58,483 nt of DNA, taken from Candidatus Sulfotelmatobacter sp. (GTDB taxonomy: Bacteria; Acidobacteriota; Terriglobia; Terriglobales; Acidobacteriaceae). Positions 1 to 58,483 of this stretch are shown in pieces. Every line of letters begins with the position of its first letter. Positions within the stretch are counted from its first letter, which is position 1. Position numbers and translations under genes: made by a program. Location: positions 1 through 58,483 of the forward strand of contig JASHQK010000509.1 in assembly GCA_030039195.1 (NCBI GenBank). The letters run 5' to 3'. Below the pieces are notes generated by a model, which was given only the letters and a program-made list of their open reading frames with translations, was not told where the DNA came from and ran no database searches.

Positions 1-264
1 GGCGGCGCCGGGCGGACCGATTGCCTGGCCTTCACCATATAGTCGAATGGCCGCACCGGAATTCGACAAGTCGTCGAGATTATTTATCTCAACTGCCGAA
101 TCCGCTCTTGTCAGGATGCTAAAAAAATATGGCGACCACCGATCCACAGGATTCCCCTCACGTCGATCAGCCTCCGCAGCCACCCCGGCTGGGTTGCCGG
201 GATGGACCTGCGTTTGCTTTGCGTTCACCATCTCGCGCTTGACGGTCATCCAGACTTCAGCTTC

Positions 265-774
265 TTATTTCGCCTGCGTCAGCCCCGCAACAACTGCAGC
301 AAGTTTATCGAGTATCTGGTTCCAGCCCTCTAATTGACCGCTATTTTTCGCGCTCTCCATGGGTTCATTTCCAATGAAGGTGAGTTTCGTCCGGCCGTTT
401 CCTAGATCCTCAAAGATGGTCACGTCGTACGCACCCTCTATGGCCTCATGTTCTATTCCTAGCTGCGCAGGATCAATCTTGTTTCCCTTCGAGTCCGAAA
501 AGTACATCAAGGAAACGATCTTCTCGTGCGGAACAATCTCGTGGTATTCAACCGCATTCCAGAACTCCTGCCCATCTGGAGATCTCATGCAGCAGAGGAA
601 TTTTCCCCCAACGCGAAAATCCATCTTGCAAACAGGCGCAGTAAAACCCTTCGGCCCCCACCACTGCATCACATATTTCGGGTCTGTCCACGCCTTCCAA
701 ACCAATTCGCGTGGGGCATCAAAAACTCGTGTCACAACCATCCGCTCGATCTCATTCACCGTGCTTTTTGTCAT
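265..774 (-). CDS. SRPBCC-superfamily protein, AHSA1 (activator of Hsp90 ATPase homolog 1)-like
   Basis: 169-aa ORF with RVFDAPRELVWKAWTDP...WWGPKGF signature of AHSA1/SRPBCC proteins. Its start overlaps the upstream ArsR gene by 23 nt, the usual ArsR-AHSA1 pairing. Confidence 0.85.
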   Translation of the reverse strand: MTKSTVNEIERMVVTRVFDAPRELVWKAWTDPKYVMQWWGPKGFTAPVCKMDFRVGGKFLCCMRSPDGQEFWNAVEYHEIVPHEKIVSLMYFSDSKGNKIDPAQLGIEHEAIEGAYDVTIFEDLGNGRTKLTFIGNEPMESAKNSGQLEGWNQILDKLAAVVAGLTQAK

Positions 775-1108
775 GTCGAACCTCCGCTTTTTTCATTTGA
801 GCCACAACTGCATCCAGCTTGTCGAAACTCTCTTCCCAGAATTGGCGATAACTAATCGCCCAGTCGCTGACTGTCTTTATAGCCTCTGGCCTAAGCGTGC
901 AAATACTCTCTCGTCCACGCTTCGTCTTGATCACAATCCGCGCTCGCACCAGGTAGGCAATATGTTTCGAAATCATCTGCTGCGAGAGTGCAAACGGTTC
1001 CGTCAAGCCGTGCACAGAGGCAGGCCCACGGGAGAGCCGCTCGATCATCGCCCGACGGGTTGGATCAGACAAAGCCGCAAATGTTGTGCCCAGGCTATCC
1101 ACAACCAT
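752..1108 (-). CDS. ArsR/SmtB-family HTH transcriptional regulator
   Basis: 118 aa; FAALSDPTRRAMIERL...ISKHIAYL matches the ArsR winged-helix core; ATG at 1106-1108. Confidence 0.85.
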   Translation of the reverse strand: MVVDSLGTTFAALSDPTRRAMIERLSRGPASVHGLTEPFALSQQMISKHIAYLVRARIVIKTKRGRESICTLRPEAIKTVSDWAISYRQFWEESFDKLDAVVAQMKKAEVRHDKKHGE

Positions 1109-1281
1109 ATGGTAGTGGATTATCTATCGATGTCAAGTGTGAATTTCGCGATTCCTGATTTCTCAACCCTGACTCATTCACCTGACGATGAAAGTGCGTG
1201 CTGCAAACTGCGCAGGAGCGCGATCCGCGGGAATTGATCTTTTGCAGTTGACTCTCTGGCGCCTTTCGCGACGAGTGGTAA

Positions 1282-1580
1282 ATCGCCAATCCACTCATCG
1301 AGGAGATTAGTACCGGGAAGTCGACATGGCGCGATGTCACCGCAAAGGTGGTCATCTACGAAGACTTCGTGGAGGGCAAGTTGGAAGCTCCGAAACACCT
1401 TGCCCGCACAGTGCACGATTTGTATTTTGAGCCGAAGTACGAGGAGTTCCGGTCGCGAACGATTTGGAGTCTCTCCAATGCCTCCACCTCGGCATTCAAA
1501 GAGCTAGAAACCATCCTCATTTCAAGGCGACAGCAAAGCTGGGCGAGTTCCTAGAGACTCGGTTCTCGCAGTCCTTCTAG
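1282..1580 (+). pseudogene. Frameshifted 3' remnant of an unidentified conserved gene (paralog of remnant at 51673-51800)
   Basis: Open frame starts right after a stop at 1279-1281 and has no credible start. ...RTIWSLSNASTSAFKEL continues only after a frame change into PHFKATAKLGEFLETRFSQSF*. The C-terminus resembles the minus-strand fragment at 51.7 kb. Confidence 0.4.
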
Positions 1581-1689
1581 CCTTCGGCGGTACCGGCCGG
1601 ATGAGCGTAGTGGCGATCTTGCGCCATCGGGCCGTTATCGCGGAGCCATGGAAAGAGGTCAGAGGATCTTCAATCCACATGACGACACG

Positions 1690-2928
1690 TCAGCGAGTAG
1701 CCTTGAACTTCGCGACGATCGCGGTGATGTCGTCGTGTTGTTCCTGAAAACTGAATCGCCGAACACCGTCCACGATTGCAGCCAGCAAAGCCTGGCACGG
1801 CAGGTCCCGATGTTGCTGAAGCGATTCAACCAGGCAACGCTCGCCAAATTCCTCGCCTCGCTCGTTACTGGCTTCGGTGATCCCGTCAGTGTAGAGTGCA
1901 AGCACGTCCCCGGGAGAAAGTTCCTGCTCCCGCATCGAGCAATTCCACTCTCTGAACAGGCCGAGCAGCGTGCTGGTGGACTCGAGCCGATCCACCTTGC
2001 CGTCGCTTCGTACCAAGAGACCTGACAAATGGCCGCAATTGACGTAGCGCAGTCGCCGAGCCACCTCGTCGTACTCGGCAAAGAAAAGCGAGGCGTAGGC
2101 ACTGTCGCCGGTATTGTCATAGAAGAGGCGGTTCACAGACCGGAGCAATGCCTCGGGCTGATCGAAGGCCAGTGCCGACTGGCTCCGCAGGCTGGCCTGC
2201 AGATTCGCCATCAGCAGAGCGGCGGCGATCCCCTTGCCGGACACGTCGCCGATGATCAGCCCCAGCCGCTGCGGCCCGAGATTGAGGAAGTCGAAATAAT
2301 CTCCTCCCACTTGCCGCGCCTGCAGGCAGACGCCTGCGTACTCCACGGTCTGCAGCTCCGGTTGAATCTGCGGGAACAACCGCGCCTGCACCTGCCGGGC
2401 GATTTCCAGTTCCTGAGCGGTGCGGCGTTCGGCTTCGAGCTTTTCAGCGTGTTCCTGCCGACGCAATTCCAATCTTCGCCTTACTTCGTCGAACCCTTCC
2501 AGGCCAAACGCATTCCCGTCTGGATCCTCGAAGCGCGCATAGGTGCCGCCCCACCCCGGCGTCTCCGGCTCAGACAAGAAACGAACGCCTCGTTCGGTCC
2601 ATTCTTTGTACTTGGCGTGGACATCTTCGGTCATAAAAAGAACCCAGCGGTAGCCGCCGATCAGCTTGTACTCGGGGCTTTCGGGCTTTGGCTCAACTAG
2701 TGCGAGATTCGCGCTGCCATCGGGAGGCGCCACTTCGATCCAGCGTTCGCCAGTGGGAAGGCGTTGTTCTGCGATAAGTTCGAAGCCCAATTGTTGCAAG
2801 TAGAACCGCTTACTCACGTCCAGATCGCGGACGAAAACGACGATGTCCTGGATTGACAGGTAGGGATCTTCGCGGCCCGGACGCAGCACGGTCCGGTTCG
2901 CCCACGAGAGAAACGTGTCGCTCGCCAT
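1690..2928 (-). CDS. VOC (glyoxalase/bleomycin-resistance fold) domain fused to PP2C-type SpoIIE/RsbU-like serine phosphatase
   Basis: 412 aa. N-terminal ~130 aa are VOC-like (VFVRDLDVSKRFY...FEDPDGNAFGL), followed by a coiled-coil linker. C-terminal part has the GGDYFDF...GDVSGKG...YTDGITEA SpoIIE phosphatase motifs. Confidence 0.85.
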   Translation of the reverse strand: MASDTFLSWANRTVLRPGREDPYLSIQDIVVFVRDLDVSKRFYLQQLGFELIAEQRLPTGERWIEVAPPDGSANLALVEPKPESPEYKLIGGYRWVLFMTEDVHAKYKEWTERGVRFLSEPETPGWGGTYARFEDPDGNAFGLEGFDEVRRRLELRRQEHAEKLEAERRTAQELEIARQVQARLFPQIQPELQTVEYAGVCLQARQVGGDYFDFLNLGPQRLGLIIGDVSGKGIAAALLMANLQASLRSQSALAFDQPEALLRSVNRLFYDNTGDSAYASLFFAEYDEVARRLRYVNCGHLSGLLVRSDGKVDRLESTSTLLGLFREWNCSMREQELSPGDVLALYTDGITEASNERGEEFGERCLVESLQQHRDLPCQALLAAIVDGVRRFSFQEQHDDITAIVAKFKATR

Positions 2929-3041
2929 GGGCGTGATTATAACGGGGCACGATAAGAGTTGAAATCAAGCGCTTACGCTCACAGCCAGGACGGGCTTCCC
3001 TTACGAACTAGAAATCGGCAAATGTAATCTTTAGACAGCCT

Positions 3042-3999
3042 AACAAAACCCCGTCCTTACCAATCGCAGGATGGGAAAGCTGTTCTCATTAGTGCTAGGA
3101 TGCTCAATCCATGAGCACTCCGTTGCTTCCCGACGCTTTGTGGAATCTGATTCAACCGCTATTGCCGCCCTCACCGCGTAGACCCAAAGGAGGCAGACCC
3201 CGCTTGCGGGACCATGCTTGTCTCACTGGAATTCTGTTCGTTCTGCGTAGCGGAATTCCTTGGGAGATGCTGCCACAGGAACTGGGCTGCGGTTCGGGCA
3301 TGACCTGCTGGCGGCGGTTACGTGACTGGCAAGAGTCAGGAATCTGGCAACTGATCCACTTCTCGTTGCTGGACTGGCTGGCGCGCTGCGGAGAGATTGA
3401 TTGGTCGCGGACCATCGTGGACGGCAGTACGATCCGGGCAGTTTTTGGGGGCTGCAGACGGGACCGAATCCAACCGACCGGGCCAAGCTGGGCAGCAAAC
3501 GTCATCTGATCTGCGACGGACGGGGAGTTCCGCTGGCCATTCAACTCATTGGGGCCAATCGTAACCACTCGCAGCAAGCCCTTGCGCTGATTGACGCCAT
3601 CCCAAGGTTGCAAGGAGAGCGCGGACGCCCACGGCATCGTCCTAACTCCGTATTGGGCGACCGTGGTTATGACGCTGATTCGATCCGGCAAGGTCTGCGT
3701 GGACGGCACATTGTGCCTTGGCTCGCCAAGCGCAACACCGAGCATGGCAGTGGGCTGGGGCAATCGCGATGGGTAGTCGAGCGGACCTTCGCTTGGCTGA
3801 ATCAGTTCCGGCGCCTGCGCGTTCGCTACGAAAAGCGGGCTGACATCCATGAGGCATTCTTGTCCTTGGGGTGCGCACTAATCTGCTGGCGCTTCCTTCG
3901 AGTTGGTTGGGTGGCGGGCTAACGCTTGACTGGCCTGAGCTCCGTTGAATCGCTGCAGTCTGGCGGCCTAGCATAGTCGTGCACAGGGTCGGCTTTGTT
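3042..3999 (+). mobile_element. IS5-family (IS427-group-like) insertion sequence; boundaries approximate
   Basis: Contains a two-frame DDE transposase (3111-3922). Only a weak imperfect terminal repeat was found (AACAAAACC at 3042-3050 vs GGCTTTGTT at 3991-3999), so the ends are not resolved. Confidence 0.6.
3111..3922 (+). CDS. IS5-family DDE transposase, expressed via putative -1 frameshift (orfA 3111-3509, orfB frame from ~3445)
   Basis: OrfA has [14 protein letters not shown]...GRPR...GIPWEMLP. OrfB has [17 protein letters not shown]...[11 protein letters not shown]...[20 protein letters not shown]. The frames overlap at the T5G5 run gcaGTTTTTGGGGGctg (3441-3451). Length 812 nt = 271 codons minus 1 nt. 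Confidence 0.85.
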
Positions 4000-4206
4000 C
4001 CTTGATCAGCCACCCCATCTCGGATTAACCGCACCGCCGAGAAATTTGGCGGCGGTATGAGCATCATCTACAAAGCCGAGGAGATGACACTCTGCAGGTT
4101 TGCTGCCCGCAAGTTGCCCCAAGGCCTGGCGCGGAGAGACAGAAGAAAGGGAGCAGGGATGTTCCCTGCTCTCATGGTCGTGGTTTATATTTCTTCATTT
4201 CTCAAC

Positions 4207-5610
4207 TTATGGTACGTGCTGCTGAAGCAGCTTGCGCGCACTTTCCGAAAGGAATACAGTCGGTCTCCCGCCGGTCCTGTCTGCCTCGGAGGCTGCACCG
4301 TCTGCGTCATCCTTGCACCAGTCTGAGTCAAGGTGATAGCGGTCGCATGGCGTCGCCAGGAAAGCATGAATGTCGCCGGTGCTCGTCTCCACACCAAAGC
4401 CCGCAATTTCTCCGGAATCATTGATCGCATAGGCAATCAGGAGATACAACGGCGAATCTGGCGGAATGAGGGAGTTGAGATCGTGCATCACTCCATCCCG
4501 CCACAGAAAAACGCGGGGGGTTCCAGCCGCCAGACCGGGTGCGCTGATCGAGGGGCCAACCACCTCGCCCTTGTTGTTCATGCCGAGGCCGGCGCCAACA
4601 AAGTCGCCGGGAAGCACTCCAAGGTCCTGCATACCTGTTTCACGGGTCCAAAGAAAGGGATGAAAAGGAAAACAGCTTGAATTCTGCGGATCTCCCGGGC
4701 ATTCGGCACTCTTGACTTCGGGCAGAGCCGAGACGCCGGCCACCTGACCGTGGTTGTTGATCAGGAACGCGGCATTGCCGTCCCCCAACACTTGAGGATT
4801 TACCGTGCCCCCGAGGTTGCCGAGGTCACGAACGGTGCCATCTTTTTCCCACAGCACGGCGTGCGCCGAGGCTGCGGGTCCGGGAAGCACCGTGTTCGCG
4901 CATGTTCCCGACATCCCTACGGCTTGGCTCTCATCGTTGATCGAGAGGGCTACTCCGACCGAATCGCCTTTGAGCGGATGGAGTTCGCGAATCTCACCGG
5001 GCTGTGGCCCCCAGATCACAGGCTCGAAATAAAGAACTTGAGGTCCGAGTCCATTGACGGCCACCATGCCGGGGCAGTCCGGATCCACTGTGTCCTCCTC
5101 CGCATAACCGGCTATTTCGCCCCGATTGTTGATTTGGCCCCAAGAGGCGCTGGTGCCTCCCAGCGTCGGGAGCGGACTCATCACGCCGTTTTCCCAAAGA
5201 AACGCCAGACATTGGAGACCGGTACCGTAGCCGCAGAAGTTTTCATTGTTTGGATCCGGATTGGAGGTTTCGGCCTGACCGATGACCTGACCGAACGCAT
5301 TCGCGCTGCCAGCCTGACTGTTCGGCCCGCCAATCCCAGGTTGGCTGATGTCGGTGAACAACCCCTCGTACCAGAGGACGGCGTGCTGCGTGCCGTCAGC
5401 GGCGGTGTCCAGACCGGTTACCAAGCCGGGATTGTTCACGAAGGTCGCCTGGCTAAACGGGTTGCCCGCCGGGCCGAGATCGGTGACGGTGTAGCGCCGA
5501 GGGCGCTCTGTTTGCTGTTGTTGCTCTTCCTGCGCGACAACCCGAAGCGGTATTGCCAGGAGAGTCAGCAAGCTCAAAGATGAAATGCTAAGCAGCAGTC
5601 TCGATTTCAT
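4207..5610 (-). CDS. Secreted HAF-family extracellular repeat protein
   Basis: Signal peptide MKSRLLLSISSLSLLTLLAIPLRVVAQ. At least five repeats of the HA(F/V)LW..G.M.DLG.LGG...A.GINN.G.V(A/V)G type. Confidence 0.8.
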   Translation of the reverse strand: MKSRLLLSISSLSLLTLLAIPLRVVAQEEQQQQTERPRRYTVTDLGPAGNPFSQATFVNNPGLVTGLDTAADGTQHAVLWYEGLFTDISQPGIGGPNSQAGSANAFGQVIGQAETSNPDPNNENFCGYGTGLQCLAFLWENGVMSPLPTLGGTSASWGQINNRGEIAGYAEEDTVDPDCPGMVAVNGLGPQVLYFEPVIWGPQPGEIRELHPLKGDSVGVALSINDESQAVGMSGTCANTVLPGPAASAHAVLWEKDGTVRDLGNLGGTVNPQVLGDGNAAFLINNHGQVAGVSALPEVKSAECPGDPQNSSCFPFHPFLWTRETGMQDLGVLPGDFVGAGLGMNNKGEVVGPSISAPGLAAGTPRVFLWRDGVMHDLNSLIPPDSPLYLLIAYAINDSGEIAGFGVETSTGDIHAFLATPCDRYHLDSDWCKDDADGAASEADRTGGRPTVFLSESARKLLQQHVP

Positions 5611-5646
5611 ATCGTCTCCTTATTCTGTGTATTTCAACCGTAGCGG

Positions 5647-5916
5647 TTAGCTGATTTTTGTGTTCTGCACGCGAGCCAGTAGTGAATTCAGGCAAATCAG
5701 TACCGAGCCATCGGCTGCCTGCGACCGATGGAGATTGCCCGAGTTGAGCCATTCCTCCAATGCAGGCCGGTCCAGGTTCGAGATGACTCCCGCGTTTTCC
5801 AGCGCGATCATTTCCCCTTCGGCCTCGCATAGCGAACACCAGGCCCGTCTCGAATTCCGGCCCTGCAGAATGAGCAAAGAGTCGGTTTCGATCGTGATCT
5901 TCGTCTGCTTCGCCAT
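5647..5916 (-). CDS. Small conserved hypothetical protein (CxxC-containing)
   Basis: Likely start MAKQTKITIETDSLLIL (M16 of the tracked ORF); WCSLCEAEG motif; divergent from the CadC-like regulator. Function unknown. Confidence 0.5.
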   Translation of the reverse strand: MAKQTKITIETDSLLILQGRNSRRAWCSLCEAEGEMIALENAGVISNLDRPALEEWLNSGNLHRSQAADGSVLICLNSLLARVQNTKIS

Positions 5917-6132
5917 AAGAACCTGCTTTCTGAAACCGGCCGCGTGCTGAAACGAGTGCACCTTGCCCGAGAGGCGGTGAAAAAGTCCTTACAAACGTTC
6001 TGAAAACTTCTGATAATTTCTCGCAGGGGATAACAGCCGGAAAACAGGGCACTTCGGAGGAACTAGGTGAGCAGCGACGGAGCCGGCTCAGAGTGGGAAT
6101 CGTGCTAAAATGCGGTCCTCTAGCGTGGGGGT

Positions 6133-8478
6133 GTGGTGCTCCCAATGTCCGCGAGCGAAGGCCAGAGAGCTAAAGAACTCTATGAATTCGGCCCTTTTCG
6201 CGTCGATCCTGAAAAGGAGACTCTGCTGCGTGGCGGCGACCCTATCCCGCTGACGCCAAAGACCTTTCAGATCCTCCTGGTTCTGGTCCGCCACAACAAA
6301 GAGGTTGTCACCAAAGATGACTTAATGAAAGCGGTTTGGCCGGACACTTTTGTGGAGGAGGCCAACCTCAGTCGCAACATCTTCATGCTGCGAAAGGCGC
6401 TGGGCGAGAGCCCCCAGGATCACCAGTACATCCTTACTGTGCCGGGTCGAGGCTATCGTCTCGCCGAGAGTGTGCACTTGGTGCCGGAGCACGAACTCAG
6501 CATTGTCGCGGCAAACCATTCCAAAGTGCAGGTGCAGGTCGCGGAAACAAAACCTTGGGGATGGATCGCAGCAGCTGGGATCCTCCTGCTTGTCGTCGCC
6601 GCCGGCACAACGCGGTTTTTCCTGCACCGCACGACAGCGCTCACTGAAAAGGACACAGTTGTGCTTGCCGATTTTGACAATTCGACTGGCGACCTGGTTT
6701 TTGAGGGGACGCTGCGGCAGGGCATGGCAGTGCAACTTGAGCAGTCGCCCTTCCTGAGCCTCGTCTCCGACGATCGCATCCATCAGACGCTAAAGTTGAT
6801 GGGCCGACCGGTGGATGCGCCACTTACGCCCGACACGGCTCGGGAAGTCTGCGAAAGAACCGGGAGCGCCGCCGTCCTGGAAGGTTCGATTGCAAGTCTC
6901 GGGAGCCAGTATGTACTGGGACTACGGGCAAAGAATTGCCGCACGGGAGAGGTCCTCGATGAAGAGCAAGTGCAAGCGACACGAAAAGAAGACGTATTGA
7001 ATGCCTTAAGTCAAATTGCCAGCAAATTCAGAGCCCGCATCGGCGAATCGCTATCCGCGGTTGAAAAGCACGACACTCCCCTCCAGGAAGCCACTACGTC
7101 TTCGCTTGAGGCCTTGAAAGCCTACAGCGAAGCCTGGAAGGTCGCTTTCTCAACAGGCCCCGCTGCCGCCGTGCCCGTTCTCCAGCGCGCTATCCGCATC
7201 GACCCCAATTTCGCGATGGCACATGCCTTCCTGGGGCGCGTGTACGGCGATATTTGGGAGCCTGTCCTCTCAGCAGAGAGCACCAGCAAAGCATATGAGT
7301 TGCAGAATCGCGCCAGCGATCGGGAGCGGTTTTTTATCGTGCTTTCTTACGATCTACAGGTGACGGGGAACCTGGAAAAGGCTCAAGAGACCGGTGAGTT
7401 GTGGGCCCAAACTTATCCTCGTGATCGAGTGCCCCACGGATTCTTGTCGTGGATTTCGCAAGAAGTGGGTAAGTATGAAGAGTCGATCGAAGAAAGCCAA
7501 AAAGCTATCGGGCTTGATCCGGACTTCACCCCTGGGTACGTCAATCTTGCATGGGCCTATGTTTTCCTTGACCACCCGGAGGAAGCCGAGAAAACGCTTC
7601 AGCGAGCTTCCGAGCGCAAACTGGAGATCCCTGAGCTTTTGGTCCTGCGATACTACATGTCCTTCTTGCAAGGTGACCAGGCAGGAATGAAACGGGCCGC
7701 AGCACTGAGTCAGGAGAAACCCGGAGCGGAAGACTGGGTCTCCGACGAGGAGGCTTCTGTCCAGGCCTATTCTGGCCGTTTACGAGACGCAAGAAGGATG
7801 TCACGTCGTGCGATGGACTTGGCCCGGCAGGCGGATCAGCGAGAACGGGTTGCCATGTACGAAGCTGGAGAAGCAGTGCGGGAAGCGTTTTTCGGTAATG
7901 TGCCCGAGGCTAGGCGAAGCGCGATGGCAGCAATGGATCTTTCCAAGGGCCGGGATGTGGAGTATGGCGCGGCTTTCGCACTCACCCTCTCGGGTGACTC
8001 TTCCCGTTCTCAAACACTCGCGAATGATCTCGAAAAGCGCTTCCCCGAGGATACGTTAGTCCGATTCACTTACCTGCCAGTGCTTCGTGCACTTTTCGCT
8101 CTTCGCTCCGGCGAGCCTACTGGCGCTATCGAAGTCCTGCAAATCGCCGTTCCCTATGATCTCGCCATTCCGGGCAGTTGGTCTAGCTTCTTCGGGAATC
8201 TCTATCCGGTATACGCTCGCGGCGAGGCCTGTCTGGCCTTACACCAGGGTGCCGAGGCCGCCACGGAATTTCAGAAGATTCTCGATCACCGCGGAATTGT
8301 TTCCAGCGATCCCATCGGCGCACTATCTCACCTGCAACTAGGTCGATCCTATGCCATGCAGGCCGACACGGCCAAAGCGAAAGCCGCCTATCAGGATTTC
8401 CTCACCCTCTGGAAAGATGCCGATCCCGACATCCCCATCCTGAAGCAAGCCAAAGCGGAGTACGCGAAGCTGCAGTGA
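6133..8478 (+). CDS. CadC/ToxR-like membrane-bound regulator: OmpR/PhoB-type winged-helix DNA-binding domain + TM + TPR repeats
   Basis: YEFGPFRVDPEKETLLRGGDPIPLTPKTFQILLVLV...VPGRGYRL (trans_reg_C). One TM (WGWIAAAGILLLVVAAG). Long C-terminal TPR-like region. Start may be 6145. Confidence 0.85.
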   Translation: MVLPMSASEGQRAKELYEFGPFRVDPEKETLLRGGDPIPLTPKTFQILLVLVRHNKEVVTKDDLMKAVWPDTFVEEANLSRNIFMLRKALGESPQDHQYILTVPGRGYRLAESVHLVPEHELSIVAANHSKVQVQVAETKPWGWIAAAGILLLVVAAGTTRFFLHRTTALTEKDTVVLADFDNSTGDLVFEGTLRQGMAVQLEQSPFLSLVSDDRIHQTLKLMGRPVDAPLTPDTAREVCERTGSAAVLEGSIASLGSQYVLGLRAKNCRTGEVLDEEQVQATRKEDVLNALSQIASKFRARIGESLSAVEKHDTPLQEATTSSLEALKAYSEAWKVAFSTGPAAAVPVLQRAIRIDPNFAMAHAFLGRVYGDIWEPVLSAESTSKAYELQNRASDRERFFIVLSYDLQVTGNLEKAQETGELWAQTYPRDRVPHGFLSWISQEVGKYEESIEESQKAIGLDPDFTPGYVNLAWAYVFLDHPEEAEKTLQRASERKLEIPELLVLRYYMSFLQGDQAGMKRAAALSQEKPGAEDWVSDEEASVQAYSGRLRDARRMSRRAMDLARQADQRERVAMYEAGEAVREAFFGNVPEARRSAMAAMDLSKGRDVEYGAAFALTLSGDSSRSQTLANDLEKRFPEDTLVRFTYLPVLRALFALRSGEPTGAIEVLQIAVPYDLAIPGSWSSFFGNLYPVYARGEACLALHQGAEAATEFQKILDHRGIVSSDPIGALSHLQLGRSYAMQADTAKAKAAYQDFLTLWKDADPDIPILKQAKAEYAKLQ

Positions 8479-8725
8479 GGGTACTCAGGTACTCAAGCTG
8501 CGTGGGTGGAGGTTTTGTTAGACGCTCTTACGGAACCGGAACCTGGAAAGATTGTCTCAGGCGAGTTCACTGGGGGGCTTCACAAGGCACTCTGCGCAGG
8601 CTGATCGGAGTTACGTAGAACTGAAATTCCATTTTGCTGCTCAAGAAAAAGAGAAGCTGGTGTGAAACTGAACTACCCCGGTGAGAATTTGTTGAGCGAT
8701 TATGCGACGTTGGCAGTCCGACGCG

Positions 8726-9607
8726 TCAGCGCGATTTATCGTAGGCTGTCGCGACAAGAAGAATGACTGGCAAATAGATGACAGATGTATGAAGAACGCG
8801 GCTAGCAGCGGCGCGCGAGACATTCTTGACGAGAGTCGTCGCGGGATAAAGAAGGAATGCTCCTGCGACAGCAACCGCGATTAGAGGAGCCACACCCGCA
8901 TGGGATGCATGCAACGACGTAATGACGACGAGTATCGTGGAAGTCGCAACGATCTCAGCTCGCGTAAAGCGCCCATCGGTATCGAAACTCGGCAGCATTC
9001 TGTAGCCTGCCCGCGCATAGTCTTCTCGATACATTAAAGCGATGGCCAGAAAATGCGGAAATTGCCATAGAAACAGAAAGACAAAAAGGAACCAAGCACG
9101 ACCATCGATGGCTGAGCCAGCCCCTGCGCATCCGATCAAAGCTGGCATCGCGCCCGGGATCGCACCCAGCGCGGTACACAGCGCCGTCTTGCGCTTGAGG
9201 GGTGTATAAACGAGTAAGTACGAGAGCAATGTAGAGACCGCGAGTGCAGCAACGAGAACATTCACCGCTAACAGCAGGTACAGGCCGCCCACAATACTCT
9301 GCAGCATGCCGAAGACGAATGCCTCGCGAGCATCCAGCCGTCCGGAAGGCAGAGGCCGGTTTGCCGTGCGGCGCATCCGGCCGTCCCATACACGCTCGAT
9401 CCACTGATTCAGCGTCGCCGTTCCACTGGCGACCAATAGGGTTCCCAGCAACGTGTTTGCCAGACCTGTGAAGCGGATCGGCCCGCGAGAAGCGAGGTAG
9501 TAACCAGCGGCCGTCGTCATGAGAACCAGCAGGTTCACCTCAGGCTTGGTGAGCGCAAAGTAATCGCGCACGCGGGATCGAGCGTCGTGCTTGGCCGTCG
9601 TCTGCAT
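8726..9607 (-). CDS. ctaB: Protohaem IX farnesyltransferase (haem O synthase)
   Basis: 293-aa polytopic UbiA-family protein (YFALTKPEVNLLVLMTTAAGYYLA...) at the distal end of the cox cluster. Its ATG overlaps the upstream stop (TAATG). Confidence 0.9.
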   Translation of the reverse strand: MQTTAKHDARSRVRDYFALTKPEVNLLVLMTTAAGYYLASRGPIRFTGLANTLLGTLLVASGTATLNQWIERVWDGRMRRTANRPLPSGRLDAREAFVFGMLQSIVGGLYLLLAVNVLVAALAVSTLLSYLLVYTPLKRKTALCTALGAIPGAMPALIGCAGAGSAIDGRAWFLFVFLFLWQFPHFLAIALMYREDYARAGYRMLPSFDTDGRFTRAEIVATSTILVVITSLHASHAGVAPLIAVAVAGAFLLYPATTLVKNVSRAAASRVLHTSVIYLPVILLVATAYDKSR

Positions 9608-9891
9608 TACCAGTCAGAACCCGGTTCAAGGCTGCGATCAGCTTGATGGAATTGGTTGCGCTTGCGATAAGCCGCTACCATCATCCCCACGCACATCGAG
9701 AGCGGCGGAATAATCAGGATCACGATTCCGCTGCGCAGTGCCCGGACCATCCGTGCACCGGAGTTTGCTACTTGCGTGTAGCAGAGCGAGCAGCCTTGCG
9801 AAAACGCCAATGAAGGAAAGGCGACGCAGGTAAATACGGCCAGCGCAATCGCGACCGCAAACAGCGACTTCCGTATTCTCGAGTTTCGCAC
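9607..9891 (-). CDS. Small membrane protein of the cox cluster (signal peptide, GCSLCY motif, C-terminal TM)
   Basis: 94 aa, translationally coupled to ctaB; no recognised family. Confidence 0.5.
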   Translation of the reverse strand: MRNSRIRKSLFAVAIALAVFTCVAFPSLAFSQGCSLCYTQVANSGARMVRALRSGIVILIIPPLSMCVGMMVAAYRKRNQFHQADRSLEPGSDW

Positions 9892-9909
9892 CGAATATTC
9901 CCCTAGTCC

Positions 9910-10578
9910 TTAGAGCTTGCTCCAGAGCAGCAAGAGCAGGTACATCCAGAGCAAACCCATGAAATGCCAGTACTGCGCTGCAGCTGAAAATGTGCTGCGT
10001 CGCAGAACCATGTGCCGTAGCTTGTTGATGACGTAAACCAACCCCAGCAGTCCACCCAACACGTGAATGGCGTGCAGGCCGGTGAGTAGGTAGAAGAACG
10101 AACTGTTTGGATTGCTAGAAAGATAAAGTCCAGTGGCCCGCAGTTGCAGCCAGGCCGCATACTGACCGGCCACGAAGAACAATCCGAGCCCAAGCGTCGC
10201 CACAAGCCAGCGCATGGGGACTGCGATCTGAGTTTCGATGCCATGCGCATAGGCCGCAATCCGGCGTCGAGCGAACTCCAGCGTGATGCTGCTAACACCG
10301 AGTACCACGGTGTTCAAATAAAGAACGTTTGGCAGCGTCATGTGCCGCCAGTCAGGCGCTGTTCCCTGGCGGACGACCAGCGCACTGGTCAGCGCAGCAA
10401 ACGACATCGTGATGGCCGCCAATGCTACCCACATGCCAGTCTGTGCGGGCTGAAGTGGGCGATCTTGAACCGCACGCAAGTCTCCGCCAGCCGGAGCTAG
10501 ATTGTGCCCACTCCCGTTCCCTGAATAATCCGGCAGGCGGGGGTCAACTTGCGGCGGTTCATAAATTGTAGTTGCCAT
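9910..10578 (-). CDS. Second cytochrome c oxidase subunit III-like protein
   Basis: 222 aa, multi-TM, C-terminal YWHFMGLLWMYLLLLLW typical of haem-copper oxidase subunit III. Confidence 0.75.
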   Translation of the reverse strand: MATTIYEPPQVDPRLPDYSGNGSGHNLAPAGGDLRAVQDRPLQPAQTGMWVALAAITMSFAALTSALVVRQGTAPDWRHMTLPNVLYLNTVVLGVSSITLEFARRRIAAYAHGIETQIAVPMRWLVATLGLGLFFVAGQYAAWLQLRATGLYLSSNPNSSFFYLLTGLHAIHVLGGLLGLVYVINKLRHMVLRRSTFSAAAQYWHFMGLLWMYLLLLLWSKL

Positions 10579-10614
10579 GACTTCAGACTCCTGACGTTCC
10601 CAGTTTTCCGGCCG

Positions 10615-10926
10615 TCACTTCAGCAGACGCATGTTAAACATGCGGAACGCGTCCGGAAACAGGTAACAGAGAAAAATCAATACAAACAGCGTTGCCGGGA
10701 AAACCGTCCAGAACAGAATCGGCTTCTCGTATTTGACGTGCATCAGGTACATCACGCCAATGTAGGCCTCCAGGGACGACAGGCAGAGCAATGCAAACAG
10801 CAGATTGCGCGGCGGCATGTGTTGATAGGTGAGAATCACCTCAACTACTACGATGGCCATCAGGCCAACCCCAATTCCCACGTATGAACTCATCGTCAGT
10901 TCGCGATTCGACGACATGTTGTTCAT
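10615..10926 (-). CDS. Cytochrome c oxidase subunit IV (bacterial CoxD-type)
   Basis: 103 aa, three TM segments, positioned after subunit III. Confidence 0.7.
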   Translation of the reverse strand: MNNMSSNRELTMSSYVGIGVGLMAIVVVEVILTYQHMPPRNLLFALLCLSSLEAYIGVMYLMHVKYEKPILFWTVFPATLFVLIFLCYLFPDAFRMFNMRLLK

Positions 10927-10947
10927 TCCTCCGACTTCGATTCGGCC

Positions 10948-11631
10948 TTAATGAGCGTTCATCAGATACATCAGCGGGAAAACGAACATCCACACCAGGT
11001 CCACAAAGTGCCAGTACAGGCCTGCGGTCTCGACGTGGCTTTGATCGTAGCGGTCCTGGTTGTAGCCCCGCATGACGAACCCCAGGGCAATGACGCCGCT
11101 GACGACGTGGGTCATGTGCAGGCCCGTGATGCTGAAGAAGCAGGCGCCAAACTGCGCTGCACCTCCCGTCGGATTGACGAACAGCCGCCAACCCCCGCCG
11201 ATCAGGTTGAACCATTCGCGAAGGTGAAGGGCAGCAAAGATGGCTCCCAGCAGCATGGTCGCGCCCAGCCATCTGTTGGCGGAGGATTTGTCATCGGACT
11301 GTGACGCTCTCACCGCAGCCAGCATGGTCAGGCTGCTCGAAAGCAGCACAGCTGTCATCGCCATTCCGTTGATAATCGAGGAGATCCCAAAGGGCGTGCC
11401 CCAAACTGGCGCTCCGATTCGCATGTAGCCGTAGGCAAACAGAAAAGCACCGAAGGTGCAAGCATCGGAGACGATGAAGATCCACATCCCCAACTTCTTC
11501 TTGTCGATGCCGTAGGGAGACGCCTCCATTTCGACGCCGTGGTGTCCGGCCACCGCTTGTTCTGCGGCAATGATCAGTTCGGATTGGCTCACGGGATCTC
11601 CTTTCAGTTGCAGTCGTGTCGGACTGACCAA
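10948..11631 (-). CDS. ctaE: Cytochrome c oxidase subunit III
   Basis: KKLGMWIFIVSDACTFGAFLFAY...LYWHFVDLVWMFVFPLMYL. Confidence 0.85.
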   Translation of the reverse strand: MVSPTRLQLKGDPVSQSELIIAAEQAVAGHHGVEMEASPYGIDKKKLGMWIFIVSDACTFGAFLFAYGYMRIGAPVWGTPFGISSIINGMAMTAVLLSSSLTMLAAVRASQSDDKSSANRWLGATMLLGAIFAALHLREWFNLIGGGWRLFVNPTGGAAQFGACFFSITGLHMTHVVSGVIALGFVMRGYNQDRYDQSHVETAGLYWHFVDLVWMFVFPLMYLMNAH

Positions 11632-11648
11632 TGAAACCTTGGCTTCGA

Positions 11649-13421
11649 TTAGGTTCCGGCTATGGACGGGGCCGGGTCGGTCTGCATCAAGCTGGCTTCG
11701 CCGTCATACTCCATCGGCCCGTGCTGAACCACGAGTTGCCGCCCGCCAAAGTTATCGAATGGAGGCGGTGAGGTCGTGTCCCATTCCAGAGTTGTCGCTC
11801 CCCACGGATTATCCGACGCTTTCGGTCCCTTGAAGCGGCTCCAGATCGCGTTAAACAGGAAGATGAACTGAGCGGCTCCCAACAGGAGCGCGCAGATCGT
11901 CATGAATCTCTGCGCCGGCATCAGCGGTACCATGAAATCATCCACAAACGCCGAGTACCTGCGGACCGCACCGGCAAACCCCGTCAGGTGCATGGTAATA
12001 AACACGCAATACACGCCGACGAAGCTGAGCCAGAAATGAATCTTGCCCAAGGTCTCGTTCATCATGCGCCCGAACATTTTGGGGTACCAATAATAGAAGC
12101 CAGCAAAGGTGGCGAACACTGCCGACAATCCCATGGTGAAGTGGAAGTGGCCCACGACGAACGAAGTCGCGTGCAAGTACGAGTCGGTGGAAGGCTGTGC
12201 CAGGAAGAAACCACCAATTCCGCCTGTGATGAAGAGCGACACGAAGCCGAGGCTGTACAGCATCGGAGTATCGAAGTGGATTTGTGCCCCGTACAGCGAA
12301 AAGACCCAGACCAGCACCGCAATCACCGACGGGATGGTAATGAATAGCGTCGGTACCGAGAACACCATCGACATGAACGGGCTCATGCCGCTCACGAACA
12401 TGTGATGCCCCCAAACCACGAAGCTGAGTGTGCCCACCGCGATTTCGGCAAACGTGATTACCTTCCACCCGCCAACCAAGGGCTTGCGGATGAAGGTCGG
12501 GAAGATATGAGAGACAATTCCGAAGGCCGGCAGAATAATGATGTACACCTCGGGGTGTCCGAAGAACCAAAACAGGTGCTGGAACAGCAGAGGTGATCCG
12601 CCGGAGTGCGGCTGGAGTTGATCGTTGAAGACGAGTCCTCCCGGAATGAAGAAACTCGTTCCTCCCAGCCGATCCAGCGCCAGCAGCAGGCCGCATGGCA
12701 GCAGTACGGCGAAGGCCAGGAGACTGACCCAAGCGTCAATAAACCATGCCCACGTGGAGAGGGGAAGCCGCGACAGAGTAAGTCCCTTGGTGCGCAGATC
12801 CAGCGTAGTCACGATGAAGTTTATTGCGCCGAGCAGCGATGCGACGCAGAAACATGCGACCGCAAGCACCCATAAGGTCTGCCCCATTCCCTGACCGGGG
12901 CCAGCAACCGAGCCGACGGCACTCAGCGGGGCATAAGCGGTCCAGCCCGAAATCGGTGGGCCGTCGGGAATGAAGAAGCTGGAAGCAGCCAGCACGAAAC
13001 CGAGGAAAGTGACCCAGAATGAGGACATATTCAGCCGAGGGAACGCCATGTCGGCCGCACCCACCTGAATCGGCAGCATGAAATTGCCAAAGCCGGCAAA
13101 CGGCGCGGTCGTTAGCACGAAGAACGCCATGATCGTGCCGTGCATGGTCATCAGCGACAGGTAGTATTCCGGAGTCATCAGGCCGCCAGGTGCACCGTTC
13201 GGGGAAAGCCAACCCAGCAGCGGAATGCGTGCATCCGGGTACGCGAGATGAATGCGCATTGCCCATGAAAGCGCCATTCCGATGAACGCTGAAACGACCG
13301 CCAGCGTCAGATACTGAATCCCGATCACTTTGTGATCGATGCTGAAGATGTACTTGCGAATAAAGCCCTGCGGCGGAGCGTGATGTGCCGCATGAACTTG
13401 CGTCTCTGCCATAAATCTCAC
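11649..13421 (-). CDS. ctaD: Cytochrome c oxidase subunit I (haem-copper oxidase, A-type)
   Basis: 590 aa; IFSIDHKVIGIQY, GHPEVYIIILPAFG, WGHHMF, VVGHFHF motifs. Confidence 0.95.
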   Translation of the reverse strand: MRFMAETQVHAAHHAPPQGFIRKYIFSIDHKVIGIQYLTLAVVSAFIGMALSWAMRIHLAYPDARIPLLGWLSPNGAPGGLMTPEYYLSLMTMHGTIMAFFVLTTAPFAGFGNFMLPIQVGAADMAFPRLNMSSFWVTFLGFVLAASSFFIPDGPPISGWTAYAPLSAVGSVAGPGQGMGQTLWVLAVACFCVASLLGAINFIVTTLDLRTKGLTLSRLPLSTWAWFIDAWVSLLAFAVLLPCGLLLALDRLGGTSFFIPGGLVFNDQLQPHSGGSPLLFQHLFWFFGHPEVYIIILPAFGIVSHIFPTFIRKPLVGGWKVITFAEIAVGTLSFVVWGHHMFVSGMSPFMSMVFSVPTLFITIPSVIAVLVWVFSLYGAQIHFDTPMLYSLGFVSLFITGGIGGFFLAQPSTDSYLHATSFVVGHFHFTMGLSAVFATFAGFYYWYPKMFGRMMNETLGKIHFWLSFVGVYCVFITMHLTGFAGAVRRYSAFVDDFMVPLMPAQRFMTICALLLGAAQFIFLFNAIWSRFKGPKASDNPWGATTLEWDTTSPPPFDNFGGRQLVVQHGPMEYDGEASLMQTDPAPSIAGT

Positions 13422-13467
13422 CCCGGGAGAATTGGTCGTCCGCCTCAGAAGGGCGGACGTTTTGCCT

Positions 13468-14277
13468 TCACTGCATTGCCGCCTGCTTCTTAAGCCAATC
13501 GTCGAAATCCGCCTGCGATAGCACAGACAAATAGGCCTTCATGTTGTAGTGCCCCAGGCCGCAGAGCTGCGTGCACACGATCTCGAATCGCCCCGTCTGG
13601 GTGGCGGTGAAGTGGATCGGAATCACCAGTCCAGGAACGAAGTCTTGTTGGACGCGCAATTCCCGCACATAAAATGAGTGCCCCACGTCTTTGGAATGCA
13701 GCGTCAGCAGAATAGGCTTGTTCACAGGAATCGCGATCTCGGCCGTAACGATATCGTCCTTGGCGGCAGGATCGTGCTCAGGGTCGATGCCGAAGTAGTT
13801 CTGGCTACCCTCATTAATGAGTTCCGGATGAAGGTCGCCAAACTTGCCATCCGGCCCGGGATAGCGGAAGTAGTAGGCAAACTGCCCAGCCTGTACATCG
13901 ATCTGCATAGAGCCGGGATCAGGCGGCGTGAAGTAGACGGCCCCCCAAGCCTTGGAACCAACGAACGAAAGCGCCAGCACCTCGGTGCCGACCAGCAGAA
14001 AAGCGAAAATGATCAGCGGCTTGGCCCCGCCGCGGATTTGTTTCACCTTGGCCCTAGCGCCGCCGTAAAGAGCCACGAACGTCGCGAGCACAATCTGTCC
14101 GGCAATGAACAGAAGGCCGGCGACCACAATGGTTTCTTCGATCTGTTGATCGATCTTCGGACCGTGAACGGAAATGTCGACCGGCATCCACCAGACGTGC
14201 GTAATCACGCAATAGGCGGTGATCAGCGTAACAAGGAGGACCACGACAGCAAAGAATCTCCCTACCATGGTTTGCAC
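13468..14277 (-). CDS. ctaC: Cytochrome c oxidase subunit II (CuA, no fused cytochrome c domain)
   Basis: Two N-terminal TMs; DVGHSFYV and CTQLCGLGHYNM CuA ligands; no CXXCH, so aa3- rather than caa3-type. Confidence 0.9.
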   Translation of the reverse strand: MQTMVGRFFAVVVLLVTLITAYCVITHVWWMPVDISVHGPKIDQQIEETIVVAGLLFIAGQIVLATFVALYGGARAKVKQIRGGAKPLIIFAFLLVGTEVLALSFVGSKAWGAVYFTPPDPGSMQIDVQAGQFAYYFRYPGPDGKFGDLHPELINEGSQNYFGIDPEHDPAAKDDIVTAEIAIPVNKPILLTLHSKDVGHSFYVRELRVQQDFVPGLVIPIHFTATQTGRFEIVCTQLCGLGHYNMKAYLSVLSQADFDDWLKKQAAMQ

Positions 14278-14283
14278 CCCGTT

Positions 14284-14338
14284 GCTGGCGTCCCCACGCC
14301 AGCCAGATTTGCCGGGCCGCAGCCTAGCCCTGCGGCCC
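14284..14338 (-). other. Two GC-rich hairpins between the cupredoxin gene and ctaC (possible processing/attenuation structure)
   Basis: GCTGGCG-TCCCCA-CGCCAGC (14284-14303) and GGGCCGCA-N9-TGCGGCCC (14314-14338). Confidence 0.35.
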
Positions 14339-14362
14339 TACCAAGCCTTCAGACGATAACTC

Positions 14363-15100
14363 CTACTTTGCTTTGAATGTGAAATCCGCAGTGGCGGGTT
14401 TTCCTTCCGCAACCGTCACCTTTTGCGTTTGAGTTCCGTACGTTTCGTGCCACGCCGTCAGCGTGTATGTTCCCGGAGGTACATTTTCGAGTGTGAAAGC
14501 ACCGTTACCATCGCTGACCCCGTTTGGCCCCTTCACAACCGCGATAAAGGCATGCATCCAGGGATGGACATTGCACTTTACGGGAATCATTTCTTCCGCG
14601 GACCAGGTCACGTCGATTGCTGGTGCACCGACAATCTGAGACTTGTTAAATGCGGTGTTGCCACCCCCTGGCTTTGGGTCGGGGTGAATATTGTGCATGG
14701 TCTTGTCGTCGTTCACAATCGACAGGTGCTGGCCCGGATTCACAGCCACAACATGTGGAACATATTGGCAGCCCTTCTGCGCGAAGGTTACCGGCTGGGA
14801 GGCCACCGGGATTGGAGCGCTCAAGCCTTGGGAAATGTAAACCACAACATTCGCCAGAGCGCCGTTCGCTCCGACGACAACGTTCTCGCCGGCTGGTGAC
14901 GGCCCAGTGTGAGTTTGGGCGCAGGAAGGGTCCTTCGACATATCGATCGGCTTCTGGTGAGGAGCTTGGCCATCTAACTTAACGGTCCCGGCGATCTTTC
15001 CGGTCGCCGCCGCCCCCACAGCCGGCGTCAACCGAAACAAACCCGCGGCTGCCACCAGCAACGCAAGTGACACAGCCGCAACTCTGTAGTGAGCTTTCAT
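14363..15100 (-). CDS. Secreted amicyanin-like type-1 copper (cupredoxin) protein with CarboxypepD_reg-like beta-sandwich
   Basis: Signal peptide. His in MHNIH plus KCNVHPWM (C-x2-H-x2-M, as in the amicyanin CTPHPFM loop). C-terminal GNGAFTLENVPPGTYTLTAWHE. Paralog of 27381-27983. Confidence 0.7.
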   Translation of the reverse strand: MKAHYRVAAVSLALLVAAAGLFRLTPAVGAAATGKIAGTVKLDGQAPHQKPIDMSKDPSCAQTHTGPSPAGENVVVGANGALANVVVYISQGLSAPIPVASQPVTFAQKGCQYVPHVVAVNPGQHLSIVNDDKTMHNIHPDPKPGGGNTAFNKSQIVGAPAIDVTWSAEEMIPVKCNVHPWMHAFIAVVKGPNGVSDGNGAFTLENVPPGTYTLTAWHETYGTQTQKVTVAEGKPATADFTFKAK

Positions 15101-15199
15101 AACGCAATCTCTCCCTCAGACGAACTTTGATTTAAGTTCTTGAATGAACCCACGTGCTGAAAAGATGGCAGATATTGCGTCGAAGCGTGGCAGCATGTC

Positions 15200-15226
15200 T
15201 GTGATAGTAGTCACAGATCAGTGTGA
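15200..15226. promoter_or_regulatory. Tripartite CRP/FNR-family-type site TGTGA-TAGTAG-TCACA-GATCAG-TGTGA upstream of the cupredoxin/aa3 oxidase operon
   Basis: Perfect TGTGA-N6-TCACA plus a third half-site, 100-126 nt upstream of the start at 15100. Same 27-bp architecture at 56913-56939, 29590-29616 and 29732-29758. Confidence 0.55.
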
Positions 15227-15395
15227 TTCTAGGCACAAGACGTTTGATTACTTACTCTGGATCTCAAGGCTTCTTAGCCGCACAGAGAGGAAGAGAGGGT
15301 GCACGACAGCCGAGCTGGTTTCTACACCCGAAATCAGCACCGCTGTGGATATTAAGCGGGCCAGTCCGGTCGGATTGTCGGCAATCAGTCGGAAC

Positions 15396-17972
15396 TTACT
15401 TCACTCCCTCCGCCACGTACAGTATTCCCAAAACTTGCGTCGTGGTGTAAGCGTACGTTTTGCTTCGCTCTGCATAGACCACCCGCAAAGAGATCATCGA
15501 ACCGGCTGTGTCACGCGGTTCAATGGTCTCGAGCAATTTGCGCTTCCCAGTGTCCACTTCCACTCGATAGATTTGCGCCTCCCGCGGGTTCGACGACACC
15601 ACTATCAAGGCCTTTCCGTCTTCCGTCCAATTGTGCAAACGCTCCCCCGGGCTAACACCCAGAACTTCTTGCAGCTTCTGCGTCTCCAGATCAAATATCG
15701 CAATCCCGTCGCCGTGCTGGCCGGCGATTCGCTTCCCATCCGGAGACACGGCGGCGCCCAAGAAGTCGGGCGGCCCTACCGTCTGGGGTTTTCCTCCATC
15801 CAGATCCATCTCGTAAGTGTGCAGCGCCTGCCCCTCGGCTGCCCCAGTCATCAACAAACGCTTGCCATTGGGAAACCATTCGACACTCGTCAAAGACGCA
15901 ATCTCCCCTGCGGATAAGCGGCGGCTTTCTCCCGCGCCCACCGGATTCACCACCACCTGCGGCGGTCTCGTCAGCAGCACTCCTGCAACGAAATTCCCGT
16001 CGGGCGAGAATCTCGGCCCCGACCCGTTCCCCAACGCCACGGGAGCAGACCCATCCAGCTTCCGATAAACCTGCAGATAAAGTGGCCCGGCTGGCCCTCC
16101 CCACTCCAGGAATGCAATCGCTTTCCCATCCGGCAAAATGTCGCTCACGCCGGAACCGTCGAACCATTGCAGGTCGTGCAGTTCCTTACCGCTGGCCGGG
16201 TCGACGGCAGTGATCTCCGTCAGTTGCCGTTCAACGCTGAGAAGCAAGCGGCCATCCGCCGCAATATCGAGCAGACGCAAACCTTGAGGCGCGGTGAGAA
16301 TCAAACGCTGCTTTCCTGAGAGGTTTACGCCATACACACCTCGCGTTGTTGTCGAATTCCCCGCCGTAAACCAGATTTCCGAATCCCCTCGCGCCCATGC
16401 CAATCCTTGCAGGGTTGCAAACTCCTTCGTCAGCTGCGTGCGCTTGCCATTCTCGTCCACCACCGACACCCATCCGCGGTCGTCGCCGTATACCGGATGT
16501 TCGACAAATGCCACCTGCTTGCCCGAACCCGACACCCGCACATAATCGAAGTAGCCGGCGCCAGTATAAAGAACCTTTCCTTCGGGGTACTCCAATTGAG
16601 TCTTCCGATCAGCGCGGCGCACAATCGCCAGCGTTTTGCCGTCGGGAGCATAGTCTGCGGCGATGACTTCCTTTTGTTGTGCGCGGGGCGTACCTCCTGC
16701 CATCGACACCTGTCCCATGGTCCCGCTTATGAACCAGGACTCCCGCACCGGGTTCATTCCTACTTCCATATCCCCGCTCGGCGAAAGCGCCAGCAGCGCC
16801 GCGCTCGGAAGATCGATTTTGGTCGACTGCGGAAACTCCATGCGCACCGTGTACACCTGCAGCGGGTCATTGTTCCATTGCGCGCTGTAAGCGATCGTCT
16901 GCCCATCTTTCGCAAAGCGCGCGTTTGTGGGATAACCCTGCTGATAAGTCAGCCGCGTGAATTTTGGCTCTGGCATTGCCGCCGAGTTCCGTCCCATCAT
17001 CCACGCTGCCGCGATCAGCGCGAGTGCAACCACAGCGGCCGCAGCCCACGGCAGCCAGTGCCGTTTCGCTCTTGGCTCGATAACCTGCGCGAACGCGCTC
17101 CCCGACGACACGGACGTGGTTCCGCTCAGCGCCTCAATTGCGAACGCAAGGTCACTCGCCGACTGAAATCTCCGCTCCGGCTTTTTCTCCAAACAACGAT
17201 GGACGATGCGATCGAGCCCGGGAGACACCTGCCCGCTGGAAGTCGTCAACTCCGGCACATTCTCTTTGAGAATGGCGTTCATCGTCTCGACCGATGACTC
17301 GCCGCGAAAGGCCCGCTTGCCGCTGGCCATCTCGTACAGCACTGCGCCGAAGCTGAAGATGTCGGAACGGTGGTCAACCGCCTCGCCCCGCACTTGTTCC
17401 GGAGACATATATCCCACCGTCCCCATGACTGTGCCCGGCGTGGTCGGCGCGGCAACCGTCATGGTCTGCGATCCTTGGGCGGACGCTTGAGCCGGGGCCT
17501 GCTTTGCTAGGCCGAAATCGAGGATCTTCACCCGATCATCGCGCGTAATGAAAATGTTGTCGGGCTTCAGGTCGCGGTGCACCACACCCTTTTCGTGCGC
17601 AGCGGCGAGTCCTTTCGCGATTTCGAGCGCATAGGCAGTTACCGCGCGACGCGGGAGCGGTCCCGCCGCCAGCACTTCACGCAGCGATTGCCCCTCCAGG
17701 AACTCCGAAACTAAGTATTGAGCGCCCGCTTGCACGCCGACATCAAAGATGGCAAGAACATTGGGGTGGTTGAGCGTGCTGAGGATACGGGCTTCGTGCT
17801 GGAAGCGGAGAAGGCGATCGGAATCGCCGGAGACTGACAGTGGCAAAATTTTGATGGCGACAGTGCGGTCAAGGCGAGTGTCGCGGGCGCGATACACCTC
17901 ACCCATGCCGCCTGCACCTAGAGGGGATTGGATCTCATACGGCCCGAGTTTTGTGCCTGAAGTAAGAGGCAT
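15396..17972 (-). CDS. Ser/Thr protein kinase with TM and C-terminal TolB-like (PD40/WD40) beta-propeller
   Basis: Hanks kinase motifs (GAGGMGEVY, HRDLKPDN, DFGLAK, YMSPEQ), one TM, ~500-aa propeller-like region. Confidence 0.9.
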   Translation of the reverse strand: MPLTSGTKLGPYEIQSPLGAGGMGEVYRARDTRLDRTVAIKILPLSVSGDSDRLLRFQHEARILSTLNHPNVLAIFDVGVQAGAQYLVSEFLEGQSLREVLAAGPLPRRAVTAYALEIAKGLAAAHEKGVVHRDLKPDNIFITRDDRVKILDFGLAKQAPAQASAQGSQTMTVAAPTTPGTVMGTVGYMSPEQVRGEAVDHRSDIFSFGAVLYEMASGKRAFRGESSVETMNAILKENVPELTTSSGQVSPGLDRIVHRCLEKKPERRFQSASDLAFAIEALSGTTSVSSGSAFAQVIEPRAKRHWLPWAAAAVVALALIAAAWMMGRNSAAMPEPKFTRLTYQQGYPTNARFAKDGQTIAYSAQWNNDPLQVYTVRMEFPQSTKIDLPSAALLALSPSGDMEVGMNPVRESWFISGTMGQVSMAGGTPRAQQKEVIAADYAPDGKTLAIVRRADRKTQLEYPEGKVLYTGAGYFDYVRVSGSGKQVAFVEHPVYGDDRGWVSVVDENGKRTQLTKEFATLQGLAWARGDSEIWFTAGNSTTTRGVYGVNLSGKQRLILTAPQGLRLLDIAADGRLLLSVERQLTEITAVDPASGKELHDLQWFDGSGVSDILPDGKAIAFLEWGGPAGPLYLQVYRKLDGSAPVALGNGSGPRFSPDGNFVAGVLLTRPPQVVVNPVGAGESRRLSAGEIASLTSVEWFPNGKRLLMTGAAEGQALHTYEMDLDGGKPQTVGPPDFLGAAVSPDGKRIAGQHGDGIAIFDLETQKLQEVLGVSPGERLHNWTEDGKALIVVSSNPREAQIYRVEVDTGKRKLLETIEPRDTAGSMISLRVVYAERSKTYAYTTTQVLGILYVAEGVK

Positions 17973-18058
17973 CCGTGCGCACGATTATATTCCAGCGATT
18001 CGGGGCCTCGTGTATCCGAGTTAACTGGGCCGCACTCCGGACAAATTGTCCGCAACTC

Positions 18059-19939
18059 TTACCTTGCTACGTTTGCGACTTGTGTCGGGTGATCAATTTT
18101 CGTCTTCGGGACCGAGGCGTTAGAAATGTTGACCGGCAAATGGCCTGAGATCGGAATTTCCCCGAAAAGTGCTCTAGCCGCACTTATCTCCGAGACGGTT
18201 GCATTTGAGAATGTGCAGATGTAGTTCTGGATCGTGGGGAAGTCGTCCGTCAGGTACGGAGTTCCCATGGCGAGAACCGCAGTTTTCTCGGCGGCGAGGG
18301 TAAGGATCCTGGACAATAACTTCGCAGTCGAATCCGGCAGAGATGCGGAATTCTTCTGGCCGCGTGCAACCGTCTTGGTTCGCGCTGCAGAAGGGACAAC
18401 ATAGACGGCCACCACTACCTGCTGCGCACGGTCTGCTGCGCTCAACACTTCATCCGATTTGGCCGCGGCGACGCGAGGATCTATATAGACCACCCTCGCA
18501 TCTGGCGCCCGCTTCCGAATCTGACGCTCCAGAACGCGACCGTCCTCTGCGTGTCGGTTGTCGCAGAGAATAATCACAAGCAGGCCAGGCTGAGCTTTGG
18601 CTTGGGACACGACACGCAGTCTCTTGTCGGATCGCTCGTCTCTCAGCGGAAGCACCTTGCCGTTGTCACGCACCAGAGTAATGGCAGCATCGGAGATACG
18701 TTGACCGGTCGCAATACTCTCCGGAATGCCCACGACCCTGGGGATCGCGGCCACATCCACCAAGCGATTTTTCTCGAGGCCGAGCGAAGCCTTGGCTTGC
18801 AGGATTTTGAGGACGGATGCGTCCAGCCGTTCTTGCCCGATCTCGCCCGTCCGCACAGCGTCCAGCATTGCTCGGTAGCATGCATCCAGATTGTAGGGCT
18901 CCGTGAGCACGTCGCTTCCCGCCTTGAACGCATCCACGGCCACGCGTCCTGGATTCTTTGCATAGAGGCCAACCAGACCGCCCATATCCAACGCGTCCGT
19001 CACCACGATGCCTTTGAAACCGAGTTCCTGTTTCAGCAGACCTGTCACGATTGCGGGCGAAGTAGTCGCCACGCGCCGGGAGTCTGGATCCAGAGCAAGC
19101 ACTCGCACGTGCGCAGTCATCACGGCATCGACTCCGGCTCCGATCGCTTTTCGGAACGGAGGCAGATCGACCGTATGAAGGTAGTCCCAGTCGTCATGCA
19201 CCACCGGTACTGCTACGTGTGAGTCCGTGGCGGTATTCCCGTGGCCCGGGAAGTGCTTTGCCGTGGTCAGCATTCCGCTTGCCCGCGCGCCGCGGATGTA
19301 GGCCGCCACCAGATCGCCCACTTGCTCCGGATTCGAGCCGAACGCACGTGTCCCGATGATGGGATTGGCCGGGTTGGAATTTACGTCGGCGACAGGAAAC
19401 AGGTTCCAGTGCACGCCCAGAGCCCGGCTTTCCTGGGCCGTGATGCGCCCGAACTCCTCCGCGTAAGACAAGTTCCCGGCAGCGCCAAAAGCCATCGCGT
19501 GCGGAAATACGGTCGTTCCGAAAAGATGTGCCGGCAAGACACCCCGCTCAAAATCTCCAGCGACAAGGAGCGGCAACTTCGACTCCTGTTGCAACTGGTT
19601 GAGCAACGTAACCACCTCATAGCGACGTCGAATATCGCGGGCCCGGCCTTGCGGCGGCGCTGACATGGCTAGCGCGCCGATGTGATATTTGCGAATCCTA
19701 TCCCGGAGCTCGTAGTAGCCGGGACTCTTACCGTTCAGGAGTTCTACTCGCATGCGGATCATGAAGAGCTGCCCGACCTTCTCTTCAAGGGAAAGGTTCT
19801 TTAGAGTGTTTTCTGCCCAGCGGGAGTCAACGCGTTCGCCACGCGCAAGTGCTTGCTTCGATGGTTCCCGCGGTTCAGCGGCAGAGCCTAAAAGCGTGAA
19901 TACCGCGAGAAGAAAGGCGAGATTGCGAAGCATTGTCAA
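18059..19939 (-). CDS. Secreted glycoside hydrolase family 3 (beta-N-acetylhexosaminidase/NagZ-like) with C-terminal extension
   Basis: Signal peptide; GH3 N-domain motifs (KHFPGHG...D, GIVVTDALDMGG). Confidence 0.85.
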   Translation of the reverse strand: MTMLRNLAFLLAVFTLLGSAAEPREPSKQALARGERVDSRWAENTLKNLSLEEKVGQLFMIRMRVELLNGKSPGYYELRDRIRKYHIGALAMSAPPQGRARDIRRRYEVVTLLNQLQQESKLPLLVAGDFERGVLPAHLFGTTVFPHAMAFGAAGNLSYAEEFGRITAQESRALGVHWNLFPVADVNSNPANPIIGTRAFGSNPEQVGDLVAAYIRGARASGMLTTAKHFPGHGNTATDSHVAVPVVHDDWDYLHTVDLPPFRKAIGAGVDAVMTAHVRVLALDPDSRRVATTSPAIVTGLLKQELGFKGIVVTDALDMGGLVGLYAKNPGRVAVDAFKAGSDVLTEPYNLDACYRAMLDAVRTGEIGQERLDASVLKILQAKASLGLEKNRLVDVAAIPRVVGIPESIATGQRISDAAITLVRDNGKVLPLRDERSDKRLRVVSQAKAQPGLLVIILCDNRHAEDGRVLERQIRKRAPDARVVYIDPRVAAAKSDEVLSAADRAQQVVVAVYVVPSAARTKTVARGQKNSASLPDSTAKLLSRILTLAAEKTAVLAMGTPYLTDDFPTIQNYICTFSNATVSEISAARALFGEIPISGHLPVNISNASVPKTKIDHPTQVANVAR

Positions 19940-20413
19940 GGCACGAGCATAAAGCTGGATTCTAAAGGGTACGACCTCGCATTGAAACCATTTCTAGAAC
20001 AAGGCACCTATCCGAAGTAATGCAGGTCAATCCTCGATGAGGCCACAGGGAGACCGATGCTCCTCGACTCCCAGATCGTCGGTCAACTCTTACTTAAACC
20101 AGTTCCGTTTCCGCGGTCCCCCATACGCGCTCTTGTTGTGAGCAGATGGAGCGACACTCCGGACTGTCGGGCACTCGCAGTTATCCCTTCGGGACCAGTC
20201 CCAGTGCTGTACTTATGTCCCGATCACCGTAGTTTTTTGGCATGGGCCACTGCTTCCCGCAAGCGCCGTCTTTTCAGTATCGGTTGGCAATGCTGGAAAG
20301 AAGGATTTTGGCACAACCGCACGGTCAAAGTCCGCAAATTCTGGCACACAGTTGGTACACAAACCGCCGCCGATTATCGAAACGAGCCTTCAGTAACGAG
20401 TTGTACGAAATTT

Positions 20414-21151
20414 TCAATTCTTCGAATAATGAGGCTCGCTATTTCGTGAGGGCGGATCGGCCACAGCGCGGATGTATGAGATCAGCGCCTGGATGTCGGT
20501 TTTGCTGAGGGTGTTTCCCCATGCCGGCATCAGGGCTGACTTATTGAGCGCCGGTCCACCGTAAGTGATGATCGCAGTGAGGTCCGCATCGGTCATTTTA
20601 TTCAGCGTGTCGCCCTCAGTGAATGGATGCGGCTTGACCTCCAGGTTGTCGTAGTTCGACACGCGCTCCACCGTTGATTCGGGATTATGGCAGCGATCAC
20701 AGTACTGATCGTTGAAACGGCGGCCGAGTGTCTGCTGATACCCGAGCGCGATTTCCTGGAGGGTGAGCTCGACTCTTTTATGGGATTTGTCGAAGGTAAA
20801 AGCGGTGAGCTGATAACGGCCTGCCATGCCCCCGAGAGACACGTTCGTAGTGAATTGGCCGCTGGAGTCGGTCAGTCCATACGCAGGATCGAATGTGACT
20901 CCGGGTGCGGCTTCGAGCTCGACCAGTGCCCCCGCGATTCCGTTGTTTTGATCGTCGTTCACTTGCACAACCACAGGCTGCGGCAACAGGCTGCCGGTCT
21001 GCGCCATCTGCTTGCCGCCGCTCGATTCCACGATGGCAGAGCCAAATACCGTAGGCTTGGGCAATGGCGCGGCGGCATTTTTATGCGAGCACGATGTCGC
21101 GAGAGAGGCCGCGATGATCGCGGCGAGCAAGCTCCAGGAGTAACGAGTCAT
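20414..21151 (-). CDS. Lipoprotein: Ig-like domain fused to monohaem class-I cytochrome c
   Basis: Start MTRYSW (ATGA overlap with the octahaem stop at 21148-21151). Lipobox LATSC. YCDRCH haem site and MPAW Met ligand region. Confidence 0.75.
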   Translation of the reverse strand: MTRYSWSLLAAIIAASLATSCSHKNAAAPLPKPTVFGSAIVESSGGKQMAQTGSLLPQPVVVQVNDDQNNGIAGALVELEAAPGVTFDPAYGLTDSSGQFTTNVSLGGMAGRYQLTAFTFDKSHKRVELTLQEIALGYQQTLGRRFNDQYCDRCHNPESTVERVSNYDNLEVKPHPFTEGDTLNKMTDADLTAIITYGGPALNKSALMPAWGNTLSKTDIQALISYIRAVADPPSRNSEPHYSKN

Positions 21152-23190
21152 TTCTTTCGAGCCCCCTGTTTTTCTCCTTTTTGGGAGATCAGGAATGCAG
21201 TGAGCGCGTGAGCGTCTTCCTCGCTCATGGCGCGGTTGGGTTCGATTGTGCCTGGCCTGAGAGCCTGGGGGTTTTTCATCCACGCGTAAATCCACGCCGC
21301 GGTGAGCCGCGAGCCGACATGGGTGAGCGTCGGGCCGATGTAGCCCTTGTCAGCCTTTGTGTCGACGATGTGGCAGCCTTGGCAGGAATATTTTCCATAG
21401 AAGAGCTGCTTGCCGAGTTCGATCTGCCCCTGCGAATAGCCGGTCAGCGGCATCGAGTCACGATCGATTGCGGGACTTTGATAAACGGTCATCATGTAAT
21501 CGGCGAGCTCGCTCGTCTCGGCGTCCGTCAGGTTGAAGCGCGGCATGCGCCGGATCAATGCCGGGCGCAACGTGTTCGGATTTTTCAGGAAATCCACGAG
21601 CCATTGCCGTTGCACCGAACTGCCCTCCCAGGTGAGATCAGGCGCCATGTCGCCGCCGTGGCCGTTGATGCGATGGCAACTGAAGCAGGCGAGATCGGTC
21701 ATGAGCTTGCCCGCTTTGCCGGCAGGCTGGTAATCCGACTCGGGCACAGCTGGAACTGTAAACGATGGCGGCAACGTCTTCGAGCGTTCATTCAACGCGA
21801 GCAGCGCGGTCGTGAGCGCATCAATTTGCGCCGGTGTGAAGGTGTACTGTGGCATCTTCAGTCCCGGCGAAAATGCCCGCGGCTCCTTGATCTTCCCGGC
21901 GATGTAATCCGGAAGCGTGTGCGGCATTCCGGGCAGGAAGAGCAGTTGCGTGATGGGCTTGCTCCCGATGCGGCTTAGTTCGGGAGCAAAGTTTTCCGGC
22001 TTCTTGATGCCCGCAATTTCGTGGCACGACGCGCAACCATAATCCGACACCAGGCGCTTGCCATGCGCGATCTGGTCGGGTGTTCCCTGATCGAGATGGA
22101 CATTGCTCAGGAGGTCGGAGTCACTCTTTGCCTCGAGAAATCCAGCCAGGGTCGCGACCTGAGCGTCGTTGAAGCGATAGTGCGGCATCGCGGTCCCGGG
22201 GTCATATGTGCGCGGATTCTTCAGCCAGCCCTGCAACCACTCTGGTTTCACCTTGCTGCCGATCCGCGTCAGTTCCGGACCCACGTCGCCGCCGACTACA
22301 TTTCCCGCTGCATTCTGCACGGCGTGGCAAGAAGCGCAGAAGGATTCTCCGTAAAGGCTAGGGCCGGCGGTCGGATCGGAGGACACTTTCGTAGAGACTG
22401 TCACCGAATCTCCCGTAACCGGTGTGCTGTTGGCGATTAGAAAGGACGACATGTCGCGAGCATCGCCGTCGCTGAGCTTGAAATTCGGCATCGTTGAGGT
22501 CGCCGCGTAAGCTTGCGGATCTTTCAACCAGGCATAAATCCATTCGCGCGTGGTCTTGTCGGCAATGTGCGAGAGCGACGGCGGATCGTCGGTTGCCTTC
22601 ATCGTCGTACCGTCAGGCAACTTCACGGAGTGGCAGTTCACGCAGCCATAACGGGCGAGCATGGTGCGTCCTTGATTCAGAACCGGAGTGCCCATCAGCG
22701 AATTGCGGTGACATTCCCCGCACGAAGATTCGATGTACTTTGCCGGAAGGATCGGCTGCTCCCACGCCAGGGTGCTGTTGTGCGCTTCGGAGACGGTGGT
22801 CGCGGCGCCCTGTCCACGATGACAAACCGTGCAGCCGAAGTCATCGAGCTTGTGCGGAATCACAGGATGCGGCCGGAACGGCTGCGTGGAAACGTCAGTG
22901 AGGCTGACTTCTTTCAGCGCGACGTGGCAACTGGTGCAGCGGTCGACCACACCCAGATCCGGCAGCCAGATCTGTTGGATTCCACCCTTGAAATGTCGCT
23001 GCAGCGTGTTCGCTTCGCTGCGGTTGCGAATCATCTTCAGATAGCCGTGCTGGTAATGGCGCCACTCGCTGAAATGATTCTTGGCCGGAGCGATGGCCAG
23101 CGAGACGAGGAAGATCAGGCTGACCACGCCAAAAGCGCGAACGCCGTCGCCGAAGAGCGTTTGCCAAAGCAACCCGAAGTTTGCTTTCAT
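21148..23190 (-). CDS. Membrane-anchored octahaem cytochrome c
   Basis: N-terminal TM. Eight CXXCH: CTSCH, CTVCH, CGECH, CVNCH, CASCH, CASCH, CFSCH, CQGCH. Confidence 0.85.
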   Translation of the reverse strand: MKANFGLLWQTLFGDGVRAFGVVSLIFLVSLAIAPAKNHFSEWRHYQHGYLKMIRNRSEANTLQRHFKGGIQQIWLPDLGVVDRCTSCHVALKEVSLTDVSTQPFRPHPVIPHKLDDFGCTVCHRGQGAATTVSEAHNSTLAWEQPILPAKYIESSCGECHRNSLMGTPVLNQGRTMLARYGCVNCHSVKLPDGTTMKATDDPPSLSHIADKTTREWIYAWLKDPQAYAATSTMPNFKLSDGDARDMSSFLIANSTPVTGDSVTVSTKVSSDPTAGPSLYGESFCASCHAVQNAAGNVVGGDVGPELTRIGSKVKPEWLQGWLKNPRTYDPGTAMPHYRFNDAQVATLAGFLEAKSDSDLLSNVHLDQGTPDQIAHGKRLVSDYGCASCHEIAGIKKPENFAPELSRIGSKPITQLLFLPGMPHTLPDYIAGKIKEPRAFSPGLKMPQYTFTPAQIDALTTALLALNERSKTLPPSFTVPAVPESDYQPAGKAGKLMTDLACFSCHRINGHGGDMAPDLTWEGSSVQRQWLVDFLKNPNTLRPALIRRMPRFNLTDAETSELADYMMTVYQSPAIDRDSMPLTGYSQGQIELGKQLFYGKYSCQGCHIVDTKADKGYIGPTLTHVGSRLTAAWIYAWMKNPQALRPGTIEPNRAMSEEDAHALTAFLISQKGEKQGARKK

Positions 23191-23209
23191 GAGCGTCGCA
23201 TCCTCGTCG

Positions 23210-23917
23210 TTATGATCCCTGCCAAGGCCAGATCCAGGACCAGCCCGGCCCGCGGAAGAATGTGCCCACGGCGGTGAGCACGACCAACTCGAATAAGAAC
23301 CATGTCATGATCCAGTAAGAAAGCGGTCTTGTCGCCAGATAGCAGCGAAAGGCTGAAGAAGATCTCGGCGAACTCTGCGATGCGACGAGCATCAGCGCGG
23401 CCATGATGAGCGTCGGAACTAAGGCCACGATCACATGAAACCACCCGAGAAAAATCGAGAGCACGACCGAGACGAGATAGACCACGCGCAATCGCCGCTC
23501 GCGGTCTTTGAGAAAGAACCCATCCGCTTCGATATTGACCTTGAAGTAGGGAATAACGACTAATGCCATCACCACGAGTCCCGGGACTAATACGCCGGCG
23601 ACGACCGGCGGAAAGTAGTGCAGCATCTCCTGCAGGCCGAGAAAATACCAGGGCGCCTTTGCTGGATTGGGCGTATGCGAAGGATCGGCCAGGCCTTCCA
23701 GCGGAGCGTTGAACATAAGTGCGATCCAGACGAGCACTGTTGACAACGTCATGATTGCCACGGCCGCGCGGAACAGCACTTCGGGAAACGTCTGAACTTG
23801 CTCTTCGGTTTCCGCTTTCACCTGCGCCGAAGTGCGTCTGGTAACAAAAACTATGCGGCGCGGAGAGCGCTTTGCGTTGGAGTCGACGGCGGCGACGAAG
23901 TCTTTCGCATCAGCCAT
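23210..23917 (-). CDS. Cytochrome b C-terminal-domain protein (b6f subunit IV-like)
   Basis: [21 protein letters not shown] (PEWY-type motif). Start MADAKD at 23917 preceded by AAGGAGGG; 8-nt overlap with the cyt b stop. Confidence 0.8.
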
Positions 23918-24764
23918 GGTTAATCGCCCTCCTTGGTCCCAACTGGGGTGCCCCACTTCTCGCTACTTTTGCGGGAAGTGGAAGCACGTCTGATAGTTCG
24001 TGTTCGGTCTGCGCTCGCGCCACAGTCGGTTCGCTGGAATGGGAATACAGACCCCCATCTTTGCGAATGCGCCAGAAATGAATCGCAATGAAAAACATGG
24101 CCGTCAAGGGCAGGATCATGCAGTGCAACACATAGAAGCGCAGCAGCGCGTTTGCATTCACGGCATGGCCGCCCAGCAAAAGAAAGCGAATCTTGTCTCC
24201 CATCAGCGGAACCGCCGAGGCGATGTTCGAGCCGACCGTGATCGCCCAGTAGGCCAGTTGATCCCAGGGCAGCAGGTATCCCGTGTAACTGAGCAGCAGC
24301 GTGACAAGAAGAAGGACGACGCCGATCACCCAATTAAATTCGCGCGGAGTTCGATAAGCTCCGCGGTAAAAAACTTTGAACATGTGGGCGAAGACGAGAA
24401 ATACCATAGCGTGCGCGGACCAACGGTGCAGATTCCGGAGAAACAATCCCGAAGAGACGACGAATTGGAGATCTTTCGTGTCGGCATACGCCTGCGGAAC
24501 GGAGGGATGGTAATAAAGCATGAGCGGAATTCCAGTCGCGACCAGCAACAGGAAAGTGCCGAGAGTCAGGGTGCCGAGATACCAGGTCGCGCTGAAACCG
24601 AGCATGCGCGTGCGCACCTTGGTCGAGAACAGGTGCAGGAACACGTTCTGCTGGATCGCGAGCGAGCGCTTGAGCGTGCTCGATCCGGTGCCGCTGCGGA
24701 AGATCGAGCGCCAGACTCGGGTCTCGCGCAGATCGTCAAAATATTGGTCCACAGTTTTCGCCAT
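23910..24764 (-). CDS. Cytochrome b (b6-like N-terminal four-helix part)
   Basis: [28 protein letters not shown], conserved His pairs. Confidence 0.9.
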
Positions 24765-24765
24765 G

Positions 24766-25272
24766 TCAGATCCTCACGAAGGAATCTCGCGCGAGCGGAG
24801 GCACGTCGGTTGAGCGATCCACGAGTAGATCGCCGTCGTCATTGAGCCAGATGCGTTTCCAGGGAAGCGGCTTGGGCGCGGGGCCTTCAATCTTGTCTCC
24901 CGGCTTGCGTCCGTCTTGCTGGAAAGCGAAAAACTTGCTGCCATGGCATGGGCACGCGATGATGCCTTGCTCAGGCTTCCACGCCGTCAGGCAGCCGAGA
25001 TGCGTGCAGACTGCGCTCAGAGAGAAGAAACCTTCTTGTGAGTGAATGATGTAAATACCCGTTGTGACGTCGAGCGTGACTGAGTCGAGCGGATAGCGAT
25101 CCGGCTTGCCCGCATTGACCACGGGCGACGGCTCGTACAGGACGTTGGGCTCAAGATACTGGTAAGCAAATGCCGCTGTGCCGGCGGCAGCGATGCCCAG
25201 AGAACCGAGTCCGAGTTTTGCGAAGAACTGCCGGCGGCTAACGTCGTCTGTCTTTTTTGTCTCTTCTGCCAT
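24766..25272 (-). CDS. Rieske 2Fe-2S subunit with Tat signal
   Basis: [15 protein letters not shown] twin-arginine motif. CTHLGC...CPCHGSKF cluster ligands. An alternative upstream start at 25317 is possible. Confidence 0.9.
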
Positions 25273-25335
25273 AAAAGCCTTGGGGCCCCACGGTAAATGT
25301 CGCGCGCTTGGCGACATTCAGGGTGGTGATCTGAT

Positions 25336-27303
25336 TTACTTTTGCAATCCCGCGCCGATCGATGCGACCGAGATCAAGCCGGTCGGCTCAGCGGGAAGCA
25401 GGTTGTACGACTCCATCGTGATGGTGCCAACTGGACAACGCATGGCACACAAGCCGCAGCGAATGCAGCGCGTTTCATCCTTTAACATCGCCGATCCTGT
25501 CACGATTCCGAGTTCGTCTGCGGCGACTTCGTCGAGCTCCACGCCGAAGCACTCCTGGTTCTCGCTAATGTGCTTGACGGTTTCCAGATCGAAGGCAATC
25601 CGATCCAGCGAAACGAGCTCAAGACATTTTTCCGGGCAAACATCGACGCAGCCGCCGCAGAGGATGCACATGCTGCCATCTTCCGGAACACCTTCGAAGA
25701 CCGTATTGACCCAGCAGTGCAGGCAGCGCTGTGCCTCGGCTATGGCCGACTTCGCGTCGTAACCGATCTCGACTTCGGTCACGCCGGTGCGGCGCTCCAG
25801 AGGAAGCATCCGAACCGGTTGACGGTTGAGATCGAGGTACCCGAGTGGCATGGCATGCCGTTTGAGTAGCTCGACTTCGATAACCGGCTCCGGATGCTTA
25901 CCGCCGCTCAGATACTCGTCAATTCCGACAGCAGCACGCTTGCCGTCGCCAACGCTGTCGATAATCAAGCGCGGTCCAAACACGCAATCACCGCCGGCGA
26001 AAATTCCGGGGGTGGAAGTCATCAGCGTTTGTGGATTAACGGCGATCAGGCCGCGCGGAGAAAGTTCGACTTTGTCTTCCGGAGTGAAAAAGTCGAGGCG
26101 CGGTGCTTGGCCGATCGCCATGATGATCGTGTCACAGTTGATCTGGCTCTCGCTACCTTCATAAAAAGCGGGATTGAAACGCCGGTTCTGGTCGAAGACC
26201 CACTTCGTCTTGAGAGTCTCGAGAGCGCTGACTTTTCCGTCCTTACCCACGATTCGCTTCGGCCCGAATCCGGGATAAATGATGATGCCCTCTTCTTCTG
26301 CTTCCTCGATTTCTTCGAGTGCGGCGGGCATTTCGTTGCGCCGTTCCAGGCAAACAAGATTCACCTCGCGCGCGCCCATGCGCAACGCGGAGAGCGAGAT
26401 GTCAACCATCTCCTTGGTCGCGACCGCGGAAACGTTCTCAGCCGAGGGCTCGACATCCTGAATTCCGCTCGCGTGCTGGCGAACGACTTCGCGAGCCGCG
26501 GAACGCGCAACGTCCATGGCAACATTGCCGCCGCCGATCACGATGACTTTCTTCCCGATCGTGAACTTGTAGCCGAGATTCACGTTCAGCAGAAAATCGA
26601 TTCCTTTATGCACTCCGTCGAGATCTACGCCAGGAATGCTGAGATCGCGGCTGCGGTGCGCGCCGACCGCGATCAGCACCGCGTCAAAGCCCTGCCGGCG
26701 CAATTCGGAGATGGTGAAGTCGCGGCCTGCAGCATGATTCAGCTTGAGCGTGATATCTCCGGTCTCGAGAATCTCTCGGACTTGCGCTTCCACGACATCT
26801 CTCGGCAAGCGATATTCGGGAATGCCGAGGTACAACATGCCGCCCGCTACGGGAGCGGCTTCAAAGAGCGTGACCGAATAGCCCATCAACGCCAGATCAT
26901 GCGCCGCTGAAAGCCCGACCGGACCCGCTCCCACGACTGCGACCTTATATGGAAGTTTCGCCTGTGAACGCCTTTCCGTGATGCTGATGGGATGCTTCGA
27001 TTCCGGCCCGAATTGCTCGGTCAGGAAGCGCTTGAGGGCGCGAATGGAGATCGGCTTGTCGATCTCTCCACGGCGGCAAGCGGTCTCGCATGGATGCGCA
27101 CACACTCGGCCGCAGATACTCGCCAGCGGATTGGGATCACGCGCCAGGCGATAGGCTTCCTCGAAGCGTCCTTCGGCAATCAGGCCAACATAGCGCCCGG
27201 CGTTGGTGTGCGCCGGGCAGGCCATCATGCAGGGGAAGTTCGTGTGCAACCAATCCGCGTCGACCTTCTTATCTCGAAACCGTTTCAGCATGGCGTCACT
27301 CAA
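25336..27303 (-). CDS. GltD-like (glutamate synthase small-subunit family) NAD(P)H-dependent FAD/FeS oxidoreductase with C-terminal 2x[4Fe-4S] ferredoxin domain
   Basis: N-terminal Cys clusters (CPAHT..., CGRVCAHPCETAC). Rossmann motifs VAVVGAGPVGLSAA and VIVIGGGNVAMD. C-terminal CILCGGCVDVCP and CIRCGLCAMRCP. Confidence 0.85.
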   Translation of the reverse strand: MSDAMLKRFRDKKVDADWLHTNFPCMMACPAHTNAGRYVGLIAEGRFEEAYRLARDPNPLASICGRVCAHPCETACRRGEIDKPISIRALKRFLTEQFGPESKHPISITERRSQAKLPYKVAVVGAGPVGLSAAHDLALMGYSVTLFEAAPVAGGMLYLGIPEYRLPRDVVEAQVREILETGDITLKLNHAAGRDFTISELRRQGFDAVLIAVGAHRSRDLSIPGVDLDGVHKGIDFLLNVNLGYKFTIGKKVIVIGGGNVAMDVARSAAREVVRQHASGIQDVEPSAENVSAVATKEMVDISLSALRMGAREVNLVCLERRNEMPAALEEIEEAEEEGIIIYPGFGPKRIVGKDGKVSALETLKTKWVFDQNRRFNPAFYEGSESQINCDTIIMAIGQAPRLDFFTPEDKVELSPRGLIAVNPQTLMTSTPGIFAGGDCVFGPRLIIDSVGDGKRAAVGIDEYLSGGKHPEPVIEVELLKRHAMPLGYLDLNRQPVRMLPLERRTGVTEVEIGYDAKSAIAEAQRCLHCWVNTVFEGVPEDGSMCILCGGCVDVCPEKCLELVSLDRIAFDLETVKHISENQECFGVELDEVAADELGIVTGSAMLKDETRCIRCGLCAMRCPVGTITMESYNLLPAEPTGLISVASIGAGLQK

Positions 27304-27330
27304 TTTTCAGGCCGAACAATAGCGACTCCG

Positions 27331-27372
27331 CTAGAAAGCAAAGAAGACGCGGGAGCGACTGCACGCTCCCGC
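27331..27372 (-). terminator. Intra-operon hairpin + U-rich tract after the cupredoxin gene (putative partial terminator/attenuator)
   Basis: Perfect 9-bp stem GCGGGAGCG-N6-CGCTCCCGC (27349-27372), followed on the minus strand by GTCTTCTTTGCTTTCT. Confidence 0.4.
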
Positions 27373-27380
27373 GCCGCGGA

Positions 27381-27983
27381 CTACTTCTTCAGAGTGAAAT
27401 CCGCTTTCGTGCTGCCCGAAACGGTTACCGGCTGCGATTGGTCTTTCGCACCTTCGTGCCATACGGTAACTGTGTAACTTCCGTCGGGGACATCTTTGAT
27501 CGTGTAATTGCCGCTATCGTCGGTCTCGGCAAAGTAGGGGGTGGGACTGACGATGATGTATCCCGACATATCAGGGTGCACATTGCAGAAAAGTGGCACG
27601 ACTCCGGCCTTGTCGAACGTGTAGGGACGCTTCTCGCCTTTCGGCCAGGTTCCGAGATTGTGGCCAGCTTTCTTGTCGTTACCGATCGCAGTCCAAAAGA
27701 CGTTGTGCTGCACATTGTCGCTGTTCAGGAACTCAACGGTCGTCCCTTGCTGCACCGCCATAATGTGCGGCACGAACAGCAGTCCCTTTTGATCCATTAC
27801 TGGGTGGTCCTTCGGAGCGGGGAAAGTCTTGCCGGCAATCGCATCTACATAGACGACCGACTTTCCCTTCATACCAGTAACCTTGCCCTCGATGTCTCCT
27901 GCCGATGCCGCGATGCATAATGCACTGATCATCAACATCACAACGCACGCATTTCGTCTCATTTGCCTTGTTCTCCTTTGCAT
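27381..27983 (-). CDS. Secreted amicyanin-like cupredoxin with CarboxypepD_reg-like domain (paralog of 14363-15100)
   Basis: Signal peptide; His in VQHNVFW plus FCNVHPDM (C-x2-H-x2-M); C-terminal DSGNYTIKDVPDGSYTVTVWHE. Confidence 0.7.
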   Translation of the reverse strand: MQRRTRQMRRNACVVMLMISALCIAASAGDIEGKVTGMKGKSVVYVDAIAGKTFPAPKDHPVMDQKGLLFVPHIMAVQQGTTVEFLNSDNVQHNVFWTAIGNDKKAGHNLGTWPKGEKRPYTFDKAGVVPLFCNVHPDMSGYIIVSPTPYFAETDDSGNYTIKDVPDGSYTVTVWHEGAKDQSQPVTVSGSTKADFTLKK

Positions 27984-28009
27984 TTCCGAATCATTCGTCT
28001 GGAGTCGCG

Positions 28010-29407
28010 CTAAAAAATGACCTTTGCGTCCAGGTAAATCGTGTTGTTAGAGCTCGCATTGCGGCCCGCGCTGTCGTAATTATTCTGGGCACCGTTGAAG
28101 CGCGTATACGCCGTGTACTGCGCGGCGAGCTGCAGATTCTGCCATGGCCAATAGGAAACGTTTGCGATCAAGCCTGCGCCTCTTGGATCGCCATTGAAAT
28201 TACCGGTCACCGGAGCGGACGGATAGAGAAGGAGGTCAGAAGTGCCAGTGGTATTGAACCAACCCAGCGTCCCCGTATATTTGTTTCCCAAGTGATATTC
28301 GGCATTGGCCATCACCGTGTTCAAACGGTGTGATCCTTGCGACACTAGACCCTGAAAAAGACTACTGAGCAGATCGTTGTTCTCCCGGATGTAGGTCGCC
28401 CGAAAGGATAGAACGTCTGTTCGAAACAGGGTCCTGTCGATCTGCGTGTCCACGCCCCAATCAGTGTAGGAATCCGTCGGAATGCTTGCGCCGGTTGTGG
28501 CGGTGATTTCGTTGGGAGTCGAACGCAGGTGCATGCCATAGGTACCGACTTCATACTGAGTCTTGCCTGTCAGTTCCTGCCATGCAAAACGCCAATAGGG
28601 CGCAACACCGCGAATGTTATGGGTGAAGCCAACTCCTGGATTCGGCTGCGGTCCACCCACATGCTCCGAGCGGTAAACCGCCGCATCCAGGTAGAAATGT
28701 GTGTCCCACATGGCGTAGCCGCCAAATCCCGCGACATCCTGGGCCAAAGGACCGTTAATAATCGCCGCGGCGTTAGGCGTGGGCGCAAAATCGCTAACGA
28801 TCCAAGGGAAACCCCATGCCGGAGTACTGTTCCACAGATCCTCTACACTGGGATTGTTGTTGAGGTCGAGGCCGTAAACCAGTTCTTTGCCTCCCCAAGT
28901 CGTCTTGTTGGCAGCCCGAATATCCGTGTTGTCACTGGTGAAATGATCGTCCCTGGTGTCATAGGTCACTTGGAGGAAGCTTCCGACGTGGCTTGTCCAT
29001 GCCCCGGATAGAAACAGCGATACGTCCTGAGGAAACTCGAAGTTCCCGTTCTGTGTGTTTGTTGAGGGAGTAGTGCTAGTATTTGGCACCGGGGACTTCA
29101 CCGATGTGAACGAAGTCTCAAGCATCACGGACAGCGGCAGCGATGCGAGCAGGTCGAGTGCGGCACGCTTTTTTCCGCCGTCGGCCGTTACGACCTTGGT
29201 CTCGTCGGCTCGATCCACATAACCCAGCAGCTTGAATCTGCGCCCGGCTGGATTGAGTTCCGGAGGAGCGTAGTGACAGCCGCTACATGGCAAACCTGTC
29301 TGTCGTGCATAGCTCGGCACCGCCTCAACCTTGGGCGGACTCATCACGCCCAACACAGGAACTGCAACAACCAGAAAAATCCCAAGTGTTTTCATTTGTA
29401 TCCTCAT
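28010..29407 (-). CDS. Outer-membrane beta-barrel protein with N-terminal monohaem domain (Cyc2-like fused cytochrome-porin)
   Basis: Signal peptide, then PSYARQTGLPCSGCHYAPPELNPAGRRFKLLGY (single CXXCH at residues 41-45, followed by P-x-L). About 400 aa of alternating beta-strand-like sequence rich in G/Y/T/N. C-terminal ...YLDAKVIF ends in the aromatic OMP signature. Confidence 0.6.
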   Translation of the reverse strand: MRIQMKTLGIFLVVAVPVLGVMSPPKVEAVPSYARQTGLPCSGCHYAPPELNPAGRRFKLLGYVDRADETKVVTADGGKKRAALDLLASLPLSVMLETSFTSVKSPVPNTSTTPSTNTQNGNFEFPQDVSLFLSGAWTSHVGSFLQVTYDTRDDHFTSDNTDIRAANKTTWGGKELVYGLDLNNNPSVEDLWNSTPAWGFPWIVSDFAPTPNAAAIINGPLAQDVAGFGGYAMWDTHFYLDAAVYRSEHVGGPQPNPGVGFTHNIRGVAPYWRFAWQELTGKTQYEVGTYGMHLRSTPNEITATTGASIPTDSYTDWGVDTQIDRTLFRTDVLSFRATYIRENNDLLSSLFQGLVSQGSHRLNTVMANAEYHLGNKYTGTLGWFNTTGTSDLLLYPSAPVTGNFNGDPRGAGLIANVSYWPWQNLQLAAQYTAYTRFNGAQNNYDSAGRNASSNNTIYLDAKVIF

Positions 29408-29476
29408 TCCCCATCTCTGGTCTGCAATCAGAAATGCAGTGTTGCCTCATCTCCATGCTGAGCAGATGTTTTGCAT

Positions 29477-29492
29477 TGCGAACGCAGTTCCA
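29477..29492 (-). promoter_or_regulatory. Candidate sigma-54 (-24/-12) promoter for the cyc2-like operon
   Basis: Minus strand reads CTGGAAC-TGCGT-TCGCA, with GG and GC at the canonical 12-nt register. About 70 nt upstream of the ATG at 29407. Confidence 0.35.
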
Positions 29493-29589
29493 GTCATCTA
29501 CGCACAGCATGTAAGGGCGAAAGCGTCGTCACTTGGTCCAAGTGAACGTGATATTAGCGATCACAGGAAAAACTCTGCGACGTGTTGAA

Positions 29590-29616
29590 TCACATTTCGA
29601 CGTGATTTGAATCACA
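29590..29616. promoter_or_regulatory. Tripartite site TCACA-TTTCGA-CGTGA-TTTGAA-TCACA
   Basis: Same 5-6-5-6-5 architecture as 15200-15226 and 56913-56939 (opposite strand reads TGTGA-N6-TCACG-N6-TGTGA). Lies in the divergent cyc2-like/tetrahaem intergenic region. Confidence 0.5.
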
Positions 29617-29731
29617 CTTACGGTGAGAGGGATTAATTATCTCGCAGGCTATAACATTCGAATTTCCATATTGTTGTGCGCCGTGTAATCGTCTAAGGAA
29701 CCTTCCGGCAACAATGAGAGGGCCTAGTGAA

Positions 29732-29758
29732 TCACGGAGGGACGTGATCAAAGTCACG
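29732..29758. promoter_or_regulatory. Tripartite site TCACG-GAGGGA-CGTGA-TCAAAG-TCACG
   Basis: Fourth copy of the 27-bp architecture, 156 nt upstream of the tetrahaem cytochrome ATG. Confidence 0.5.
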
Positions 29759-29913
29759 ATTTCATTTTCCCGCGACTTAGACAGTTCTCGCTATTTTCTG
29801 TCGCAAGTTCGCAACAACGAGACATAGGAAGGCAGCCGAGAAAAATTTCCGGCTACTAGTCGTTTTCTGATAGTGACTCCATCTTGGCAGCTCAATACAC
29901 TGGCGTTTTTGTC

Positions 29914-30378
29914 ATGAAGCTGACCTGCACAACGCCACGAAGTCCAGTTCACAAAGGAAAGCTCGCTTCACCTAGCGGAGTATTGAATTGCGGGTGGATC
30001 CTCGCGCTACTGCCAGTACTGCTGTTGGGAAGTGTGCAAGTGGCGGCCGTCGACAGTCGGGGCGTTGAACATCCGGGCAGTATTCATGCGGATGACAATT
30101 GCTCTTCCTGTCACGCGGACAAGTCCAGAGGCAAATCAGTGCACTCGGCCATGGCGCTTCGGTGCACAGTCTGCCATCTGGCGGAGACTCAAGGTGACAT
30201 GACTACTTTGAGTTTGTTCATGCCAAAAACAAAGATCTGCTTTGCCTGCCATGAACAATCCCTGTCCGTACGAGAGCACCGTCCCGTCGCCCGGGGATTG
30301 TGCCTGGACTGTCACGATGCACATAGCAGCAGTCGCCGCAAATTGTTACGACAGCCAACCGATGCTTCCCGTAACTAA
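29914..30378 (+). CDS. Tetrahaem c-type cytochrome (c3/NrfB-like), membrane-anchored or secreted
   Basis: Start MKLTC; hydrophobic segment WILALLPVLLLGSVQVAA; four CXXCH (CSSCH, CTVCH, CFACH, CLDCH). Confidence 0.8.
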   Translation: MKLTCTTPRSPVHKGKLASPSGVLNCGWILALLPVLLLGSVQVAAVDSRGVEHPGSIHADDNCSSCHADKSRGKSVHSAMALRCTVCHLAETQGDMTTLSLFMPKTKICFACHEQSLSVREHRPVARGLCLDCHDAHSSSRRKLLRQPTDASRN

Positions 30379-30586
30379 ATGCTGTTTGTCTCTGTAGGAA
30401 ATCGGCGCTCACTCGCTGCTTGTTTGGCCGAAACATGTCCGCCTCTTTCCCTGATTCTTTAGTAAGGATCAAGAAGCTGACGTGCAATCCATTTGTGCGC
30501 GCCCTCACCATCTGTTGTGACATCGGTCAAATGCCGCGACCAAGCTTCGGCCTACTCTCCATCAACTGTCGCCGAGGGAAACAAGC

Positions 30587-30847
30587 ATGATTGGCGAGGC
30601 CGCTTCCGCCCGCCTGTGGCAAATCCTTGAACAACGCAGCGAAAGACTTCGCAAGCCGAAGTCCACTGTGCAGTTCCGAAGGGAGACAAGACTTGCGATT
30701 CGGAAACGCCGCGTCGCTGGTGGTCTCGCTTCTTTGCTACGGATTGGTCCTGATTCTACTGCCGCGCCTGACGCGTCGAAGCCCGATCAACTCCTAGACC
30801 GATTCGCCAAAACTCTTCGAGCGCCAGCACGCGGGCGAACTACGTAA
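30587..30847 (+). pseudogene. Decayed cyclic-nucleotide-binding-domain gene (paralog of 44323-44820)
   Basis: ASARLWQILEQRSERLRKPKSTVQFRR aligns with ASAYLRYALLQHTEKIREPKSTVLFRR of the 44.3-kb gene. The continuation (GDKTC..., then SLVV...LPRLTRRS) is found only in the other two frames, implying at least two frameshifts. Confidence 0.45.
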
Positions 30848-30972
30848 GTGCTCTTTATGAGATTCAGCCTCGACAAAAGTGCACAGGCGAGTCAGATGGG
30901 AGCCACTCAGATTTGCGGCGGGCTCGCTGTACGAATTAAATGAGGAGCAAGCGTCTCCGCTCCGTCACACTG

Positions 30973-32331
30973 CTAGTCACAAAGACCGTACTCGCGCAGC
31001 TTCCTGTACAAATTCCGCTCGCTGATTCCAAGAATCTTAGCTGCATTTCCGCGATGCCCCTTGCTGGCTTCTAGCGCCATTCGAATGTGAGCGAGTTCCA
31101 CTTCCTGGAGTGTCAGCTGCCGGGAGGCTTCTGAAACGGCCGTTGCCGGTGTCGTCTTTGTATTACGCAGGGAAGCAGGAAGGTGATCGGGTAGAACCTG
31201 AGATCCTTCGCAAAGCACGAGAGCAGCTTCCACCACATGCAGGAGTTCGCGTACGTTGCCTGGCCAGGAGTGTTGTCGGAGCAACTGCAGGGCCGCTTCG
31301 CTAATCCTTTTGTTAGAGCCGAATCGCTCGTTGAGCATGGTCGCGAAGTGTTGGGCCAGAAGAGACACATCATCGCCTCTTGCGCGCAGAGGTGGTATCT
31401 CCACCGTGATGGTGCTGAGGCGGTAGAACAAGTCCTCACGAAAAAGGCCCTGCCGCACCAAGACCGATACATCTCGATTTGTGGCGGCCAGGATGCGGAC
31501 GTCCACTCGAATTTCCCGCGTACTACCGACGTGGCGGAACGTGGAGGTGTCGAGCACGCGCAACAACTTCGTCTGCGTCGCCGGGCTCACCTCTCCGATC
31601 TCATCAAGGAAGATTGTTCCGCCGTTAGCGACTTCGAACAGGCCGGGTTTGGCTCGATCCGCTCCGGTAAACGCACCTCGCTCATGGCCAAACAATTCGC
31701 TTTGCAGCAGGCTCTCCTGCAGCGCGGCGCATTCGACAACTACGAACGGCCTTGACCGGCGAGGACTGCGGGCGTGGATCAACTTGGCGACTCGTTCTTT
31801 GCCCACGCCTGTCTCGCCGATAATAAGCACGGTCGACTCACTTGGGGCAACGCGGTCGATCAGATTGAGCAGACGCCGGAACTCTGGGCTGTCGCCGACG
31901 AAAGAATTGCTCAGATCCGGCGGAGTCAGGCCGCGCTCGAGAATTTTTGTTCTCTGGCGCAGAGATCGCCGCTCGATCGCTCGTTGTATGCGAACCTGAA
32001 GTTCGTCCAGCGGACAAGGCTTCACCACGTAGTCGCAAGCGCCAATGCGAATCGATTCGATGGCCGTGTCGATAGAACCATGTCCGGTGAACATAATCAC
32101 CTCGGTGGAAGCCGCGGCCGCCAGAATGGCTTTTAGCGTCTCCAGCCCGCCTATACCAGGTAAGCGCAGGTCCAGCAGCACGACTTCGGGTTCCAGCACT
32201 TCCACTCGCTCGATCGCTTCCTCACCCGTGCTCGCCGTGGAGGTTTCGTAACCGAGTCGACTCAATTCATCCGCCATCACTTGCCGGAAGGCAGAATCGT
32301 CATCGACCACGAGGAGAGACGGTGGTTTCAT
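30973..32331 (-). CDS. Sigma-54-dependent response regulator (NtrC family: REC + AAA+ + Fis-type HTH)
   Basis: Receiver domain (LLVVDDD...DLRLPG), Walker A GETGVGKE, GAFTGA sigma-54 contact motif, C-terminal HTH (GNAAKILGISERNLYRKL). Confidence 0.92.
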   Translation of the reverse strand: MKPPSLLVVDDDSAFRQVMADELSRLGYETSTASTGEEAIERVEVLEPEVVLLDLRLPGIGGLETLKAILAAAASTEVIMFTGHGSIDTAIESIRIGACDYVVKPCPLDELQVRIQRAIERRSLRQRTKILERGLTPPDLSNSFVGDSPEFRRLLNLIDRVAPSESTVLIIGETGVGKERVAKLIHARSPRRSRPFVVVECAALQESLLQSELFGHERGAFTGADRAKPGLFEVANGGTIFLDEIGEVSPATQTKLLRVLDTSTFRHVGSTREIRVDVRILAATNRDVSVLVRQGLFREDLFYRLSTITVEIPPLRARGDDVSLLAQHFATMLNERFGSNKRISEAALQLLRQHSWPGNVRELLHVVEAALVLCEGSQVLPDHLPASLRNTKTTPATAVSEASRQLTLQEVELAHIRMALEASKGHRGNAAKILGISERNLYRKLREYGLCD

Positions 32332-34238
32332 CTCTCGACCTTGAGTTGAGGGCTGGTATTGATTGCCGGCATCACGACTGTGAACGTAGACCCTTTACCG
32401 AGAGCACTTTCGACTGCGATGGTGCCTCCCCAACTCCGGACTGCGTTGAGCGACAAGAACAGGCCGAGACCTGTGCCCCCTTGGCGAAGACTGAAAAAAG
32501 GTTCGAAGATCTTTTGCTGGTACTCTGGCGCGATCCCGCAGCCTTCGTCAGTGACGCGAATGTGGATTGCGTCGCCGCCTTGGGTGGCGACGATAACCTT
32601 GGCCCCGGCCTTTGACGCCTGAATCGCGTTGAGCAGGAGATTGACGAGCAGGTTCTGTAGTTCGGCCTCGTCCGCTCGGACATGTAGCGTTGTCGTGCAG
32701 AACTGCACCTCAACGGTCACAGAAGCGGTGCGAGCCGTAGGCTCGACCAGCCTCCGAGCAGCAGCGATCGCGGCATTGAGATCCACGATTTCACCACCCG
32801 ATCGCTGTCCGCGGGAAAGGCGGAGAAAATGTTGCGTAATTCCCCTGCAGCGTAGAATCTGCTCGCGCGCGATCGCCGCCTGTTCAAGAATTCGAGCCTG
32901 ATCCTTGGGACAGTCCTGGCCGCCTTGAGTCTCACGAAGGATGCCTTCTACGCACATTAGGGTCGTTGCCAGGGGCGTGTTCATCTCATGGGAAAAGCCA
33001 GAAGCAAGTACCCCTACCGATGCTAAGCGGTAGGACTCCGCGAGTTTTGCCTCGGCCGCACGTCGGTCGGAGATGTCTCGCCAGACTTCCACGACTTGGG
33101 TTAGACGACCAGAGGCGTCCAAAATGGGCGAAGCATGAATTTCCTCCCATGCCACAGTGTTGTTCCCCGCTTTGCGTTCGCAGATCCGAACCTGACGCGC
33201 ACCGGCTTTCAGACATGCGAGCGTGGGACAATCGGACAAGTTGCACGGGCCTGGCTCCAGTTTGTAGCAGCTGCAGCCCAGAACTTGCTCACGAGAACTG
33301 TTGGCGCGCAGCAAGAATGCGTCATTGGCTGCAATGATCTTTCGTTCCCCGTCGAGTACTACAATCCCGTCATCAATACTGTTGATCACAGTTTCCAGCC
33401 GCTCCCGCTGAGTGCGGACTTCTCCCACCAGGTGGGACACAGAATCCGCCATTTCATTGAACTCTTTCGCGAGCCAGGACAGCGTATCAGAGCCTTCCGT
33501 GGGTACGCGGCGTTCGAGATCGCCTTGAGAGATCAGGCGCGCCGTGTTCTCAAAACGCTGGAGGCGACGCAATACCGCCACGCGGATCACCAATGCGATT
33601 GCTCCGACAATAACGAAGGTCAGCGCTCCAGTTCCGGCCACCATCCAGCGCAGGTCGCGGGTCATCGCCTCCCTGATCTCTCCGGCGTTGTAATCCAGAA
33701 TGAGGACGCCATTGATCTTCTGCTGTGGACTGTGGCAGCGCTGGCATTCCTGGCGGTTACGAATTGGCACTACAGTTCGAAGAATGGTTCCACCTTTCGT
33801 CTCGATTACCCGGCTCGAGCCACGGCGTTCTGGCGGATCACGATGGCAGGCTTGGCATGTGGGAGAGTCGATCCTGAACTCATTCTGGGTGACTCCCGGC
33901 TTACTCGAATAACGCTCTGTGCCATTGCGATCAATCACGACGAGCTGCTCCACACGAGATTGCTTGCCGAAGCTCTCGATCATCTGCGCGATCAGAGTGC
34001 GGTCATTGCTCATCATCTGATGTTCGAGCGCGGTGCGGATCAATTCGCTTTCGGCAAGCGCGCTAGTGCGGGCCGTGTCGAGGAGGCTGTGAAAATGACG
34101 GGTGGAAAAAACGTAGGCGGCAACTGTACAGGCTACTACCACCGCCACCGTGACACCGAGCGCGAGGCCAACGGTCATGCTGGCAAAACGCAGCTTCATG
34201 ATGACGGCACCAGGTCGGCGGGATGATGGCACATGCAC
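32328..34238 (-). CDS. Sensor histidine kinase with periplasmic domain carrying two CXXCH motifs, HAMP, Cys-rich PAS, HisKA/HATPase
   Basis: Two TMs flank a ~140-aa loop containing CQACH and CQRCH. PAS has GCSCYKLEPGPCNLSDCPTLAC. H-box FSHEMNTP. ATGA overlap with the response regulator gene. Confidence 0.9.
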   Translation of the reverse strand: MHVPSSRRPGAVIMKLRFASMTVGLALGVTVAVVVACTVAAYVFSTRHFHSLLDTARTSALAESELIRTALEHQMMSNDRTLIAQMIESFGKQSRVEQLVVIDRNGTERYSSKPGVTQNEFRIDSPTCQACHRDPPERRGSSRVIETKGGTILRTVVPIRNRQECQRCHSPQQKINGVLILDYNAGEIREAMTRDLRWMVAGTGALTFVIVGAIALVIRVAVLRRLQRFENTARLISQGDLERRVPTEGSDTLSWLAKEFNEMADSVSHLVGEVRTQRERLETVINSIDDGIVVLDGERKIIAANDAFLLRANSSREQVLGCSCYKLEPGPCNLSDCPTLACLKAGARQVRICERKAGNNTVAWEEIHASPILDASGRLTQVVEVWRDISDRRAAEAKLAESYRLASVGVLASGFSHEMNTPLATTLMCVEGILRETQGGQDCPKDQARILEQAAIAREQILRCRGITQHFLRLSRGQRSGGEIVDLNAAIAAARRLVEPTARTASVTVEVQFCTTTLHVRADEAELQNLLVNLLLNAIQASKAGAKVIVATQGGDAIHIRVTDEGCGIAPEYQQKIFEPFFSLRQGGTGLGLFLSLNAVRSWGGTIAVESALGKGSTFTVVMPAINTSPQLKVER

Positions 34239-34254
34239 GGCCTGACGTCAACGA

Positions 34255-34290
34255 CTGACAAACAGTCAGGGCCACCTGACATTGTGTCAG
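34255..34290. promoter_or_regulatory. Tandem palindromes CTGACAAACAGTCAG / CTGACATTGTGTCAG (candidate enhancer/UAS for the sigma-54 activator)
   Basis: Two 15-bp CTGACA-N3-TGTCAG-type inverted repeats, 21 bp centre to centre. They sit ~75-95 bp upstream of the -24 element. TGACGTCA lies just upstream at 34243-34250. Confidence 0.5.
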
Positions 34291-34354
34291 TCACCGTCGT
34301 GCCTCCCATCGGCATATCTTCTGCAAACCAAGGAATTATCTCTCGCATGAATGC

Positions 34355-34370
34355 TGGAACAGCAATTGCA
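34355..34370 (+). promoter_or_regulatory. Sigma-54 promoter TGGAAC-AGCAA-TTGCA
   Basis: GG/GC in the exact -24/-12 register; 12 of 14 consensus positions (YTGGCACGR-N3-TTGCW). 30 nt upstream of the ATG at 34400, which has an AAGGAGGG Shine-Dalgarno. Confidence 0.65.
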
Positions 34371-34399
34371 GTGCAAAACTCCGCAAGGAGGGCCGTACG

Positions 34400-34726
34400 A
34401 TGGAAATGCTATTGATGGGTTTGTGCGTGGCCGTATTTGGAGTGGGAGTCGCAGCTGCTGCCTTTGGAGCCGCTACGCGCTCGGAATCGCCCAATTCCGC
34501 TGAACAACCCAGGCTTCCGTTAGTCAAGGCAACTGTGCCGACGCGCTTTTTCTCGGATCGTGTTCCAACCCCGCCATCCATCCCGTCCCGACAAGTGCCC
34601 ATTGAAGTCCTGCTCCTGCAAATTGAGAACCACGTCCGTATGGAACAGGCGGCCGCAGAGTCCTTTCTGGCACTTCCCACACACGAGCAGCTTCACAGCA
34701 AAACCAATTCGCCGTTTGTCAACTGA
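34400..34726 (+). CDS. Small membrane-anchored hypothetical protein, first gene of the second Rieske/cyt b operon
   Basis: N-terminal TM (LLMGLCVAVFGVGVAAAAFGAA), strong SD, no recognised family. Confidence 0.5.
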   Translation: MEMLLMGLCVAVFGVGVAAAAFGAATRSESPNSAEQPRLPLVKATVPTRFFSDRVPTPPSIPSRQVPIEVLLLQIENHVRMEQAAAESFLALPTHEQLHSKTNSPFVN

Positions 34727-34737
34727 CGGAGAGACTC

Positions 34738-35202
34738 ATGACACATGAACTTCTAAATGGTCTCTCTTCCGCCGAGGGCGAGCAGGTTTTGAAGCTCGGC
34801 CACAGAGTGATCGTCCCCAGCGAAGCAACGCTATTCCAGCTGGGAGATCAGGCCGATCGGCTCTTCCTGGTTGAACGCGGACGAATCAAGCTGACATTGC
34901 CAATGCAGGTGCGTAAGCGAGAACAGGATGTTTTTGTGGAGGAGAGAGGTCCCGGCCAGACCGTCGGCTGGTCAGCCTTGATTCCGCCTTATCGATTTAC
35001 CCTCACCGCGACCGCCGTTTTGCTCGACGCAGAAGTGATCGCCTTCCCACGGGAGGCGCTGCTCAGGTACTTTGCAGCCAATCCAGGAGCGGGACACAAG
35101 ATTGCTTTCAATCTTGCGGTCGTGATTGGACATCGCCTGCAACTGTTCCAGACGATGTGGCTGCGCGAGATGCAGCGCACGGTGGAAGTACGTTCCGCGT
35201 GA
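34738..35202 (+). CDS. Stand-alone cyclic-nucleotide-binding (cNMP/CAP effector) domain protein, no HTH
   Basis: LFQLGDQADRLFLVERGRIKL...GPGQTVGWSALI...; 154 aa, too short to include a DNA-binding domain. Confidence 0.8.
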   Translation: MTHELLNGLSSAEGEQVLKLGHRVIVPSEATLFQLGDQADRLFLVERGRIKLTLPMQVRKREQDVFVEERGPGQTVGWSALIPPYRFTLTATAVLLDAEVIAFPREALLRYFAANPGAGHKIAFNLAVVIGHRLQLFQTMWLREMQRTVEVRSA

Positions 35203-35218
35203 CGAAGAGACCTGACCT

Positions 35219-35719
35219 ATGCAAACGGTAAGCGAGACAACCCCCTCCGGCAGCAAACAACAAGGTGAACGCCTCGACCATTTCAACAGTACACGCCGCC
35301 GCGTCATTGAGTATTTTCTCGGTGGTGGCTTGTTGGCTTCGTTCGTTTCATTTCTCTACCCGGTGTTGCGCTACCTCATACCTCCTGCGGTAGCTGATCT
35401 TGGCGGTGACGAAATCGTCGCCGCCAAGATCGGCGAGCTAAAGCCGAATTCCGGCAAGATATTCCGATTCGGCAACCATCCTGGCTTGTTGATCCTAAAC
35501 AGCGATGGTACCTATCGTGCACTTTCCGCTACTTGTACCCACCTTGGCTGCACCGTGCAGTATCGCGCCGATCTTCGCCAGATCTGGTGTGCCTGCCACA
35601 ACGGAATCTACGATCTGAACGGTCGCAATGTTTCCGGTCCTCCGCCCAGACCGCTGGATGTGTTCGATGTCCACGCGCGCGGAGATGAGATTGTCGTCAG
35701 CAGAAAGCGGGAGGCGTGA
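35219..35719 (+). CDS. Rieske 2Fe-2S subunit (b6f/PetC-like)
   Basis: N-terminal TM; [10 protein letters not shown]...CACHNGIYD. Confidence 0.9.
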
Positions 35720-36801
35720 ATATGTTCGCTACCCTCCGTCACTGGCTCGACGAGCGGTTTGATTGGGATGACCTGACCGCTCCGCTTCGCCATAAGACAG
35801 TCCCCTCTCATCGCCTGTCATATTGGTATTTCCTCGGGGGCATTACGCTTTTCCTTTTCGGGATTCAGGTGGCGACCGGCATCTTGTTGCTGCTCTACTA
35901 CCGGCCCGGGGCAAACGAAGCGTTTGAGAGCGTGCAGTACATCATGACCCGGGTGCAATTTGGCTGGCTGATCCGGTCCATCCATTCCTGGTCCGCGAAC
36001 CTAATGATCTTTACTGCCTTTGCGCATATGTTCAGCGTGTTGTTCCTGAAGGCCTACCGCAAACCGCGTGAGCTTACGTGGGTCAGCGGTGTACTCCTCC
36101 TGTTTCTTGTCATGGGATTCGGCTTCAGCGGCTATTTATTGCCGTGGAACACTTTGGCTTTTTTCGCCACAAAGGTCGGCACGGAAATCACCGGACAGGT
36201 TCCGATCATCGGCAAGCCCATAATGATCTTTCTTCGCGGCGGCGAAGAGGTGACAGGTGCAACACTGACAAGGTTCTTCGGATTCCATGTCGCGGTTCTT
36301 CCCGGCTTAGCGACTGTCTTGCTTATGCTGCACTTGTTACTGGTGCAGCGCCTGGGCATCAGTGTTCCCCCGAAACTTGAAGCGCAATGGAACGCGAATC
36401 CATCTGCGAAGAGCCAGATGCAATTCTTCCCCAACTTCTTGTTGCGGGAGATGATGGCTTGGTACGTTGCTCTGGCAATGCTGGGAGTGCTGGCAGCGGT
36501 ATTCCCATGGAACCTTGGCGTGAAAGCCGATCCGTTCGTACCTGCGCCAGCGGGAATCAAACCCGAATGGTACTTTCTCTTTATGTTTCAGACATTGAAG
36601 CTCATTCCTTCTAGGGTTTGGTTCGTGGATGGAGAAGTCTTGGGGGTTCTGGGCTTCGGTCTCGTGGGGCTCGCGTGGCTTGTGTTGCCCTTTTTCGAAA
36701 GTTTCTCCTCCTCACACACGAAACGCCGGATTACTCAATTTACAGTCTTTGCTTTCGCGTACGTCGCAGGCATGAGCGTTTATGGCTATCTTGCAAAATA
36801 G
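35716..36801 (+). CDS. Full-length (fused) cytochrome b
   Basis: 361 aa; [41 protein letters not shown]; ATGA-type overlap with the Rieske gene. Confidence 0.9.
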
Positions 36802-38050
36802 ATTGGGCGCGCTTGGCGCGCTCTGCGGTGTGGTTTTGGCCGGGCTTGTTTTATTTGTTGCATGTCTGGCCCACGCGCAAACCTCGAACTCCTGTCTGGA
36901 TTGTCATGCTGGTCTACCAGACCCTCTGGGAGTCAGCCAGGAAAAGTTTAGCCAGGACGTACACGCCCAGAAAGGGCTGACTTGTGTTAGCTGTCACGGC
37001 GGCGACCCAACCAGCGACGATCCGGACAAGGCCATGAACAAGAAAGCGGGGTGGAAGGGCAAGATCGAGCGCAAGCAGATCCCCGAGTTATGCGGAAGTT
37101 GTCATTCCGATCCCTATTACATCCGGCAGTTCAATCCAGGCTTACGAACTGACCAGCTCGACCAGTACCGTACCAGCGTGCATGGTAAACGTTTGGTTGC
37201 GGGAGACACAAAGGTAGCCGTGTGCATCGATTGCCATAGTGTGCATGACATAAGGGCTCCCAGCGATCCCCGCTCGACGGTGAATCCGGTCAATGTGGCG
37301 ACCACCTGCGCAGGCTGCCATGCTAACGACGGTTATATGAAGGGATACTCCATTCCTACCGATCAATTCGCAAAATATGACGTGAGTGTACATCATGAGG
37401 CATTAGCTGTGCGGGGCGATTTGAGTGCACCAACCTGCTCGACGTGCCACGGGAATCATGGTGCAGTGCCTCCAGGAGTAGACAAAGTCCAGAATGTCTG
37501 CTCAAACTGTCACGCGTTCCAGGACCAAATGTACGAAAAGAGTTCTCACAAGAAAGCCTTTCAAGCTTCCTCCCTGCCAGGGTGTGTCGTGTGTCACAGC
37601 AACCATGCGATCACCTACCCCAGCGATGCAAAACTCGGAACCGGTCCAGAAGCGGTCTGCATGCGTTGTCACACTCCCGGCGACAAATGCGATCAAGCCC
37701 GAGCCCGATTGCAGGCGAAACTAATCAGCCTCGACTTGGCGATCAAGAAAGCGGACCAAGCGCTCGCCCTTGCGGAGTCTTCCGGCATGGAGGTAGGCGA
37801 AGCGCGCATGGCACAGGCTCAGGCCCGAGATTCGCTGACCAAGGCTCGAGTCACAATCCACAGTTTCCAGGAAAGCCTAGCGGATCAGGACATTCAGGCG
37901 GGGCTGAAAATTGCCGCAGAGGATCTGCAAGCCGGCCAGGCAGCCATGGTTGAGCGCAACCGTCGCCGTGCCGGCTTGGGGGTATCCCTCGTCGCAATAG
38001 GAATGGTACTGGCTGGGCTTCGGCTGTACATCAAGAAGATAGAGCGCTAG
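36782..38050 (+). CDS. Nonahaem cytochrome c with C-terminal coiled coil and TM anchor
   Basis: Signal peptide. Nine CXXCH (CLDCH, CVSCH, CGSCH, CIDCH, CAGCH, CSTCH, CSNCH, CVVCH, CMRCH). C-terminal [17 protein letters not shown]. Confidence 0.85.
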
Positions 38051-38078
38051 CTTGCGCCTACAATGAAGCGCAAGAAAA

Positions 38079-38114
38079 GCCCCAGAGCTTGTCTGATTCT
38101 GGGGCATTTTTATT
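38079..38114 (+). terminator. Rho-independent terminator of the second Rieske/cyt b operon
   Basis: GCCCCAGA-N11-TCTGGGGC followed by ATTTTTATT. Confidence 0.75.
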
Positions 38115-38433
38115 GCTTGGGGGAACGATCAACGACACGTCCAAGAGGCACAAAACTCCGTTAGCCTACCCGTGCCACTCTTCTCCTGTCTGTGACCATA
38201 CGCACGCGAGAAAAAAGCCTCAGAGTAGTGTGATTCCTCTGAGGCATTCGAGCTTGGGGCGAAAATACTATTCATACAACCTTAACGCAGACTGTGCCTA
38301 TGAGTAAGGAGTACGAGGGTACATTACGGTTACGGGAAGACGATACCTTGCCGCTCGCGTGGGTCAGAGCGACATATCATGGCGGGCCGACCGCGGTGCC
38401 AGAAATCGAGCCACCCGGCTGCAGTGACTGCAA

Positions 38434-38835
38434 ATGTCCGTACGACGGGAGCGTGACGCACACGGCTGGCCTTCGTTTAATGAGTACGTCGTTTGCGCAA
38501 TTGGCGAGCAGAGTCTGCAGAGGGAGTTGACCTATGTTGGAAAAGGTGTCGAACGACTTCTCAGCGCCTATCAGGAAGGATTGTTGTCGATTGAGCGGCT
38601 GCGTGAACGTATGCCGGCGTTGCGCCAGCGGCAACAGGTACTGAGTGCTGAGCTGAGGGCGATCGTTGATCAGACCAATGATCGCGCTGCATTCTTGCGT
38701 TTGGGCGAAACCCTCACGGCATTCCTGGAGCGCTTGCGCAGCGCTGCGGGAACACTTGGTGTCATTGAACACCAGAGAATCGTGCGACTGCTCGTTGAAG
38801 ACGTCCCGGTCGGTGATCGCAAAAAGCCCCGATAG
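38434..38835 (+). pseudogene. 3' fragment of a large serine recombinase gene
   Basis: ...GVERLLSAYQEGLLSIERLRERMPALRQRQQVLSAELRAI...FLRLGETLTAFLERLRSAAGTLGVIEHQRIVRLLVEDV matches the C-terminal coiled-coil of large serine recombinases. The catalytic N-terminus is absent. Confidence 0.6.
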
Positions 38836-38913
38836 GCACTGTACCCAAAGGAGCGCGCAAGAAAGCGCTGATGGAAGTGTTGAGAAATATAAAGTACTAC
38901 TTATATTTCTCAT

Positions 38914-39507
38914 ATGCAATATATTCAACGAAGACTGGCAGCTGTGCTGCTGGTTGCGGCTCGGCATTTCCCCGCTGTGGTTGTGACTGGTCCACGCCGT
39001 GCTGGCAAGACCACTCTTCTGCGCAAGCTCTTTCCTAAAGCCCAGCATGTACTGCTCGAGGATCCTGATGTTCAGGAACGGGTGCGGAGTGATCCCCGCG
39101 CTTTCCTAGAGGCACTCCGTCCTCCGGTGGTCTTCGACGAGATTCAAAACACGCCCGAATTACTTGCGTATGTCCGTACAGTCATCGACACGGGCCGGCG
39201 CCGGATGGGGCAGTGGTTGTTCACCGGCTCCCAAGAAGCCCCACTGATGCAAGGCATCAGCGAATCGATGGCGGGACGAGCGGCTATCCTTCAGCTTCTA
39301 CCTTTCAGTCTTTCGGAAACCAAGAAAGTGAATCTGCTACACGGGGGGTTCCCAGAGGTGCTCGCTCGGCCGGAGGCTCGTGGCCTTTGGTTTGCTTCCT
39401 ACCTGCAAACGTATCTGGAGAGAGACGTTCGAGCGATCACGAACGTGCGAGACTTGGCAACGTTTCGCCGTTTTCTTGCACTCCTGGCAAGCCGTCAGTG
39501 TGCATGA
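38914..39507 (+). pseudogene. Truncated AAA+ ATPase (AAA_14/DUF4143 family)
   Basis: Walker A GPRRAGKTTLL and DEIQ Walker B. The ORF stops at LLASRQCA*, about half the usual length, and the DUF4143 part is missing. Confidence 0.65.
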
Positions 39508-39599
39508 CAATGATCCTCCTTGTGTGAACTGCCGAGTTGTAATCTACTCGGCGGCGAACCATCTCATTAATCCCCATTTCGCTCATTGACCCGGCAACC

Positions 39600-39629
39600 A
39601 GGGTTTGGATCGCAAACCCTTGTTTTCGG
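39600..39629 (+). terminator. Rho-independent terminator-like hairpin
   Basis: AGGGTTTG-GATCG-CAAACCCT followed by TGTTTTCGG. Confidence 0.5.
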
Positions 39630-39853
39630 TAGTTACAATAAAGGCCGCTTTAACTGAGGTGGCCGCGCCATTTAATCGCCGGGCCAAAATCGCAAAGCAG
39701 AAGGCTAGCGTTCTAAGCGCGAAAGGGAAAGCCATGAAGATTCTTCTAGCCGTTGATGACTCCAAGTTTTCAGAAGCTGCGGTGAAGAGCCTCGCTGATC
39801 GAGTGGTTAAAGAGTTCCGTTTGCGAGGGATGAGGTTGCACGAGGATGACAAC

Positions 39854-40226
39854 ATGAACTGCTTCAATCGACATTTGCTGGCAACAGTAGTTATCTTCTT
39901 TTTGCTCGGAGCGCTTGGTTTTACTCAGAATTCAATTTCACCAAGCGAAGCTAAATCTCACGTGGGAGAAAGAGCTACAGTCTGCGGATTGGTAGTGGGA
40001 ACGCACTACGCAGCCCAAAGTCGTGGAAACCCCACTTTTATCAATCTCGATAAACCATATCCGAACCAGATTTTCACAGTGTTAATTTGGGGCAGCGAAC
40101 GCCCAAAGTGCGGCGATCCCGCAGGCATGTATCAGATGAAACACATCTGCGCGACCGGAAAGATCAGCGACTACAAGAGAGCCCGAAATAATCGCCTACG
40201 AGCCCTCTCAAATCAAGATTCAGTAG
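39854..40226 (+). CDS. Low-GC secreted hypothetical protein, apparently frameshifted near the 3' end
   Basis: Signal peptide MNCFNRHLLATVVIFFLLGALGFTQ. After ...GKISDYK one extra nt (around 40178) separates it from the frame encoding EPEIIAYEPSQIKIQ*. Length 373 nt = 3n+1. Confidence 0.45.
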
Positions 40227-40506
40227 CCAAGCCTGCAAGGAGAACGCGCTTGAAACAGGAGATCTCGGCCCGGTTCAAACCTCTTCCTTCTTAAAGAAAT
40301 CGGGACGGCGAGTGTATCAACGTGCCTATCGGGAGTGCGCCATCATCAACAGCCGGACGTTTCCTCCGGCACGTGCAATCCAGGAGTTGGTCACGGCATG
40401 GAAGCAGTTGAGGAAGTGGCGGAAGTAGGCCAGTGGCAATTTTGCATGGGCACGATTCTGGCAATCCAGGCTCACCGCGACAGAGTCGAACGCCTCGTAC
40501 TTGGGC

Positions 40507-40857
40507 TTATCGTCCAGCCCAATCCTCGGGCGGGTCGGAAATTCCCCAGACGTTTCCTGGCTCGTCTATGCCTATTCCCAGAAGCCAAAAAGGCTTTTCA
40601 AATTTCCCGAGCGAAATCGAACTGACTATTCTGCCGGTGATTTTTGTAGCAGCGGGCAAGCCTTCGAGTACCACTTTTGAGCCGACATCCACTGCCCGAT
40701 TGAGTTTCAATGAGCAACCCTGCAAGTTGACCAGCACGATCAGGCACCGTTGAGAAAATGAGCAACTCTCGTCGGCGCTGGTCAAGATCGCGTCTATCTC
40801 ACACGGCACTCGTGTCCCTAAGCGCTCTGTCGTCCTCTTTACTCCTGTCGTTTCCAT
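40507..40857 (-). CDS. PilZ-domain protein
   Basis: TRVPCEIDAILTS...CLIVLVNLQGCSL...GSKVVLEG pattern of single-domain PilZ proteins; start METTGV. Confidence 0.65.
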   Translation of the reverse strand: METTGVKRTTERLGTRVPCEIDAILTSADESCSFSQRCLIVLVNLQGCSLKLNRAVDVGSKVVLEGLPAATKITGRIVSSISLGKFEKPFWLLGIGIDEPGNVWGISDPPEDWAGR

Positions 40858-41504
40858 GTTCCCAGTAAGGAGAACGTAAACTTCCATGGCAGCCAGGGGA
40901 AAAGTGCAGCCTGTTCGGATTTCGTAACAGGCACTTGTACGCCGGAGTCTCCGGGGTGCAGTTCCCGCATTCGTTTCGTTCCAAACCTGTCAGTGCGGGA
41001 GCAGCGCGACTGTCTCGACGAATCGGTGAAGATCGTCCAACTCAATGCCACGGTTAGGCGCTGGCGATCGATTAGAACAGGATGGAACCCCGCAGGGCGA
41101 GCGGCTCAGTCTCTGAGGACAACTGTCGCAAATGTATGGTCCGCCGCCGGACTGGCAAGAATGGAAACAGATCGAGACCGATGTCGAGGCGATCAGGGAC
41201 TGGTGGTCATGTCCAGTCCAGCGACTTCCTTATTCTTTATTCTTTTCTGAGACAAAGGTTTTTTCTTCCGCCGAGCAGCCGCTGTCGCCATGCTTCCATA
41301 CGCCCTCTCGAGGAACGATTCATTCGCTCGGTGCAGGTTGGGCGTTCTCGTTTCAGCCGATGCTGCCACCTGATTTGCGACCTGCAGTTCCGTTTCAGCG
41401 GGTGGAACGTGGGCCAGGCGATTGACGCAGTCACCGGAACTCGGCTTTGGCTTTTGTCTTGTATCTTCCTGGAACGATTTTGTTTTTGTTTTGCCGTTTT
41501 GTCT

Positions 41505-41700
41505 TTACGCGGCTGCCGCAACTGTCGTTCGGCTGCTGTTATGCAACGGGTCGTACACTTCTCCGCTTATCCACAGATGGTGCAGCAACACCGCCAGCTT
41601 TCTAGCTGTGGCGACAATCGCTCTCTTCTCCCCCTCTTTCCGCCGCGCTCCGCTAGCTTCAGGCCCCAGCGCCTGGGATCGCAGTCCGGACCGAATGGAC
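41505..41700 (-). pseudogene. 3' remnant of an IS110-family transposase gene
   Basis: Minus-strand frames give WGLKLAERGGKR and, after a frameshift, KRAIVATARKLAVLLHHLWISGEVYDP...*. This is the conserved C-terminus of IS110/IS902 transposases; no N-terminal part is present. Confidence 0.6.
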
Positions 41701-41943
41701 TCAGAATATCTTGTGCTCCTTGCACGATACGCGATGAGGGGGACGAGACTTGCGAAACATAGGCGTGCTGGACATAAGCGAAAAAATCACAGCCACTGGG
41801 TCAATCAAAAGGCTCTGCCGTTGAGCTTATAATGTTCATGTCTGGCGGACGAGTTGTGAGGCTCCGCTAGTTCCTGCCGATCCACTCGAATTCCAGCCCG
41901 AACCTCGCTTGCTGTCCGCCAGCCAGCCGGAGGTGCAAGGCCG

Positions 41944-42351
41944 ATGGCAACGATGGCAAAATTGCCCGTTCTTGCAGTTCTTGCGGTCACGATGTGTGCA
42001 GCACTGTCCTGCGGAACCTGCCCGCCCGTTCCTTCCATTACTTCCGTCTCGCCCGCCGCTGTAACCGCTGGAGGCAGCCAGTTCGTCCTGACCGTCAATG
42101 GCGACGACTTCCGCCATGACGCAGTGGTGGAGTGGAACGGCTCCCCTCAGGTGACGACCTTCGCCAACAGCCATCAGTTACTTGCCGCAGTCACCGCTGC
42201 CGACATTGCACAGCCGGGCACCGTGTTGGTCTCAGTATTTAATCCGCCAGAAGTCGGAGGCACGACATTTTCCGGTGCTATCGGAGCGACATCCACAACG
42301 GTGTGCAGCGGCAAGGACTCGAACGGCTTCTCCTTCACGATCAAACCGTGA
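41944..42351 (+). CDS. IPT/TIG-domain lipoprotein
   Basis: Lipobox AALSC; PSITSVSPAAVTAGGSQFVLTVNGDDF... is typical of IPT/TIG Ig-like domains. Confidence 0.7.
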   Translation: MATMAKLPVLAVLAVTMCAALSCGTCPPVPSITSVSPAAVTAGGSQFVLTVNGDDFRHDAVVEWNGSPQVTTFANSHQLLAAVTAADIAQPGTVLVSVFNPPEVGGTTFSGAIGATSTTVCSGKDSNGFSFTIKP

Positions 42352-42407
42352 CCGTGGATTGAAGGAGCGGAAACGCGGGATGTTTACGAACCCTTAGTGA
42401 ACGTTAC

Positions 42408-42751
42408 CTATTCTGGATGGAAATGTAGCTCGATCAGTTCCTTGGATTCGGCGGCGGCTGGAGCAAATTTCCATCGTTTTATGGTTTTATGGCACCCACG
42501 GAAACCTCAACGAGCAAAGGGCTGCCCCCCGGTTGGACGGATTTCACCGAACCGTCCGGTGCCACGACAGCGTACACCTTGACAGTCCCGGCGATATTCA
42601 TCCTTCTCGCCATCTCCGGGTAGGTGGGGTCTAGTTTGCGAATGAGCTTGCGTCCATTCTCGTTGGAGGATTGCTGTGTTTGAGCAAATACCGCAAGTTC
42701 AAAGCATCACGAGAACAGAAGAGACAAAACCAGAAAGCCAAGAATCCGCAT
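42408..42751 (-). pseudogene. Small secreted TonB C-terminal-domain protein, inactivated
   Basis: MRILGFLVLSLLFS-TGA-CFELAVFAQ...PTYPEMARRMNIAGTVKVYAVVAPDGSV...GAIK, then out of frame RWKFAPAAAESKELIELHFHPE*. In-frame TGA at 42707-42709. 8-bp tandem duplication TTTTATGG x2 at 42477-42492. 344-8 = 336 nt restores the frame. Confidence 0.65.
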
Positions 42752-43533
42752 GATCGCGATTCCCGAAAAGGTGAAAGTGTCATTCCGACACTTCACTTCT
42801 GTACGCGAATTTTAGAGGATTGCCCAATCGACCTGTAATGACTAATGTCACCGACGTGCCGGGGATTTCTGGTCTGCGACTGCCGAAGGCATTCGTGTCT
42901 GGCTCTAACGTTGAGTGTAGCTGTGATTGTTACGCAGAATGCAGTCCGGCAAGACATCAAAAGAGGATCGTAAAGAGATGAGGGGAGACGGCATCGGCGG
43001 ACATTAAACGGAGCGGCATCAAGCGTGCTCTTTCTTGTACATCTCTAACGCCGATTTCGCGTCTCCAAGGTCTTTCTCCAATCTCGCAAGCTCGTTCTTG
43101 TCAAATTTAGGGCGTGCGCGTTCGGTCACTAGCATAAGCTCTCACGTAGCAACCCGCGTCTCCGGTTGATCGCGCTTGGAGTCCATTGGGCAAATGATAC
43201 GCCAGTACACTGTATGAAAGTAAATCGGCGGCGGCGTAACGACATCGAATATTGCGGCTTTGCGTTTTGCGGGTTGTCAAAGGGGAATCGGGATGAGAAT
43301 CGTAGTTCCCCTCAGAAGACGAAACGCCAAAGTGCGCCAAACACATGTGATTGACGACAGAACGCCCTTCTCTTGTCCTCGGAGTGATTCCGATCACTGA
43401 CAAAACCTTCCGGTGAATCTAAGGTTCGCGCCATGTACAAGTCGGCTCGGGGATAGCCCGCGCCTGACACGGTATCCCCCGCCCAAGTCAATTCCGTCTC
43501 AACTCGAATTCGAAAGCAAGGAGGAATTCGCCT

Positions 43534-43857
43534 ATGTTTGCGCGTGTGGTTGAATTTGTTCCCAAGTATGAGAAGAAGGATGAGTTCATCAAGACAATCA
43601 AGAACGAGGTTCTGCCCATTCTGAAGAAGCAGGTTGGCTTCCTCGAAGTCCTTCCTCTGTTTCCGGAAATGAAGAATGAAAAAGCCGTATACGTCACCCT
43701 ATGGGCGGAGAAGAAGGACGCGGAGCGTTATCACAAAGAAGTGTTCGACAGGGTCGAGGACATCGTCAGACCGTACCTGGCCTCCCCGATTACGTGGAAG
43801 CTCTACAACGTTGAGACCACGCTCTGCGAGCACTTCGTCAATGCGCTTGCAGCGTGA
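43534..43857 (+). CDS. Small ABM/Dabb-like (ferredoxin-fold) protein
   Basis: 107 aa, strong SD AAGGAGGA, MFARVVEFVPK...VYVTLWAEKKDAERY pattern. Confidence 0.6.
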   Translation: MFARVVEFVPKYEKKDEFIKTIKNEVLPILKKQVGFLEVLPLFPEMKNEKAVYVTLWAEKKDAERYHKEVFDRVEDIVRPYLASPITWKLYNVETTLCEHFVNALAA

Positions 43858-43882
43858 ATGGTTATTTGCGGTTCAAGGGCCG

Positions 43883-43912
43883 GAGCCGGGGTCGTGCTCC
43901 GGCTCTTCTGTA
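43883..43912 (+). terminator. Weak terminator-like hairpin
   Basis: GAGCCGG-N9-CCGGCTC followed by TTCTGT. Confidence 0.35.
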
Positions 43913-44322
43913 GAACCGAACCTTCGGACTTTACGAAGGCTGCTTTTTTGACACAGCCAAGTTGAGAGTGGGCTGGGAACTGATCACCGTGTCCACATCA
44001 ACCTGCCAACACACTTCACCGGACAGTTCGCTGAAGTGCCCGAGGTTACTGCCATGGAAGCCACATTCTTCAAGTTCGCCTTTTTTGTCCTAATCGGACT
44101 AGCCATGCTTGGCCTACTGACCATGGCGACTGTCGCTATTGTTTTTTGGCTAAGAATCCTATGGATTTGGCTCAGGGCATACGGGAGAACCGCCAAGCCG
44201 GGACACGTATGAACTGTTGGCGTGATCTGGGCGGGGAACAGTCGCGTTCACTGCCGATCCGTGTTCTTGTGGTGCGGGAGCCGATCCTTAGTCGCGATCA
44301 ATCGTCCGCTGAGGGAGATGCT

Positions 44323-44820
44323 ATGACAAGCGAATCTGCATCCGCCTATTTGCGCTACGCCCTTCTACAACACACTGAGAAAATTCGTGAGCCGAAGTCT
44401 ACCGTGCTGTTCCGAAGGGGAGACAGGGCTTGCGGCATGTTTGTCGTTCTCACCGGGAGGGTGAGCTTGGACTTGGGCGTGGATTCGATTGTCGGTCGCT
44501 CCTATGGTGCAGGTGCGCTGATCGGTTTGCCGTCAACGCTCACCCGGCAAAACTACAGTATGACGGCCACGGTGACCGAGGATGCGGAACTTGGTTTCCT
44601 GCCTCCTGAAGCATTGGAGTCCTTGCTGCGTCAGCACCCCGATCTCTATCCGCCGCTGCTTTTCTTCCTTGGAGAGAAGATTGCGGAAAGTCGTGAAAAT
44701 GAGGGGACGTTGCTCGATAGACGTGTGCCTGAAACAGGCGCGACCGGGAACCGAGACACCGTGATGGTGGCTTGCTGTCAAGCGAAGGAGGTTGAGATGG
44801 AGGCTCGGACCGATGACTAG
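44323..44820 (+). CDS. Stand-alone cyclic-nucleotide-binding domain protein
   Basis: Start MTSESAS after GAGGGAG; TVLFRRGDRACGMFVVLTGRVSL...GAGALIGLP cNMP-binding core; no HTH. Confidence 0.75.
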   Translation: MTSESASAYLRYALLQHTEKIREPKSTVLFRRGDRACGMFVVLTGRVSLDLGVDSIVGRSYGAGALIGLPSTLTRQNYSMTATVTEDAELGFLPPEALESLLRQHPDLYPPLLFFLGEKIAESRENEGTLLDRRVPETGATGNRDTVMVACCQAKEVEMEARTDD

Positions 44821-45085
44821 CTCGCTTTTCCCGTAATCGTCGCCGGGTCCTCCATCTCTGCCAGCGGCAGAACTTGGTAAGTGGCACAGTTGTACACTGG
44901 CGACATGGCCAGAAGCCGATCAAGTTCTTCGTTTGATGTCACATTGTAAATCCAGGCTCCGCCGTGACTGCTAACGACCTGTGTCCTTGTGGTCCGGGAA
45001 GAAGTAGTACAAGGGATGTTGCGGCAGCGCCACGACAAACTGATTTTGTCTGCCAACCAGCACTCCATTGCTGGCTGGCCCTTCA

Positions 45086-45286
45086 TCAAGTTGAAATAAG
45101 GGGGCTACCGCCTGTTGCTGCATACCAAACCAGCAAGGCAAGAATCGCTAGAAGAATCCAAAAGAGCGTTCTTTTCGACTTGTTTGCTGCCGCTCCGCTT
45201 GTGGAAGTGACGGCCAATGCACGACCACACTTCCAGCAGAATCGAGAATCTTCAGGTAAGTCAGTGCCACAGTTTGAACAGAACAC
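45086..45286 (-). CDS. Zinc-ribbon membrane protein
   Basis: MFCSNCGTDLPEDSRFCWKCG zinc ribbon followed by one TM. May once have continued into 44817-45089. Confidence 0.45.
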   Translation of the reverse strand: MFCSNCGTDLPEDSRFCWKCGRALAVTSTSGAAANKSKRTLFWILLAILALLVWYAATGGSPLIST

Positions 45287-45550
45287 GCCAGACCTCCATC
45301 AACGGATGTCCTCTACGACTCAGGATACCGCTGTTCTGCGAGCAGGCAAGTTCATGTCTGGAGGAAAGGGTTACTCTAGACACTTAGAGTCCGAACCCCA
45401 TTCGCACTGAATTTCGATTACTGAACTCAGGCCATAGGAACTCAAAGCCCCTCACCGAAGGGTCTGCCTGACAGTAGCGACACTCGTCAGAGAACATTGC
45501 GTGCGAGGAGGCTCGCAATGATCTTTATACCTGCGCTGACGAGCATCTCC

Positions 45551-46636
45551 TTACCTCGATAAGAATCGAGGTTCTTCTTCACCGCGCAACACTCGCAGCA
45601 CACCCTCCGCGAGCGCCCGCAGCTCGTCATCTCCAGGGTAGACTCTAATCGGAGCGATCCAATGCGCATAGTCGCTGATCGCCGTCACCACCAACTCTGA
45701 ATGCGCCATGCCACCGGTTACCAGCAAAACATCCACCCGCCCGCGTAGAACCGCAGCCATTGCTCCAATTTCTTTTCCGATCTGATAGATCATGGCTTCG
45801 AATACGCCCCTTGCTCGTAGGTCTCCCGACTTGATGCGTTGCTCCACTTCAGTCAGATCCCTGGTACCTAGATAGGAATACAACCCACCATCGCGAAACA
45901 GCAGCCGTTCTATGTCAGACTGGCTGTATCTGCCTTCAAAGCAAAGACGGACGAGTTGCATGGCCGGAACACCGCCGGCACGCTCGGTCGAGAACGCGCC
46001 TTCCTCGCGGGAATTGGTTACGTCCACCATGCGACCGCTCGCGTGTGCCGAAACTGAAATGCCGCTGCCAAGATGCACGACGATCAGCCGTAACGATTCA
46101 TACTTGTTCCCGCACTCGTGCGCATACCGCTTTGCCACTGCCTTGGAATTCAAAGCGTGGGACAAGCTTTGCCGCTCCAGAAGGACCGAGCCCGATAACC
46201 GGGCGTGTTCGGTCAGTTCATCGACGCTTACTGGATCAACCACATATGCCGGCACGTCGGCTTTCTGCGCTATGTTATGAGCAAGAAAGGCTCCCAAGTT
46301 CGATGCATGTTCGCCGCGCTTGGCCAGGCGCAGCTCAGCAAGCATGACTTCATTCACAACATAGGTTCCGCCATGCAAGGGGGGCAGAAGACCGCCGCGA
46401 CCAGCCACTGCATGCAGTGAGCTGGGGTTGCATTCGGCTTCGTTGAGCGCGGCTTCAATCGCCGCCGATCGAAACTGCTGCTGGTCAAGGATGCTACCTC
46501 CTCGAAACATCTCCAATTCTGCGTCTGAATGCCTGATGTTTTTAACGAACCGGGGCGCGTCATTCAAGTACACGGCCAACTTGGTTGAGGTCGAACCCGG
46601 ATTGATAGCAACAATAGTGAATTCACCGGGCGGCAA
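45551..46636 (-). CDS. buk: Butyrate kinase
   Basis: 361 aa; IVAINPGSTSTKLAVY N-terminus and ASKHA-fold motifs; 14-nt overlap with ptb. Confidence 0.9.
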   Translation of the reverse strand: MPPGEFTIVAINPGSTSTKLAVYLNDAPRFVKNIRHSDAELEMFRGGSILDQQQFRSAAIEAALNEAECNPSSLHAVAGRGGLLPPLHGGTYVVNEVMLAELRLAKRGEHASNLGAFLAHNIAQKADVPAYVVDPVSVDELTEHARLSGSVLLERQSLSHALNSKAVAKRYAHECGNKYESLRLIVVHLGSGISVSAHASGRMVDVTNSREEGAFSTERAGGVPAMQLVRLCFEGRYSQSDIERLLFRDGGLYSYLGTRDLTEVEQRIKSGDLRARGVFEAMIYQIGKEIGAMAAVLRGRVDVLLVTGGMAHSELVVTAISDYAHWIAPIRVYPGDDELRALAEGVLRVLRGEEEPRFLSR

Positions 46637-47513
46637 GGATCACCCCCAGGGCAATGGAATTGATCTTGTCATCGACGCTCTCCACGCGTGAGGGAATGAG
46701 GATCGGCACCTTGGAGCCAACCACAACGTGCGCGCACTGCGAGCCGCCCAAGTACTTCGCTGATTTGCCCAGCAGGTTCCCGGCCTCGATATTGGGCACA
46801 ACCATGCAATCCGCTTGCCCTGCCACGCTGTGCACAATACCTTTCGTCCGTGCCGCCGATTCCAGCAGCGCACAATCGAGGGCGAGCGGACCGAACACCT
46901 CAACATCCCCGAACTCACCCGTCTCCGACATTGCTGTAAGCAGTCTTGCATCGATACTCGATGGTATGGACTCGGTAACTGCTTCGGTGGCGCTCATGAT
47001 GGCAATCTTCGGGCGTTTTCTGCCGAGGCGGTGCAAGAGCTCTGCTGCGTTGCGCACAATTTGCTCCTTTTGATCCAGATCAGGCGCCACATTCAGACCG
47101 CCGTCGGTAATACCGACAAGCCGTGGCTCACCCGCGAGCCTGTCTTCGTAGAGCAGCACGTCGCTCAACAGACGTCCTGTGCGTAAACCGGCTTCTTTGC
47201 GCAGTATGGCTCGCAGGAGTTCGTCAGTTCGCAGGTGTCCCTTGAGCAAGAGGTCCACTCCGCCCCGGCCCGCCATTTGCGCTGCTATCGGAGCAGCATC
47301 ATCCGTATCGATGTACTCTGCGCGGGAAGACATGCGGGACAATTTCAGAGCCTCCATCTTTTCCCGCACCTTGCGCTCATTGCCGATCAGCACTGGGAAG
47401 GCAATCCCCAAATCCAAAGCAGCATCTGCGGCGGCCAGCGCGACATCGTCGTCAGCGACAACAATGCCAACTCGCTTCGGGCCCAACGGCTGGGCCGCCA
47501 AACGCAATTCCAT
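46623..47513 (-). CDS. ptb: Phosphate butyryltransferase (PTA_PTB family)
   Basis: GIVVADDD..., LLKGHLRTDELLRAIL, GVILAAR; start taken at MELRLAA. Confidence 0.85.
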   Translation of the reverse strand: MELRLAAQPLGPKRVGIVVADDDVALAAADAALDLGIAFPVLIGNERKVREKMEALKLSRMSSRAEYIDTDDAAPIAAQMAGRGGVDLLLKGHLRTDELLRAILRKEAGLRTGRLLSDVLLYEDRLAGEPRLVGITDGGLNVAPDLDQKEQIVRNAAELLHRLGRKRPKIAIMSATEAVTESIPSSIDARLLTAMSETGEFGDVEVFGPLALDCALLESAARTKGIVHSVAGQADCMVVPNIEAGNLLGKSAKYLGGSQCAHVVVGSKVPILIPSRVESVDDKINSIALGVILAAR

Positions 47514-47709
47514 AAAACTTCTCACCCCGCACCTGCCATAAGGAGCAATTTCGAGATCATGATGTTCATTGCGAGAGGCTTTTGCTCGCAAAAAATGAGA
47601 CCGGCGGCGTCCGGCCGAGCAGTTGGCAGTAAAGTTCTCTCGGGTGGGTGCAACGCGAAGCCGTAATTCCCGCTTGCGTGTCCCTCCTCCTGCGGTACTT
47701 CAAAGATCA

Positions 47710-48264
47710 TCAGGCTGCAATTCGGGCACTGTACGGATCAAGTTCCCGGGCTATGCTCATTGCCCAAGTCTCGATCTCGTTCCAGTCGCGGAAATCGCCC
47801 ACTGGGTATTTGGGCGCGTTATTGCGGTTAGCAAGCAATTTCAGCTTTAGCCGATGAATGAAGCCGAGCTTGTTGGGATCCAATGCGCCGAAGAAGAAGC
47901 AGTGACCCTTAGGTTTGATCGTGCTTCTGAACTCCGCGATCTCTTCCGGTGTGGCTCTAGCATGCGGGCACGGGCGTTCAGAGTCATCAGCACTAGAGCC
48001 TAATGTACCGCTACTGAAAATCCAGACTGGCAGCTTAGCAAGAGTATCTCGGTTGCGGCGCACGAACTTTGTAGCGGACTTCATCCAGTGGTCGTCGTAC
48101 ATGGCGCTGCCGATCACAGCAACGTCGTAACGTATTGGGTCATCCGCACGTTGGGCAGGCTGCACTGTAGTATCTAGACCGTGCCTGCCCAGCGTGAAGG
48201 CGATGCGCCCTGCGATCTCCCGCGTGGCTCCATAACGACTTGCGTAGACAATGAGGACTCGCAT
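47710..48264 (-). CDS. Flavodoxin-domain protein (HemG-like)
   Basis: MRVLIVYASRYGATREIA... flavodoxin_5-type N-terminus; SD AAGGAGGA. Confidence 0.75.
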   Translation of the reverse strand: MRVLIVYASRYGATREIAGRIAFTLGRHGLDTTVQPAQRADDPIRYDVAVIGSAMYDDHWMKSATKFVRRNRDTLAKLPVWIFSSGTLGSSADDSERPCPHARATPEEIAEFRSTIKPKGHCFFFGALDPNKLGFIHRLKLKLLANRNNAPKYPVGDFRDWNEIETWAMSIARELDPYSARIAA

Positions 48265-48327
48265 TTTTCCATCCTCCTTTCCCAAACGCAATAGCGCAAC
48301 AAGACGCCTTCACCCTCAAGCTGCCCC

Positions 48328-49638
48328 TTAAAGTGAAGCGGAGGCAAGAACTCCACGCTGACCAATCGGCACGAACTGCCGGGTTTCGTGCCCAGTGTAA
48401 ACTTGCCGCGGACGAGCGATCTTCTGCTCCGTGTCGCTCAACATTTCCTGCCATTGTGCCAACCAACCCACAGTGCGCGGAATCGCAAACAGCACCGTGA
48501 ACATTTCCGGCTTGAATCCCATGGCTTGGTAAATGATCCCAGAATAGAAATCCACGTTGGGGTAGAGCTTGCGTGAAACGAAGTATTCGTCCTCCAATGC
48601 GATCCGCTCCAACTCGAGAGCGATATCCAACTTGGGATTGCGACCCGTTACCTGGAACACTTGTTCGGCTGTCCACTTAATGATCTTGGCGCGTGGGTCA
48701 TAGTTCTTATAGATCCGGTGCCCAAAGCCCATCAGCTTGCCGTGTCCGTCTTTCACTTTCTTGATATAGGCGGGCACGTTTTCCTTGGAGCCGATTTCGT
48801 CGAGCATTTTCAGAACTTCCTCGTTCGCTCCGCCGTGCAACGGACCGGACAAAGCCGCAGCGGCGGCGGCCGTGGTTAGGTAAGGATCCGCGTGCGCACT
48901 GCCGACCGACCGCATGACATTCGCGCTGCAGTTCTGTTCATGGTCCGCATGCAGGATGAACAGGATGTCGAGAGCGCGCGCCAGCACCGGATTGGCCACA
49001 TATTTCGGCTCGACCATCTTCCACAGCATGTTCATGAAGTTCTCGGTATAGCTCAGGTCGTTGTCTGGATACACGTAGGGGAAACCCAGGCTGTGCCGGT
49101 ACGACATCGCCGCAATCGATGGCATCTTGCCGATCAACCGCTTCATCTGCAGCAGGCGATTGTTCAGGTCGTAAATCTCTCTTGCTTCCGGATAGACGGT
49201 CGACAACGCCGCCACTGTGCTCACCAGCATAGCCATCGGATGGGCATCGTACCGGAAACCCTCCATGAACTTCTTGGTCGTCTCGTGCAACATGGTATGG
49301 TGCGTGATGTCATTTACCCACTGTTTGAGTTCGATATCGGTCGGTAGATCCCCGAAGAGCAACAAGTAAGCTACTTCAAGGAAGGTGCAGCGCTCGGCCA
49401 ACAGTTCGATGGGATAGCCGCGATAGCGCAAGATGCCACGTTCACCATCGATAAATGTAATGCTGCTCTGGCAGGAAGCGGTGTTCATAAAAGCGGGATC
49501 ATAGGTCATGAGTCCGAAATCTTCTGGGCCGGTCCTGATCTGACGAAAGTCCATCGCCCGGATGGTTCCTTGATCGATGGACAGGGTGTAAGTCCTGTTA
49601 GTGCGACTGTCAGTAATAGCGAGAGTGTCTTGTGCCAT
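48328..49638 (-). CDS. gltA: Citrate synthase
   Basis: 436 aa; ILHADHEQNCS, GPLHGGANE, GFGHRIYK motifs. Confidence 0.95.
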   Translation of the reverse strand: MAQDTLAITDSRTNRTYTLSIDQGTIRAMDFRQIRTGPEDFGLMTYDPAFMNTASCQSSITFIDGERGILRYRGYPIELLAERCTFLEVAYLLLFGDLPTDIELKQWVNDITHHTMLHETTKKFMEGFRYDAHPMAMLVSTVAALSTVYPEAREIYDLNNRLLQMKRLIGKMPSIAAMSYRHSLGFPYVYPDNDLSYTENFMNMLWKMVEPKYVANPVLARALDILFILHADHEQNCSANVMRSVGSAHADPYLTTAAAAAALSGPLHGGANEEVLKMLDEIGSKENVPAYIKKVKDGHGKLMGFGHRIYKNYDPRAKIIKWTAEQVFQVTGRNPKLDIALELERIALEDEYFVSRKLYPNVDFYSGIIYQAMGFKPEMFTVLFAIPRTVGWLAQWQEMLSDTEQKIARPRQVYTGHETRQFVPIGQRGVLASASL

Positions 49639-49729
49639 GCCAATTACCTCCTGTGCCTACTAAAACTCCTGCCACAATAAGGCTGAGCATGGCGAATGCT
49701 ACAGGGGCCTCGTCATACCCAGCGGGAAA

Positions 49730-50656
49730 CTAAGCCGCTATTGACGTTACTAACTCTCTGACGGCTTTCGCGCTGTTTTCGAGCGCAGTCTGCTCTTGCA
49801 AGGTCAGTTTGATTTCTACAATCTGTTCGATGCCGCGTTCTCCCAGCTTGCACGGCACACCGACGAACAATCCGTTGATGCCATATTCACCTTGTAAGTA
49901 TGCAGCGCAAGGCAGAATCTTCTTCTTATCCTTGAGTATGGCCTCCACCATTTCGGCTACGGCAGCTCCCGGGGCATAGTAGGCGCTGCCTGTCTTCAGA
50001 TACTTGACGATTTCTGCGCCACCGTCTCGGGTGCGTTGCACTAACCGCTGGATGGTTGCCGCATCTAACAACTCGGTAAGAGGAATGCCTGCCACCGTCG
50101 AGTAGCGCGGCAGAGGAACCATCGTGTCACCGTGACCGCCCAGCACAAACGCCGTGACGTTCTCCACGCTGACTTTCATTTCCTCGGCGATAAATGCACG
50201 AAAGCGAGCCGAGTCGAGAACGCCAGCCATGCCAATTACGCGTTCGCGCGGGAAACGGCTGATTTCGTAGGCAGCCTGCGCCATCGCGTCCAGCGGATTG
50301 GAGACGACGAGTAGGATGCATCTGGGTGAGTACTGAACGGCCTTACTGACCGCATCCTTTACGATCTTGTAGTTGGTAGCCAGCAGATCATCGCGGCTCA
50401 TGCCGGGCTTGCGCGGAACGCCAGCGGTAATGACGACAAGATCCGAGTTTGCCGTTTCGATGTAGTCTTGTGTGCCGCACACGCCTACATCCTTGTTTTC
50501 AATGGGCATGGCCTGGAGCAAATCAAGACCCTTGCCCTGCGGAAGGCCTTCGATGACATCGACGAGTACGATGTCGGCCAGTTCCTTGGACGCAATCCAG
50601 TGTGCAGTCGTGGCACCCACATTCCCCGAGCCGATGATCGTCACTTTTCTGTGCAT
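49730..50656 (-). CDS. mdh: Malate dehydrogenase (LDH-like MDH)
   Basis: [40 protein letters not shown]. Confidence 0.95.
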
Positions 50657-50844
50657 ATGACTGCCTCTCGTAATTTTCGTTCCGCACTCCCCTAGTCTTC
50701 ACATAAGGAAATGGCCCAACGCACCACTCGGGAGAGCGTCCTTAATCGTTTCCAGGAGTTGCATCACAGTAGCGCGTTGCAGTGAGCATCGACCTCCTTG
50801 GAAGAGCCTTCGCGAGCGCCTTTGCGGCCCGGAACCACGGGTCA

Positions 50845-51363
50845 TCAGAAGAACTCGGAGCTTGACCCCGGTACTTCCGCCGAATACAGGTCGAGCAGAC
50901 GAAAGCGTGTCGCCTCCAAGCGCTGCCCAACAATGTCAATCGTCCGTCTGAGAAGCTCGTATCCAAGGTCATGGTTCTTTTGGCACTTCGTACGCAGGCA
51001 TGTTCCGTCCATCGCGATCGCGCGAACAGGCCCTGCTGCGCTCGCTGTGAAGTGCCACCTATAGGGTGGAACTAGCCAGGCCCAACCCAACACCTCTCCT
51101 TCGCTTACTGTCTCCACGGTGATTTTTCCGCCTTGAGGCGCAACAGTCTCAAGGGAAACGGCGCCTTCGCGGATAAGAAAAAACTTATTTGCCTCGCCTC
51201 CTTCCCGGAATAGGCGTTGTCCCGCTTCGAAGCGAACGTTTGAAGCACAACCGGTCAGAAGATCAACGTAGGCGGGTTCTAATTCTTTGCAGAAGGGGTG
51301 CTCGGCGACAATACTTCGAAGGTTTTCCATTCCGGCCCTCCCGGCAAGGATGGCCGATTGCAA
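50845..51363 (-). CDS. Stand-alone cyclic-nucleotide-binding domain protein
   Basis: RLFREGGEANKFFLIREGAVSLE...GEVLGWAWLVPPYRW; similar to the 34738 gene (GWSALIPPYRF). Confidence 0.8.
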   Translation of the reverse strand: MQSAILAGRAGMENLRSIVAEHPFCKELEPAYVDLLTGCASNVRFEAGQRLFREGGEANKFFLIREGAVSLETVAPQGGKITVETVSEGEVLGWAWLVPPYRWHFTASAAGPVRAIAMDGTCLRTKCQKNHDLGYELLRRTIDIVGQRLEATRFRLLDLYSAEVPGSSSEFF

Positions 51364-51672
51364 AAGTAAACAATCAGAAGCGGACCGTTAGCCCAAACGT
51401 CTCTCACGTTTTCGACTCGGTGTTCGCTCTCGCTACCTTGTGGTCTGATTGCAAAGCTACGCCGTCGCTAACTTCATACGTATCCCACCAAAAGATTCCT
51501 TGGTCTGTGTCGCGGATCACGGAATATTGTGAGTTGCAACACATGAAGTCGAGAGCACGCCACACGCAGCTGAGAATTGCAACACCGGAGTTGTGGTCTG
51601 CAACGATGGCGTGCCAGGTTTGGGCGGCGGATGTTTGTCCCGGCCGAGCGGCGGCCAGGCCGGAACGGCCAA

Positions 51673-51800
51673 TTAAGTCAGCACGATCTGGGAGAACCGA
51701 GATTCCAGCAATTCCCTCAGCTCCGCTGTGCCATTGGAGTAGGGAAGCGGATCAAGTTCCTTGAAGGCAGAAGTGAACGTCGTCTCTGCGCATACCGAAG
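51673..51800 (-). pseudogene. Remnant paralogous to 1282-1580
   Basis: ...TFTSAFKELDPLPYSNGTAELRELLESRFSQIVLT* aligns with ...STSAFKEL...ATAKLGEFLETRFSQSF*. An upstream in-frame stop and a frame change are present. Confidence 0.35.
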
Positions 51801-52275
51801 ACATCACCACTGATCACGGTGATCTGGACAGGCAAACGAATTGCCTGCAGAAGCCGTTCACGCACGAGGTGCTCGCAACAAGAGTGAGCGCTATTCTCAA
51901 TTCATAGAGCAATGGCTCGGCCACAGCGACATTGACCCGACGTTACGTCACCTGCGACCATCGGGTGTCGCCTAACGGTGCGGTGTTATTCCACGTCCCA
52001 AGAACGACAACCTAGATCAATGGCAAAACAGCCGCCACAACGACTCATCGTAGTCGCGAGCAGGTCCGTCTGGCGCTCGCTTCGGCTCCGTTCCTTGCGG
52101 TATATAGCAATGCAACCACAGCAGCACACTCTGACCGCCCGCGGTCGCGGGCAGTGCGGATTGCCGCAGCAGTTGCATCCCAAGCGGCTTCAGCGGTTCC
52201 GCCACGCTCGCTAGGACAACAGTGGAGAAGCATTGGTGAGATGGCGATAAATGGCTGGCCAGCAGGTCAAGGAGT

Positions 52276-52671
52276 CTATTGGCGAGGTGACGCTTTCAGC
52301 GTGTGAAGATAGAGGATGATGTCTTCGATACTCTCGTCGCTCAGGTTTCCTTCGAAAGGAGGCATGATGCCGCTCCGCCCCGTCAGTATCGTGGACCGGA
52401 CTATATCGTCCGTGGCGGATCGCCCGCTGGGAAGGAACTTATTGTCAAAAATGCCATGCAGGTCAGGAGGAATCTTCTCCATGTCGAGCCTTCGCCGGCC
52501 GTGGCAGCCGGCGCAGTGCATTTCGAACAAATGACTCCCGCGTGCGATGGCTTTCGCCCGGCGGCTTTCCGAGTAGGAACAGCCGGACGACCCGGGCAAC
52601 AAGAGGCCGAGGACGCACAGGCAGACGAACCATGGTTGGCGGGCCGAGGGTCTGCGGGTTGAGCGAAACAT
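52276..52671 (-). CDS. Monohaem class-I cytochrome c lipoprotein, last gene of the hydrogenase operon
   Basis: Lipobox PGSSGC; HCAGCH; GIMPPF Met-ligand region. Confidence 0.8.
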   Translation of the reverse strand: MFRSTRRPSARQPWFVCLCVLGLLLPGSSGCSYSESRRAKAIARGSHLFEMHCAGCHGRRRLDMEKIPPDLHGIFDNKFLPSGRSATDDIVRSTILTGRSGIMPPFEGNLSDESIEDIILYLHTLKASPRQ

Positions 52672-52699
52672 CTGCTACCAGCCCCGTGATCGCGCTTAT

Positions 52700-53197
52700 T
52701 TAACTATTGACGTCGACAATATTCGGATCCGCTTGCGGCAGCAACTCCCGTATGGTGGCTTCGACCAGATAATCGAAGGTGGCTGCAACGGCGGGCGACA
52801 AGTCACAGGACCAATTAGTGCTCCCTGGCTGCACTCCCAGTAGCACTACCTCCGGTTGCCGCTCGGCAAGCACTCGCAACGCAACCAGCAAATCAGAAAC
52901 TCCTAATTGGTGGACGCTGCTATTTCCGGGTAGAGAATTGAGTTCCTCCCCAAACATCCGGACTACCGTGCCCGGAGGCTCACCAACATCAACGGCATCG
53001 ATCACAATCAGGCGAGCGCAATCCCAGACATAAGGAAGCAATTCCAGGCCCAGCGTTCCGCCCTCCACGAGCGAGACATCAGCGGGCACTCTGGGGTCCG
53101 AGCGCAACCGTGCGATGGTCTGTGCTCCCGCACCGTCATCGCTATGGAGTATGTTGCCCAGCCCCAGCACCACCGTCTTGGCAGATTCGGCGCTCAT
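52700..53197 (-). CDS. hupD: [NiFe] hydrogenase maturation endopeptidase
   Basis: VVLGLGNILHSDDGAG...HQLG motifs of the HyaD/HybD family. Confidence 0.9.
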   Translation of the reverse strand: MSAESAKTVVLGLGNILHSDDGAGAQTIARLRSDPRVPADVSLVEGGTLGLELLPYVWDCARLIVIDAVDVGEPPGTVVRMFGEELNSLPGNSSVHQLGVSDLLVALRVLAERQPEVVLLGVQPGSTNWSCDLSPAVAATFDYLVEATIRELLPQADPNIVDVNS

Positions 53198-53938
53198 TTA
53201 TTTCCGCGGCAGCATCGCGTCTTCTTCCAGCTCATGCCGGGGGACGAATTTGTATCCGGTGAAAATGCTTTCGATGAGCCCGTTGCGTTCTTCCCACGAG
53301 ACCAGCACGGCGCTGTACACATGGTGAATCACAAACGCGAAAAACGTAAACATGATGCAGAAGTGCATCAGCCGCAAGTACTGGATGTCGATCACGCCCG
53401 GTATCCAGCGGAACAGCCACCCCAACAACCAGGAACCACGAACCCAGGTATACAGCGTCAGGCCAGTGATGATCTCGACGAGCATGAAGGTGAACATCAG
53501 CAGATAGGTAACCGCAGCCAGCGCATTGTGACCCACGTGATGCACAAGGTCTTTTCTGAGAAAGCTGTAATAGGCCACCATGTTCCCCATGCCGCGCCAC
53601 TGCCGTTTCTTGATCGGCCAGAACGAACGCCAGCTCGACCAGTCGTTGCCGACAAAGAACCAGTACATGCGCAGCAGAAATGCACTGATGAACACCGACC
53701 CAGCCACTAAATGGATGAACCGCATCCTTGCCATCAGAAACTGAGTGCTGCTAGTCGCCACAATGAACGGATCGTGCATGTAATAGCCTGTGAAGGAGAG
53801 CACGGCTATGGAAAGAACTATGAACCAGTGCGAAACCCGCACCGGCAATTCCCAGACATAAGTGCGCACGGGCAATGTGGTGGGGTACGGCCGATGCGCC
53901 TCGCTCCAAGCATGTTGTCCTGGTGCCAACGAGCCCAT
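53198..53938 (-). CDS. hupC: Ni/Fe-hydrogenase b-type cytochrome subunit
   Basis: 246 aa, four TMs with conserved His (RVSHW..., HLVAG..., HHVYSA). Confidence 0.9.
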   Translation of the reverse strand: MGSLAPGQHAWSEAHRPYPTTLPVRTYVWELPVRVSHWFIVLSIAVLSFTGYYMHDPFIVATSSTQFLMARMRFIHLVAGSVFISAFLLRMYWFFVGNDWSSWRSFWPIKKRQWRGMGNMVAYYSFLRKDLVHHVGHNALAAVTYLLMFTFMLVEIITGLTLYTWVRGSWLLGWLFRWIPGVIDIQYLRLMHFCIMFTFFAFVIHHVYSAVLVSWEERNGLIESIFTGYKFVPRHELEEDAMLPRK

Positions 53939-53974
53939 GGCAGGCCTCCTTTCCCTGTAACGTGCGGTCCGGCC

Positions 53975-55687
53975 TTAACTCACCTTCACCGGCGTGTACT
54001 TTCTCCCCCGCGCATCCACCACATGCACGGCACATGCTAGGCACGGGTCAAACGAATGTACCGTCCGCAAAATCTCTACCGGACGCTCCGGATCTGCGAC
54101 CGGGGTCTTCAACAAGGCTGCCTCGTACGCGCCGCGCTGTCCTTTGCCATCCCGCGGCCCGGCATTCCACGTCGTCGGTACCACGCACTGGTAGTTCTTG
54201 ATCTTCATGTCTTCGATCTCAACCCAGTGGCCCAGCGATCCCCGCGGTGCCTCGTGGAATCCCCAGCCCTGCGCCTGTTTCGGCCAGGTATCCGGATCCC
54301 ACTTTTCGCCGTTGTGAACCCGCAGGTCGCCGTGCCCGAGCTTGTCGCCCAATTCGGCGACCCACTTCACTACCTGCCCCGCCATCACCTTGGCTTCGAT
54401 CGCCCGTGCGGCGATGCGTCCCAACGTAGAGAACAAGGCTGTGGCCGGAGCATTCAGGTGAGCCAGCACACTGTCGACCACGGGCTTTACGTCCGGATGC
54501 CCCGAGGCGTAGGCGACGAGCATCCGTGACAGTGGACCAACTTCCATCGGATGGTCCTGATACCGCGGCGCCTTCAGCCACGAGTACTTCTTGTCCACAT
54601 CCAGATGTTCGAACGGAGGCTTCGGCCCGGTGTACGTCGGCCTGGTCTCGCCCTGATACGGATTCTTGCCGTTCTGATCGCCGTCCCCGTACTCATACCA
54701 GGAATGAGTCACGTACTCCGACACATTCGCCGGGTCGACCCGGTGCACCTTCGAGAGATCGTGACCGAAAATTGCTCCGCGCTGCAGGTAGAACCGCGCC
54801 GGATCTTTCACACCGCCTTGCGGATAGTCGCCATAAGAAAGGAAGTTTCCAAGCCCTTCGCCATACCCGAACCAGTCGCGGTAGAAATTGGCGACGGCCA
54901 GCACATCCGGCACGTACACCTGATCCACAAAAGCCTGCGCCTTCGCCGCCAGTTCGGTCAGGAATGTGATCCGCTCGGGATTGATGGTCGCGCCCGGCTC
55001 ATCAGGATCCATCGAGGTCGACATTCCGCCGACGAGATAAGTCTGCAGGTGGGGATTTTTCCCGCCGAGCACGGCGTGAATGCGGATGTAGTCTTTCTGG
55101 AATTCCAGTGCCTCGATGTAGTGGGCCACTGCCAGCAGGTTCGCTTCGGGTGGCAGATGATAAGCCGGATGCCCCCAATATCCGCTGCTGAACAAGCTCA
55201 GCTGCTTGCTCTCCACCAGCGCCTTCACCCGGTCCTGAATTGCCTTGAAGTAGTTCTTGCTTGATTTTGGCCACGGAGAAATCGACTCCGCCAGTTGCGA
55301 AGTCTTTGTCGGGTCCGCTTTGAGTGCGAGCGTCACGTCGACCCAGTCAAGCGCGTGCAGGTGGTAGAAATGGATGACGTGGTCCTGCACATACTGGCTG
55401 GCGCCGATGATGTTGCGGATCAGATTCGCATTTTCCGGCACTTCGATGCCCAGCGCGTCCTCGACGGCCCGCACGGAAGTCAGCGCATGCACGGTGGTAC
55501 AGACGCCGCAGATGCGCTGCGTCCAGATCCACGCCTCGCGCGGATCGCGCCCGCGCAGGATCAGCTCGATCCCGCGGAACATCGTTCCCGAGCTCCAGGC
55601 ATCGGTGACCGCGCCGCCGTTCACTTCGGCTTCAATGCGGAGATGGCCTTCAATGCGCGTCACTGGATCGACTACGATGCGTGCCAT
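53975..55687 (-). CDS. hupL: [NiFe] hydrogenase large subunit (membrane-bound uptake type)
   Basis: DPVTRIEGHLRIE, RICGVCTTVHAL, C-terminal DPCLACAVHVVD. Confidence 0.95.
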   Translation of the reverse strand: MARIVVDPVTRIEGHLRIEAEVNGGAVTDAWSSGTMFRGIELILRGRDPREAWIWTQRICGVCTTVHALTSVRAVEDALGIEVPENANLIRNIIGASQYVQDHVIHFYHLHALDWVDVTLALKADPTKTSQLAESISPWPKSSKNYFKAIQDRVKALVESKQLSLFSSGYWGHPAYHLPPEANLLAVAHYIEALEFQKDYIRIHAVLGGKNPHLQTYLVGGMSTSMDPDEPGATINPERITFLTELAAKAQAFVDQVYVPDVLAVANFYRDWFGYGEGLGNFLSYGDYPQGGVKDPARFYLQRGAIFGHDLSKVHRVDPANVSEYVTHSWYEYGDGDQNGKNPYQGETRPTYTGPKPPFEHLDVDKKYSWLKAPRYQDHPMEVGPLSRMLVAYASGHPDVKPVVDSVLAHLNAPATALFSTLGRIAARAIEAKVMAGQVVKWVAELGDKLGHGDLRVHNGEKWDPDTWPKQAQGWGFHEAPRGSLGHWVEIEDMKIKNYQCVVPTTWNAGPRDGKGQRGAYEAALLKTPVADPERPVEILRTVHSFDPCLACAVHVVDARGRKYTPVKVS

Positions 55688-55711
55688 ATGCGCCTCCTCT
55701 GCTGCCTACTC

Positions 55712-56803
55712 TTACACTTTCTCGGGCCCGGGTTTGGTTCGCATGCGGTCCCGAATCGCGCTCGCGATGCCGTGGACAACGGTCGCTCCCGCGACCGCCG
55801 CGGTGATACCGATTCCAATCTTCCCGGCGCTGACGTCTGCTCCAAACCCCGGCACATTCGGGAGACGTTCATAAAACGGAGATTTGGTTTCCCAGAAGTT
55901 GTATCCGCCGCAGCCGATGCAGCCATGCCCCGCCTTCACCGGCCAACTCGTGCCCTCGTTAAACCGCACGGACGGGCAGTTGAACGTCGTCTGCGGACCC
56001 TTGCAGCCCATTTTGTAGAGGCACCAGCCCCGTCGATGTCCCTCATCGCCCCATTCCTGCACGTAGCGGCCGGCATCGTAATGCGCGCGTCTTTCGCACT
56101 GGTCATGGATAATTCGTCCGTAAGCAAACAGCGGCCGGTTGTATTCATCGACCGCTGGCAGTTCGCCAAAAGTGAGGTAGTGCACTAGCACCGCCGCCGT
56201 ATTCGCGGGATTCTGTGGGCATCCGCCCAGGTTGATGACTTTGGCGTCCGGCACGGCCTCGGAAATGCCCACCGCTCCCGTTGGATTCGGCGACGCTGCC
56301 ACAAGGCCGCCATACCACGCGCAAGCTCCAGCCGCGATCGTCGCCGCAGCGTTGGTGCAAACCTCTTTCGCGATGGAGAGCGCCGTCTTCCCAGCGACTG
56401 TGCAGTACACTCCTTCATCGGCCAAGGGGATGGCCCCCTCCACAACCGCAATGTACTTGCCCTTTTCCTCTTTCACCACCCGCTGCAGAGCCGCCTCGGC
56501 CTGGTGGCCGGCTCCAGCCATGATGATCTCGTGGTACTCCCACGAAAGCAGGTCGAGCACTACCTCCAGCACAGAAGGATGGCTCGAACGCAGGATAGCT
56601 TCCGAATTCCCGGCGCAGTCCTGAAACTGCAGCCACACCAGCACTGGTTTCTTGGTTTTCTCCAGCGCTGAAGCGACTTGGGCCACGTAACGCGGGGGGA
56701 GAGCCAGAGTCGCTGTCATGGCGGTGCAGAATTTGAGAAACCGGCGGCGGGTTACCCCTTTTTTCTGCAGAGCTCCATAGAAAGTTTCATTCGGCGAGAT
56801 CAT
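55712..56803 (-). CDS. hupS: [NiFe] hydrogenase small subunit, Tat-exported, C-terminal TM anchor
   Basis: TRRRFLKFC Tat motif; GACAWYGG, GGCPQNP, HDQCERRAH, CLYKMGCKGP, GHGCIGC FeS ligands. The N-terminal motif is DCAGNSE instead of the usual C-x-x-C. Confidence 0.95.
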   Translation of the reverse strand: MISPNETFYGALQKKGVTRRRFLKFCTAMTATLALPPRYVAQVASALEKTKKPVLVWLQFQDCAGNSEAILRSSHPSVLEVVLDLLSWEYHEIIMAGAGHQAEAALQRVVKEEKGKYIAVVEGAIPLADEGVYCTVAGKTALSIAKEVCTNAAATIAAGACAWYGGLVAASPNPTGAVGISEAVPDAKVINLGGCPQNPANTAAVLVHYLTFGELPAVDEYNRPLFAYGRIIHDQCERRAHYDAGRYVQEWGDEGHRRGWCLYKMGCKGPQTTFNCPSVRFNEGTSWPVKAGHGCIGCGGYNFWETKSPFYERLPNVPGFGADVSAGKIGIGITAAVAGATVVHGIASAIRDRMRTKPGPEKV

Positions 56804-56912
56804 AGGGTCATCCTTCCTCGGAGTATGCGGTTCTGCTGCACCTGGAGCCGAACCACACCCCTACGTCATGAATGCGCATTGCGCTTAAGTACCACTAGTC
56901 ACTTTTGTAAAG

Positions 56913-56939
56913 TGTGACCTTCATCACAGAACGGTGTGA
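56913..56939. promoter_or_regulatory. Tripartite site TGTGA-CCTTCA-TCACA-GAACGG-TGTGA upstream of the hydrogenase operon
   Basis: Perfect TGTGA-N6-TCACA plus a third half-site, 110-136 nt upstream of the hupS ATG (56803). Architecture and placement match 15200-15226. Confidence 0.55.
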
Positions 56940-57070
56940 TCCTGCGCAAAACAAGCAGCTCATTCCATGGTCTCGGTCAGTCGTTCTCTACGCTGCCTAG
57001 GTACTTGGGGTGTGGCTCACTGGCGGGCTATTCATGGCGCTGGCAGCAACGACATCGAGCGGCGAATTTG

Positions 57071-57304
57071 ATGGCGCGCACGGGGGTCGGGCGACTGGTC
57101 GTAATTGTGTTGTCAGTGATCCCTATAATCACATGCATTGTGGCAGCTTATGAGGGCAGCCTTTTCGCCTTGCTTGCGGTGACTCTCGGCTCGGTTCTGG
57201 CGTGTTGCGGCCGGGCGGGCTGCATGCTCTTAACGTCCCGATACGTCATCAAGCAATACGACTCACGGGAATACGACGGAGCATTCCAAAGTCGGATAAT
57301 TTGA
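57071..57304 (+). CDS. Possible small two-TM membrane protein
   Basis: MARTGVGRLVVIVLSVIPIITCIVAAY...LLAVTLGSVLACCG; no family recognised; weak. Confidence 0.3.
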   Translation: MARTGVGRLVVIVLSVIPIITCIVAAYEGSLFALLAVTLGSVLACCGRAGCMLLTSRYVIKQYDSREYDGAFQSRII

Positions 57305-57494
57305 CCTTAGCGGTCTACCGGAGGGAAATCGGGGTTATATCTGCCAAGGAGACGCGTAAATCTTTGGCGCGGAGACAGAAGAATTCCTCTTCCGTTAGCG
57401 GACAGTTCATGCAGTCATTTACAAGTTCGCGCCGCATATTAGTGTCTTAGAACATTCCCTCGCGCGCCTTCGAATTGCCGAATTGCGTCCAATA

Positions 57495-57953
57495 TCAGAC
57501 CAAGGAGACAGCTTCCGCTGCTTCCAGTTGAGGTTCGAACTTCAAGGACACATCGAGCGCACGAGAGACCAGGCAGAGCCGCTCTGCTCTTTGCAGAAGT
57601 TCGAGGGCAGGCTGCCGCAGTTCACTCGAAGCGATTTTCAATTTCGGGCGGATCAAAATCTCGCTGAAGCTATAGCCGAATTCAGCTTTCCGCACCGTGC
57701 CCCGCGCTTCCACTTCTAGGTCGGTAAAATCGAATGTCCTATTCCACGCGATGGCTCGCAGCGTGGTAGTGAAGCAACCGGCGATAGCCGCCAACAAGAG
57801 CTCCTCCGGAGTCCAGCGACCTTCGAGTCCGCCAAATTCCGTAGGAGCACTAAAGTGGATGGCGTTTGGGGCAGAGTCCGATTTGGCGATACCTGTACGT
57901 CCGGAAGTCCACCAAGCTGAGACGCGATATGCATGTTCGGTCTTTGGAGCCAT
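57495..57953 (-). CDS. OsmC/Ohr-family peroxiredoxin-like protein
   Basis: PEELLLAAIAGCFTTT and ...AERLCLVSRAL, the two conserved Cys regions of the OsmC family; start MAPKTEH. Confidence 0.85.
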   Translation of the reverse strand: MAPKTEHAYRVSAWWTSGRTGIAKSDSAPNAIHFSAPTEFGGLEGRWTPEELLLAAIAGCFTTTLRAIAWNRTFDFTDLEVEARGTVRKAEFGYSFSEILIRPKLKIASSELRQPALELLQRAERLCLVSRALDVSLKFEPQLEAAEAVSLV

Positions 57954-58023
57954 AAAGCACCTCAATTTCAGCGTAGGTTGCACTAGGAAACCCGGACACT
58001 CTGTGTACAGCGGTACAGCACCA

Positions 58024-58039
58024 TGTGACGGCTATCACG
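58024..58039. promoter_or_regulatory. Single TGTGA-CGGCTA-TCACG site upstream of the OsmC-like gene
   Basis: 9/10 match to TGTGA-N6-TCACA, 71-86 nt upstream of the ATG at 57953. Confidence 0.4.
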
Positions 58040-58483
58040 CCAACGTTCGAGCTAGTTCACCGCTCCACTATGTCTGTCGATGGCATGTTTCTTAAGGTTT
58101 GCGATCTTCGAAAAGGCGCCTCTGCAGGTTGGCGACCTGCAAAACCTCTTCCTGGCGCGCCAGTCGGGGCATCGAGGGGTTCTGCCGTAGCTCACGATGT
58201 GAGCTGCCCAGACTGATTACCAAGCCTCGCCGTACCCAGCAATGCCGAGCCACGCCGTGCCAAGGAGTGCCGCGCCAAAAGTCGGGCTATCACGCGCGGT
58301 TGTGGGCCGAAGCCACTTGCGCCGATCTTGCGTGCTTTTCCGAGCACAACTGTGCCTTTCGCCGCGCAATCACCTCAGCATGTGAGCGTAATCACTGAAC
58401 GCGCCTGCGGGCGCGTGCCATAAAGAAGGCCATTGTTGCTGATCGAACGGGCGTGGTCTGAGCGATGGTTAACCACTCCAGGC

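Follow-up and report, generated by a model that had tools for sequence, protein, structure and literature searches.

The cupredoxin-led cytochrome oxidase cluster and the Cyc2/bc operon described here probably work together, and with slightly less than even confidence they may be regarded as parts of one respiratory network which employs periplasmic blue-copper proteins as electron carriers. The functional link is supported by a palindrome common to both operons and by other lineages in which cup2 and cyc2 follow the oxidase cluster. The overall interpretation given in a preliminary description of this DNA is partly supported, its weak point being the analogy with an Acidithiobacillus-like "uphill" branch.

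Within the window (the whole analysed stretch of 58,483 nucleotides), the oxidase cluster runs from 15100 to 8726 and the bc operon from 29407 to 20414, with every gene named earlier recovered at its position on the minus strand and with gaps of 0–85 bp inside each operon. As previously noted, the only genes between them encode a Ser/Thr kinase with PD40 repeats (17972–15396) and a GH3 glycosidase (19939–18059), which are unrelated genes and not conserved. The closeness of both clusters had been taken as evidence for a link. However, in 71 genomes of related species the available sequence extends beyond the 3' end of the bc operon (by at least 8 kb in 62 of them), and only one of these 71 encodes the oxidase cupredoxin there; likewise, none of the long cup1 loci holds a bc operon within 10 kb. 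The 5-kb proximity is incidental, a quirk of this genome, and since adjacency is not conserved, the side-by-side arrangement carries little weight alone, whereas each operon on its own is strongly conserved across relatives. In other lineages, the gene sets are mixed: cup1 lies directly 3' of the bc operon in one locus (L016), cup2 and cyc2 directly follow the oxidase cluster in a second (L109), while Rieske, b6, multiheme c, a cup1-like gene, CtaA and CtaB are encoded in a row in a third (L138).

The oxidase operon comprises, after cup1, the genes for CoxB/CtaC (subunit II, 269 aa; 13468–14277; Pfam COX2, TIGR02866), CtaD (subunit I; 11649–13421; Pfam COX1 9e-127, TIGR02891 2e-167), CtaE (subunit III; 10948–11631; Pfam COX3 5e-18), a small subunit IV-like protein (10615–10926; Pfam COX4_pro 5e-6, just under the curated cut-off), a second subunit III-like protein (9910–10578; Pfam COX3 1.5e-10), a 94-aa membrane protein with a conserved C-x-L-C-Y motif (9607–9891) and the heme o synthase CtaB (8726–9607; TIGR01473 5e-72, over the cut-off). 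The subunit IV-like gene keeps its position across loci and the second COX3-like gene is likewise retained in the cluster; the 94-aa protein, which gave no family match in Pfam and NCBIfam profile searches, occupies the same place at 40–69% identity. CtaC carries the CuA motif H..CTQLCGLGHYNM, and a search for CXXCH in it gave no hit, in agreement with the earlier statement that subunit II is without a fused cytochrome c domain. Hence, the oxidase should need an external electron donor. Its designation as aa3 stands in part: CtaD is of the A-type with an HPEVY motif, while heme a is deduced, because ctaA was absent from the ORFs scanned.

That a dedicated cupredoxin heads this cluster is borne out by relatives, as ctaC comes directly after cup1 (245 aa, 14363–15100) in 45 of 58 loci, or in 27 of 29 when identity is ≥55%; some cup1 copies stand alone. 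Its paralogue cup2 (200 aa, with signal peptide, 27381–27983; Pfam Copper-bind 6e-7) belongs to the bc operon. Both share 32% identity (E 3e-23), and such paralogous cupredoxins are specific to the oxidase and bc operons. Judged by sequence and structure prediction, the two proteins are amicyanin-like paralogues with cupredoxin fold and invariant type-1 copper ligands, in line with their designation as cupredoxins in the preliminary description. In cup1, the ligands H136, C176, H179 and M182 are invariant, and its AlphaFold2 model (pLDDT 78.7) matches plastocyanin, amicyanin and pseudoazurin in Foldseek. The ligand pattern H..C-N-V-H-P-D-M is found in cup2, which matches amicyanin in the PDB at 3e-5 and has its cupredoxin domain set inside a CarboxypepD_reg-like beta-sandwich.

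At the head of the bc operon, a 465-aa protein (28010–29407) with signal peptide, a single heme and a C-terminal Phe is predicted to be a fused monoheme cytochrome-porin of the outer membrane. Motif and predicted fold place it in the Cyc2 family, according to the published sequence and fold criteria, as its earlier naming as Cyc2-like had suggested: the sequence A29-V-P-S-Y-A-R-Q-T37, C41SGCH45 and P49-E-L51 matches the family motif (PMC8406198) except for Y in place of F, and the AlphaFold2 model (pLDDT 87.6, 16 beta strands) matches 16-strand porins including OprO in Foldseek. In 70 of 73 species, the first gene of the bc operon is of Cyc2 type and belongs to one of two divergent subtypes; in the other three, the operon head is without Cyc2.

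Downstream of cyc2 and cup2, the presence of a bc complex with an NAD(P) module was confirmed. The operon encodes a cytoplasmic, GltD-like FAD/NAD(P)-binding iron-sulfur subunit (655 aa, 25336–27303; Pfam Pyr_redox_2, Fer4_20, Fer4; NCBIfam NF009410 NAD(P)-binding protein, 458 bits) with two ferredoxin-type 4Fe-4S motifs and no signal peptide, a Rieske 2Fe-2S subunit (24766–25317), a four-helix cytochrome b6-like subunit (23910–24764; Pfam Cytochrome_B 4e-44; top PDB matches cytochrome b6, 3e-45) and a subunit-IV-like (petD-like) membrane subunit (23210–23917, likely starting with the ATG at 23917; Pfam Cytochrom_B_C). These are followed by an octaheme cytochrome c (680 aa, 21148–23190; five Pfam Cytochrom_C matches plus Cytochrome_C7), whose eight CXXCH motifs fall into four c3/c7-like hemes and four class-I domains, and by a protein that joins a Big_1 Ig-like domain to a monoheme cytochrome c (20414–21154; Pfam Cytochrome_CBB3, Big_1; one CXXCH, lipobox-like LATSC). 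The c cytochromes had been called periplasmic, but they are membrane-anchored (octaheme) or lipoprotein (monoheme) forms and not free periplasmic proteins. The order cup2, NAD(P) subunit, Rieske, both b subunits, octaheme and monoheme c is kept across 80 species loci, with the Big_1/monoheme protein present in 79 of them, and relatives of the octaheme cytochrome occur in 424 GTDB species genomes.

In its encoded subunits, this operon is built like the anammox Rieske/cytochrome b complexes that include an NAD(P) oxidoreductase subunit. The best PDB matches of the Rieske subunit are the two Kuenenia Rieske proteins of NAD(P)-linked complexes (9rk4, 3e-20; 9rk3, 2e-16), and the Kuenenia gene sets Kustd1480-1485 and Kuste4569-4574 share the Rieske protein, the four-helix b6-like cytochrome b, the subunit-IV-like protein and the cytoplasmic NAD(P)/FeS flavoprotein, with a multiheme (hexa- or octaheme) cytochrome c replacing cytochrome f in all of these complexes. 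Unlike the anammox complexes, the one encoded here has neither a HAO-like subunit nor the heme-cn cysteine, in place of which cytochrome b carries Tyr62, while its operon adds the Cyc2 porin-cytochrome and a cupredoxin. With that cysteine missing, cytochrome b may be wired to the NAD(P) subunit in another way than in anammox bacteria. As the host lives aerobically or as a facultative anaerobe, O2 or Fe(III) would take the place of nitrite or NO as high-potential acceptor.

The palindrome GTGA-N6-TCAC, a short motif and putative operator of the CRP/FNR family, occurs at 8 sites in the window versus 1.03 expected. These sites, none assigned to a strand, include 15201–15214 (about 100 bp upstream of cup1), 29602–29615 and a second copy at 29744–29757 (both upstream of cyc2) and 56914–56927 (some 110 bp before the gene for the small subunit of the [NiFe] hydrogenase); the motif is common to the oxidase, Cyc2/bc and [NiFe] hydrogenase operons. 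Further sites lie before an OsmC-like gene and, in one case, inside a coding region. Upstream of cyc2, the palindrome is present within 600 bp in 60 of 62 species loci, and upstream of cup1 it is kept in 15 of about 19 close orthologous loci and absent in the more distant cup1 loci. In L109, it also precedes cup2 and cyc2, while in many 20-kb loci the copy upstream of cyc2 or cup1 is the sole one. Its conservation upstream of both operons makes it unlikely that the two share no condition of expression.

In the proposed mechanism, the Rieske/b6-type complex of this Ca. Sulfotelmatobacter/Acidoferrales-type acidobacterium would run forward and oxidise menaquinol. Of the two electrons, the one of high potential would pass from the Rieske centre via octaheme and monoheme c to cup2, whereas the one of low potential would reach the cytoplasmic FAD/FeS subunit by way of the b hemes and reduce NAD(P)+. 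By analogy, such forward quinol oxidation, with one electron going to cupredoxin and the other to NAD(P)+, is the most plausible function of an NAD(P)-wired complex; even for the anammox homologues, forward bifurcation is a proposal (PMC12954380). From the cupredoxin pool, cup1 would deliver electrons to the CuA site of the A-type oxidase and thus to O2. Cyc2 would join this pool to iron outside the cell, either by letting electrons out to Fe(III), which at the low pH of these soils is an acceptor of high potential, or by admitting electrons from Fe(II) that then run downhill to the oxidase. An exit role could be assumed on the grounds of proteomic proposals in Acidithiobacillus; as a precedent, a route from hydrogenase via quinone, bc1, cupredoxin and Cyc2 to Fe(III) has been suggested for A. 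ferrooxidans (PMC8790237). A regulator of the CRP/FNR family, acting on TGTGA-N6-TCACA, may co-control the oxidase, Cyc2/bc and quinone-reducing [NiFe] hydrogenase operons.

Alternatively, though rather unlikely, the bc operon could be a device for extracellular electron export, with electrons flowing from quinol via bc, cup2 and Cyc2 to Fe(III) or humics under anoxia, and with the cup1-led oxidase as a separate aerobic branch that has only a global regulator in common. Among NCBIfam models, those of Geobacter ExtP (1.7e-75), ExtQ (1e-14) and ExtS, from multiheme-linked b-type complexes, are the best matches of the b6-like subunit, the small membrane protein and the multiheme cytochrome, respectively, all with scores below the curated cut-offs. 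In contrast to Geobacter ExtMNOPQS, however, a Geobacter-type porin-cytochrome conduit is missing, while Rieske, cupredoxin and NAD(P) subunits are present. According to a published proposal (PMC7980381), Ca. Acidoferrales dominate Fe(III) reduction in acid soils, and the hydrogenase of the window carries the same putative operator. For A. ferrooxidans, Cyc2 has been suggested as an Fe(III) reductase, but Fe(III) reduction has been shown biochemically for no Cyc2. Moreover, cup1 and cup2 are paralogous, and the mixing of cupredoxin, oxidase and bc genes in single clusters of L109, L016 and L138 speaks for a common pool of carriers and against separate branches.

Fe(II) oxidation as in Acidithiobacillus, in which Cyc2 would feed a cupredoxin, with most electrons going downhill to aa3 and a fraction uphill through a pmf-driven, reversed bc complex to quinone and NAD(P)+, is unlikely. 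All biochemically tested Cyc2 proteins are Fe(II) oxidases (PMC8406198), and the parts list parallels the A. ferrooxidans rus (cyc2-cyc1-cup-coxBACD-rus) and pet operons in the Cyc2-family porin, the blue-copper carrier, the A-type oxidase with ctaB and the Rieske/b complex; both systems may also work either way, in Fe(II) oxidation or in Fe(III) reduction with H2. Likewise, in L109 the oxidase has cup2 and cyc2 as neighbours, an arrangement resembling the rus operon, and the NAD-related accessory gene sdrA is part of the A. ferrooxidans petI operon. Here, however, 70 of 73 species have cyc2 tied to the bc operon instead of the oxidase, rusticyanin is replaced by amicyanin-like cupredoxins with a fused beta-sandwich domain, a c4 cytochrome is missing, and the bc complex, of a split b6 type, includes an octaheme c and an NAD(P) subunit of its own. 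The host, too, is different, being a soil/peat acidobacterium and not an extreme acidophile. The earlier equation of "uphill" with a reversed bc complex is not supported, as the complex resembles the NAD(P)-linked anammox type, which upon reversal would be expected to consume NAD(P)H for quinone reduction, as deduced from the published scheme (PMC12954380). Raising Fe(II) electrons to -320 mV would cost many protons per pair and normally involves reversed complex I. Furthermore, a heterotrophic, facultatively anaerobic way of life has been described for the clade of the host (PMC6018796), and no carbon-fixation genes were seen in the window.

Finally, it is improbable that a complex III variant and complex IV are encoded by independent housekeeping operons in a gene-dense respiratory region under a broad global regulon, since despite the missing adjacency in 70 of 71 related species, the unrelated, non-conserved spacer genes and the palindromes before the OsmC-like gene and within a coding region, the paralogous cupredoxins are confined to the two operons, other lineages repeatedly show mixed arrangements, the palindrome at cyc2 or cup1 is often the only copy in 20 kb and the oxidase requires an external donor.

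Returning to a shared blue-copper pool, small type-1 copper proteins serve as shuttles between a Rieske/b complex and a CuA oxidase with no fused cytochrome c in the cyanobacterial b6f/plastocyanin/aa3-type chain and, as amicyanin or pseudoazurin, in Paracoccus. The same arrangement is proposed here, with the C-x2-H-x2-M ligand loop of amicyanin, and the cup1-like gene of L138, flanked by genes for an ordinary Rieske/b complex and for heme-a synthesis, fits such a plain shuttle from complex III to complex IV. Compared with the plastocyanin and amicyanin chains, the cupredoxin domain is inserted in a CarboxypepD_reg-like domain, two paralogues exist with one per operon, and an outer-membrane port is added.

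The bc operon (29407 down to 20414, minus strand), delineated by profile searches and a motif scan, encodes a 465-aa monoheme protein, the cupredoxin cup2, a 655-aa GltD-like FAD/NAD(P)/FeS protein, a Rieske protein, a four-helix cytochrome b, a petD-like subunit, an octaheme cytochrome c and a lipoprotein with a Big_1 domain and a monoheme cytochrome c, in this order. [quoted passage not shown] For these complexes, a quinol-driven, bifurcation-based reduction of NAD(P)+ is so far a proposal (PMC12954380). Many lineages are known to have Rieske/b complexes that include cytoplasmic oxidoreductase subunits (PMC5600118). The entire anammox-type gene set, i.e. Rieske protein, split b6-like cytochrome b, subunit-IV-like protein, multiheme cytochrome c and NAD(P)/FeS flavoprotein, is present in the one operon. 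Judged by its gene content, the bc operon is thus of the anammox NAD(P)-linked type, with bifurcation as its putative activity. It differs from the anammox type in the covalent heme cn site, which is not found in the window cytochrome b. This protein is nearest to b6 (3e-45) and has no heme-cn cysteine, as Tyr62 aligns with b6 Cys35 (CxGG motif) and the N-terminal 200 residues contain no Cys at all.

Relatives of the octaheme cytochrome c were found in 424 GTDB species genomes, and the best 80 loci all belong to Acidobacteriota. Among these best 80 species loci, the order cup2, NAD(P) subunit, Rieske protein, b6-like cytochrome b, subunit IV, octaheme and monoheme cytochrome c is kept in 73-80, and cyc2 of the window type precedes cup2 in 62. 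A gene of the Cyc2 type stands at the head of the bc operon in 70 of the 73 informative species (62 window-type plus 8 divergent), while the other three loci carry no Cyc2 of either type at the operon. The divergent genes encode a second Cyc2 subtype of about 500 aa (L024 3588-5129, L036 3716-5218 and L041 3740-5251; also L011, L030, L069, L070 and L078), which resembles the window type solely in the heme domain, displays the canonical motif (A-I-P-A-F-S-R-Q-Y-G..C-A-T-C-H..P-K-L) and sits at the operon head in 8 species. That this fixed slot in the operon is filled by a very divergent Cyc2 suggests that one family member has replaced another. Of the 11 loci seemingly devoid of Cyc2, 8 carry this second subtype, and the notion of a frequently dispensable Cyc2 was therefore abandoned.

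Cyc2 proteins are defined by a signal peptide, a single CXXCH, a porin of 16 strands and a minimum length of 365 residues, with AXPXFAR[Q/K][T/Y] before the CXXCH and PXL about four residues after it (PMC8406198, Keffer et al. 2021). The 465-aa window protein has one CXXCH, at residue 41, behind a hydrophobic leader ending in VEA that is modelled as a helix at residues 2-21, in agreement with a signal peptide followed by a single N-terminal heme motif. Its heme region reads A-V-P-S-Y-A-R-Q-T-G-L-P-C-S-G-C-H-Y-A-P-P-E-L. Here, Tyr for Phe in A-V-P-S-Y-A-R-Q-T is the sole departure, a conservative substitution with which the strict pattern is nevertheless unmatched. Tyr occupies the position of the published Phe in 116 of 120 close homologues; among 118 full-length representatives of 50%-identity clusters, 63 have the canonical Phe. 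The PXL motif is likewise present (H45-Y-A-P-P49-E-L51), L51 being invariant in the alignment. An AlphaFold2 model built from 58 diverse sequences (mean pLDDT 87.6) begins with a short N-terminal heme domain, which a disordered linker joins to 16 strands; both the protein length and the predicted barrel correspond to the Cyc2 definition. With this model, Foldseek retrieved 16-stranded porins including OprO (4rjw, TMq 0.48), the template named for Cyc2. No match was obtained in Pfam or NCBIfam, neither of which contains a Cyc2 model. The family is large and comprises 2416 representative clusters at E ≤ 1e-3. By its motifs and model, the 465-aa outer-membrane protein is a member of the Cyc2 family, with a putative Fe(II)-oxidase activity. 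Every Cyc2 protein assayed so far oxidizes Fe(II) (PMC8406198).

The second cupredoxin, cup1 (14363-15100, minus strand, 245 aa), is encoded by the first gene of the oxidase cluster and shares 32% identity with cup2 (E 3e-23). While cup2 (200 aa) matches Pfam Copper-bind at 6e-7 and has PDB matches at about 3e-5 to amicyanin and to the cupredoxin domain at the C-terminus of a NirK, cup1 is by sequence only a weak match to amicyanin. Its structure model (pLDDT 78.7), however, matched plastocyanin, amicyanin and pseudoazurin in Foldseek with target TM-scores of 0.5-0.74, and a cupredoxin beta-sandwich fold is indicated for both proteins. The predicted copper ligands H136, C176, H179 and M182 (cup1 numbering) are invariant in 35 cup1 and cup2 sequences and also in a 29-sequence alignment; both proteins hence display the predicted His/Cys/His/Met ligand set of type-1 copper, with the ligand loop C-x2-H-x2-M of amicyanin. 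Sequence and model together identify cup1 and cup2 as paralogous, predicted type-1 cupredoxins. In both, a CarboxypepD_reg-like beta-sandwich apparently hosts the cupredoxin domain as an insertion; the Pfam match covers profile positions 28-82 only, at the C-terminus. Residues 45-115 of cup1 include an extra segment, APHQKPIDMSKDPxCAxxH, which is absent from cup2. Two cysteines of cup1, C60 and C111, are nearly invariant and may be linked as a disulfide or bind a second metal.

The oxidase cluster (15100 down to 8726, minus strand) encodes cup1, subunits II, I and III, a COX4_pro-like protein, a second COX3-like protein, a 94-aa membrane protein (9607-9891, minus strand) and CtaB. Subunit I matches COX1 (9e-127) and TIGR02891 (2e-167) and contains GHPEVY, while subunit II matches Pfam COX2 and TIGR02866 and carries a complete CuA pattern, H...C-T-Q-L-C-G-L-G-H-Y-N-M (general form H..C-x-Q-x-C-x3-H-x2-M). 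The CuB/heme ligands of subunit I with HPEVY and the CuA site of subunit II are those of an A-type oxidase, of which the window enzyme is a divergent member, since its profile scores lie below the equivalog cut-offs. CXXCH is absent from subunit II, which therefore has no fused cytochrome c, as the preliminary description had correctly stated. The oxidase must receive its electrons from an external donor, as subunit II offers CuA but lacks a heme c. A heme o synthase, CtaB, was recognized in the cluster by an NCBIfam profile, whereas a heme a synthase (COX15/CtaA) was found in none of the window ORFs scanned, and the designation "aa3" is therefore presumptive. The 94-aa protein, whose gene separates ctaB from the second subunit III-like gene, received no family assignment in profile searches; it has a conserved C-x-L-C-Y-T-Q motif and keeps its cluster position across loci (e.g. 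L109 7665-8183). Among 80 metagenome loci retrieved with cup1, ctaC follows cup1 directly in 45 of the 58 that are long enough to judge, and in 27 of the 29 with at least 55% identity. Linkage to an oxidase is not universal among cup1 family members: a lone homologue with 70% identity (L161 10001-10741) is flanked by chemotaxis genes and a protease gene and has no oxidase nearby, and the stand-alone copies without oxidase include one on a 1.9-Mb contig.

In the window, the two operons, whose internal intergenic gaps measure 0-85 bp, are separated by a Ser/Thr kinase gene with PD40 repeats (17972-15396, minus strand) and a GH3 glycosidase gene (19939-18059, minus strand). The preliminary description listed these parts, and profile searches and motif scans bore out the list and its coordinates in all particulars. 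It also regarded the adjacency as meaningful, by analogy to A. ferrooxidans, and this found no support when all window proteins were compared by tblastn with 80 species loci and 80 metagenome loci. In no species locus do ctaC, ctaD, ctaE, ctaB, the kinase gene or the GH3 gene occupy a conserved position beside the bc operon. A cup1 orthologue directly follows the bc operon in a single locus (L016) among 71 with at least 1.5 kb of downstream sequence (62 with at least 8 kb), and among the long metagenome loci none has a bc operon within 10 kb of cup1. Each operon is robust but their adjacency is not conserved, therefore the proximity seen here is a lineage-specific accident; as evidence of linkage it was dropped.

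There is nevertheless evidence that the two operons are linked, consisting of the donor need of the oxidase, a shared cis element and mixed gene arrangements elsewhere. The cis element is the palindrome GTGA-N6-TCAC, which occurs at eight sites in the window (15201-15214, 29602-29615, 29744-29757, 32087-32100, 43384-43397, 56914-56927, 58025-58038 and 58382-58395) versus 1.03 expected, a number reached in none of 100 shuffles. Two copies precede cyc2, and single copies are situated about 100 bp ahead of cup1, about 110 bp ahead of the gene for the hydrogenase small subunit and upstream of an OsmC-like gene. Across related loci, 60 of 62 have the palindrome no more than 600 bp ahead of cyc2, often as the sole copy in 22 kb; ahead of cup1 it occurs in 15 of about 19 loci with at least 62% identity, but in none of the more distant ones. 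The extended consensus for both operons, TGTGA(T/C)-N4-(A/G)TCACA, has the form of a CRP/FNR-family operator, which it may well be. Three proteins with cNMP domains are encoded in the window (34738-35202, 44146-44820 and 50845-51363). Regarding gene arrangements, L109 combines cup1, the oxidase genes, one unrelated gene, cup2 and cyc2 in this order, with the palindrome before cup2 and before cyc2 and without a bc complex. In L138 (2559-12561; similarly in L140, L141 and L145), cytochrome c maturation genes and ferrochelatase precede the Rieske protein, b6 and subunit IV, followed by a 1067-aa multiheme cytochrome c, a cup1-like cupredoxin, CtaA and CtaB, while the NAD(P) subunit is absent. As another candidate, a sigma-54 promoter (TGGCAC-N5-TTGC) was considered, prompted by a sigma-54-dependent response regulator and a PAS/HAMP histidine kinase encoded immediately upstream of the Cyc2 operon region (30973-34238, minus strand), a pair whose position is not conserved. 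It was rejected, as the cyc2 upstream region contains no such site and the single match near cup1 (15058-15072) falls within the cup1 coding sequence. Scans for sigma-70 promoters and terminators gave counts at background level.

With respect to the direction of electron flow, the preliminary description had proposed a downhill branch to the oxidase and an uphill branch through a reversed bc complex. The uphill branch does not convince: with b hemes connected to the NAD(P) module in the way proposed for anammox bacteria, reversal would oxidize NAD(P)H and thereby help to reduce quinone. Production of NAD(P)H would instead need forward oxidation of quinol, with the other electron passing to a high-potential acceptor, and for this reason a scheme with one trunk and several branches is favoured over a reversed bc complex. 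In such a scheme, menaquinone would be reduced by hydrogenase or organic donors and menaquinol would be oxidized by the Rieske/b-NAD(P) complex, with the cupredoxin pool delivering electrons via the oxidase to O2 or exchanging them with iron through Cyc2. A plausible quinol source is the membrane-bound [NiFe] uptake hydrogenase of the window (52700-56803, minus strand), encoded with small and large subunits, cytochrome b and a HycI-type maturation protease. The downhill branch from Cyc2 via cupredoxin to the oxidase remains plausible and is directly mirrored in the gene layout of L109. The alternative that Cyc2 serves as an exit, or as a reversible port, is slightly favoured, because cyc2 is tightly linked to the quinol-oxidizing complex and not to the oxidase; a chain from hydrogenase via quinone, bc1, cupredoxin and Cyc2 to Fe(III) has been proposed for A. 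ferrooxidans (PMC8790237). A fuller reading, which has to be considered rather unlikely, is that soil and peat Acidobacteriota use a bifurcating anammox-type Rieske/b complex to generate NAD(P)H directly from menaquinol (e.g. H2-derived), at the cost of the other electron, which would leave via cupredoxin to O2 (through the cup1-led oxidase) or to extracellular Fe(III) (with Cyc2 as reductase). If bifurcation and export were true, the Cyc2 family would gain a second, reductive role, and NAD(P)-linked Rieske/b complexes would represent a general bioenergetic device beyond anammox bacteria.

Acidobacteriota of the Ca. Sulfotelmatobacter/Acidoferrales type are among the most abundant bacteria of acid soils and peat. 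There is debate over the part they play in iron cycling. The genome paper that founded Sulfotelmatobacter described quinol-cytochrome c reductases but no genes for iron metabolism (PMC6018796), whereas another study proposed Ca. Acidoferrales as the main Fe(III) reducers (PMC7980381). The conserved Cyc2/cupredoxin/NAD(P)-Rieske/b operon and its candidate operator, shared with oxidase and hydrogenase, afford a testable wiring diagram for electron exchange with iron and O2. At the same time, Acidobacteriota provide a second phylum for testing the function of NAD(P)-linked Rieske/b complexes, a question hitherto confined to slow-growing anammox bacteria. Already known are Rieske/b complexes with oxidoreductase subunits as well as cyc2 in Acidobacteriota, the latter attributed by FeGenie-based surveys. 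Neither the Cyc2/cupredoxin/NAD(P)-Rieske/b operon nor the cupredoxin-led oxidase nor the putative operator common to both was found described in the literature searched.

The window as a whole is a respiratory island, and homologues of its proteins are named Candidatus Sulfotelmatobacter, Ca. Acidoferrum/Acidoferrales and Terriglobales. It contains a second Rieske/cytochrome b set (35219-38050, plus strand) with an unsplit cytochrome b of 361 aa followed by a 422-aa multiheme cytochrome c, in which NAD(P) subunit, cupredoxin and upstream palindrome are all absent. A small multiheme cytochrome c gene (29884-30378, plus strand), oriented divergently from cyc2 and encoding a DmsE-like protein of 164 aa with paired CXXCH motifs, is conserved in 5 of 80 related loci.

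Follow-up and report, generated by a model that had tools for sequence, protein, structure and literature searches.

An eight-gene block (g1 to g8, 20414–29395, minus strand) in a 58,483-nt stretch of Candidatus Sulfotelmatobacter DNA (the whole of which was analysed and is called the window here) appears to encode a redox module that spans the cell envelope; it belongs to Terriglobia from peat and soil (Ca. Sulfotelmatobacter group) and is made up of two linked sub-operons. From sequence and structural modelling, the first (g1-g2) is predicted to specify an outer-membrane porin-cytochrome of the Cyc2 family together with an amicyanin-like cupredoxin. The second (g3-g8) is predicted to encode a Rieske/cytochrome b6-type complex with an NAD(P)-FAD-FeS subunit, an octahaem cytochrome c and a lipoprotein monohaem cytochrome c. 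The features of the block are as follows:

28010–29395, minus strand: g1, putative Cyc2-family fused cytochrome-porin (signal peptide, one CXXCH, 16-strand barrel, C-terminal Phe)
27381–27983, minus strand: g2, predicted periplasmic type-1 copper protein with a CarboxypepD_reg beta-sandwich domain (Pfam Copper-bind, CarboxypepD_reg)
27346–27375, minus strand: GC-rich hairpin, terminator- or attenuator-like, 5 nt 3' of the g2 stop codon
25336–27291, minus strand: g3, predicted cytoplasmic NAD(P)H-FAD iron-sulfur subunit with about four FeS clusters (Pfam, NCBIfam and PDB matches)
24766–25272, minus strand: g4, putative Tat-exported Rieske [2Fe-2S] subunit (SRRQFF; CTHLGC...CPCHGS)
23910–24764, minus strand: g5, four-helix cytochrome b6-like subunit (Pfam/NCBIfam; four invariant haem-ligand His)
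23210–23917, minus strand: g6, subunit-IV-like membrane protein (Cytochrom_B_C, ExtQ)
21148–23190, minus strand: g7, predicted membrane-anchored octahaem cytochrome c (8 CXXCH; one N-terminal TM helix)
20414–21151, minus strand: g8, predicted lipoprotein; Ig-like (Big_1) domain plus a single class-I haem c domain (domain, haem-motif and lipoprotein predictions)

Layout, conservation and regulation of the block

All eight open reading frames lie where an earlier note, made from the sequence alone, had placed them. Its gaps (26, 77, 18–63, 1, −8, 19 and −4 nt) were reproduced from the coordinates, with overlaps at g5/g6 (23910–23917) and g7/g8 (21148–21151), and its gene inventory agrees with Pfam and NCBIfam domain calls; CXXCH counts from g1 to g8 are 1/0/0/0/0/0/8/1. 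Two starts were revised: for g1, conservation points to the ATG at 29395 (previously 29407), giving 461 aa, and for g3 to the ATG at 27291, which corrects the g2-g3 gap to 89 nt. For g4, the start at 25272 is favoured because of its Tat motif. A sigma-54-like match in bases 29396–29492 is not conserved in relatives.

A search for this gene order in other genomes, as the earlier note had suggested, covered 80 species-level genomes of Terriglobia, most of them Ca. Sulfotelmatobacter, and found g1 to g8 in the same order in 74. The flanking genes differ between these genomes, so the clustering is not due to chance. All predicted cofactor ligands are invariant in 69–81 orthologues, except for one non-conserved g3 cysteine, and the predicted topology of the products is compatible with a path from the outer membrane to the cytoplasm. 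In a second lineage (L083 and L084; 44–50% identical), a Cyc2-like gene is again adjacent to a GltD-Rieske/cytochrome b cluster, in the arrangement Cyc2-like, monohaem c, GltD-like, Rieske, fused cytochrome b and pentahaem c, where the monohaem cytochrome c replaces the cupredoxin. The conserved synteny and this like linkage argue for the functional connection between the two halves that had been proposed.

The description of the genes as tightly packed stood for the gaps themselves, although the widest spacer is in every case the one between g2 and g3 (median 116 nt across relatives' loci, vs ≤28 nt at other junctions), which carries a conserved strong hairpin. In the window this hairpin has a 12-bp stem with 10 GC pairs and the tail TTCTTTGCTT (dG −33.5 kcal/mol, z = −4.3). 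With a threshold of dG ≤ −15, 73 of 76 loci have a hairpin after g2, which starts at a median of 9 nt past the stop (median dG −23.6); hence, the block is better described as two linked sub-operons and not clearly as one transcript. The claim of a single transcription unit was not upheld, given this separation of g1-g2 from g3-g8 and two genomes (L067 and L078) that have g1-g2 without the complex, one of which (L067) has a c-type cytochrome upstream instead. Together, the hairpin and these genomes indicate that the halves can be expressed or exist separately. At least 11 of 76 loci also have a promoter-like TTGAC-N18-TACAAA, 38 nt ahead of g3.

Upstream of the block, and at two further operons in the window, CRP/FNR-type boxes were found:

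29602–29615, no strand: CRP/FNR-type palindromic box GTGATTTGAATCAC, ~210–220 nt upstream of the g1 ATG
29744–29757, no strand: second CRP/FNR-type box, in the intergenic region common to g1 and a divergent tetrahaem cytochrome gene
8726–15214, minus strand: aa3-type cytochrome c oxidase operon (COX2, COX1, COX3, UbiA), outside the block
52700–56927, minus strand: membrane-bound [NiFe] uptake hydrogenase operon (small and large subunit, cytochrome b, maturation protease), outside the block

The second box is also ~130 nt upstream of the tetrahaem cytochrome gene (plus strand, starting at 29884). GTGAY-N4-RTCAC occurs six times in the window vs 0.19 expected, including ~100 nt upstream of the first oxidase gene (15201–15214) and ~110 nt upstream of the hydrogenase operon (56914–56927). 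Among relatives, 70 of 78 loci have a GTGA-N6-10-TCAC palindrome within the 400 nt that precede g1, vs 0.055 expected. No HTH domain was detected in the two cNMP-domain proteins encoded in the window. The first gene of the oxidase operon (14363–15100) is a paralogue of g2 (32% over 165 aa, E = 3e-23) that retains the CNVHPxM site. A conventional Rieske/cytochrome b cluster is also present, 6 kb from the block.

Properties of the predicted subunits

The g1 product had no Pfam or NCBIfam match, and the earlier description of it as Cyc2-like was borne out by the published motif, length and porin features. Like members of the Cyc2/Cyt572 family (Acidithiobacillus ferrooxidans Cyc2, Mariprofundus ferrooxydans PV-1 Cyc2 and Leptospirillum Cyt572), it has a predicted signal peptide, a single N-terminal CXXCH, an upstream AxPx[F/Y]ARQT, PxL four residues beyond the haem site, and ~460 residues. 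Its haem region reads AVPSYARQT-GLP-CSGCH-YAP-PEL, and the wider-family consensus is AVPSFARQT..C..CH...PEL. The Tyr at the position of the published motif Phe extends across the whole g1 clade, in contrast to Cyc2/Cyt572, and a strict published screen (PXFAR) would have missed the clade. The AF2 model (pLDDT 89.2) is a 16-strand barrel resembling the porins OprO, OprP and PorB. Among the matches listed in a profile search, g1 is at most ~49% identical to non-Terriglobia homologues, none of which has been experimentally tested.

The g2 product is a plastocyanin/azurin-type cupredoxin with a predicted signal peptide. Its amicyanin-like copper site was confirmed (C-x2-H-x2-M), with ligands H93, C133, H136 and M139 invariant in 79 orthologues.

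Direct comparison with a locus of the anammox bacterium Kuenenia stuttgartiensis validated the assignment of the GltD-type module to the kind found in anammox Rieske/cytochrome b clusters: g3-g6 are closest to the Kuenenia Rieske/cytochrome b complex with NAD(P) oxidoreductase (35–50% identity). The g3 product combines Fer4_20, Pyr_redox_2 and C-terminal 2x[4Fe-4S] domains (a GltD/NfnB/DsrL-like architecture), with NfnA, NfnI-L and GltD as top PDB matches, and aligns with the Kuenenia NAD(P) oxidoreductase at 34.7% over 634 aa (E = 2e-102). Its cysteines are invariant in 20 of 21 cases, and neither a signal peptide nor a TM segment was predicted. Among solved structures, g4 matches two Kuenenia Rieske proteins best, 9rk4 (E = 3e-20) and 9rk3, which rank above all b6f and bc1 Rieske proteins. 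The g5 product is 50.2% identical to Kuenenia cytochrome b over 251 aa, N-terminal extension included; the other cytochrome b encoded in the window is less similar to it (44% over 160 aa). The four haem-ligand His of g5 are invariant; the haem c_n cysteine is absent, with YLGT aligned to CLGG of b6 and CMGG of Kuenenia, so that electrons may pass from the b haems to the FeS chain by another route than the one modelled for anammox complexes. The g6 product shares 39.5% identity with Kuenenia SUIV, including an identical 14-residue motif at the quinol site, and its APWY is invariant among orthologues.

All eight CXXCH motifs of g7 are invariant in 69 orthologues. The protein begins with a c3/c7-like multihaem region, and the class-I domains behind it contain candidate Met ligands (MP motifs ~50 residues past haems 4–7, and a less typical Met past haem 8). 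No sequence match to g7 was found in the PDB, and its similarity to the Kuenenia hexahaem protein (26% identity) covers only the N-terminal 155 aa. The cytochrome domain of g8 is 34–38% identical to the Cyc2-adjacent monohaem c of the variant loci L083 and L084.

Possible working and direction of electron flow

By analogy with the anammox complexes, we tentatively favour, with somewhat less than even confidence, forward quinol bifurcation into a cupredoxin pool common to Cyc2 and the oxidase. For this scheme we infer subunit association, cofactor loading, each electron-transfer step and the direction of flow. Menaquinol would be oxidised at the quinol site on the periplasm side; one electron would take the high-potential route from the Rieske cluster via the octahaem and monohaem cytochromes c to the cupredoxin pool, and the other would pass through the two b haems and the g3 FeS chain to FAD, reducing NAD(P)+. 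The cupredoxin pool could serve as a hub, drained with O2 by the neighbouring aa3 oxidase (through its own paralogous cupredoxin) and linked by Cyc2 to dissolved Fe(II)/Fe(III), with which it would exchange electrons. Under oxic conditions Fe(II) might feed the oxidase, and under anoxic conditions Fe(III) might be the high-potential sink of the complex. A CRP/FNR-family regulator appears to induce module, oxidase and uptake hydrogenase together. The hub is suggested because a g2 paralogue heads the oxidase operon and a common operator is found at the Cyc2 block, oxidase and hydrogenase.

For Kuste4569-74 and Kustd1480-85, bifurcation with a high-potential periplasmic sink has been proposed and high Rieske potentials were measured (PMC12954380). 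For Acidithiobacillus, it has been proposed that Cyc2 may act as the terminal Fe(III) reductase, receiving its electrons from a bc complex and cupredoxin, also when H2 is the donor (PMC8790237). Estimates from standard potentials (menaquinone ~−70 mV, NAD(P)+ −320 mV) suggest that forward bifurcation would be favourable with a periplasmic partner above ~+180 mV, a threshold that Fe(III)/Fe(II) is estimated to exceed at peat pH 4–5. Several points argue against the forward reading: the Cyc2-family members assayed biochemically to date are all Fe(II) oxidases and none a reductase (Cyc2 family description), g7 is weakly similar to the anammox multihaem subunit, g5 lacks the haem c_n cysteine, the two halves are separable (hairpin, L067, L078), anammox bifurcation is itself a proposed mechanism, and the need of a heterotroph for a dedicated NAD(P)H-generating complex is less obvious.

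The earlier note had read the block as Fe(II)-driven reverse electron transport, in which Cyc2 would oxidise Fe(II) and pass electrons through the cupredoxin and c haems to a Rieske/cytochrome b complex run backwards on proton-motive force, reducing menaquinone and, via g3, NAD(P)+. This survives as one of two directions, although we regard it as doubtful. The activity of all characterised Cyc2-family proteins is consistent with it, as are the Acidithiobacillus uphill branch (a bc complex whose operon also encodes the NAD-linked accessory protein sdrA), the origin of the closest genomes in an Fe(II)-rich acidic fen, and the shared operator, which suits a lithotrophy regulon. Nonetheless, at pH 4–5 Fe(III)/Fe(II) lies far above menaquinone and, as estimated from standard potentials, ~0.7–1 V above NAD(P)+, a gap that would be unbridgeable for one membrane complex on proton-motive force alone. 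Moreover, the mechanism proposed for the homologous anammox complexes calls for a periplasmic acceptor rather than a donor, and the genome paper describes a heterotrophic, sulfur-respiring lifestyle. The earlier statement that direction cannot be read from sequence is still correct.

It is distinctly unlikely that the block consists of two functionally separate units placed side by side for co-regulation only, with Cyc2 and cupredoxin handing Fe(II) electrons directly to the aa3 oxidase and g3-g8 forming a complex III specialised in this lineage, which may or may not carry out NAD(P) chemistry and has no dedicated exchange with Cyc2. The hairpin and large spacer, the g1-g2-only genomes, the promoter-like sequence before g3, the oxidase-encoded cupredoxin paralogue and the pairing of more distant Cyc2 homologues with only a c4-like cytochrome are in line with such a division. 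However, adjacency and order are kept in most genomes while all flanks vary, the linkage recurs in the second lineage with another soluble carrier, and the nearby conventional Rieske/cytochrome b cluster argues for a special role of g3-g8. Least probable, and in our view very unlikely, is a module as described whose extracellular partner at g1 is not iron (humic/quinone moieties, Mn, Cu or sulfur species, abundant in peat): the motif Tyr, the distance of g1 from non-Terriglobia homologues and the Cyc2 family authors' caution about other functions of divergent members would allow it, but the cytochrome-domain motif is otherwise intact, the 16 strands are as in characterised iron oxidases and nothing positive points to another substrate.

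Comparison with known systems

The block resembles the A. ferrooxidans rus operon (cyc2-cyc1-cox-rus) together with petI (cycA-sdrA-petABC) in having an outer-membrane Cyc2, a periplasmic cupredoxin, branches to an aa3 oxidase and a Rieske/cytochrome b complex, and an NAD-linked protein encoded alongside the bc genes. The Acidithiobacillus chain has also been proposed to run in reverse, reducing Fe(III). Unlike in rusticyanin, the copper site of g2 is amicyanin-like. Rusticyanin has longer ligand loops. The complex here is b6-type with an octahaem c and without cytochrome c1, whereas petI encodes a bc1 with c1; as NAD(P) module it has a 651-aa FAD/FeS protein and not a short-chain dehydrogenase; the block lacks dihaem c4 carriers; and the oxidase genes form an operon of their own, 5 kb away. 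More distant g1 homologues adjoin a c4-like cytochrome, as in cyc2-cyc1, whereas the genomic partner of g1 is a cupredoxin and NAD(P)-linked Rieske/cytochrome b complex rather than cyc1 with an oxidase or alternative complex III.

Split cytochrome b and an atypical octahaem c also occur in the b6-type Rieske/cytochrome b operons of Nitrospina gracilis and Ca. Methylomirabilis oxyfera, and the "subfamily G" short cytochromes b (Dibrova et al.) are recurrently adjacent to a large NAD(P)-binding FeS oxidoreductase across phyla. Subfamily G is described as keeping the CxGG haem c_n motif, which g5 lacks. An outer-membrane cytochrome-porin and cupredoxin are not involved in these reports, and their searched full text does not mention Acidobacteria. 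The literature search found no paper on a combination of Cyc2-like protein, cupredoxin and NAD(P)-linked Rieske/cytochrome b, and the gene combination is apparently undescribed.

The closest counterparts are Kuenenia Kuste4569-4574 ("R/b-3") and Kustd1480-1485 ("R/b-2"), which share the split b6-like cytochrome b and subunit IV with the same 14-residue motif, the closest solved Rieske relatives, a full-length NAD(P)-FAD-FeS subunit homologue encoded within the cluster, and a multihaem c that replaces cytochrome f or c1. In contrast to Kuenenia, the oxidoreductase gene comes first here, g5 has YLGT instead of CxGG, and g7 is a differently built octahaem that contains four to five class-I domains. 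An HAO-like octahaem enzyme is missing; in its stead, a monohaem lipoprotein, cupredoxin and outer-membrane Cyc2-type protein make up the periplasmic end. The host is a heterotrophic acidobacterium and has no anammoxosome. The SbA genome paper (SbA1 corresponds to our locus L012) stated that iron-metabolism genes were absent; in these peat-soil Acidobacteria, the block joins a cytochrome-porin of an iron-reactive type and a copper protein to a complex whose study has so far centred on anammox bacteria.

Genes of the block and its outer-membrane protein

The eight minus-strand open reading frames described in an earlier note on this DNA were all found in place, and the intergenic gaps recomputed from coordinates had the values it quoted. 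Profile searches (Pfam and NCBIfam) confirmed seven of the eight gene assignments, the remaining product (g1) having no match among these profiles. The starts of g1 and g3 were placed by homologues, and the number of CXXCH motifs from g1 to g8 was 1, 0, 0, 0, 0, 0, 8, and 1, respectively. A simple hydropathy scan of g1 to g8 yielded a coherent topology for the set, with signal peptides in g1 and g2, a C-terminal Phe in g1, and neither a signal nor a membrane segment in g3.

Genes of the block in transcription order
g1, start at 29395, minus strand: Cyc2-like porin-cytochrome, 461 aa
g2, 27381-27983, minus strand: plastocyanin/azurin-type copper protein, followed by a CarboxypepD_reg beta-sandwich (profile search)
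g3, ATG at 27291, minus strand: Fer4_20, Pyr_redox_2, and a C-terminal two-cluster ferredoxin domain (profile search)
g4, minus strand: Rieske protein bearing a twin-arginine motif
g5 and g6, minus strand: b6-like and subunit-IV-like proteins, respectively, both polytopic (hydropathy scan)
g7, minus strand: octahaem cytochrome c with a lone N-terminal membrane anchor
g8, minus strand: Big_1 and monohaem protein with a lipoprotein signal ending LATSC

Cyc2 proteins are recognized by a signal peptide, one CXXCH, and the motif AXPXFAR[Q/K][T/Y] preceding the haem site (Keffer et al. 2021, PMC8406198), together with a PXL four residues past CXXCH, a length of at least 365 aa, and a 16-strand porin resembling OprO/OprP (PMC8406198). 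The AXPXFAR[Q/K][T/Y] motif has been termed unique to Cyc2, and the published Cyc2 tree was screened by literal PXFAR (PMC8406198). The N-terminus of g1 is hydrophobic and ends VEA, the mature protein starting VPSY, and its sole CXXCH, at position 37 when numbered on the 461-aa form, does not vary among 81 sequences. The motif region (...VEA VPSYARQTGLP CSGCH YAP PEL; NPAGRRFKLLGY) is near-invariant across 24 orthologues. Here, g1 and all close orthologues read A-V-P-S-Y-A-R-Q-T, with Tyr replacing the motif Phe as the sole departure from the published motif, while the wider family (32-49% identity to g1) carries the canonical consensus AVPSFARQTG..C..CH...PEL. The PXL element is present (CSGCH-YAP-PEL), and P45 and L47 are invariant or nearly so.

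An AF2 model of g1 based on 133 diverse sequences (pLDDT 89.2, pTM 0.87; an earlier run with 24 close homologues gave pLDDT 38.6) comprises 16 strands and, at the N-terminus, a small helical haem domain. Its Foldseek matches were exclusively outer-membrane porins, among them OprP 2o4v and PorB 3wi4, with OprO 4rjw having the top query TM-score (0.49). The same porin folds are reported for Cyc2 and Cyt572 in published work (PMC8406198 among the sources). We therefore accept g1 as a predicted Cyc2-family member of a Tyr-variant clade, based on published motif and modeled architecture, in agreement with its initial description as Cyc2-like. Because Tyr replaces the motif Phe, a strict PXFAR screen would have excluded the whole clade, which represents a gap in screening by this motif.

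The g1 family is very large, with 3304 proteins at E ≤ 0.001 among 8000 candidates in a word-indexed search, and 2381 cluster-50 representatives at E ≤ 0.001 in an exhaustive search with g1. Distant homologues occur in Gammaproteobacteria and Acidiferrobacteraceae and are labelled "cytochrome C"; the cluster names of ten of them consist of "cytochrome C," "hypothetical protein," and one "cytochrome b561," and nothing more. In two distant homologue loci examined, a c4-like cytochrome (~210 aa) directly follows the Cyc2-like gene, as in the classic cyc2-cyc1 arrangement. One distant Cyc2 homologue has a CRP/FNR gene directly upstream, beside cytochrome bd and HemN genes.

Conservation, predicted transcript structure, and shared operators

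Relatives of g1 were identified in 301 species-representative genomes, and synteny was surveyed in the best 80 of these 301, all from Terriglobia and mostly peat and soil MAGs of Ca. Sulfotelmatobacter (SbA1 included). One carrier, L050, is assigned to Terracidiphilus. A search for the gene order in other genomes, as suggested in the earlier note, recovered the complete order g1 to g8 in 74 of the 80 Terriglobia loci (tblastn with the window proteins), the exceptions being mostly cut contigs. Genes flanking the block in the window were almost never beside it elsewhere, and chance co-location of the two halves (g1-g2 and g3-g8) was rejected on this synteny. Across 69-81 orthologues, no variation was seen at the predicted ligands, which comprise four for copper in g2, the Cys and His of the Rieske protein, the four His of the b haems, and every CXXCH; 20 of the 21 g3 cysteines and the APWY of g6 are likewise invariant.

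Related modules in other loci
L083, 10001-17282, and L084, 10001-17294: variant module comprising, in gene order, a Cyc2-like protein, a 159-169 aa protein (BamE-like C-terminus), monohaem c, GltD-like protein, Rieske protein, fused cytochrome b and subunit IV, and pentahaem c
L067, 8626-11923, Terriglobia MAG: 412-aa c-type cytochrome, then Cyc2-like protein and cupredoxin, then unrelated efflux system and kinase genes

The variant module (L083 and L084) derives from another lineage, and its Cyc2 is 48% identical to g1. It has no cupredoxin; its monohaem c is related to the cytochrome domain of g8, its GltD-like protein is retained (44%), and APWY is kept in the fused cytochrome b and subunit IV. 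The linkage of Cyc2 to an NAD(P)-bearing complex thus recurs with a different soluble carrier, which argues for a functional association of the two halves rather than an accident. Conversely, g1-g2 is a separable module, since two loci (L067 and L078) have this pair but lack the complex; no Rieske/cytochrome b complex was found within 10 kb in L067.

The earlier note had treated all eight genes as one transcription unit, which is not secure because of features located between g2 and g3. A hairpin (27346-27375; 12-bp stem, 10 GC) starts 5 nt past the g2 stop (dG -33.5 kcal/mol, z = -4.3). Hairpins with dG ≤ -15 follow g2 in 73 of 76 loci (median dG -23.6), although their sequences differ, and a T-rich tail comes after the hairpin in approximately one-third of loci. 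The g2-g3 spacer is also always the longest (median 116 nt versus ≤28 nt at other junctions). Furthermore, a promoter-like arrangement, TTGAC(G)-N18-TACAAA, lies 38 nt before g3 in at least 11 of the 76 loci (including L002, L003, L004, L025, L031, and L062), ending ~8 nt before the g3 ATG; the window's own g2-g3 spacer lacks it. If this is a promoter, the g3 transcript would have little or no leader. It is likely that g1-g2 forms a sub-operon with attenuated read-through, or that g3-g8 has a second promoter.

In 70 of 78 loci, the 400 nt preceding g1 contain a palindrome (GTGA-N6-10-TCAC), versus 0.055 expected. The strict CRP/FNR-type form, GTGAY-N4-RTCAC, occurs six times in the 58-kb window versus 0.19 expected.

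Palindromic sites and associated operons in the window
15201, 29602, 29744, 43384, 56914, and 58025: GTGAY-N4-RTCAC sites, mostly 40-220 nt upstream of an operon start
8726-15214, minus strand: aa3-type cytochrome c oxidase operon (COX2, COX1, two COX3-like genes, haem O synthase), site ~100 nt upstream
52700-56927, minus strand: membrane-bound [NiFe] uptake hydrogenase operon (small and large subunit, b-type cytochrome, HyaD-type protease), site ~110 nt upstream
30973-34238, minus strand: sigma-54-dependent response regulator and PAS/HAMP histidine kinase, upstream of the Cyc2 block

Sites 29602 and 29744 lie between g1 and a divergent tetrahaem gene; of the remaining two, one is near an OsmC gene and one near 43.4 kb. 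The oxidase operon opens with a g2 paralogue (14363-15100; 32% over 165 aa, E = 3e-23), in which both the CNVHPxM copper site and the C-terminal domain are retained. Since the same palindrome precedes the hydrogenase, the oxidase, and the Cyc2 block, these data suggest a common regulon. Its regulator was not found in the window, where no HTH domain was detected in either cNMP-domain protein (34738-35202 and 44146-44820).

A sigma-54 promoter at 29477-29492 (TGGAAC-N5-TCGCA) was rejected as a conserved feature: the window holds 44 two-mismatch matches versus 33 expected, and upstream of g1 a loose TGG-N11-GC is present in fewer than 12 of 77 related loci, at no conserved position. The sigma-54 regulator/kinase pair is also located upstream in L083 (2948-6585) and L084 (6137-9693), and is rare in other Sulfotelmatobacter loci. 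The divergent gene (29884-30378, plus strand) encodes a small tetrahaem cytochrome of the c7/c3 type with a hydrophobic segment at its N-terminus; just 5-6 of 80 related loci have it next to g1.

The contig as a whole is a dense energy-metabolism region. A conventional Rieske/cytochrome b cluster (35219-38050, plus strand) lies 6 kb from the block and encodes a Rieske protein (166 aa), a fused full-length cytochrome b (361 aa), and a DmsE-like cytochrome c with nine CXXCH (422 aa); the stand-alone cNMP-binding protein at 34738-35202 precedes it. Among the redox clusters are also acetate-kinase-like, phosphate acetyl/butyryl transferase, citrate synthase, and malate/lactate dehydrogenase genes (45551-50656, minus strand).

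Predicted complex and electron routes

The best PDB matches of the g4 Rieske protein were 9rk4 (Kuste4569, E = 3e-20) and 9rk3 (Kustd1480, E = 2e-16), the Rieske subunits of the NAD(P) oxidoreductase-containing complexes of Kuenenia stuttgartiensis, and all b6f/bc1 Rieske proteins ranked lower (best b6f Rieske 1e-12). Anammox homologues were sought with the 9rk4 sequence rebuilt from the alignment, and a Kuenenia sp. locus (L086) was taken for comparison. This locus encodes a Rieske protein, NAD(P) oxidoreductase, cytochrome b, subunit IV, hexahaem c, and an HAO-like protein.

Alignments of block proteins with those of Kuenenia sp.
g3 with NAD(P) oxidoreductase: 34.7% over 634 aa, E = 2e-102
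g4 with full-length Rieske protein: 37.5%, E = 2e-31
g5 with cytochrome b: 50.2% over 251 aa, N-terminal extension common to both, E = 1e-80
g6 with subunit IV: 39.5%, one 14-residue motif identical, E = 6e-26
g7 with hexahaem c: 26% over the N-terminal 155 aa, E = 4e-9

The direct alignments of g3 to g6 bear out the proposal in the earlier note that the block uses the GltD-type module known from anammox Rieske/cytochrome b clusters, and g4 and g5 resemble the anammox proteins more than those of the window's own conventional cluster. The nearest structural relatives of g3 are NfnA, NfnI-L, and GltD. Four to five haems of g7 are in class-I-type domains with a downstream Met, and a PDB sequence search with g7 returned no match.

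For the anammox complexes, quinol oxidation has been proposed to be bifurcated, with one electron passing via the Rieske protein and multihaem c to a high-potential acceptor, and the other reaching FAD and NAD(P)+ by way of the b haems and four FeS clusters (PMC12954380). Unusually high Rieske potentials support this proposal, assembly of the oxidoreductase with the membrane core and quinol-driven NAD(P)+ reduction being putative for those complexes too (PMC12954380). By analogy, g7, g8, and g2 may constitute a periplasmic high-potential outlet, with Cyc2 and the aa3 oxidase as possible ends. The cupredoxin pool would be reduced by the bifurcating complex, and by Cyc2 as well when Fe(II) and O2 are present; it would pass electrons on to the aa3 oxidase or, under anoxia, via Cyc2 to Fe(III). 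This arrangement, in which the cupredoxin pool links the bifurcating complex, Cyc2, and the aa3 oxidase, is the one we favour, while stopping short of calling it probable. A downhill route from Fe(II) via Cyc2 and cupredoxin to the aa3 oxidase is plausible, and would be completed by the g2 paralogue in the oxidase operon.

Energetic considerations bear on the direction of flow. With potentials of about -70 mV for menaquinone and -320 mV for NAD(P)+, we estimate from standard potentials that the periplasmic partner breaks even near +180 mV. Both O2 and Fe(III)/Fe(II) at pH 4-5 exceed this value on the same estimate, so the forward reaction would be favoured and Fe(II)-driven NAD(P)+ reduction via the complex disfavoured. 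The earlier note had instead pointed to Fe(II)-driven reverse electron transport via Cyc2 and the complex. Every Cyc2 protein that has been tested oxidizes Fe(II) (PMC8406198), which is consistent with that direction and counts against Cyc2 as a reductase; given the estimate, nonetheless, we consider reverse transport rather unlikely.

A forward arrangement has precedent in Acidithiobacillus, for which a bc complex, rusticyanin, and Cyc2 were proposed to operate in reverse for Fe(III) reduction; these proposals include H2 and a [NiFe] hydrogenase as donor (PMC8790237). The most far-reaching reading would have a non-anammox complex bifurcate electrons from menaquinol, passing them to NAD(P)+ and, via the cupredoxin and a Cyc2-type reductase, to Fe(III) that is extracellular or dissolved, with the same conduit taking up Fe(II) electrons when O2 is available. 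We regard this full scheme as doubtful. If true, it would represent an unrecognised iron-linked energy metabolism in abundant acidic-peatland bacteria, based on an anammox-type complex with a swapped periplasmic end-module.

Alternatively, the block could comprise two independent units that are merely co-regulated, as might be expected from the occurrence of g1-g2 without the complex (L067 and L078) and from the hairpin and longest spacer between g2 and g3. The recurrence of the linkage in L083/L084 and the order kept in 74 of 80 loci make this improbable. That the partner of the Cyc2-like protein is a non-iron substrate seems more improbable still.

Significance and comparison with known systems

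The authors of the earlier note knew of no characterised system with this composition, and our searches of open-access literature (Cyc2 with Acidobacteria, Acidobacteriota, Sulfotelmatobacter, Rieske, or cupredoxin) likewise found no prior description of the block. Metagenome surveys tally cyc2 in Acidobacteriota, and one remark notes that Cyt572 clusters with Acidobacteria homologues. The genome paper introducing the host Acidobacteria states that dissimilatory iron-metabolism genes are absent, and lists a "quinol-cytochrome-c reductase" alone. Ca. Sulfotelmatobacter and relatives are dominant peatland bacteria described as being without iron metabolism, and the Cyc2-type gene is conserved across 301 species-level genomes and thousands of metagenome proteins. 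They may hence represent an overlooked iron-cycling guild, which would add a large group to peat iron cycling, a process tied to carbon storage and methane emission. NAD(P)-linked Rieske/cytochrome b complexes are an open bioenergetics problem, studied mainly in slow-growing anammox enrichments. The same core in Acidobacteria, some relatives of which are cultivable, has a readable periplasmic partner (cupredoxin and Cyc2) and could provide an independent test of bifurcation to NAD(P)+.

Compared with the rus/petI system of Acidithiobacillus, the likeness is in logic only. That system has rusticyanin, a dihaem c4 (Cyc1/CycA1), and a bc1 complex with c1, whereas in the block the cupredoxin, with its C-x2-H-x2-M loop, gives weak scores with the plastocyanin and amicyanin models, a dihaem c4 gene is absent, and the complex is b6-type with an octahaem c.

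Likeness to the Kuenenia complexes is closer. There, as here, a split b6-like cytochrome b (g5) is accompanied by a separate subunit-IV-like protein (g6) and by an NAD(P)-FAD subunit with approximately four FeS clusters encoded within the cluster (g3); g3 to g6 are homologous, and g7 occupies a gene position equivalent to that of the multihaem c, which there takes the place of cytochrome f/c1. In contrast, g5 lacks the cysteine of the haem c_n motif CxGG (W-Y-L-G-T versus Y-C-L-G-G in b6 and C-M-G-G in Kuenenia), as does the cytochrome b of the variant lineage (L083). Moreover, g7 is an octahaem protein with extra class-I domains and only the limited N-terminal identity to hexahaem c (26% over 155 aa), and the block has no HAO-like enzyme. 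Similar b6-type operons with octahaem c have been reported from Nitrospina and Methylomirabilis, and short cytochromes b beside NAD(P)-binding FeS proteins across phyla; hence, judging from gene content, the g3-g8 core is of a known, still uncharacterised kind of complex. Each module is of a known kind. What appears novel is that their coupling is conserved, that a cupredoxin and a monohaem lipoprotein would link them, that haem c_n has been lost, and that the hosts belong to this group.

Follow-up and report, generated by a model that had tools for sequence, protein, structure and literature searches.

A flavoprotein encoded with Rieske/cytochrome b genes in a soil acidobacterium as a probable NAD(H)-linked subunit of a b6-type complex

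The FAD/NAD(P)-binding protein encoded at 25336..27303 on the minus strand of a 58,483-nucleotide stretch of Candidatus Sulfotelmatobacter DNA (the whole of which is hereafter called the window) probably belongs to a menaquinol-oxidising Rieske/cytochrome b complex of the b6 type as its N-side subunit, and would there wire the b haems to NAD(H). The protein displays the domains and cofactor motifs of an FeS flavoprotein, is homologous to the oxidoreductases of anammox-type operons and shows a strict and deeply conserved linkage to Rieske/cytochrome b genes. Reduction of NAD(P)+ by quinol bifurcation in a Rieske/cytochrome b complex has been proposed for anammox bacteria (PMC12954380), and the pairing of such a flavoprotein with Rieske/b6 proteins outside this group is already known in outline from passages of Dibrova et al. 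(PMC5600118).

Results and Discussion

Domain organization of the flavoprotein

The open reading frame comprises 655 codons counted from a TTG start. The true start is likely the ATG at codon 5 (position 27291), since the resulting 651 residues correspond to the length of a 100%-identical database protein (P0001). Pfam analysis returned a Fer4_20 domain (residues 23-98), a Pyr_redox_2 domain (119-453) and two Fer4 domains (546-629), outlining a GltD/NfnB-like core followed by a C-terminal split 2x[4Fe-4S] ferredoxin domain. Two Rossmann dinucleotide motifs, VAVVGAGPVGLSAA (121-134) and VIVIGGGNVAMD (253-264), and two ferredoxin motifs of the CxxCxxCxxxCP type, CILCGGCVDVCP (546-557) and CIRCGLCAMRCP (613-624), were located within these domains. 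The initial annotation had described a 655-residue protein combining N-terminal cysteines, two Rossmann motifs and a C-terminal 2x[4Fe-4S] domain, and all these elements were found, in agreement with the Pfam data. Its view of a cytoplasmic protein devoid of a signal peptide agrees with a hydropathy scan of the whole protein, N-terminus included, which returned no membrane-spanning hydrophobic segment; the protein is predicted to be cytoplasmic.

An alignment of 30 diverse family members showed 16 cysteines to be invariant or nearly so. In window numbering these are C25, C29, C64, C68, C72, C76, C527 and C530, together with those of the two CxxCxxCxxxCP motifs; besides the latter, an RCLHC stretch occurs at residues 526-530. 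By their number, the 16 cysteines would be enough for four [4Fe-4S] clusters. The alignment also revealed an insertion at about residues 272-306, and CLE at the nucleotide-binding position where the YRR motif occurs in DsrL-type enzymes. As CLE and not YRR is found, NAD(H) is the predicted nucleotide by the rule derived for DsrL (PMC7596348), and the sequence points to a preference for NAD(H) over NADP(H). AlphaFold2 models of the flavoprotein were of low confidence (pLDDT 34 from the single sequence and 48 from a 33-sequence alignment), the Rossmann core alone being confident.

The Rieske/cytochrome b genes

Five genes on the minus strand follow the flavoprotein gene. A membrane-anchored Rieske [2Fe-2S] protein that carries a TAT-like SRRQFF motif (24766..25317) begins after a gap of 18 nt, or of 63 nt if measured to the second Rieske ATG, the same spacing as given in the initial annotation. 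It is followed by a short b6-type cytochrome b in which the four haem His ligands are conserved (23910..24764), a membrane protein that resembles subunit IV and bears an APWY Qo motif (23210..23956), a membrane-anchored octahaem cytochrome c with eight CxxCH motifs and an N-terminal TM helix (21148..23190) and a monohaem cytochrome c bearing a Big_1 domain (20414..21295), which is probably a lipoprotein and has a probable ATG start near 21151.

The Rieske protein contains the cluster boxes CTHLGC and CPCHGSKF, with a Ser/Phe pair as in Kustd1480. Its closest solved structures were Kuenenia 9rk4 (3e-20) and 9rk3 (2e-16), ahead of b6f PetC, and its sequence would assign it to the high-potential-type class. 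The Rieske boxes, the four haem His in a short cytochrome b and the PxWY motif in subunit IV together identify a b6-type complex. Cytochrome b6 of the window and its anammox-type counterpart share about 50% identity, and the APWY motif of subunit IV is common to both operons. Where the anammox type has WCMGG, containing the CxGG haem-cn motif, the window protein has WYLGT, and the haem-cn Cys was likewise absent from every non-anammox relative checked (3-4). The CxGG motif is thus probably a trait of anammox complexes and not of the whole kind. As loci devoid of this Cys combine the flavoprotein with Rieske/b6 proteins all the same, the pairing does not depend on haem cn.

Relatives of the flavoprotein

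The flavoprotein aligned over its full length with the proteins of anammox-type loci L105 and L119 (41-43% identity, 457-481 bits), and identities to the flavoproteins of anammox-type loci were 35-44% over query residues 14-639. These loci were recognized by a Rieske protein 67-83% identical to Kuste4569 (9rk4) and an HAO-like gene downstream, so that the anammox side of the comparison consists of metagenome loci and not of the Kuenenia sequences themselves. Further bit scores were 338 for the L081 protein, 310 for NfnA, 249 for NfnB and 187 for GltD. The sequence comparison confirmed the window protein as a genuine full-length homologue of the oxidoreductase of anammox-type Rieske/cytochrome b operons, a likeness that the initial annotation had proposed. 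A sequence search of the PDB returned NfnA, NfnB and GltD with values from 2e-91 to 4e-54; Foldseek ordered the hits of the model as NfnA > StnC > NfnB/Xfn > GltD > DPD at a TM of about 0.3, which merely echoes the sequence search. A neighbour-joining tree of 133 family representatives was star-like and poorly resolved and did not place the window clade as sister to the anammox clade.

Members of the family are deposited as 'formate dehydrogenase beta subunit', 'GltD-like' or 'NADPH-dependent glutamate synthase beta subunit-like', and names of this sort hide the complex described here. No cultured isolate was present among the named members of the flavoprotein cluster. These names and a generic family resemblance are what speaks for a glutamate synthase small subunit (GltD), a function that we consider extremely improbable. 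The scores lie far under the curated cut-offs (TIGR01317, 207 against 447.7; TIGR01318, 244 against 483; TIGR01316, 314 against 472), and the window protein carries an extra C-terminal FeS domain of 190 residues. Moreover, no GltB is encoded in the window, as already noted in the initial annotation; the largest ORF is of at most 858 residues, and the larger ORFs all lack a glutamate-synthase large-subunit domain in Pfam scans. gltB was not found in any related locus examined either.

The family resemblance extends to soluble NAD(P)H:acceptor oxidoreductases of the NfnB/DsrL/SudA type, and the protein might serve another partner, such as DsrAB or ferredoxin, while merely lying beside the Rieske genes. 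The domain layout is identical to that of DsrL, dsrAB and dsrL are present in related Sulfotelmatobacter MAGs, and the nearest solved structures are soluble bifurcating Nfn enzymes. Nevertheless, no dsr, nfnA/nfnBC or POR genes were found in the window, dsrL of the related MAGs sits with dsrC downstream of dsrAB, and linkage to the Rieske gene is kept across phyla down to 49% identity. Since a chance neighbourhood does not explain a linkage of this depth, we judge this assignment very unlikely. On the basis of cut-off scores and gene context, three identities were discarded: GltD; NfnAB/NfnABC, for which neither NfnA (FNR-like) nor NuoE/NuoF-like NfnB/C partner genes occur in the window or the related loci; and a linked DsrL, as the window holds no dsr genes and Rieske/cytochrome b neighbours occur at every locus examined.

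Conservation of the gene order

The order flavoprotein, Rieske, b6, subunit IV was retained in 80/80 related Terriglobia species genomes and in all six more distant relatives (49-60% identity), which belong to a second Acidobacteriia clade, a Calditrichaeota MAG and an unclassified bacterial clade. A scan of genome contigs gave close Terriglobia relatives only, and the breadth reported here derives from a profile search and the six context look-ups. Such recurrence indicates that the arrangement is not due to chance. Within the operon, the flavoprotein and cytochrome b6 are the most conserved proteins, with a median of 89.6% against 68-83% for the other genes. Co-occurrence with Rieske/cytochrome b neighbours, which the initial annotation had put forward as a check, was borne out, whereas its view of the subunit as confined to anammox Planctomycetes was not, given its presence in two Acidobacteriia clades, the Calditrichaeota MAG and the unclassified clade (compare also passages of PMC5600118).

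Judging from their sequences, complexes of this kind occur in soil and peat Acidobacteriota, in at least several hundred species-level genomes, as well as in other phyla, and are strongly conserved there; a putative 'quinol-to-NAD(P)H' type of complex, itself hypothetical, is widespread outside anammox bacteria. The wider host range offers more organisms in which the quinol-bifurcation hypothesis can be tested. Anammox bacteria grow slowly and have no genetics. The finding would also imply that the respiratory chain of a phylum among the most abundant in soil has an unrecognised branch, possibly tied to the oxidation of H2, to oxygen respiration or to the cycling of iron.

Genes and signals upstream of the flavoprotein

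Upstream of the flavoprotein gene, on the same strand, the window encodes a secreted type-1 cupredoxin fused to a CarboxypepD_reg domain (27381..27983), with copper ligands His92 and Cys133-x2-His136-x2-Met139, which is a candidate periplasmic electron carrier. It is preceded by a 465-residue candidate for a Cyc2-like fused monohaem cytochrome-porin (28010..29407, minus strand) with a signal-like N-terminus, a single CxxCH at 41-45, a beta-rich body and a C-terminal Phe; its N-terminal motif is kept in loci L163 and L165. No family in Pfam or NCBIfam matched this protein. Its likeness to Cyc2 was judged from its architecture against published Cyc2 descriptions, and the assignment stays architectural because its homologues are all named 'hypothetical protein'.

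A GC-rich hairpin of 12 bp with a U-rich tail (27346..27375, minus strand), whose position is kept in relatives, separates the cupredoxin gene from the flavoprotein gene and probably acts as a terminator or an attenuator. A candidate sigma-54 promoter, TGGAAC-N5-TTCGCA, was recognized at 29477..29492 (minus strand), some 70 nt ahead of the Cyc2-like gene and itself upstream-flanked by GTGAT..ATCAC inverted repeats at roughly 29560-29760. The evidence for this promoter is weak, as matches to the sigma-54 consensus were not enriched over the whole window (44 against 33 expected). A sigma-54-dependent two-component system lies directly upstream (30973..34238, minus strand) and consists of a HAMP/PAS histidine kinase (32328..34238) and an NtrC-type response regulator (30973..32331). 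An HTH_8 gene is found upstream in Calditrichaeota locus L163 too.

This gene neighbourhood could be read as an extracellular iron or electron module, in which the porin-cytochrome and the cupredoxin would connect extracellular Fe with the complex on its high-potential side. An Fe(III) sink would pull bifurcation toward NADH or, in a second form, Fe(II)-derived electrons would be mixed in. The cupredoxin and the porin candidate lie directly upstream in 79/80 and 62/80 of the Terriglobia loci, respectively, and the pair recurs at the distant Calditrichaeota and second Acidobacteriia loci. A single N-terminal CxxCH followed by a barrel is a hallmark of Cyc2 that the porin candidate would share, the uphill branch of A. 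ferrooxidans runs from Cyc2 through rusticyanin to the bc1 complex, and the nearest curated family of the window cytochrome b6 is Geobacter ExtP. Against this, the porin candidate resembles Cyc2 by architecture alone and has no family match, the conserved terminator-like hairpin parts the cupredoxin gene from the flavoprotein gene, and in other lineages the same core is joined to HAO-like or molybdopterin modules. Furthermore, by our own reasoning, the complex run in reverse would use up NADH instead of making it. On balance we hold an iron module of this kind to be unlikely.

Proposed electron flow

In the arrangement that we favour, the flavoprotein would be physically associated with the Rieske/cytochrome b complex. 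Its FAD and NAD(H) site would be wired through two N-terminal [4Fe-4S] clusters and the C-terminal split 2x[4Fe-4S] domain, the latter most likely docking on the N-side face of cytochrome b6/subunit IV. Electrons could thereby pass between NAD+/NADH and the chain of low-potential b haems. The direction of flow is most likely the one proposed for anammox bacteria, in which quinol oxidation at Qo is bifurcated: the first electron would move from the Rieske cluster to the octahaem c, to a cytochrome c or the cupredoxin and to a high-potential sink, while the second would cross the membrane through haems bL and bH and reach NAD+ by way of four FeS clusters and FAD, rather than a quinone at the Qi site. 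We thus infer both the use of NAD(H) and its reduction as the physiological direction.

Genes close by would supply high-potential sinks and a source of quinol. A paralogue of the cupredoxin heads the operon of an A-type (aa3-type) haem-copper oxidase in the window, which also encodes an uptake [NiFe] hydrogenase accompanied by a cytochrome b of its own. Counting against a bifurcating complex are the absence of the haem-cn Cys, which is part of the modelled anammox electron path, the position of the window clade in the poorly resolved tree, and a heterotrophic host with no obvious need for NADH from quinol. A rough calculation of our own, with menaquinone at about -70 mV and a sink at about +300 mV, placed the reaction near equilibrium against the proton-motive force; therefore, the direction of the electrons could be reversed.

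The same estimate would suit an NAD(P)H dehydrogenase entry module, in which NAD(P)H would donate electrons that travel by way of FAD, the FeS clusters and haem bH and end on a quinone at the N side, with cytochrome b acting as the anchor and the Rieske branch running an ordinary Q cycle. When haem cn is absent haem bH faces the N-side pocket directly, DsrL-type enzymes run both ways in vitro (PMC7596348), and passages of Dibrova et al. (PMC5600118) interpret such proteins as oxidoreductases for which a small cytochrome b serves as anchor. However, according to Hauser et al. (PMC12954380) the arrangement would waste energy conserved by complex I; in addition, NDH-1 and NDH-2 are already encoded in related Sulfotelmatobacter MAGs, and the constant pairing with a high-potential-type Rieske would be left unexplained. 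An entry module is hence a possible but doubtful explanation compared with a quinol-oxidising complex that delivers electrons to NAD+.

The favoured complex might also be part of a larger assembly. The whole unit, namely the Cyc2-like porin-cytochrome, the cupredoxin, the flavoprotein, the Rieske/b6 proteins and the octahaem c, could form one respiratory device that splits the electrons of menaquinol between NAD+ and an extracellular or oxidase-linked sink, although we would not expect this to be the case. If it were, Fe(III), humics or O2 would act as sinks and the hosts would be soil and peat Acidobacteria and Calditrichota; donors at the quinol level, H2 for instance, would yield NADH with no need to run complex I in reverse; and Q-based electron bifurcation independent of haem cn would take place in ordinary aerobic soils.

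Comparison with known systems

ExtP, ExtQ and ExtS of Geobacter are the nearest curated NCBIfam families for cytochrome b6, for subunit IV and for the octahaem protein in its N-terminal part, all scoring below their cut-offs (ExtP against the window cytochrome b6, 253 bits with a cut-off of 290). No flavoprotein family of the ext operon was among the NCBIfam matches listed for the window protein. The ext operon, linked to selenite and tellurite reduction, adjoins genes of an outer-membrane electron conduit, as the window genes adjoin the porin-cytochrome candidate.

Among solved structures, the best relatives of the flavoprotein by sequence were NfnA of the Bfu-type NfnABC/StnC enzymes (9bov, 9n5u, 8oh5) and NfnB (4ylf_B, 5jca_L), with values from 2e-91 to 7e-73, and the fold comparison weakly agreed. 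The N-terminal cluster domain, both Rossmann domains and an RCLxC motif are common to these enzymes and the window protein. The Nfn enzymes, however, are soluble, flavin-based bifurcating systems with other partner subunits, and their alignment with the window protein leaves out its C-terminal ferredoxin domain.

DsrL shares with the window protein the same order of parts, that is, an N-terminal two-cluster domain, an FAD domain into which the NAD(P) domain is embedded, about 100 residues of linker and a C-terminal 2x[4Fe-4S] domain. DsrL is a proven NAD(P)H:acceptor oxidoreductase in which the YRR motif sets the preference for NADP(H) and the C-terminal ferredoxin domain contacts the partner, and the DsrL-1A type has an insertion of about 32 residues in the NAD domain and no YRR (PMC7596348). 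Likened on the basis of this description, the window protein resembles DsrL-1A in its NAD-domain insertion (about 272-306) and in the absence of YRR. The partners differ, being DsrAB for DsrL and, as we propose, the membrane Rieske/cytochrome b complex for the window protein, near which no dsr genes occur.

In passages of Dibrova et al. (2017, PMC5600118), NAD(P)-binding FeS proteins of this sort are said to accompany short cytochromes b of 'subfamily G' 'in many other cases'. As in the window, a short b6-like cytochrome is combined there with a large, Cys-rich NAD(P)-binding oxidoreductase in several phyla; that work was confined to comparative genomics, and the window cytochrome b6 was likened to the subfamily by gene co-occurrence. 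The searched passages of PMC5600118 describe no acidobacterial case.

The closest counterparts remain Kuste4570 (operon Kuste4569-4574) and Kustd1483 (Kustd1480-1485) of anammox bacteria, which have a GltD/NfnB-like core, a C-terminal ferredoxin domain and four FeS clusters in all, as in the window protein. To our knowledge, complexes of this kind have been studied biochemically in anammox bacteria only. There, they co-migrate with their oxidoreductase subunit (PMC12954380), and Rieske potentials above +300 mV fit bifurcation to NAD(P)+ (PMC12954380; passages of PMC5600118), although the coupling of quinol oxidation to NAD(P)+ reduction is a hypothesis even for these organisms (PMC12954380). 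The two types of operon differ in gene order, the Rieske gene preceding the flavoprotein gene in anammox bacteria and following it in the window. Cytochrome b6 of the window lacks the CxGG haem-cn Cys and the 14-residue loop of the anammox protein, and subunit IV lacks its C-terminal two-helix extension. The second ferredoxin motif is a canonical CxxCxxCxxxCP in the window and one residue shorter in the anammox type, and CLE replaces YRR in the window protein and in the L105/L119 type, unlike the L081 type. In place of an HAO-like octahaem protein, the window locus has the Cyc2-like gene and the cupredoxin upstream, and it comes from a soil acidobacterium that has an aa3-type oxidase rather than from an anammox bacterium. 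In both operons the flavoprotein is nonetheless encoded together with a Rieske protein, a short cytochrome b6, a subunit IV bearing APWY and a multihaem cytochrome c.

Sequence Features of the Flavoprotein

The open reading frame at 25336..27303 was confirmed on the minus strand, where it comprises 655 codons from a TTG start; an ATG at codon 5 returns a product of 651 aa, matching in length most relatives and the database protein P0001, which is 100% identical. All the sequence motifs quoted in the initial annotation were found in the translation. Pfam analysis identified Fer4_20 (residues 23-98), Pyr_redox_2 (119-453) and two Fer4 motifs (546-629), while a hydropathy scan of the protein detected no membrane-spanning segment. 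Among 30 diverse family members, 16 cysteines are invariant or nearly invariant, namely C25, C29, C64, C68, C72, C76, C527 and C530 (window numbering) and those of two CxxCxxCxxxCP motifs, a number sufficient for four [4Fe-4S] clusters. The spacing between the two ferredoxin motifs, 55-67 residues across the family, is unusually large.

The top curated model was NF009410, "NAD(P)-binding protein", with 458 bits and thus under its cut-off of 516. Solved structures ranked by sequence in the order NfnA, StnC (8oh5_C), NfnB (4ylf_B, 5jca_L), GltD and DPD, the first match being the NfnB-like part of NfnA from the Bfu-type NfnABC (9bov_A, 2e-91; 9n5u_A). Two AlphaFold2 models were both of low confidence, and a fold search returned nothing beyond the sequence search. 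The protein is named "FAD-dependent oxidoreductase", "formate dehydrogenase (NADP+) beta subunit" or "GltD-like" in the databases. Assignment as a glutamate synthase was rejected, as all glutamate-synthase models score far under their cut-offs. Pfam scans of the larger ORFs of the window, the longest of which encodes an 858-aa Ser/Thr kinase, detected no GltB domain, in agreement with the earlier remark that the window holds no glutamate synthase large subunit.

Operon Organization and Distribution

The flavoprotein gene is followed on the same strand by a Rieske gene at a distance of 18 or 63 nt, depending on the choice of start codon, the same gaps as previously reported, and then by genes for a short b6-type cytochrome b, a subunit IV-like protein (SUIV), an octahaem cytochrome c and a monohaem cytochrome c. 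The Rieske protein carries a TAT-like SRRQFF motif, the octahaem cytochrome is membrane-anchored with 8 CxxCH motifs, and the monohaem cytochrome contains a Big_1 domain. An acidobacterial paper treats this complex as ordinary, under the name "two component cytochrome bc1 complex".

When one genome was scanned for each species, close relatives of the flavoprotein turned up in at least 568 genomes. The best 80 of these showed 87-94% identity and are nearly all labelled as Terriglobia or as another group of Acidobacteriota, most of them "Ca. Sulfotelmatobacter" MAGs. In these best 80 loci the order flavoprotein, Rieske, b6, SUIV was present in 80/80, the octahaem gene in 79/80, an upstream cupredoxin gene in 79/80 and an upstream 465-aa ORF in 62/80. 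Flavoprotein and cytochrome b6 are the most conserved products of the cluster (median 89.6% and 90.3%, other genes 68-83%). At E<=1e-30, 4,113 clusters were recovered when the 50%-identity representatives were searched exhaustively. Several dozen of the top scorers have full length (560-700 aa) and show the same arrangement of motifs; no cultured host of the operon was found among the named cluster members.

Distant relatives (49-60% identity) were retrieved by a profile search and their context was then looked up. They belong to a second Acidobacteriia clade (locus L165), a Calditrichaeota MAG (L163) and an unclassified bacterial clade (L161, L162, L164, L166, L167). The next gene encodes a Rieske protein in all six look-ups, followed, where the contig extends, by cytochrome b6, SUIV and c-type cytochromes. 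Co-occurrence with Rieske/cytochrome b genes thus holds in close and distant loci alike, indicating that the linkage is ancient. The initial statement that such a subunit is limited to anammox planctomycetes proved incorrect. Dibrova et al. 2017 (PMC5600118) likewise reported that large FeS proteins with an NAD(P)-binding site accompany the short cytochromes b of "subfamily G", both in planctomycetes and "in many other cases".

Upstream Genes and Other Redox Modules

Upstream of the flavoprotein gene, the minus strand encodes a secreted 200-aa cupredoxin fused to CarboxypepD_reg, with type-1 copper ligands (27381..27983), and a 465-aa protein whose N-terminus is signal-like (28010..29407). Directly after the cupredoxin stop codon, the minus strand has a strong hairpin, rich in GC and followed by a U-rich tail (27346..27375). 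Between the cupredoxin and flavoprotein genes of the related Terriglobia loci (L001-L080) a hairpin also occurs, with different sequences. The hairpin is probably a terminator or attenuator causing unequal expression of carrier genes and membrane complex; the flavoprotein gene would therefore probably be the first of the Rieske/b transcription unit, or be reached by attenuated read-through.

The 465-aa protein has only one CxxCH, at residues 41-45, together with a long body rich in beta structure and a Phe at the C-terminus, and the N-terminal motif A-[IV]-P-x-[FY]-A-R-[KQ]...C-x-x-C-H...G..F[KR]..G[YF] is kept in the corresponding ORFs at L163 and L165. Fusion of a single CxxCH to a porin is the architecture described for the Cyc2/Cyc572 cytochrome-porins. 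Since the protein matched no Pfam or NCBIfam model and all its homologues are named "hypothetical protein", we regard its status as a Cyc2-like candidate as a lead only.

A sigma-54-like -24/-12 element, TGGAAC-N5-TTCGCA (29477..29492, minus strand), and several GTGAT..ATCAC inverted repeats (~29560..29760) lie upstream of the Cyc2-like gene. Further upstream, a sigma-54-type two-component system was found (30973..34238, minus strand), made up of a HAMP/PAS histidine kinase and a response regulator of the NtrC type; between this system and the Cyc2-like gene, the plus strand encodes a small multihaem cytochrome c of the c7/paired-CXXCH type (29884..30378). The sigma-54-like motif is not enriched across the whole window, and its position hints weakly at a promoter. 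In the Calditrichaeota locus L163, too, an HTH_8 gene lies upstream.

A second secreted cupredoxin with CarboxypepD_reg (14363..15100, minus strand) is a paralogue of the first (32% identity, 3e-23), with a common CNVHPxM copper loop, and heads an A-type haem-copper oxidase operon encoding COX2 (13468..14277), COX1 (11649..13421), two COX3 proteins (9910..11631) and haem O synthase (8726..9607). On the plus strand, a second Rieske/cytochrome b cluster (35219..38050) encodes a 166-aa Rieske protein, a long fused PEWY cytochrome b of 361 aa and a 422-aa multihaem cytochrome c, with no flavoprotein, so that the organism has at least two different Rieske/cytochrome b complexes encoded about 10 kb apart. 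A membrane-bound uptake-type [NiFe] hydrogenase operon (52276..56803, minus strand) comprises small and large subunits, its own cytochrome b, a HycI-like protease and a monohaem cytochrome c.

Relationship with the Anammox Complexes

The top PDB matches of the window Rieske protein were 9rk4 (3e-20) and 9rk3 (2e-16), with all b6f PetC proteins behind (~1e-12). Both are Rieske structures from Kuenenia (Hauser et al., PMC12954380), and the Tyr/Ser and Phe/Ser pairs reported there identify 9rk4 (CPCHGSKY) as Kuste4569 and 9rk3 (CPCHGSGF) as Kustd1480. The window protein (CPCHGSKF) has the same Ser/Phe combination as Kustd1480, for which a potential of +335 mV was measured (PMC12954380).

Our comparison rests on 65 anammox-type metagenome loci fetched with the 9rk4 sequence, most of which show the order Rieske, flavoprotein, cytochrome b6, SUIV, multihaem c. 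The flavoprotein aligned with its anammox-type counterparts in a single full-length stretch, with 481 bits and 43% identity for L105, 457 bits and 41% for L119, and 338 bits and 35% for L081, compared with 310, 249 and 187 bits for NfnA, NfnB and GltD. The anammox-type cytochromes b6 are about 50% identical to that of the window, and the subunits IV have the PAKAPWYF (APWY) motif of the quinol oxidation site (Qo) in common. Taken together, these data support the proposed homology with the anammox subunit and extend it to the partner proteins. According to Kao and Hunte, APWY cytochromes b go with Rieske proteins of predicted mid-to-high potentials. A neighbour-joining tree of the flavoprotein family did not resolve the branching.

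In five loci (L096, L098, L099, L117, L120) cytochrome b6 comes directly after a Rieske gene of the Kuste4569-like type (70-79% identity), so that some anammox-type operons either do without the flavoprotein or encode it elsewhere. In four others (L124, L126, L127, L144) a Kuste4569-like Rieske gene has near it, on the opposite strand, a homologue of the window cupredoxin (39-43% identity); downstream, the fetched DNA showed neither a flavoprotein gene nor a cytochrome b6 gene.

Proposed Role of the Complex

Cofactor motifs, homology and conserved linkage were established at the sequence level, and we infer that the flavoprotein sits on the cytoplasmic (N) side of the Rieske/cytochrome b complex. 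Its C-terminal ferredoxin domain would contact b6/SUIV, by analogy with the same domain of DsrL, which contacts DsrAB (PMC7596348). Starting at haem bH, electrons would travel over four FeS clusters and FAD to reach NAD(H). The quinol-to-NAD(P) direction, proposed for anammox by Kartal and colleagues (summarised in PMC12954380), is the likeliest here: menaquinol would be oxidised at Qo, one electron entering the high-potential branch of Rieske protein and octahaem and the second crossing the membrane to reduce NAD+. Candidate sinks encoded nearby would be the aa3-type oxidase, reached through cupredoxin, or the Cyc2-like protein, and the hydrogenase might act as a menaquinol source.

Rough energetics, assuming about -70 mV for MK, -320 mV for NAD, a sink at about +300 mV and two charges moved against the proton-motive force, put NAD+ reduction near equilibrium. 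Electron flow might instead run in reverse, with NADH supplying electrons to the b haems and to a quinone on the N side, an alternative that fits the "anchored dehydrogenase" idea of Dibrova et al. (PMC5600118). We moderately favour the N-side subunit linking NAD(H) to the b haems with forward flow; within this explanation, the role as a linking subunit is quite probable, while the forward direction is tentative, its chances falling slightly short of even.

Several features distinguish the window complex from its anammox counterparts. Its flavoprotein gene lies 5' of the Rieske gene, whereas most anammox-type loci have the Rieske gene first, and both the C-terminal extension of anammox subunit IV and the 14-aa loop of anammox b6 are missing. 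Anammox-type b6 contains TWCMGG, the CxGG haem cn motif, while the window has TWYLGT and three further non-anammox relatives have YYLGS, LGLGG and LYLGV; haem cn, part of the electron path modelled for the anammox complexes (PMC12954380), is thus not required for the pairing. Where NfnB and DsrL carry the YRR motif that binds the NADP(H) 2'-phosphate (PMC7596348), the window flavoprotein has CLE (VCLERRNEMPA). The form VCLES[RK]xEMPA occurs in L105, L119 and all non-anammox relatives where the motif was found, and VYRR in the L081 type only; by the DsrL rule, CLE predicts a preference for NAD(H).

The neighbours on the opposite (P) side also vary by lineage, with an HAO-like octahaem in L081 and L105, encoded next as with Kuste4574, a molybdopterin/4Fe-4S/NrfD module in L161 and L164, and a 445-486-aa ORF with cupredoxin in the window, L163 and L165. 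In L161/L162 and L164 the molybdopterin oxidoreductase, 4Fe-4S and NrfD genes directly precede flavoprotein-Rieske-b6, and several cytochromes c follow, so that the conserved core is joined to different redox modules from lineage to lineage.

Judged from these comparisons, the complex is an acidobacterial representative of an already known kind of Rieske/cytochrome b complex with a putative NAD(H)-linking role. It introduces no new principle; its value lies in being abundant, misannotated and apt for testing an open bioenergetic hypothesis, as a variant of the anammox system that is informative for its lack of haem cn, its NAD(H)-type motif and its different P-side partners.
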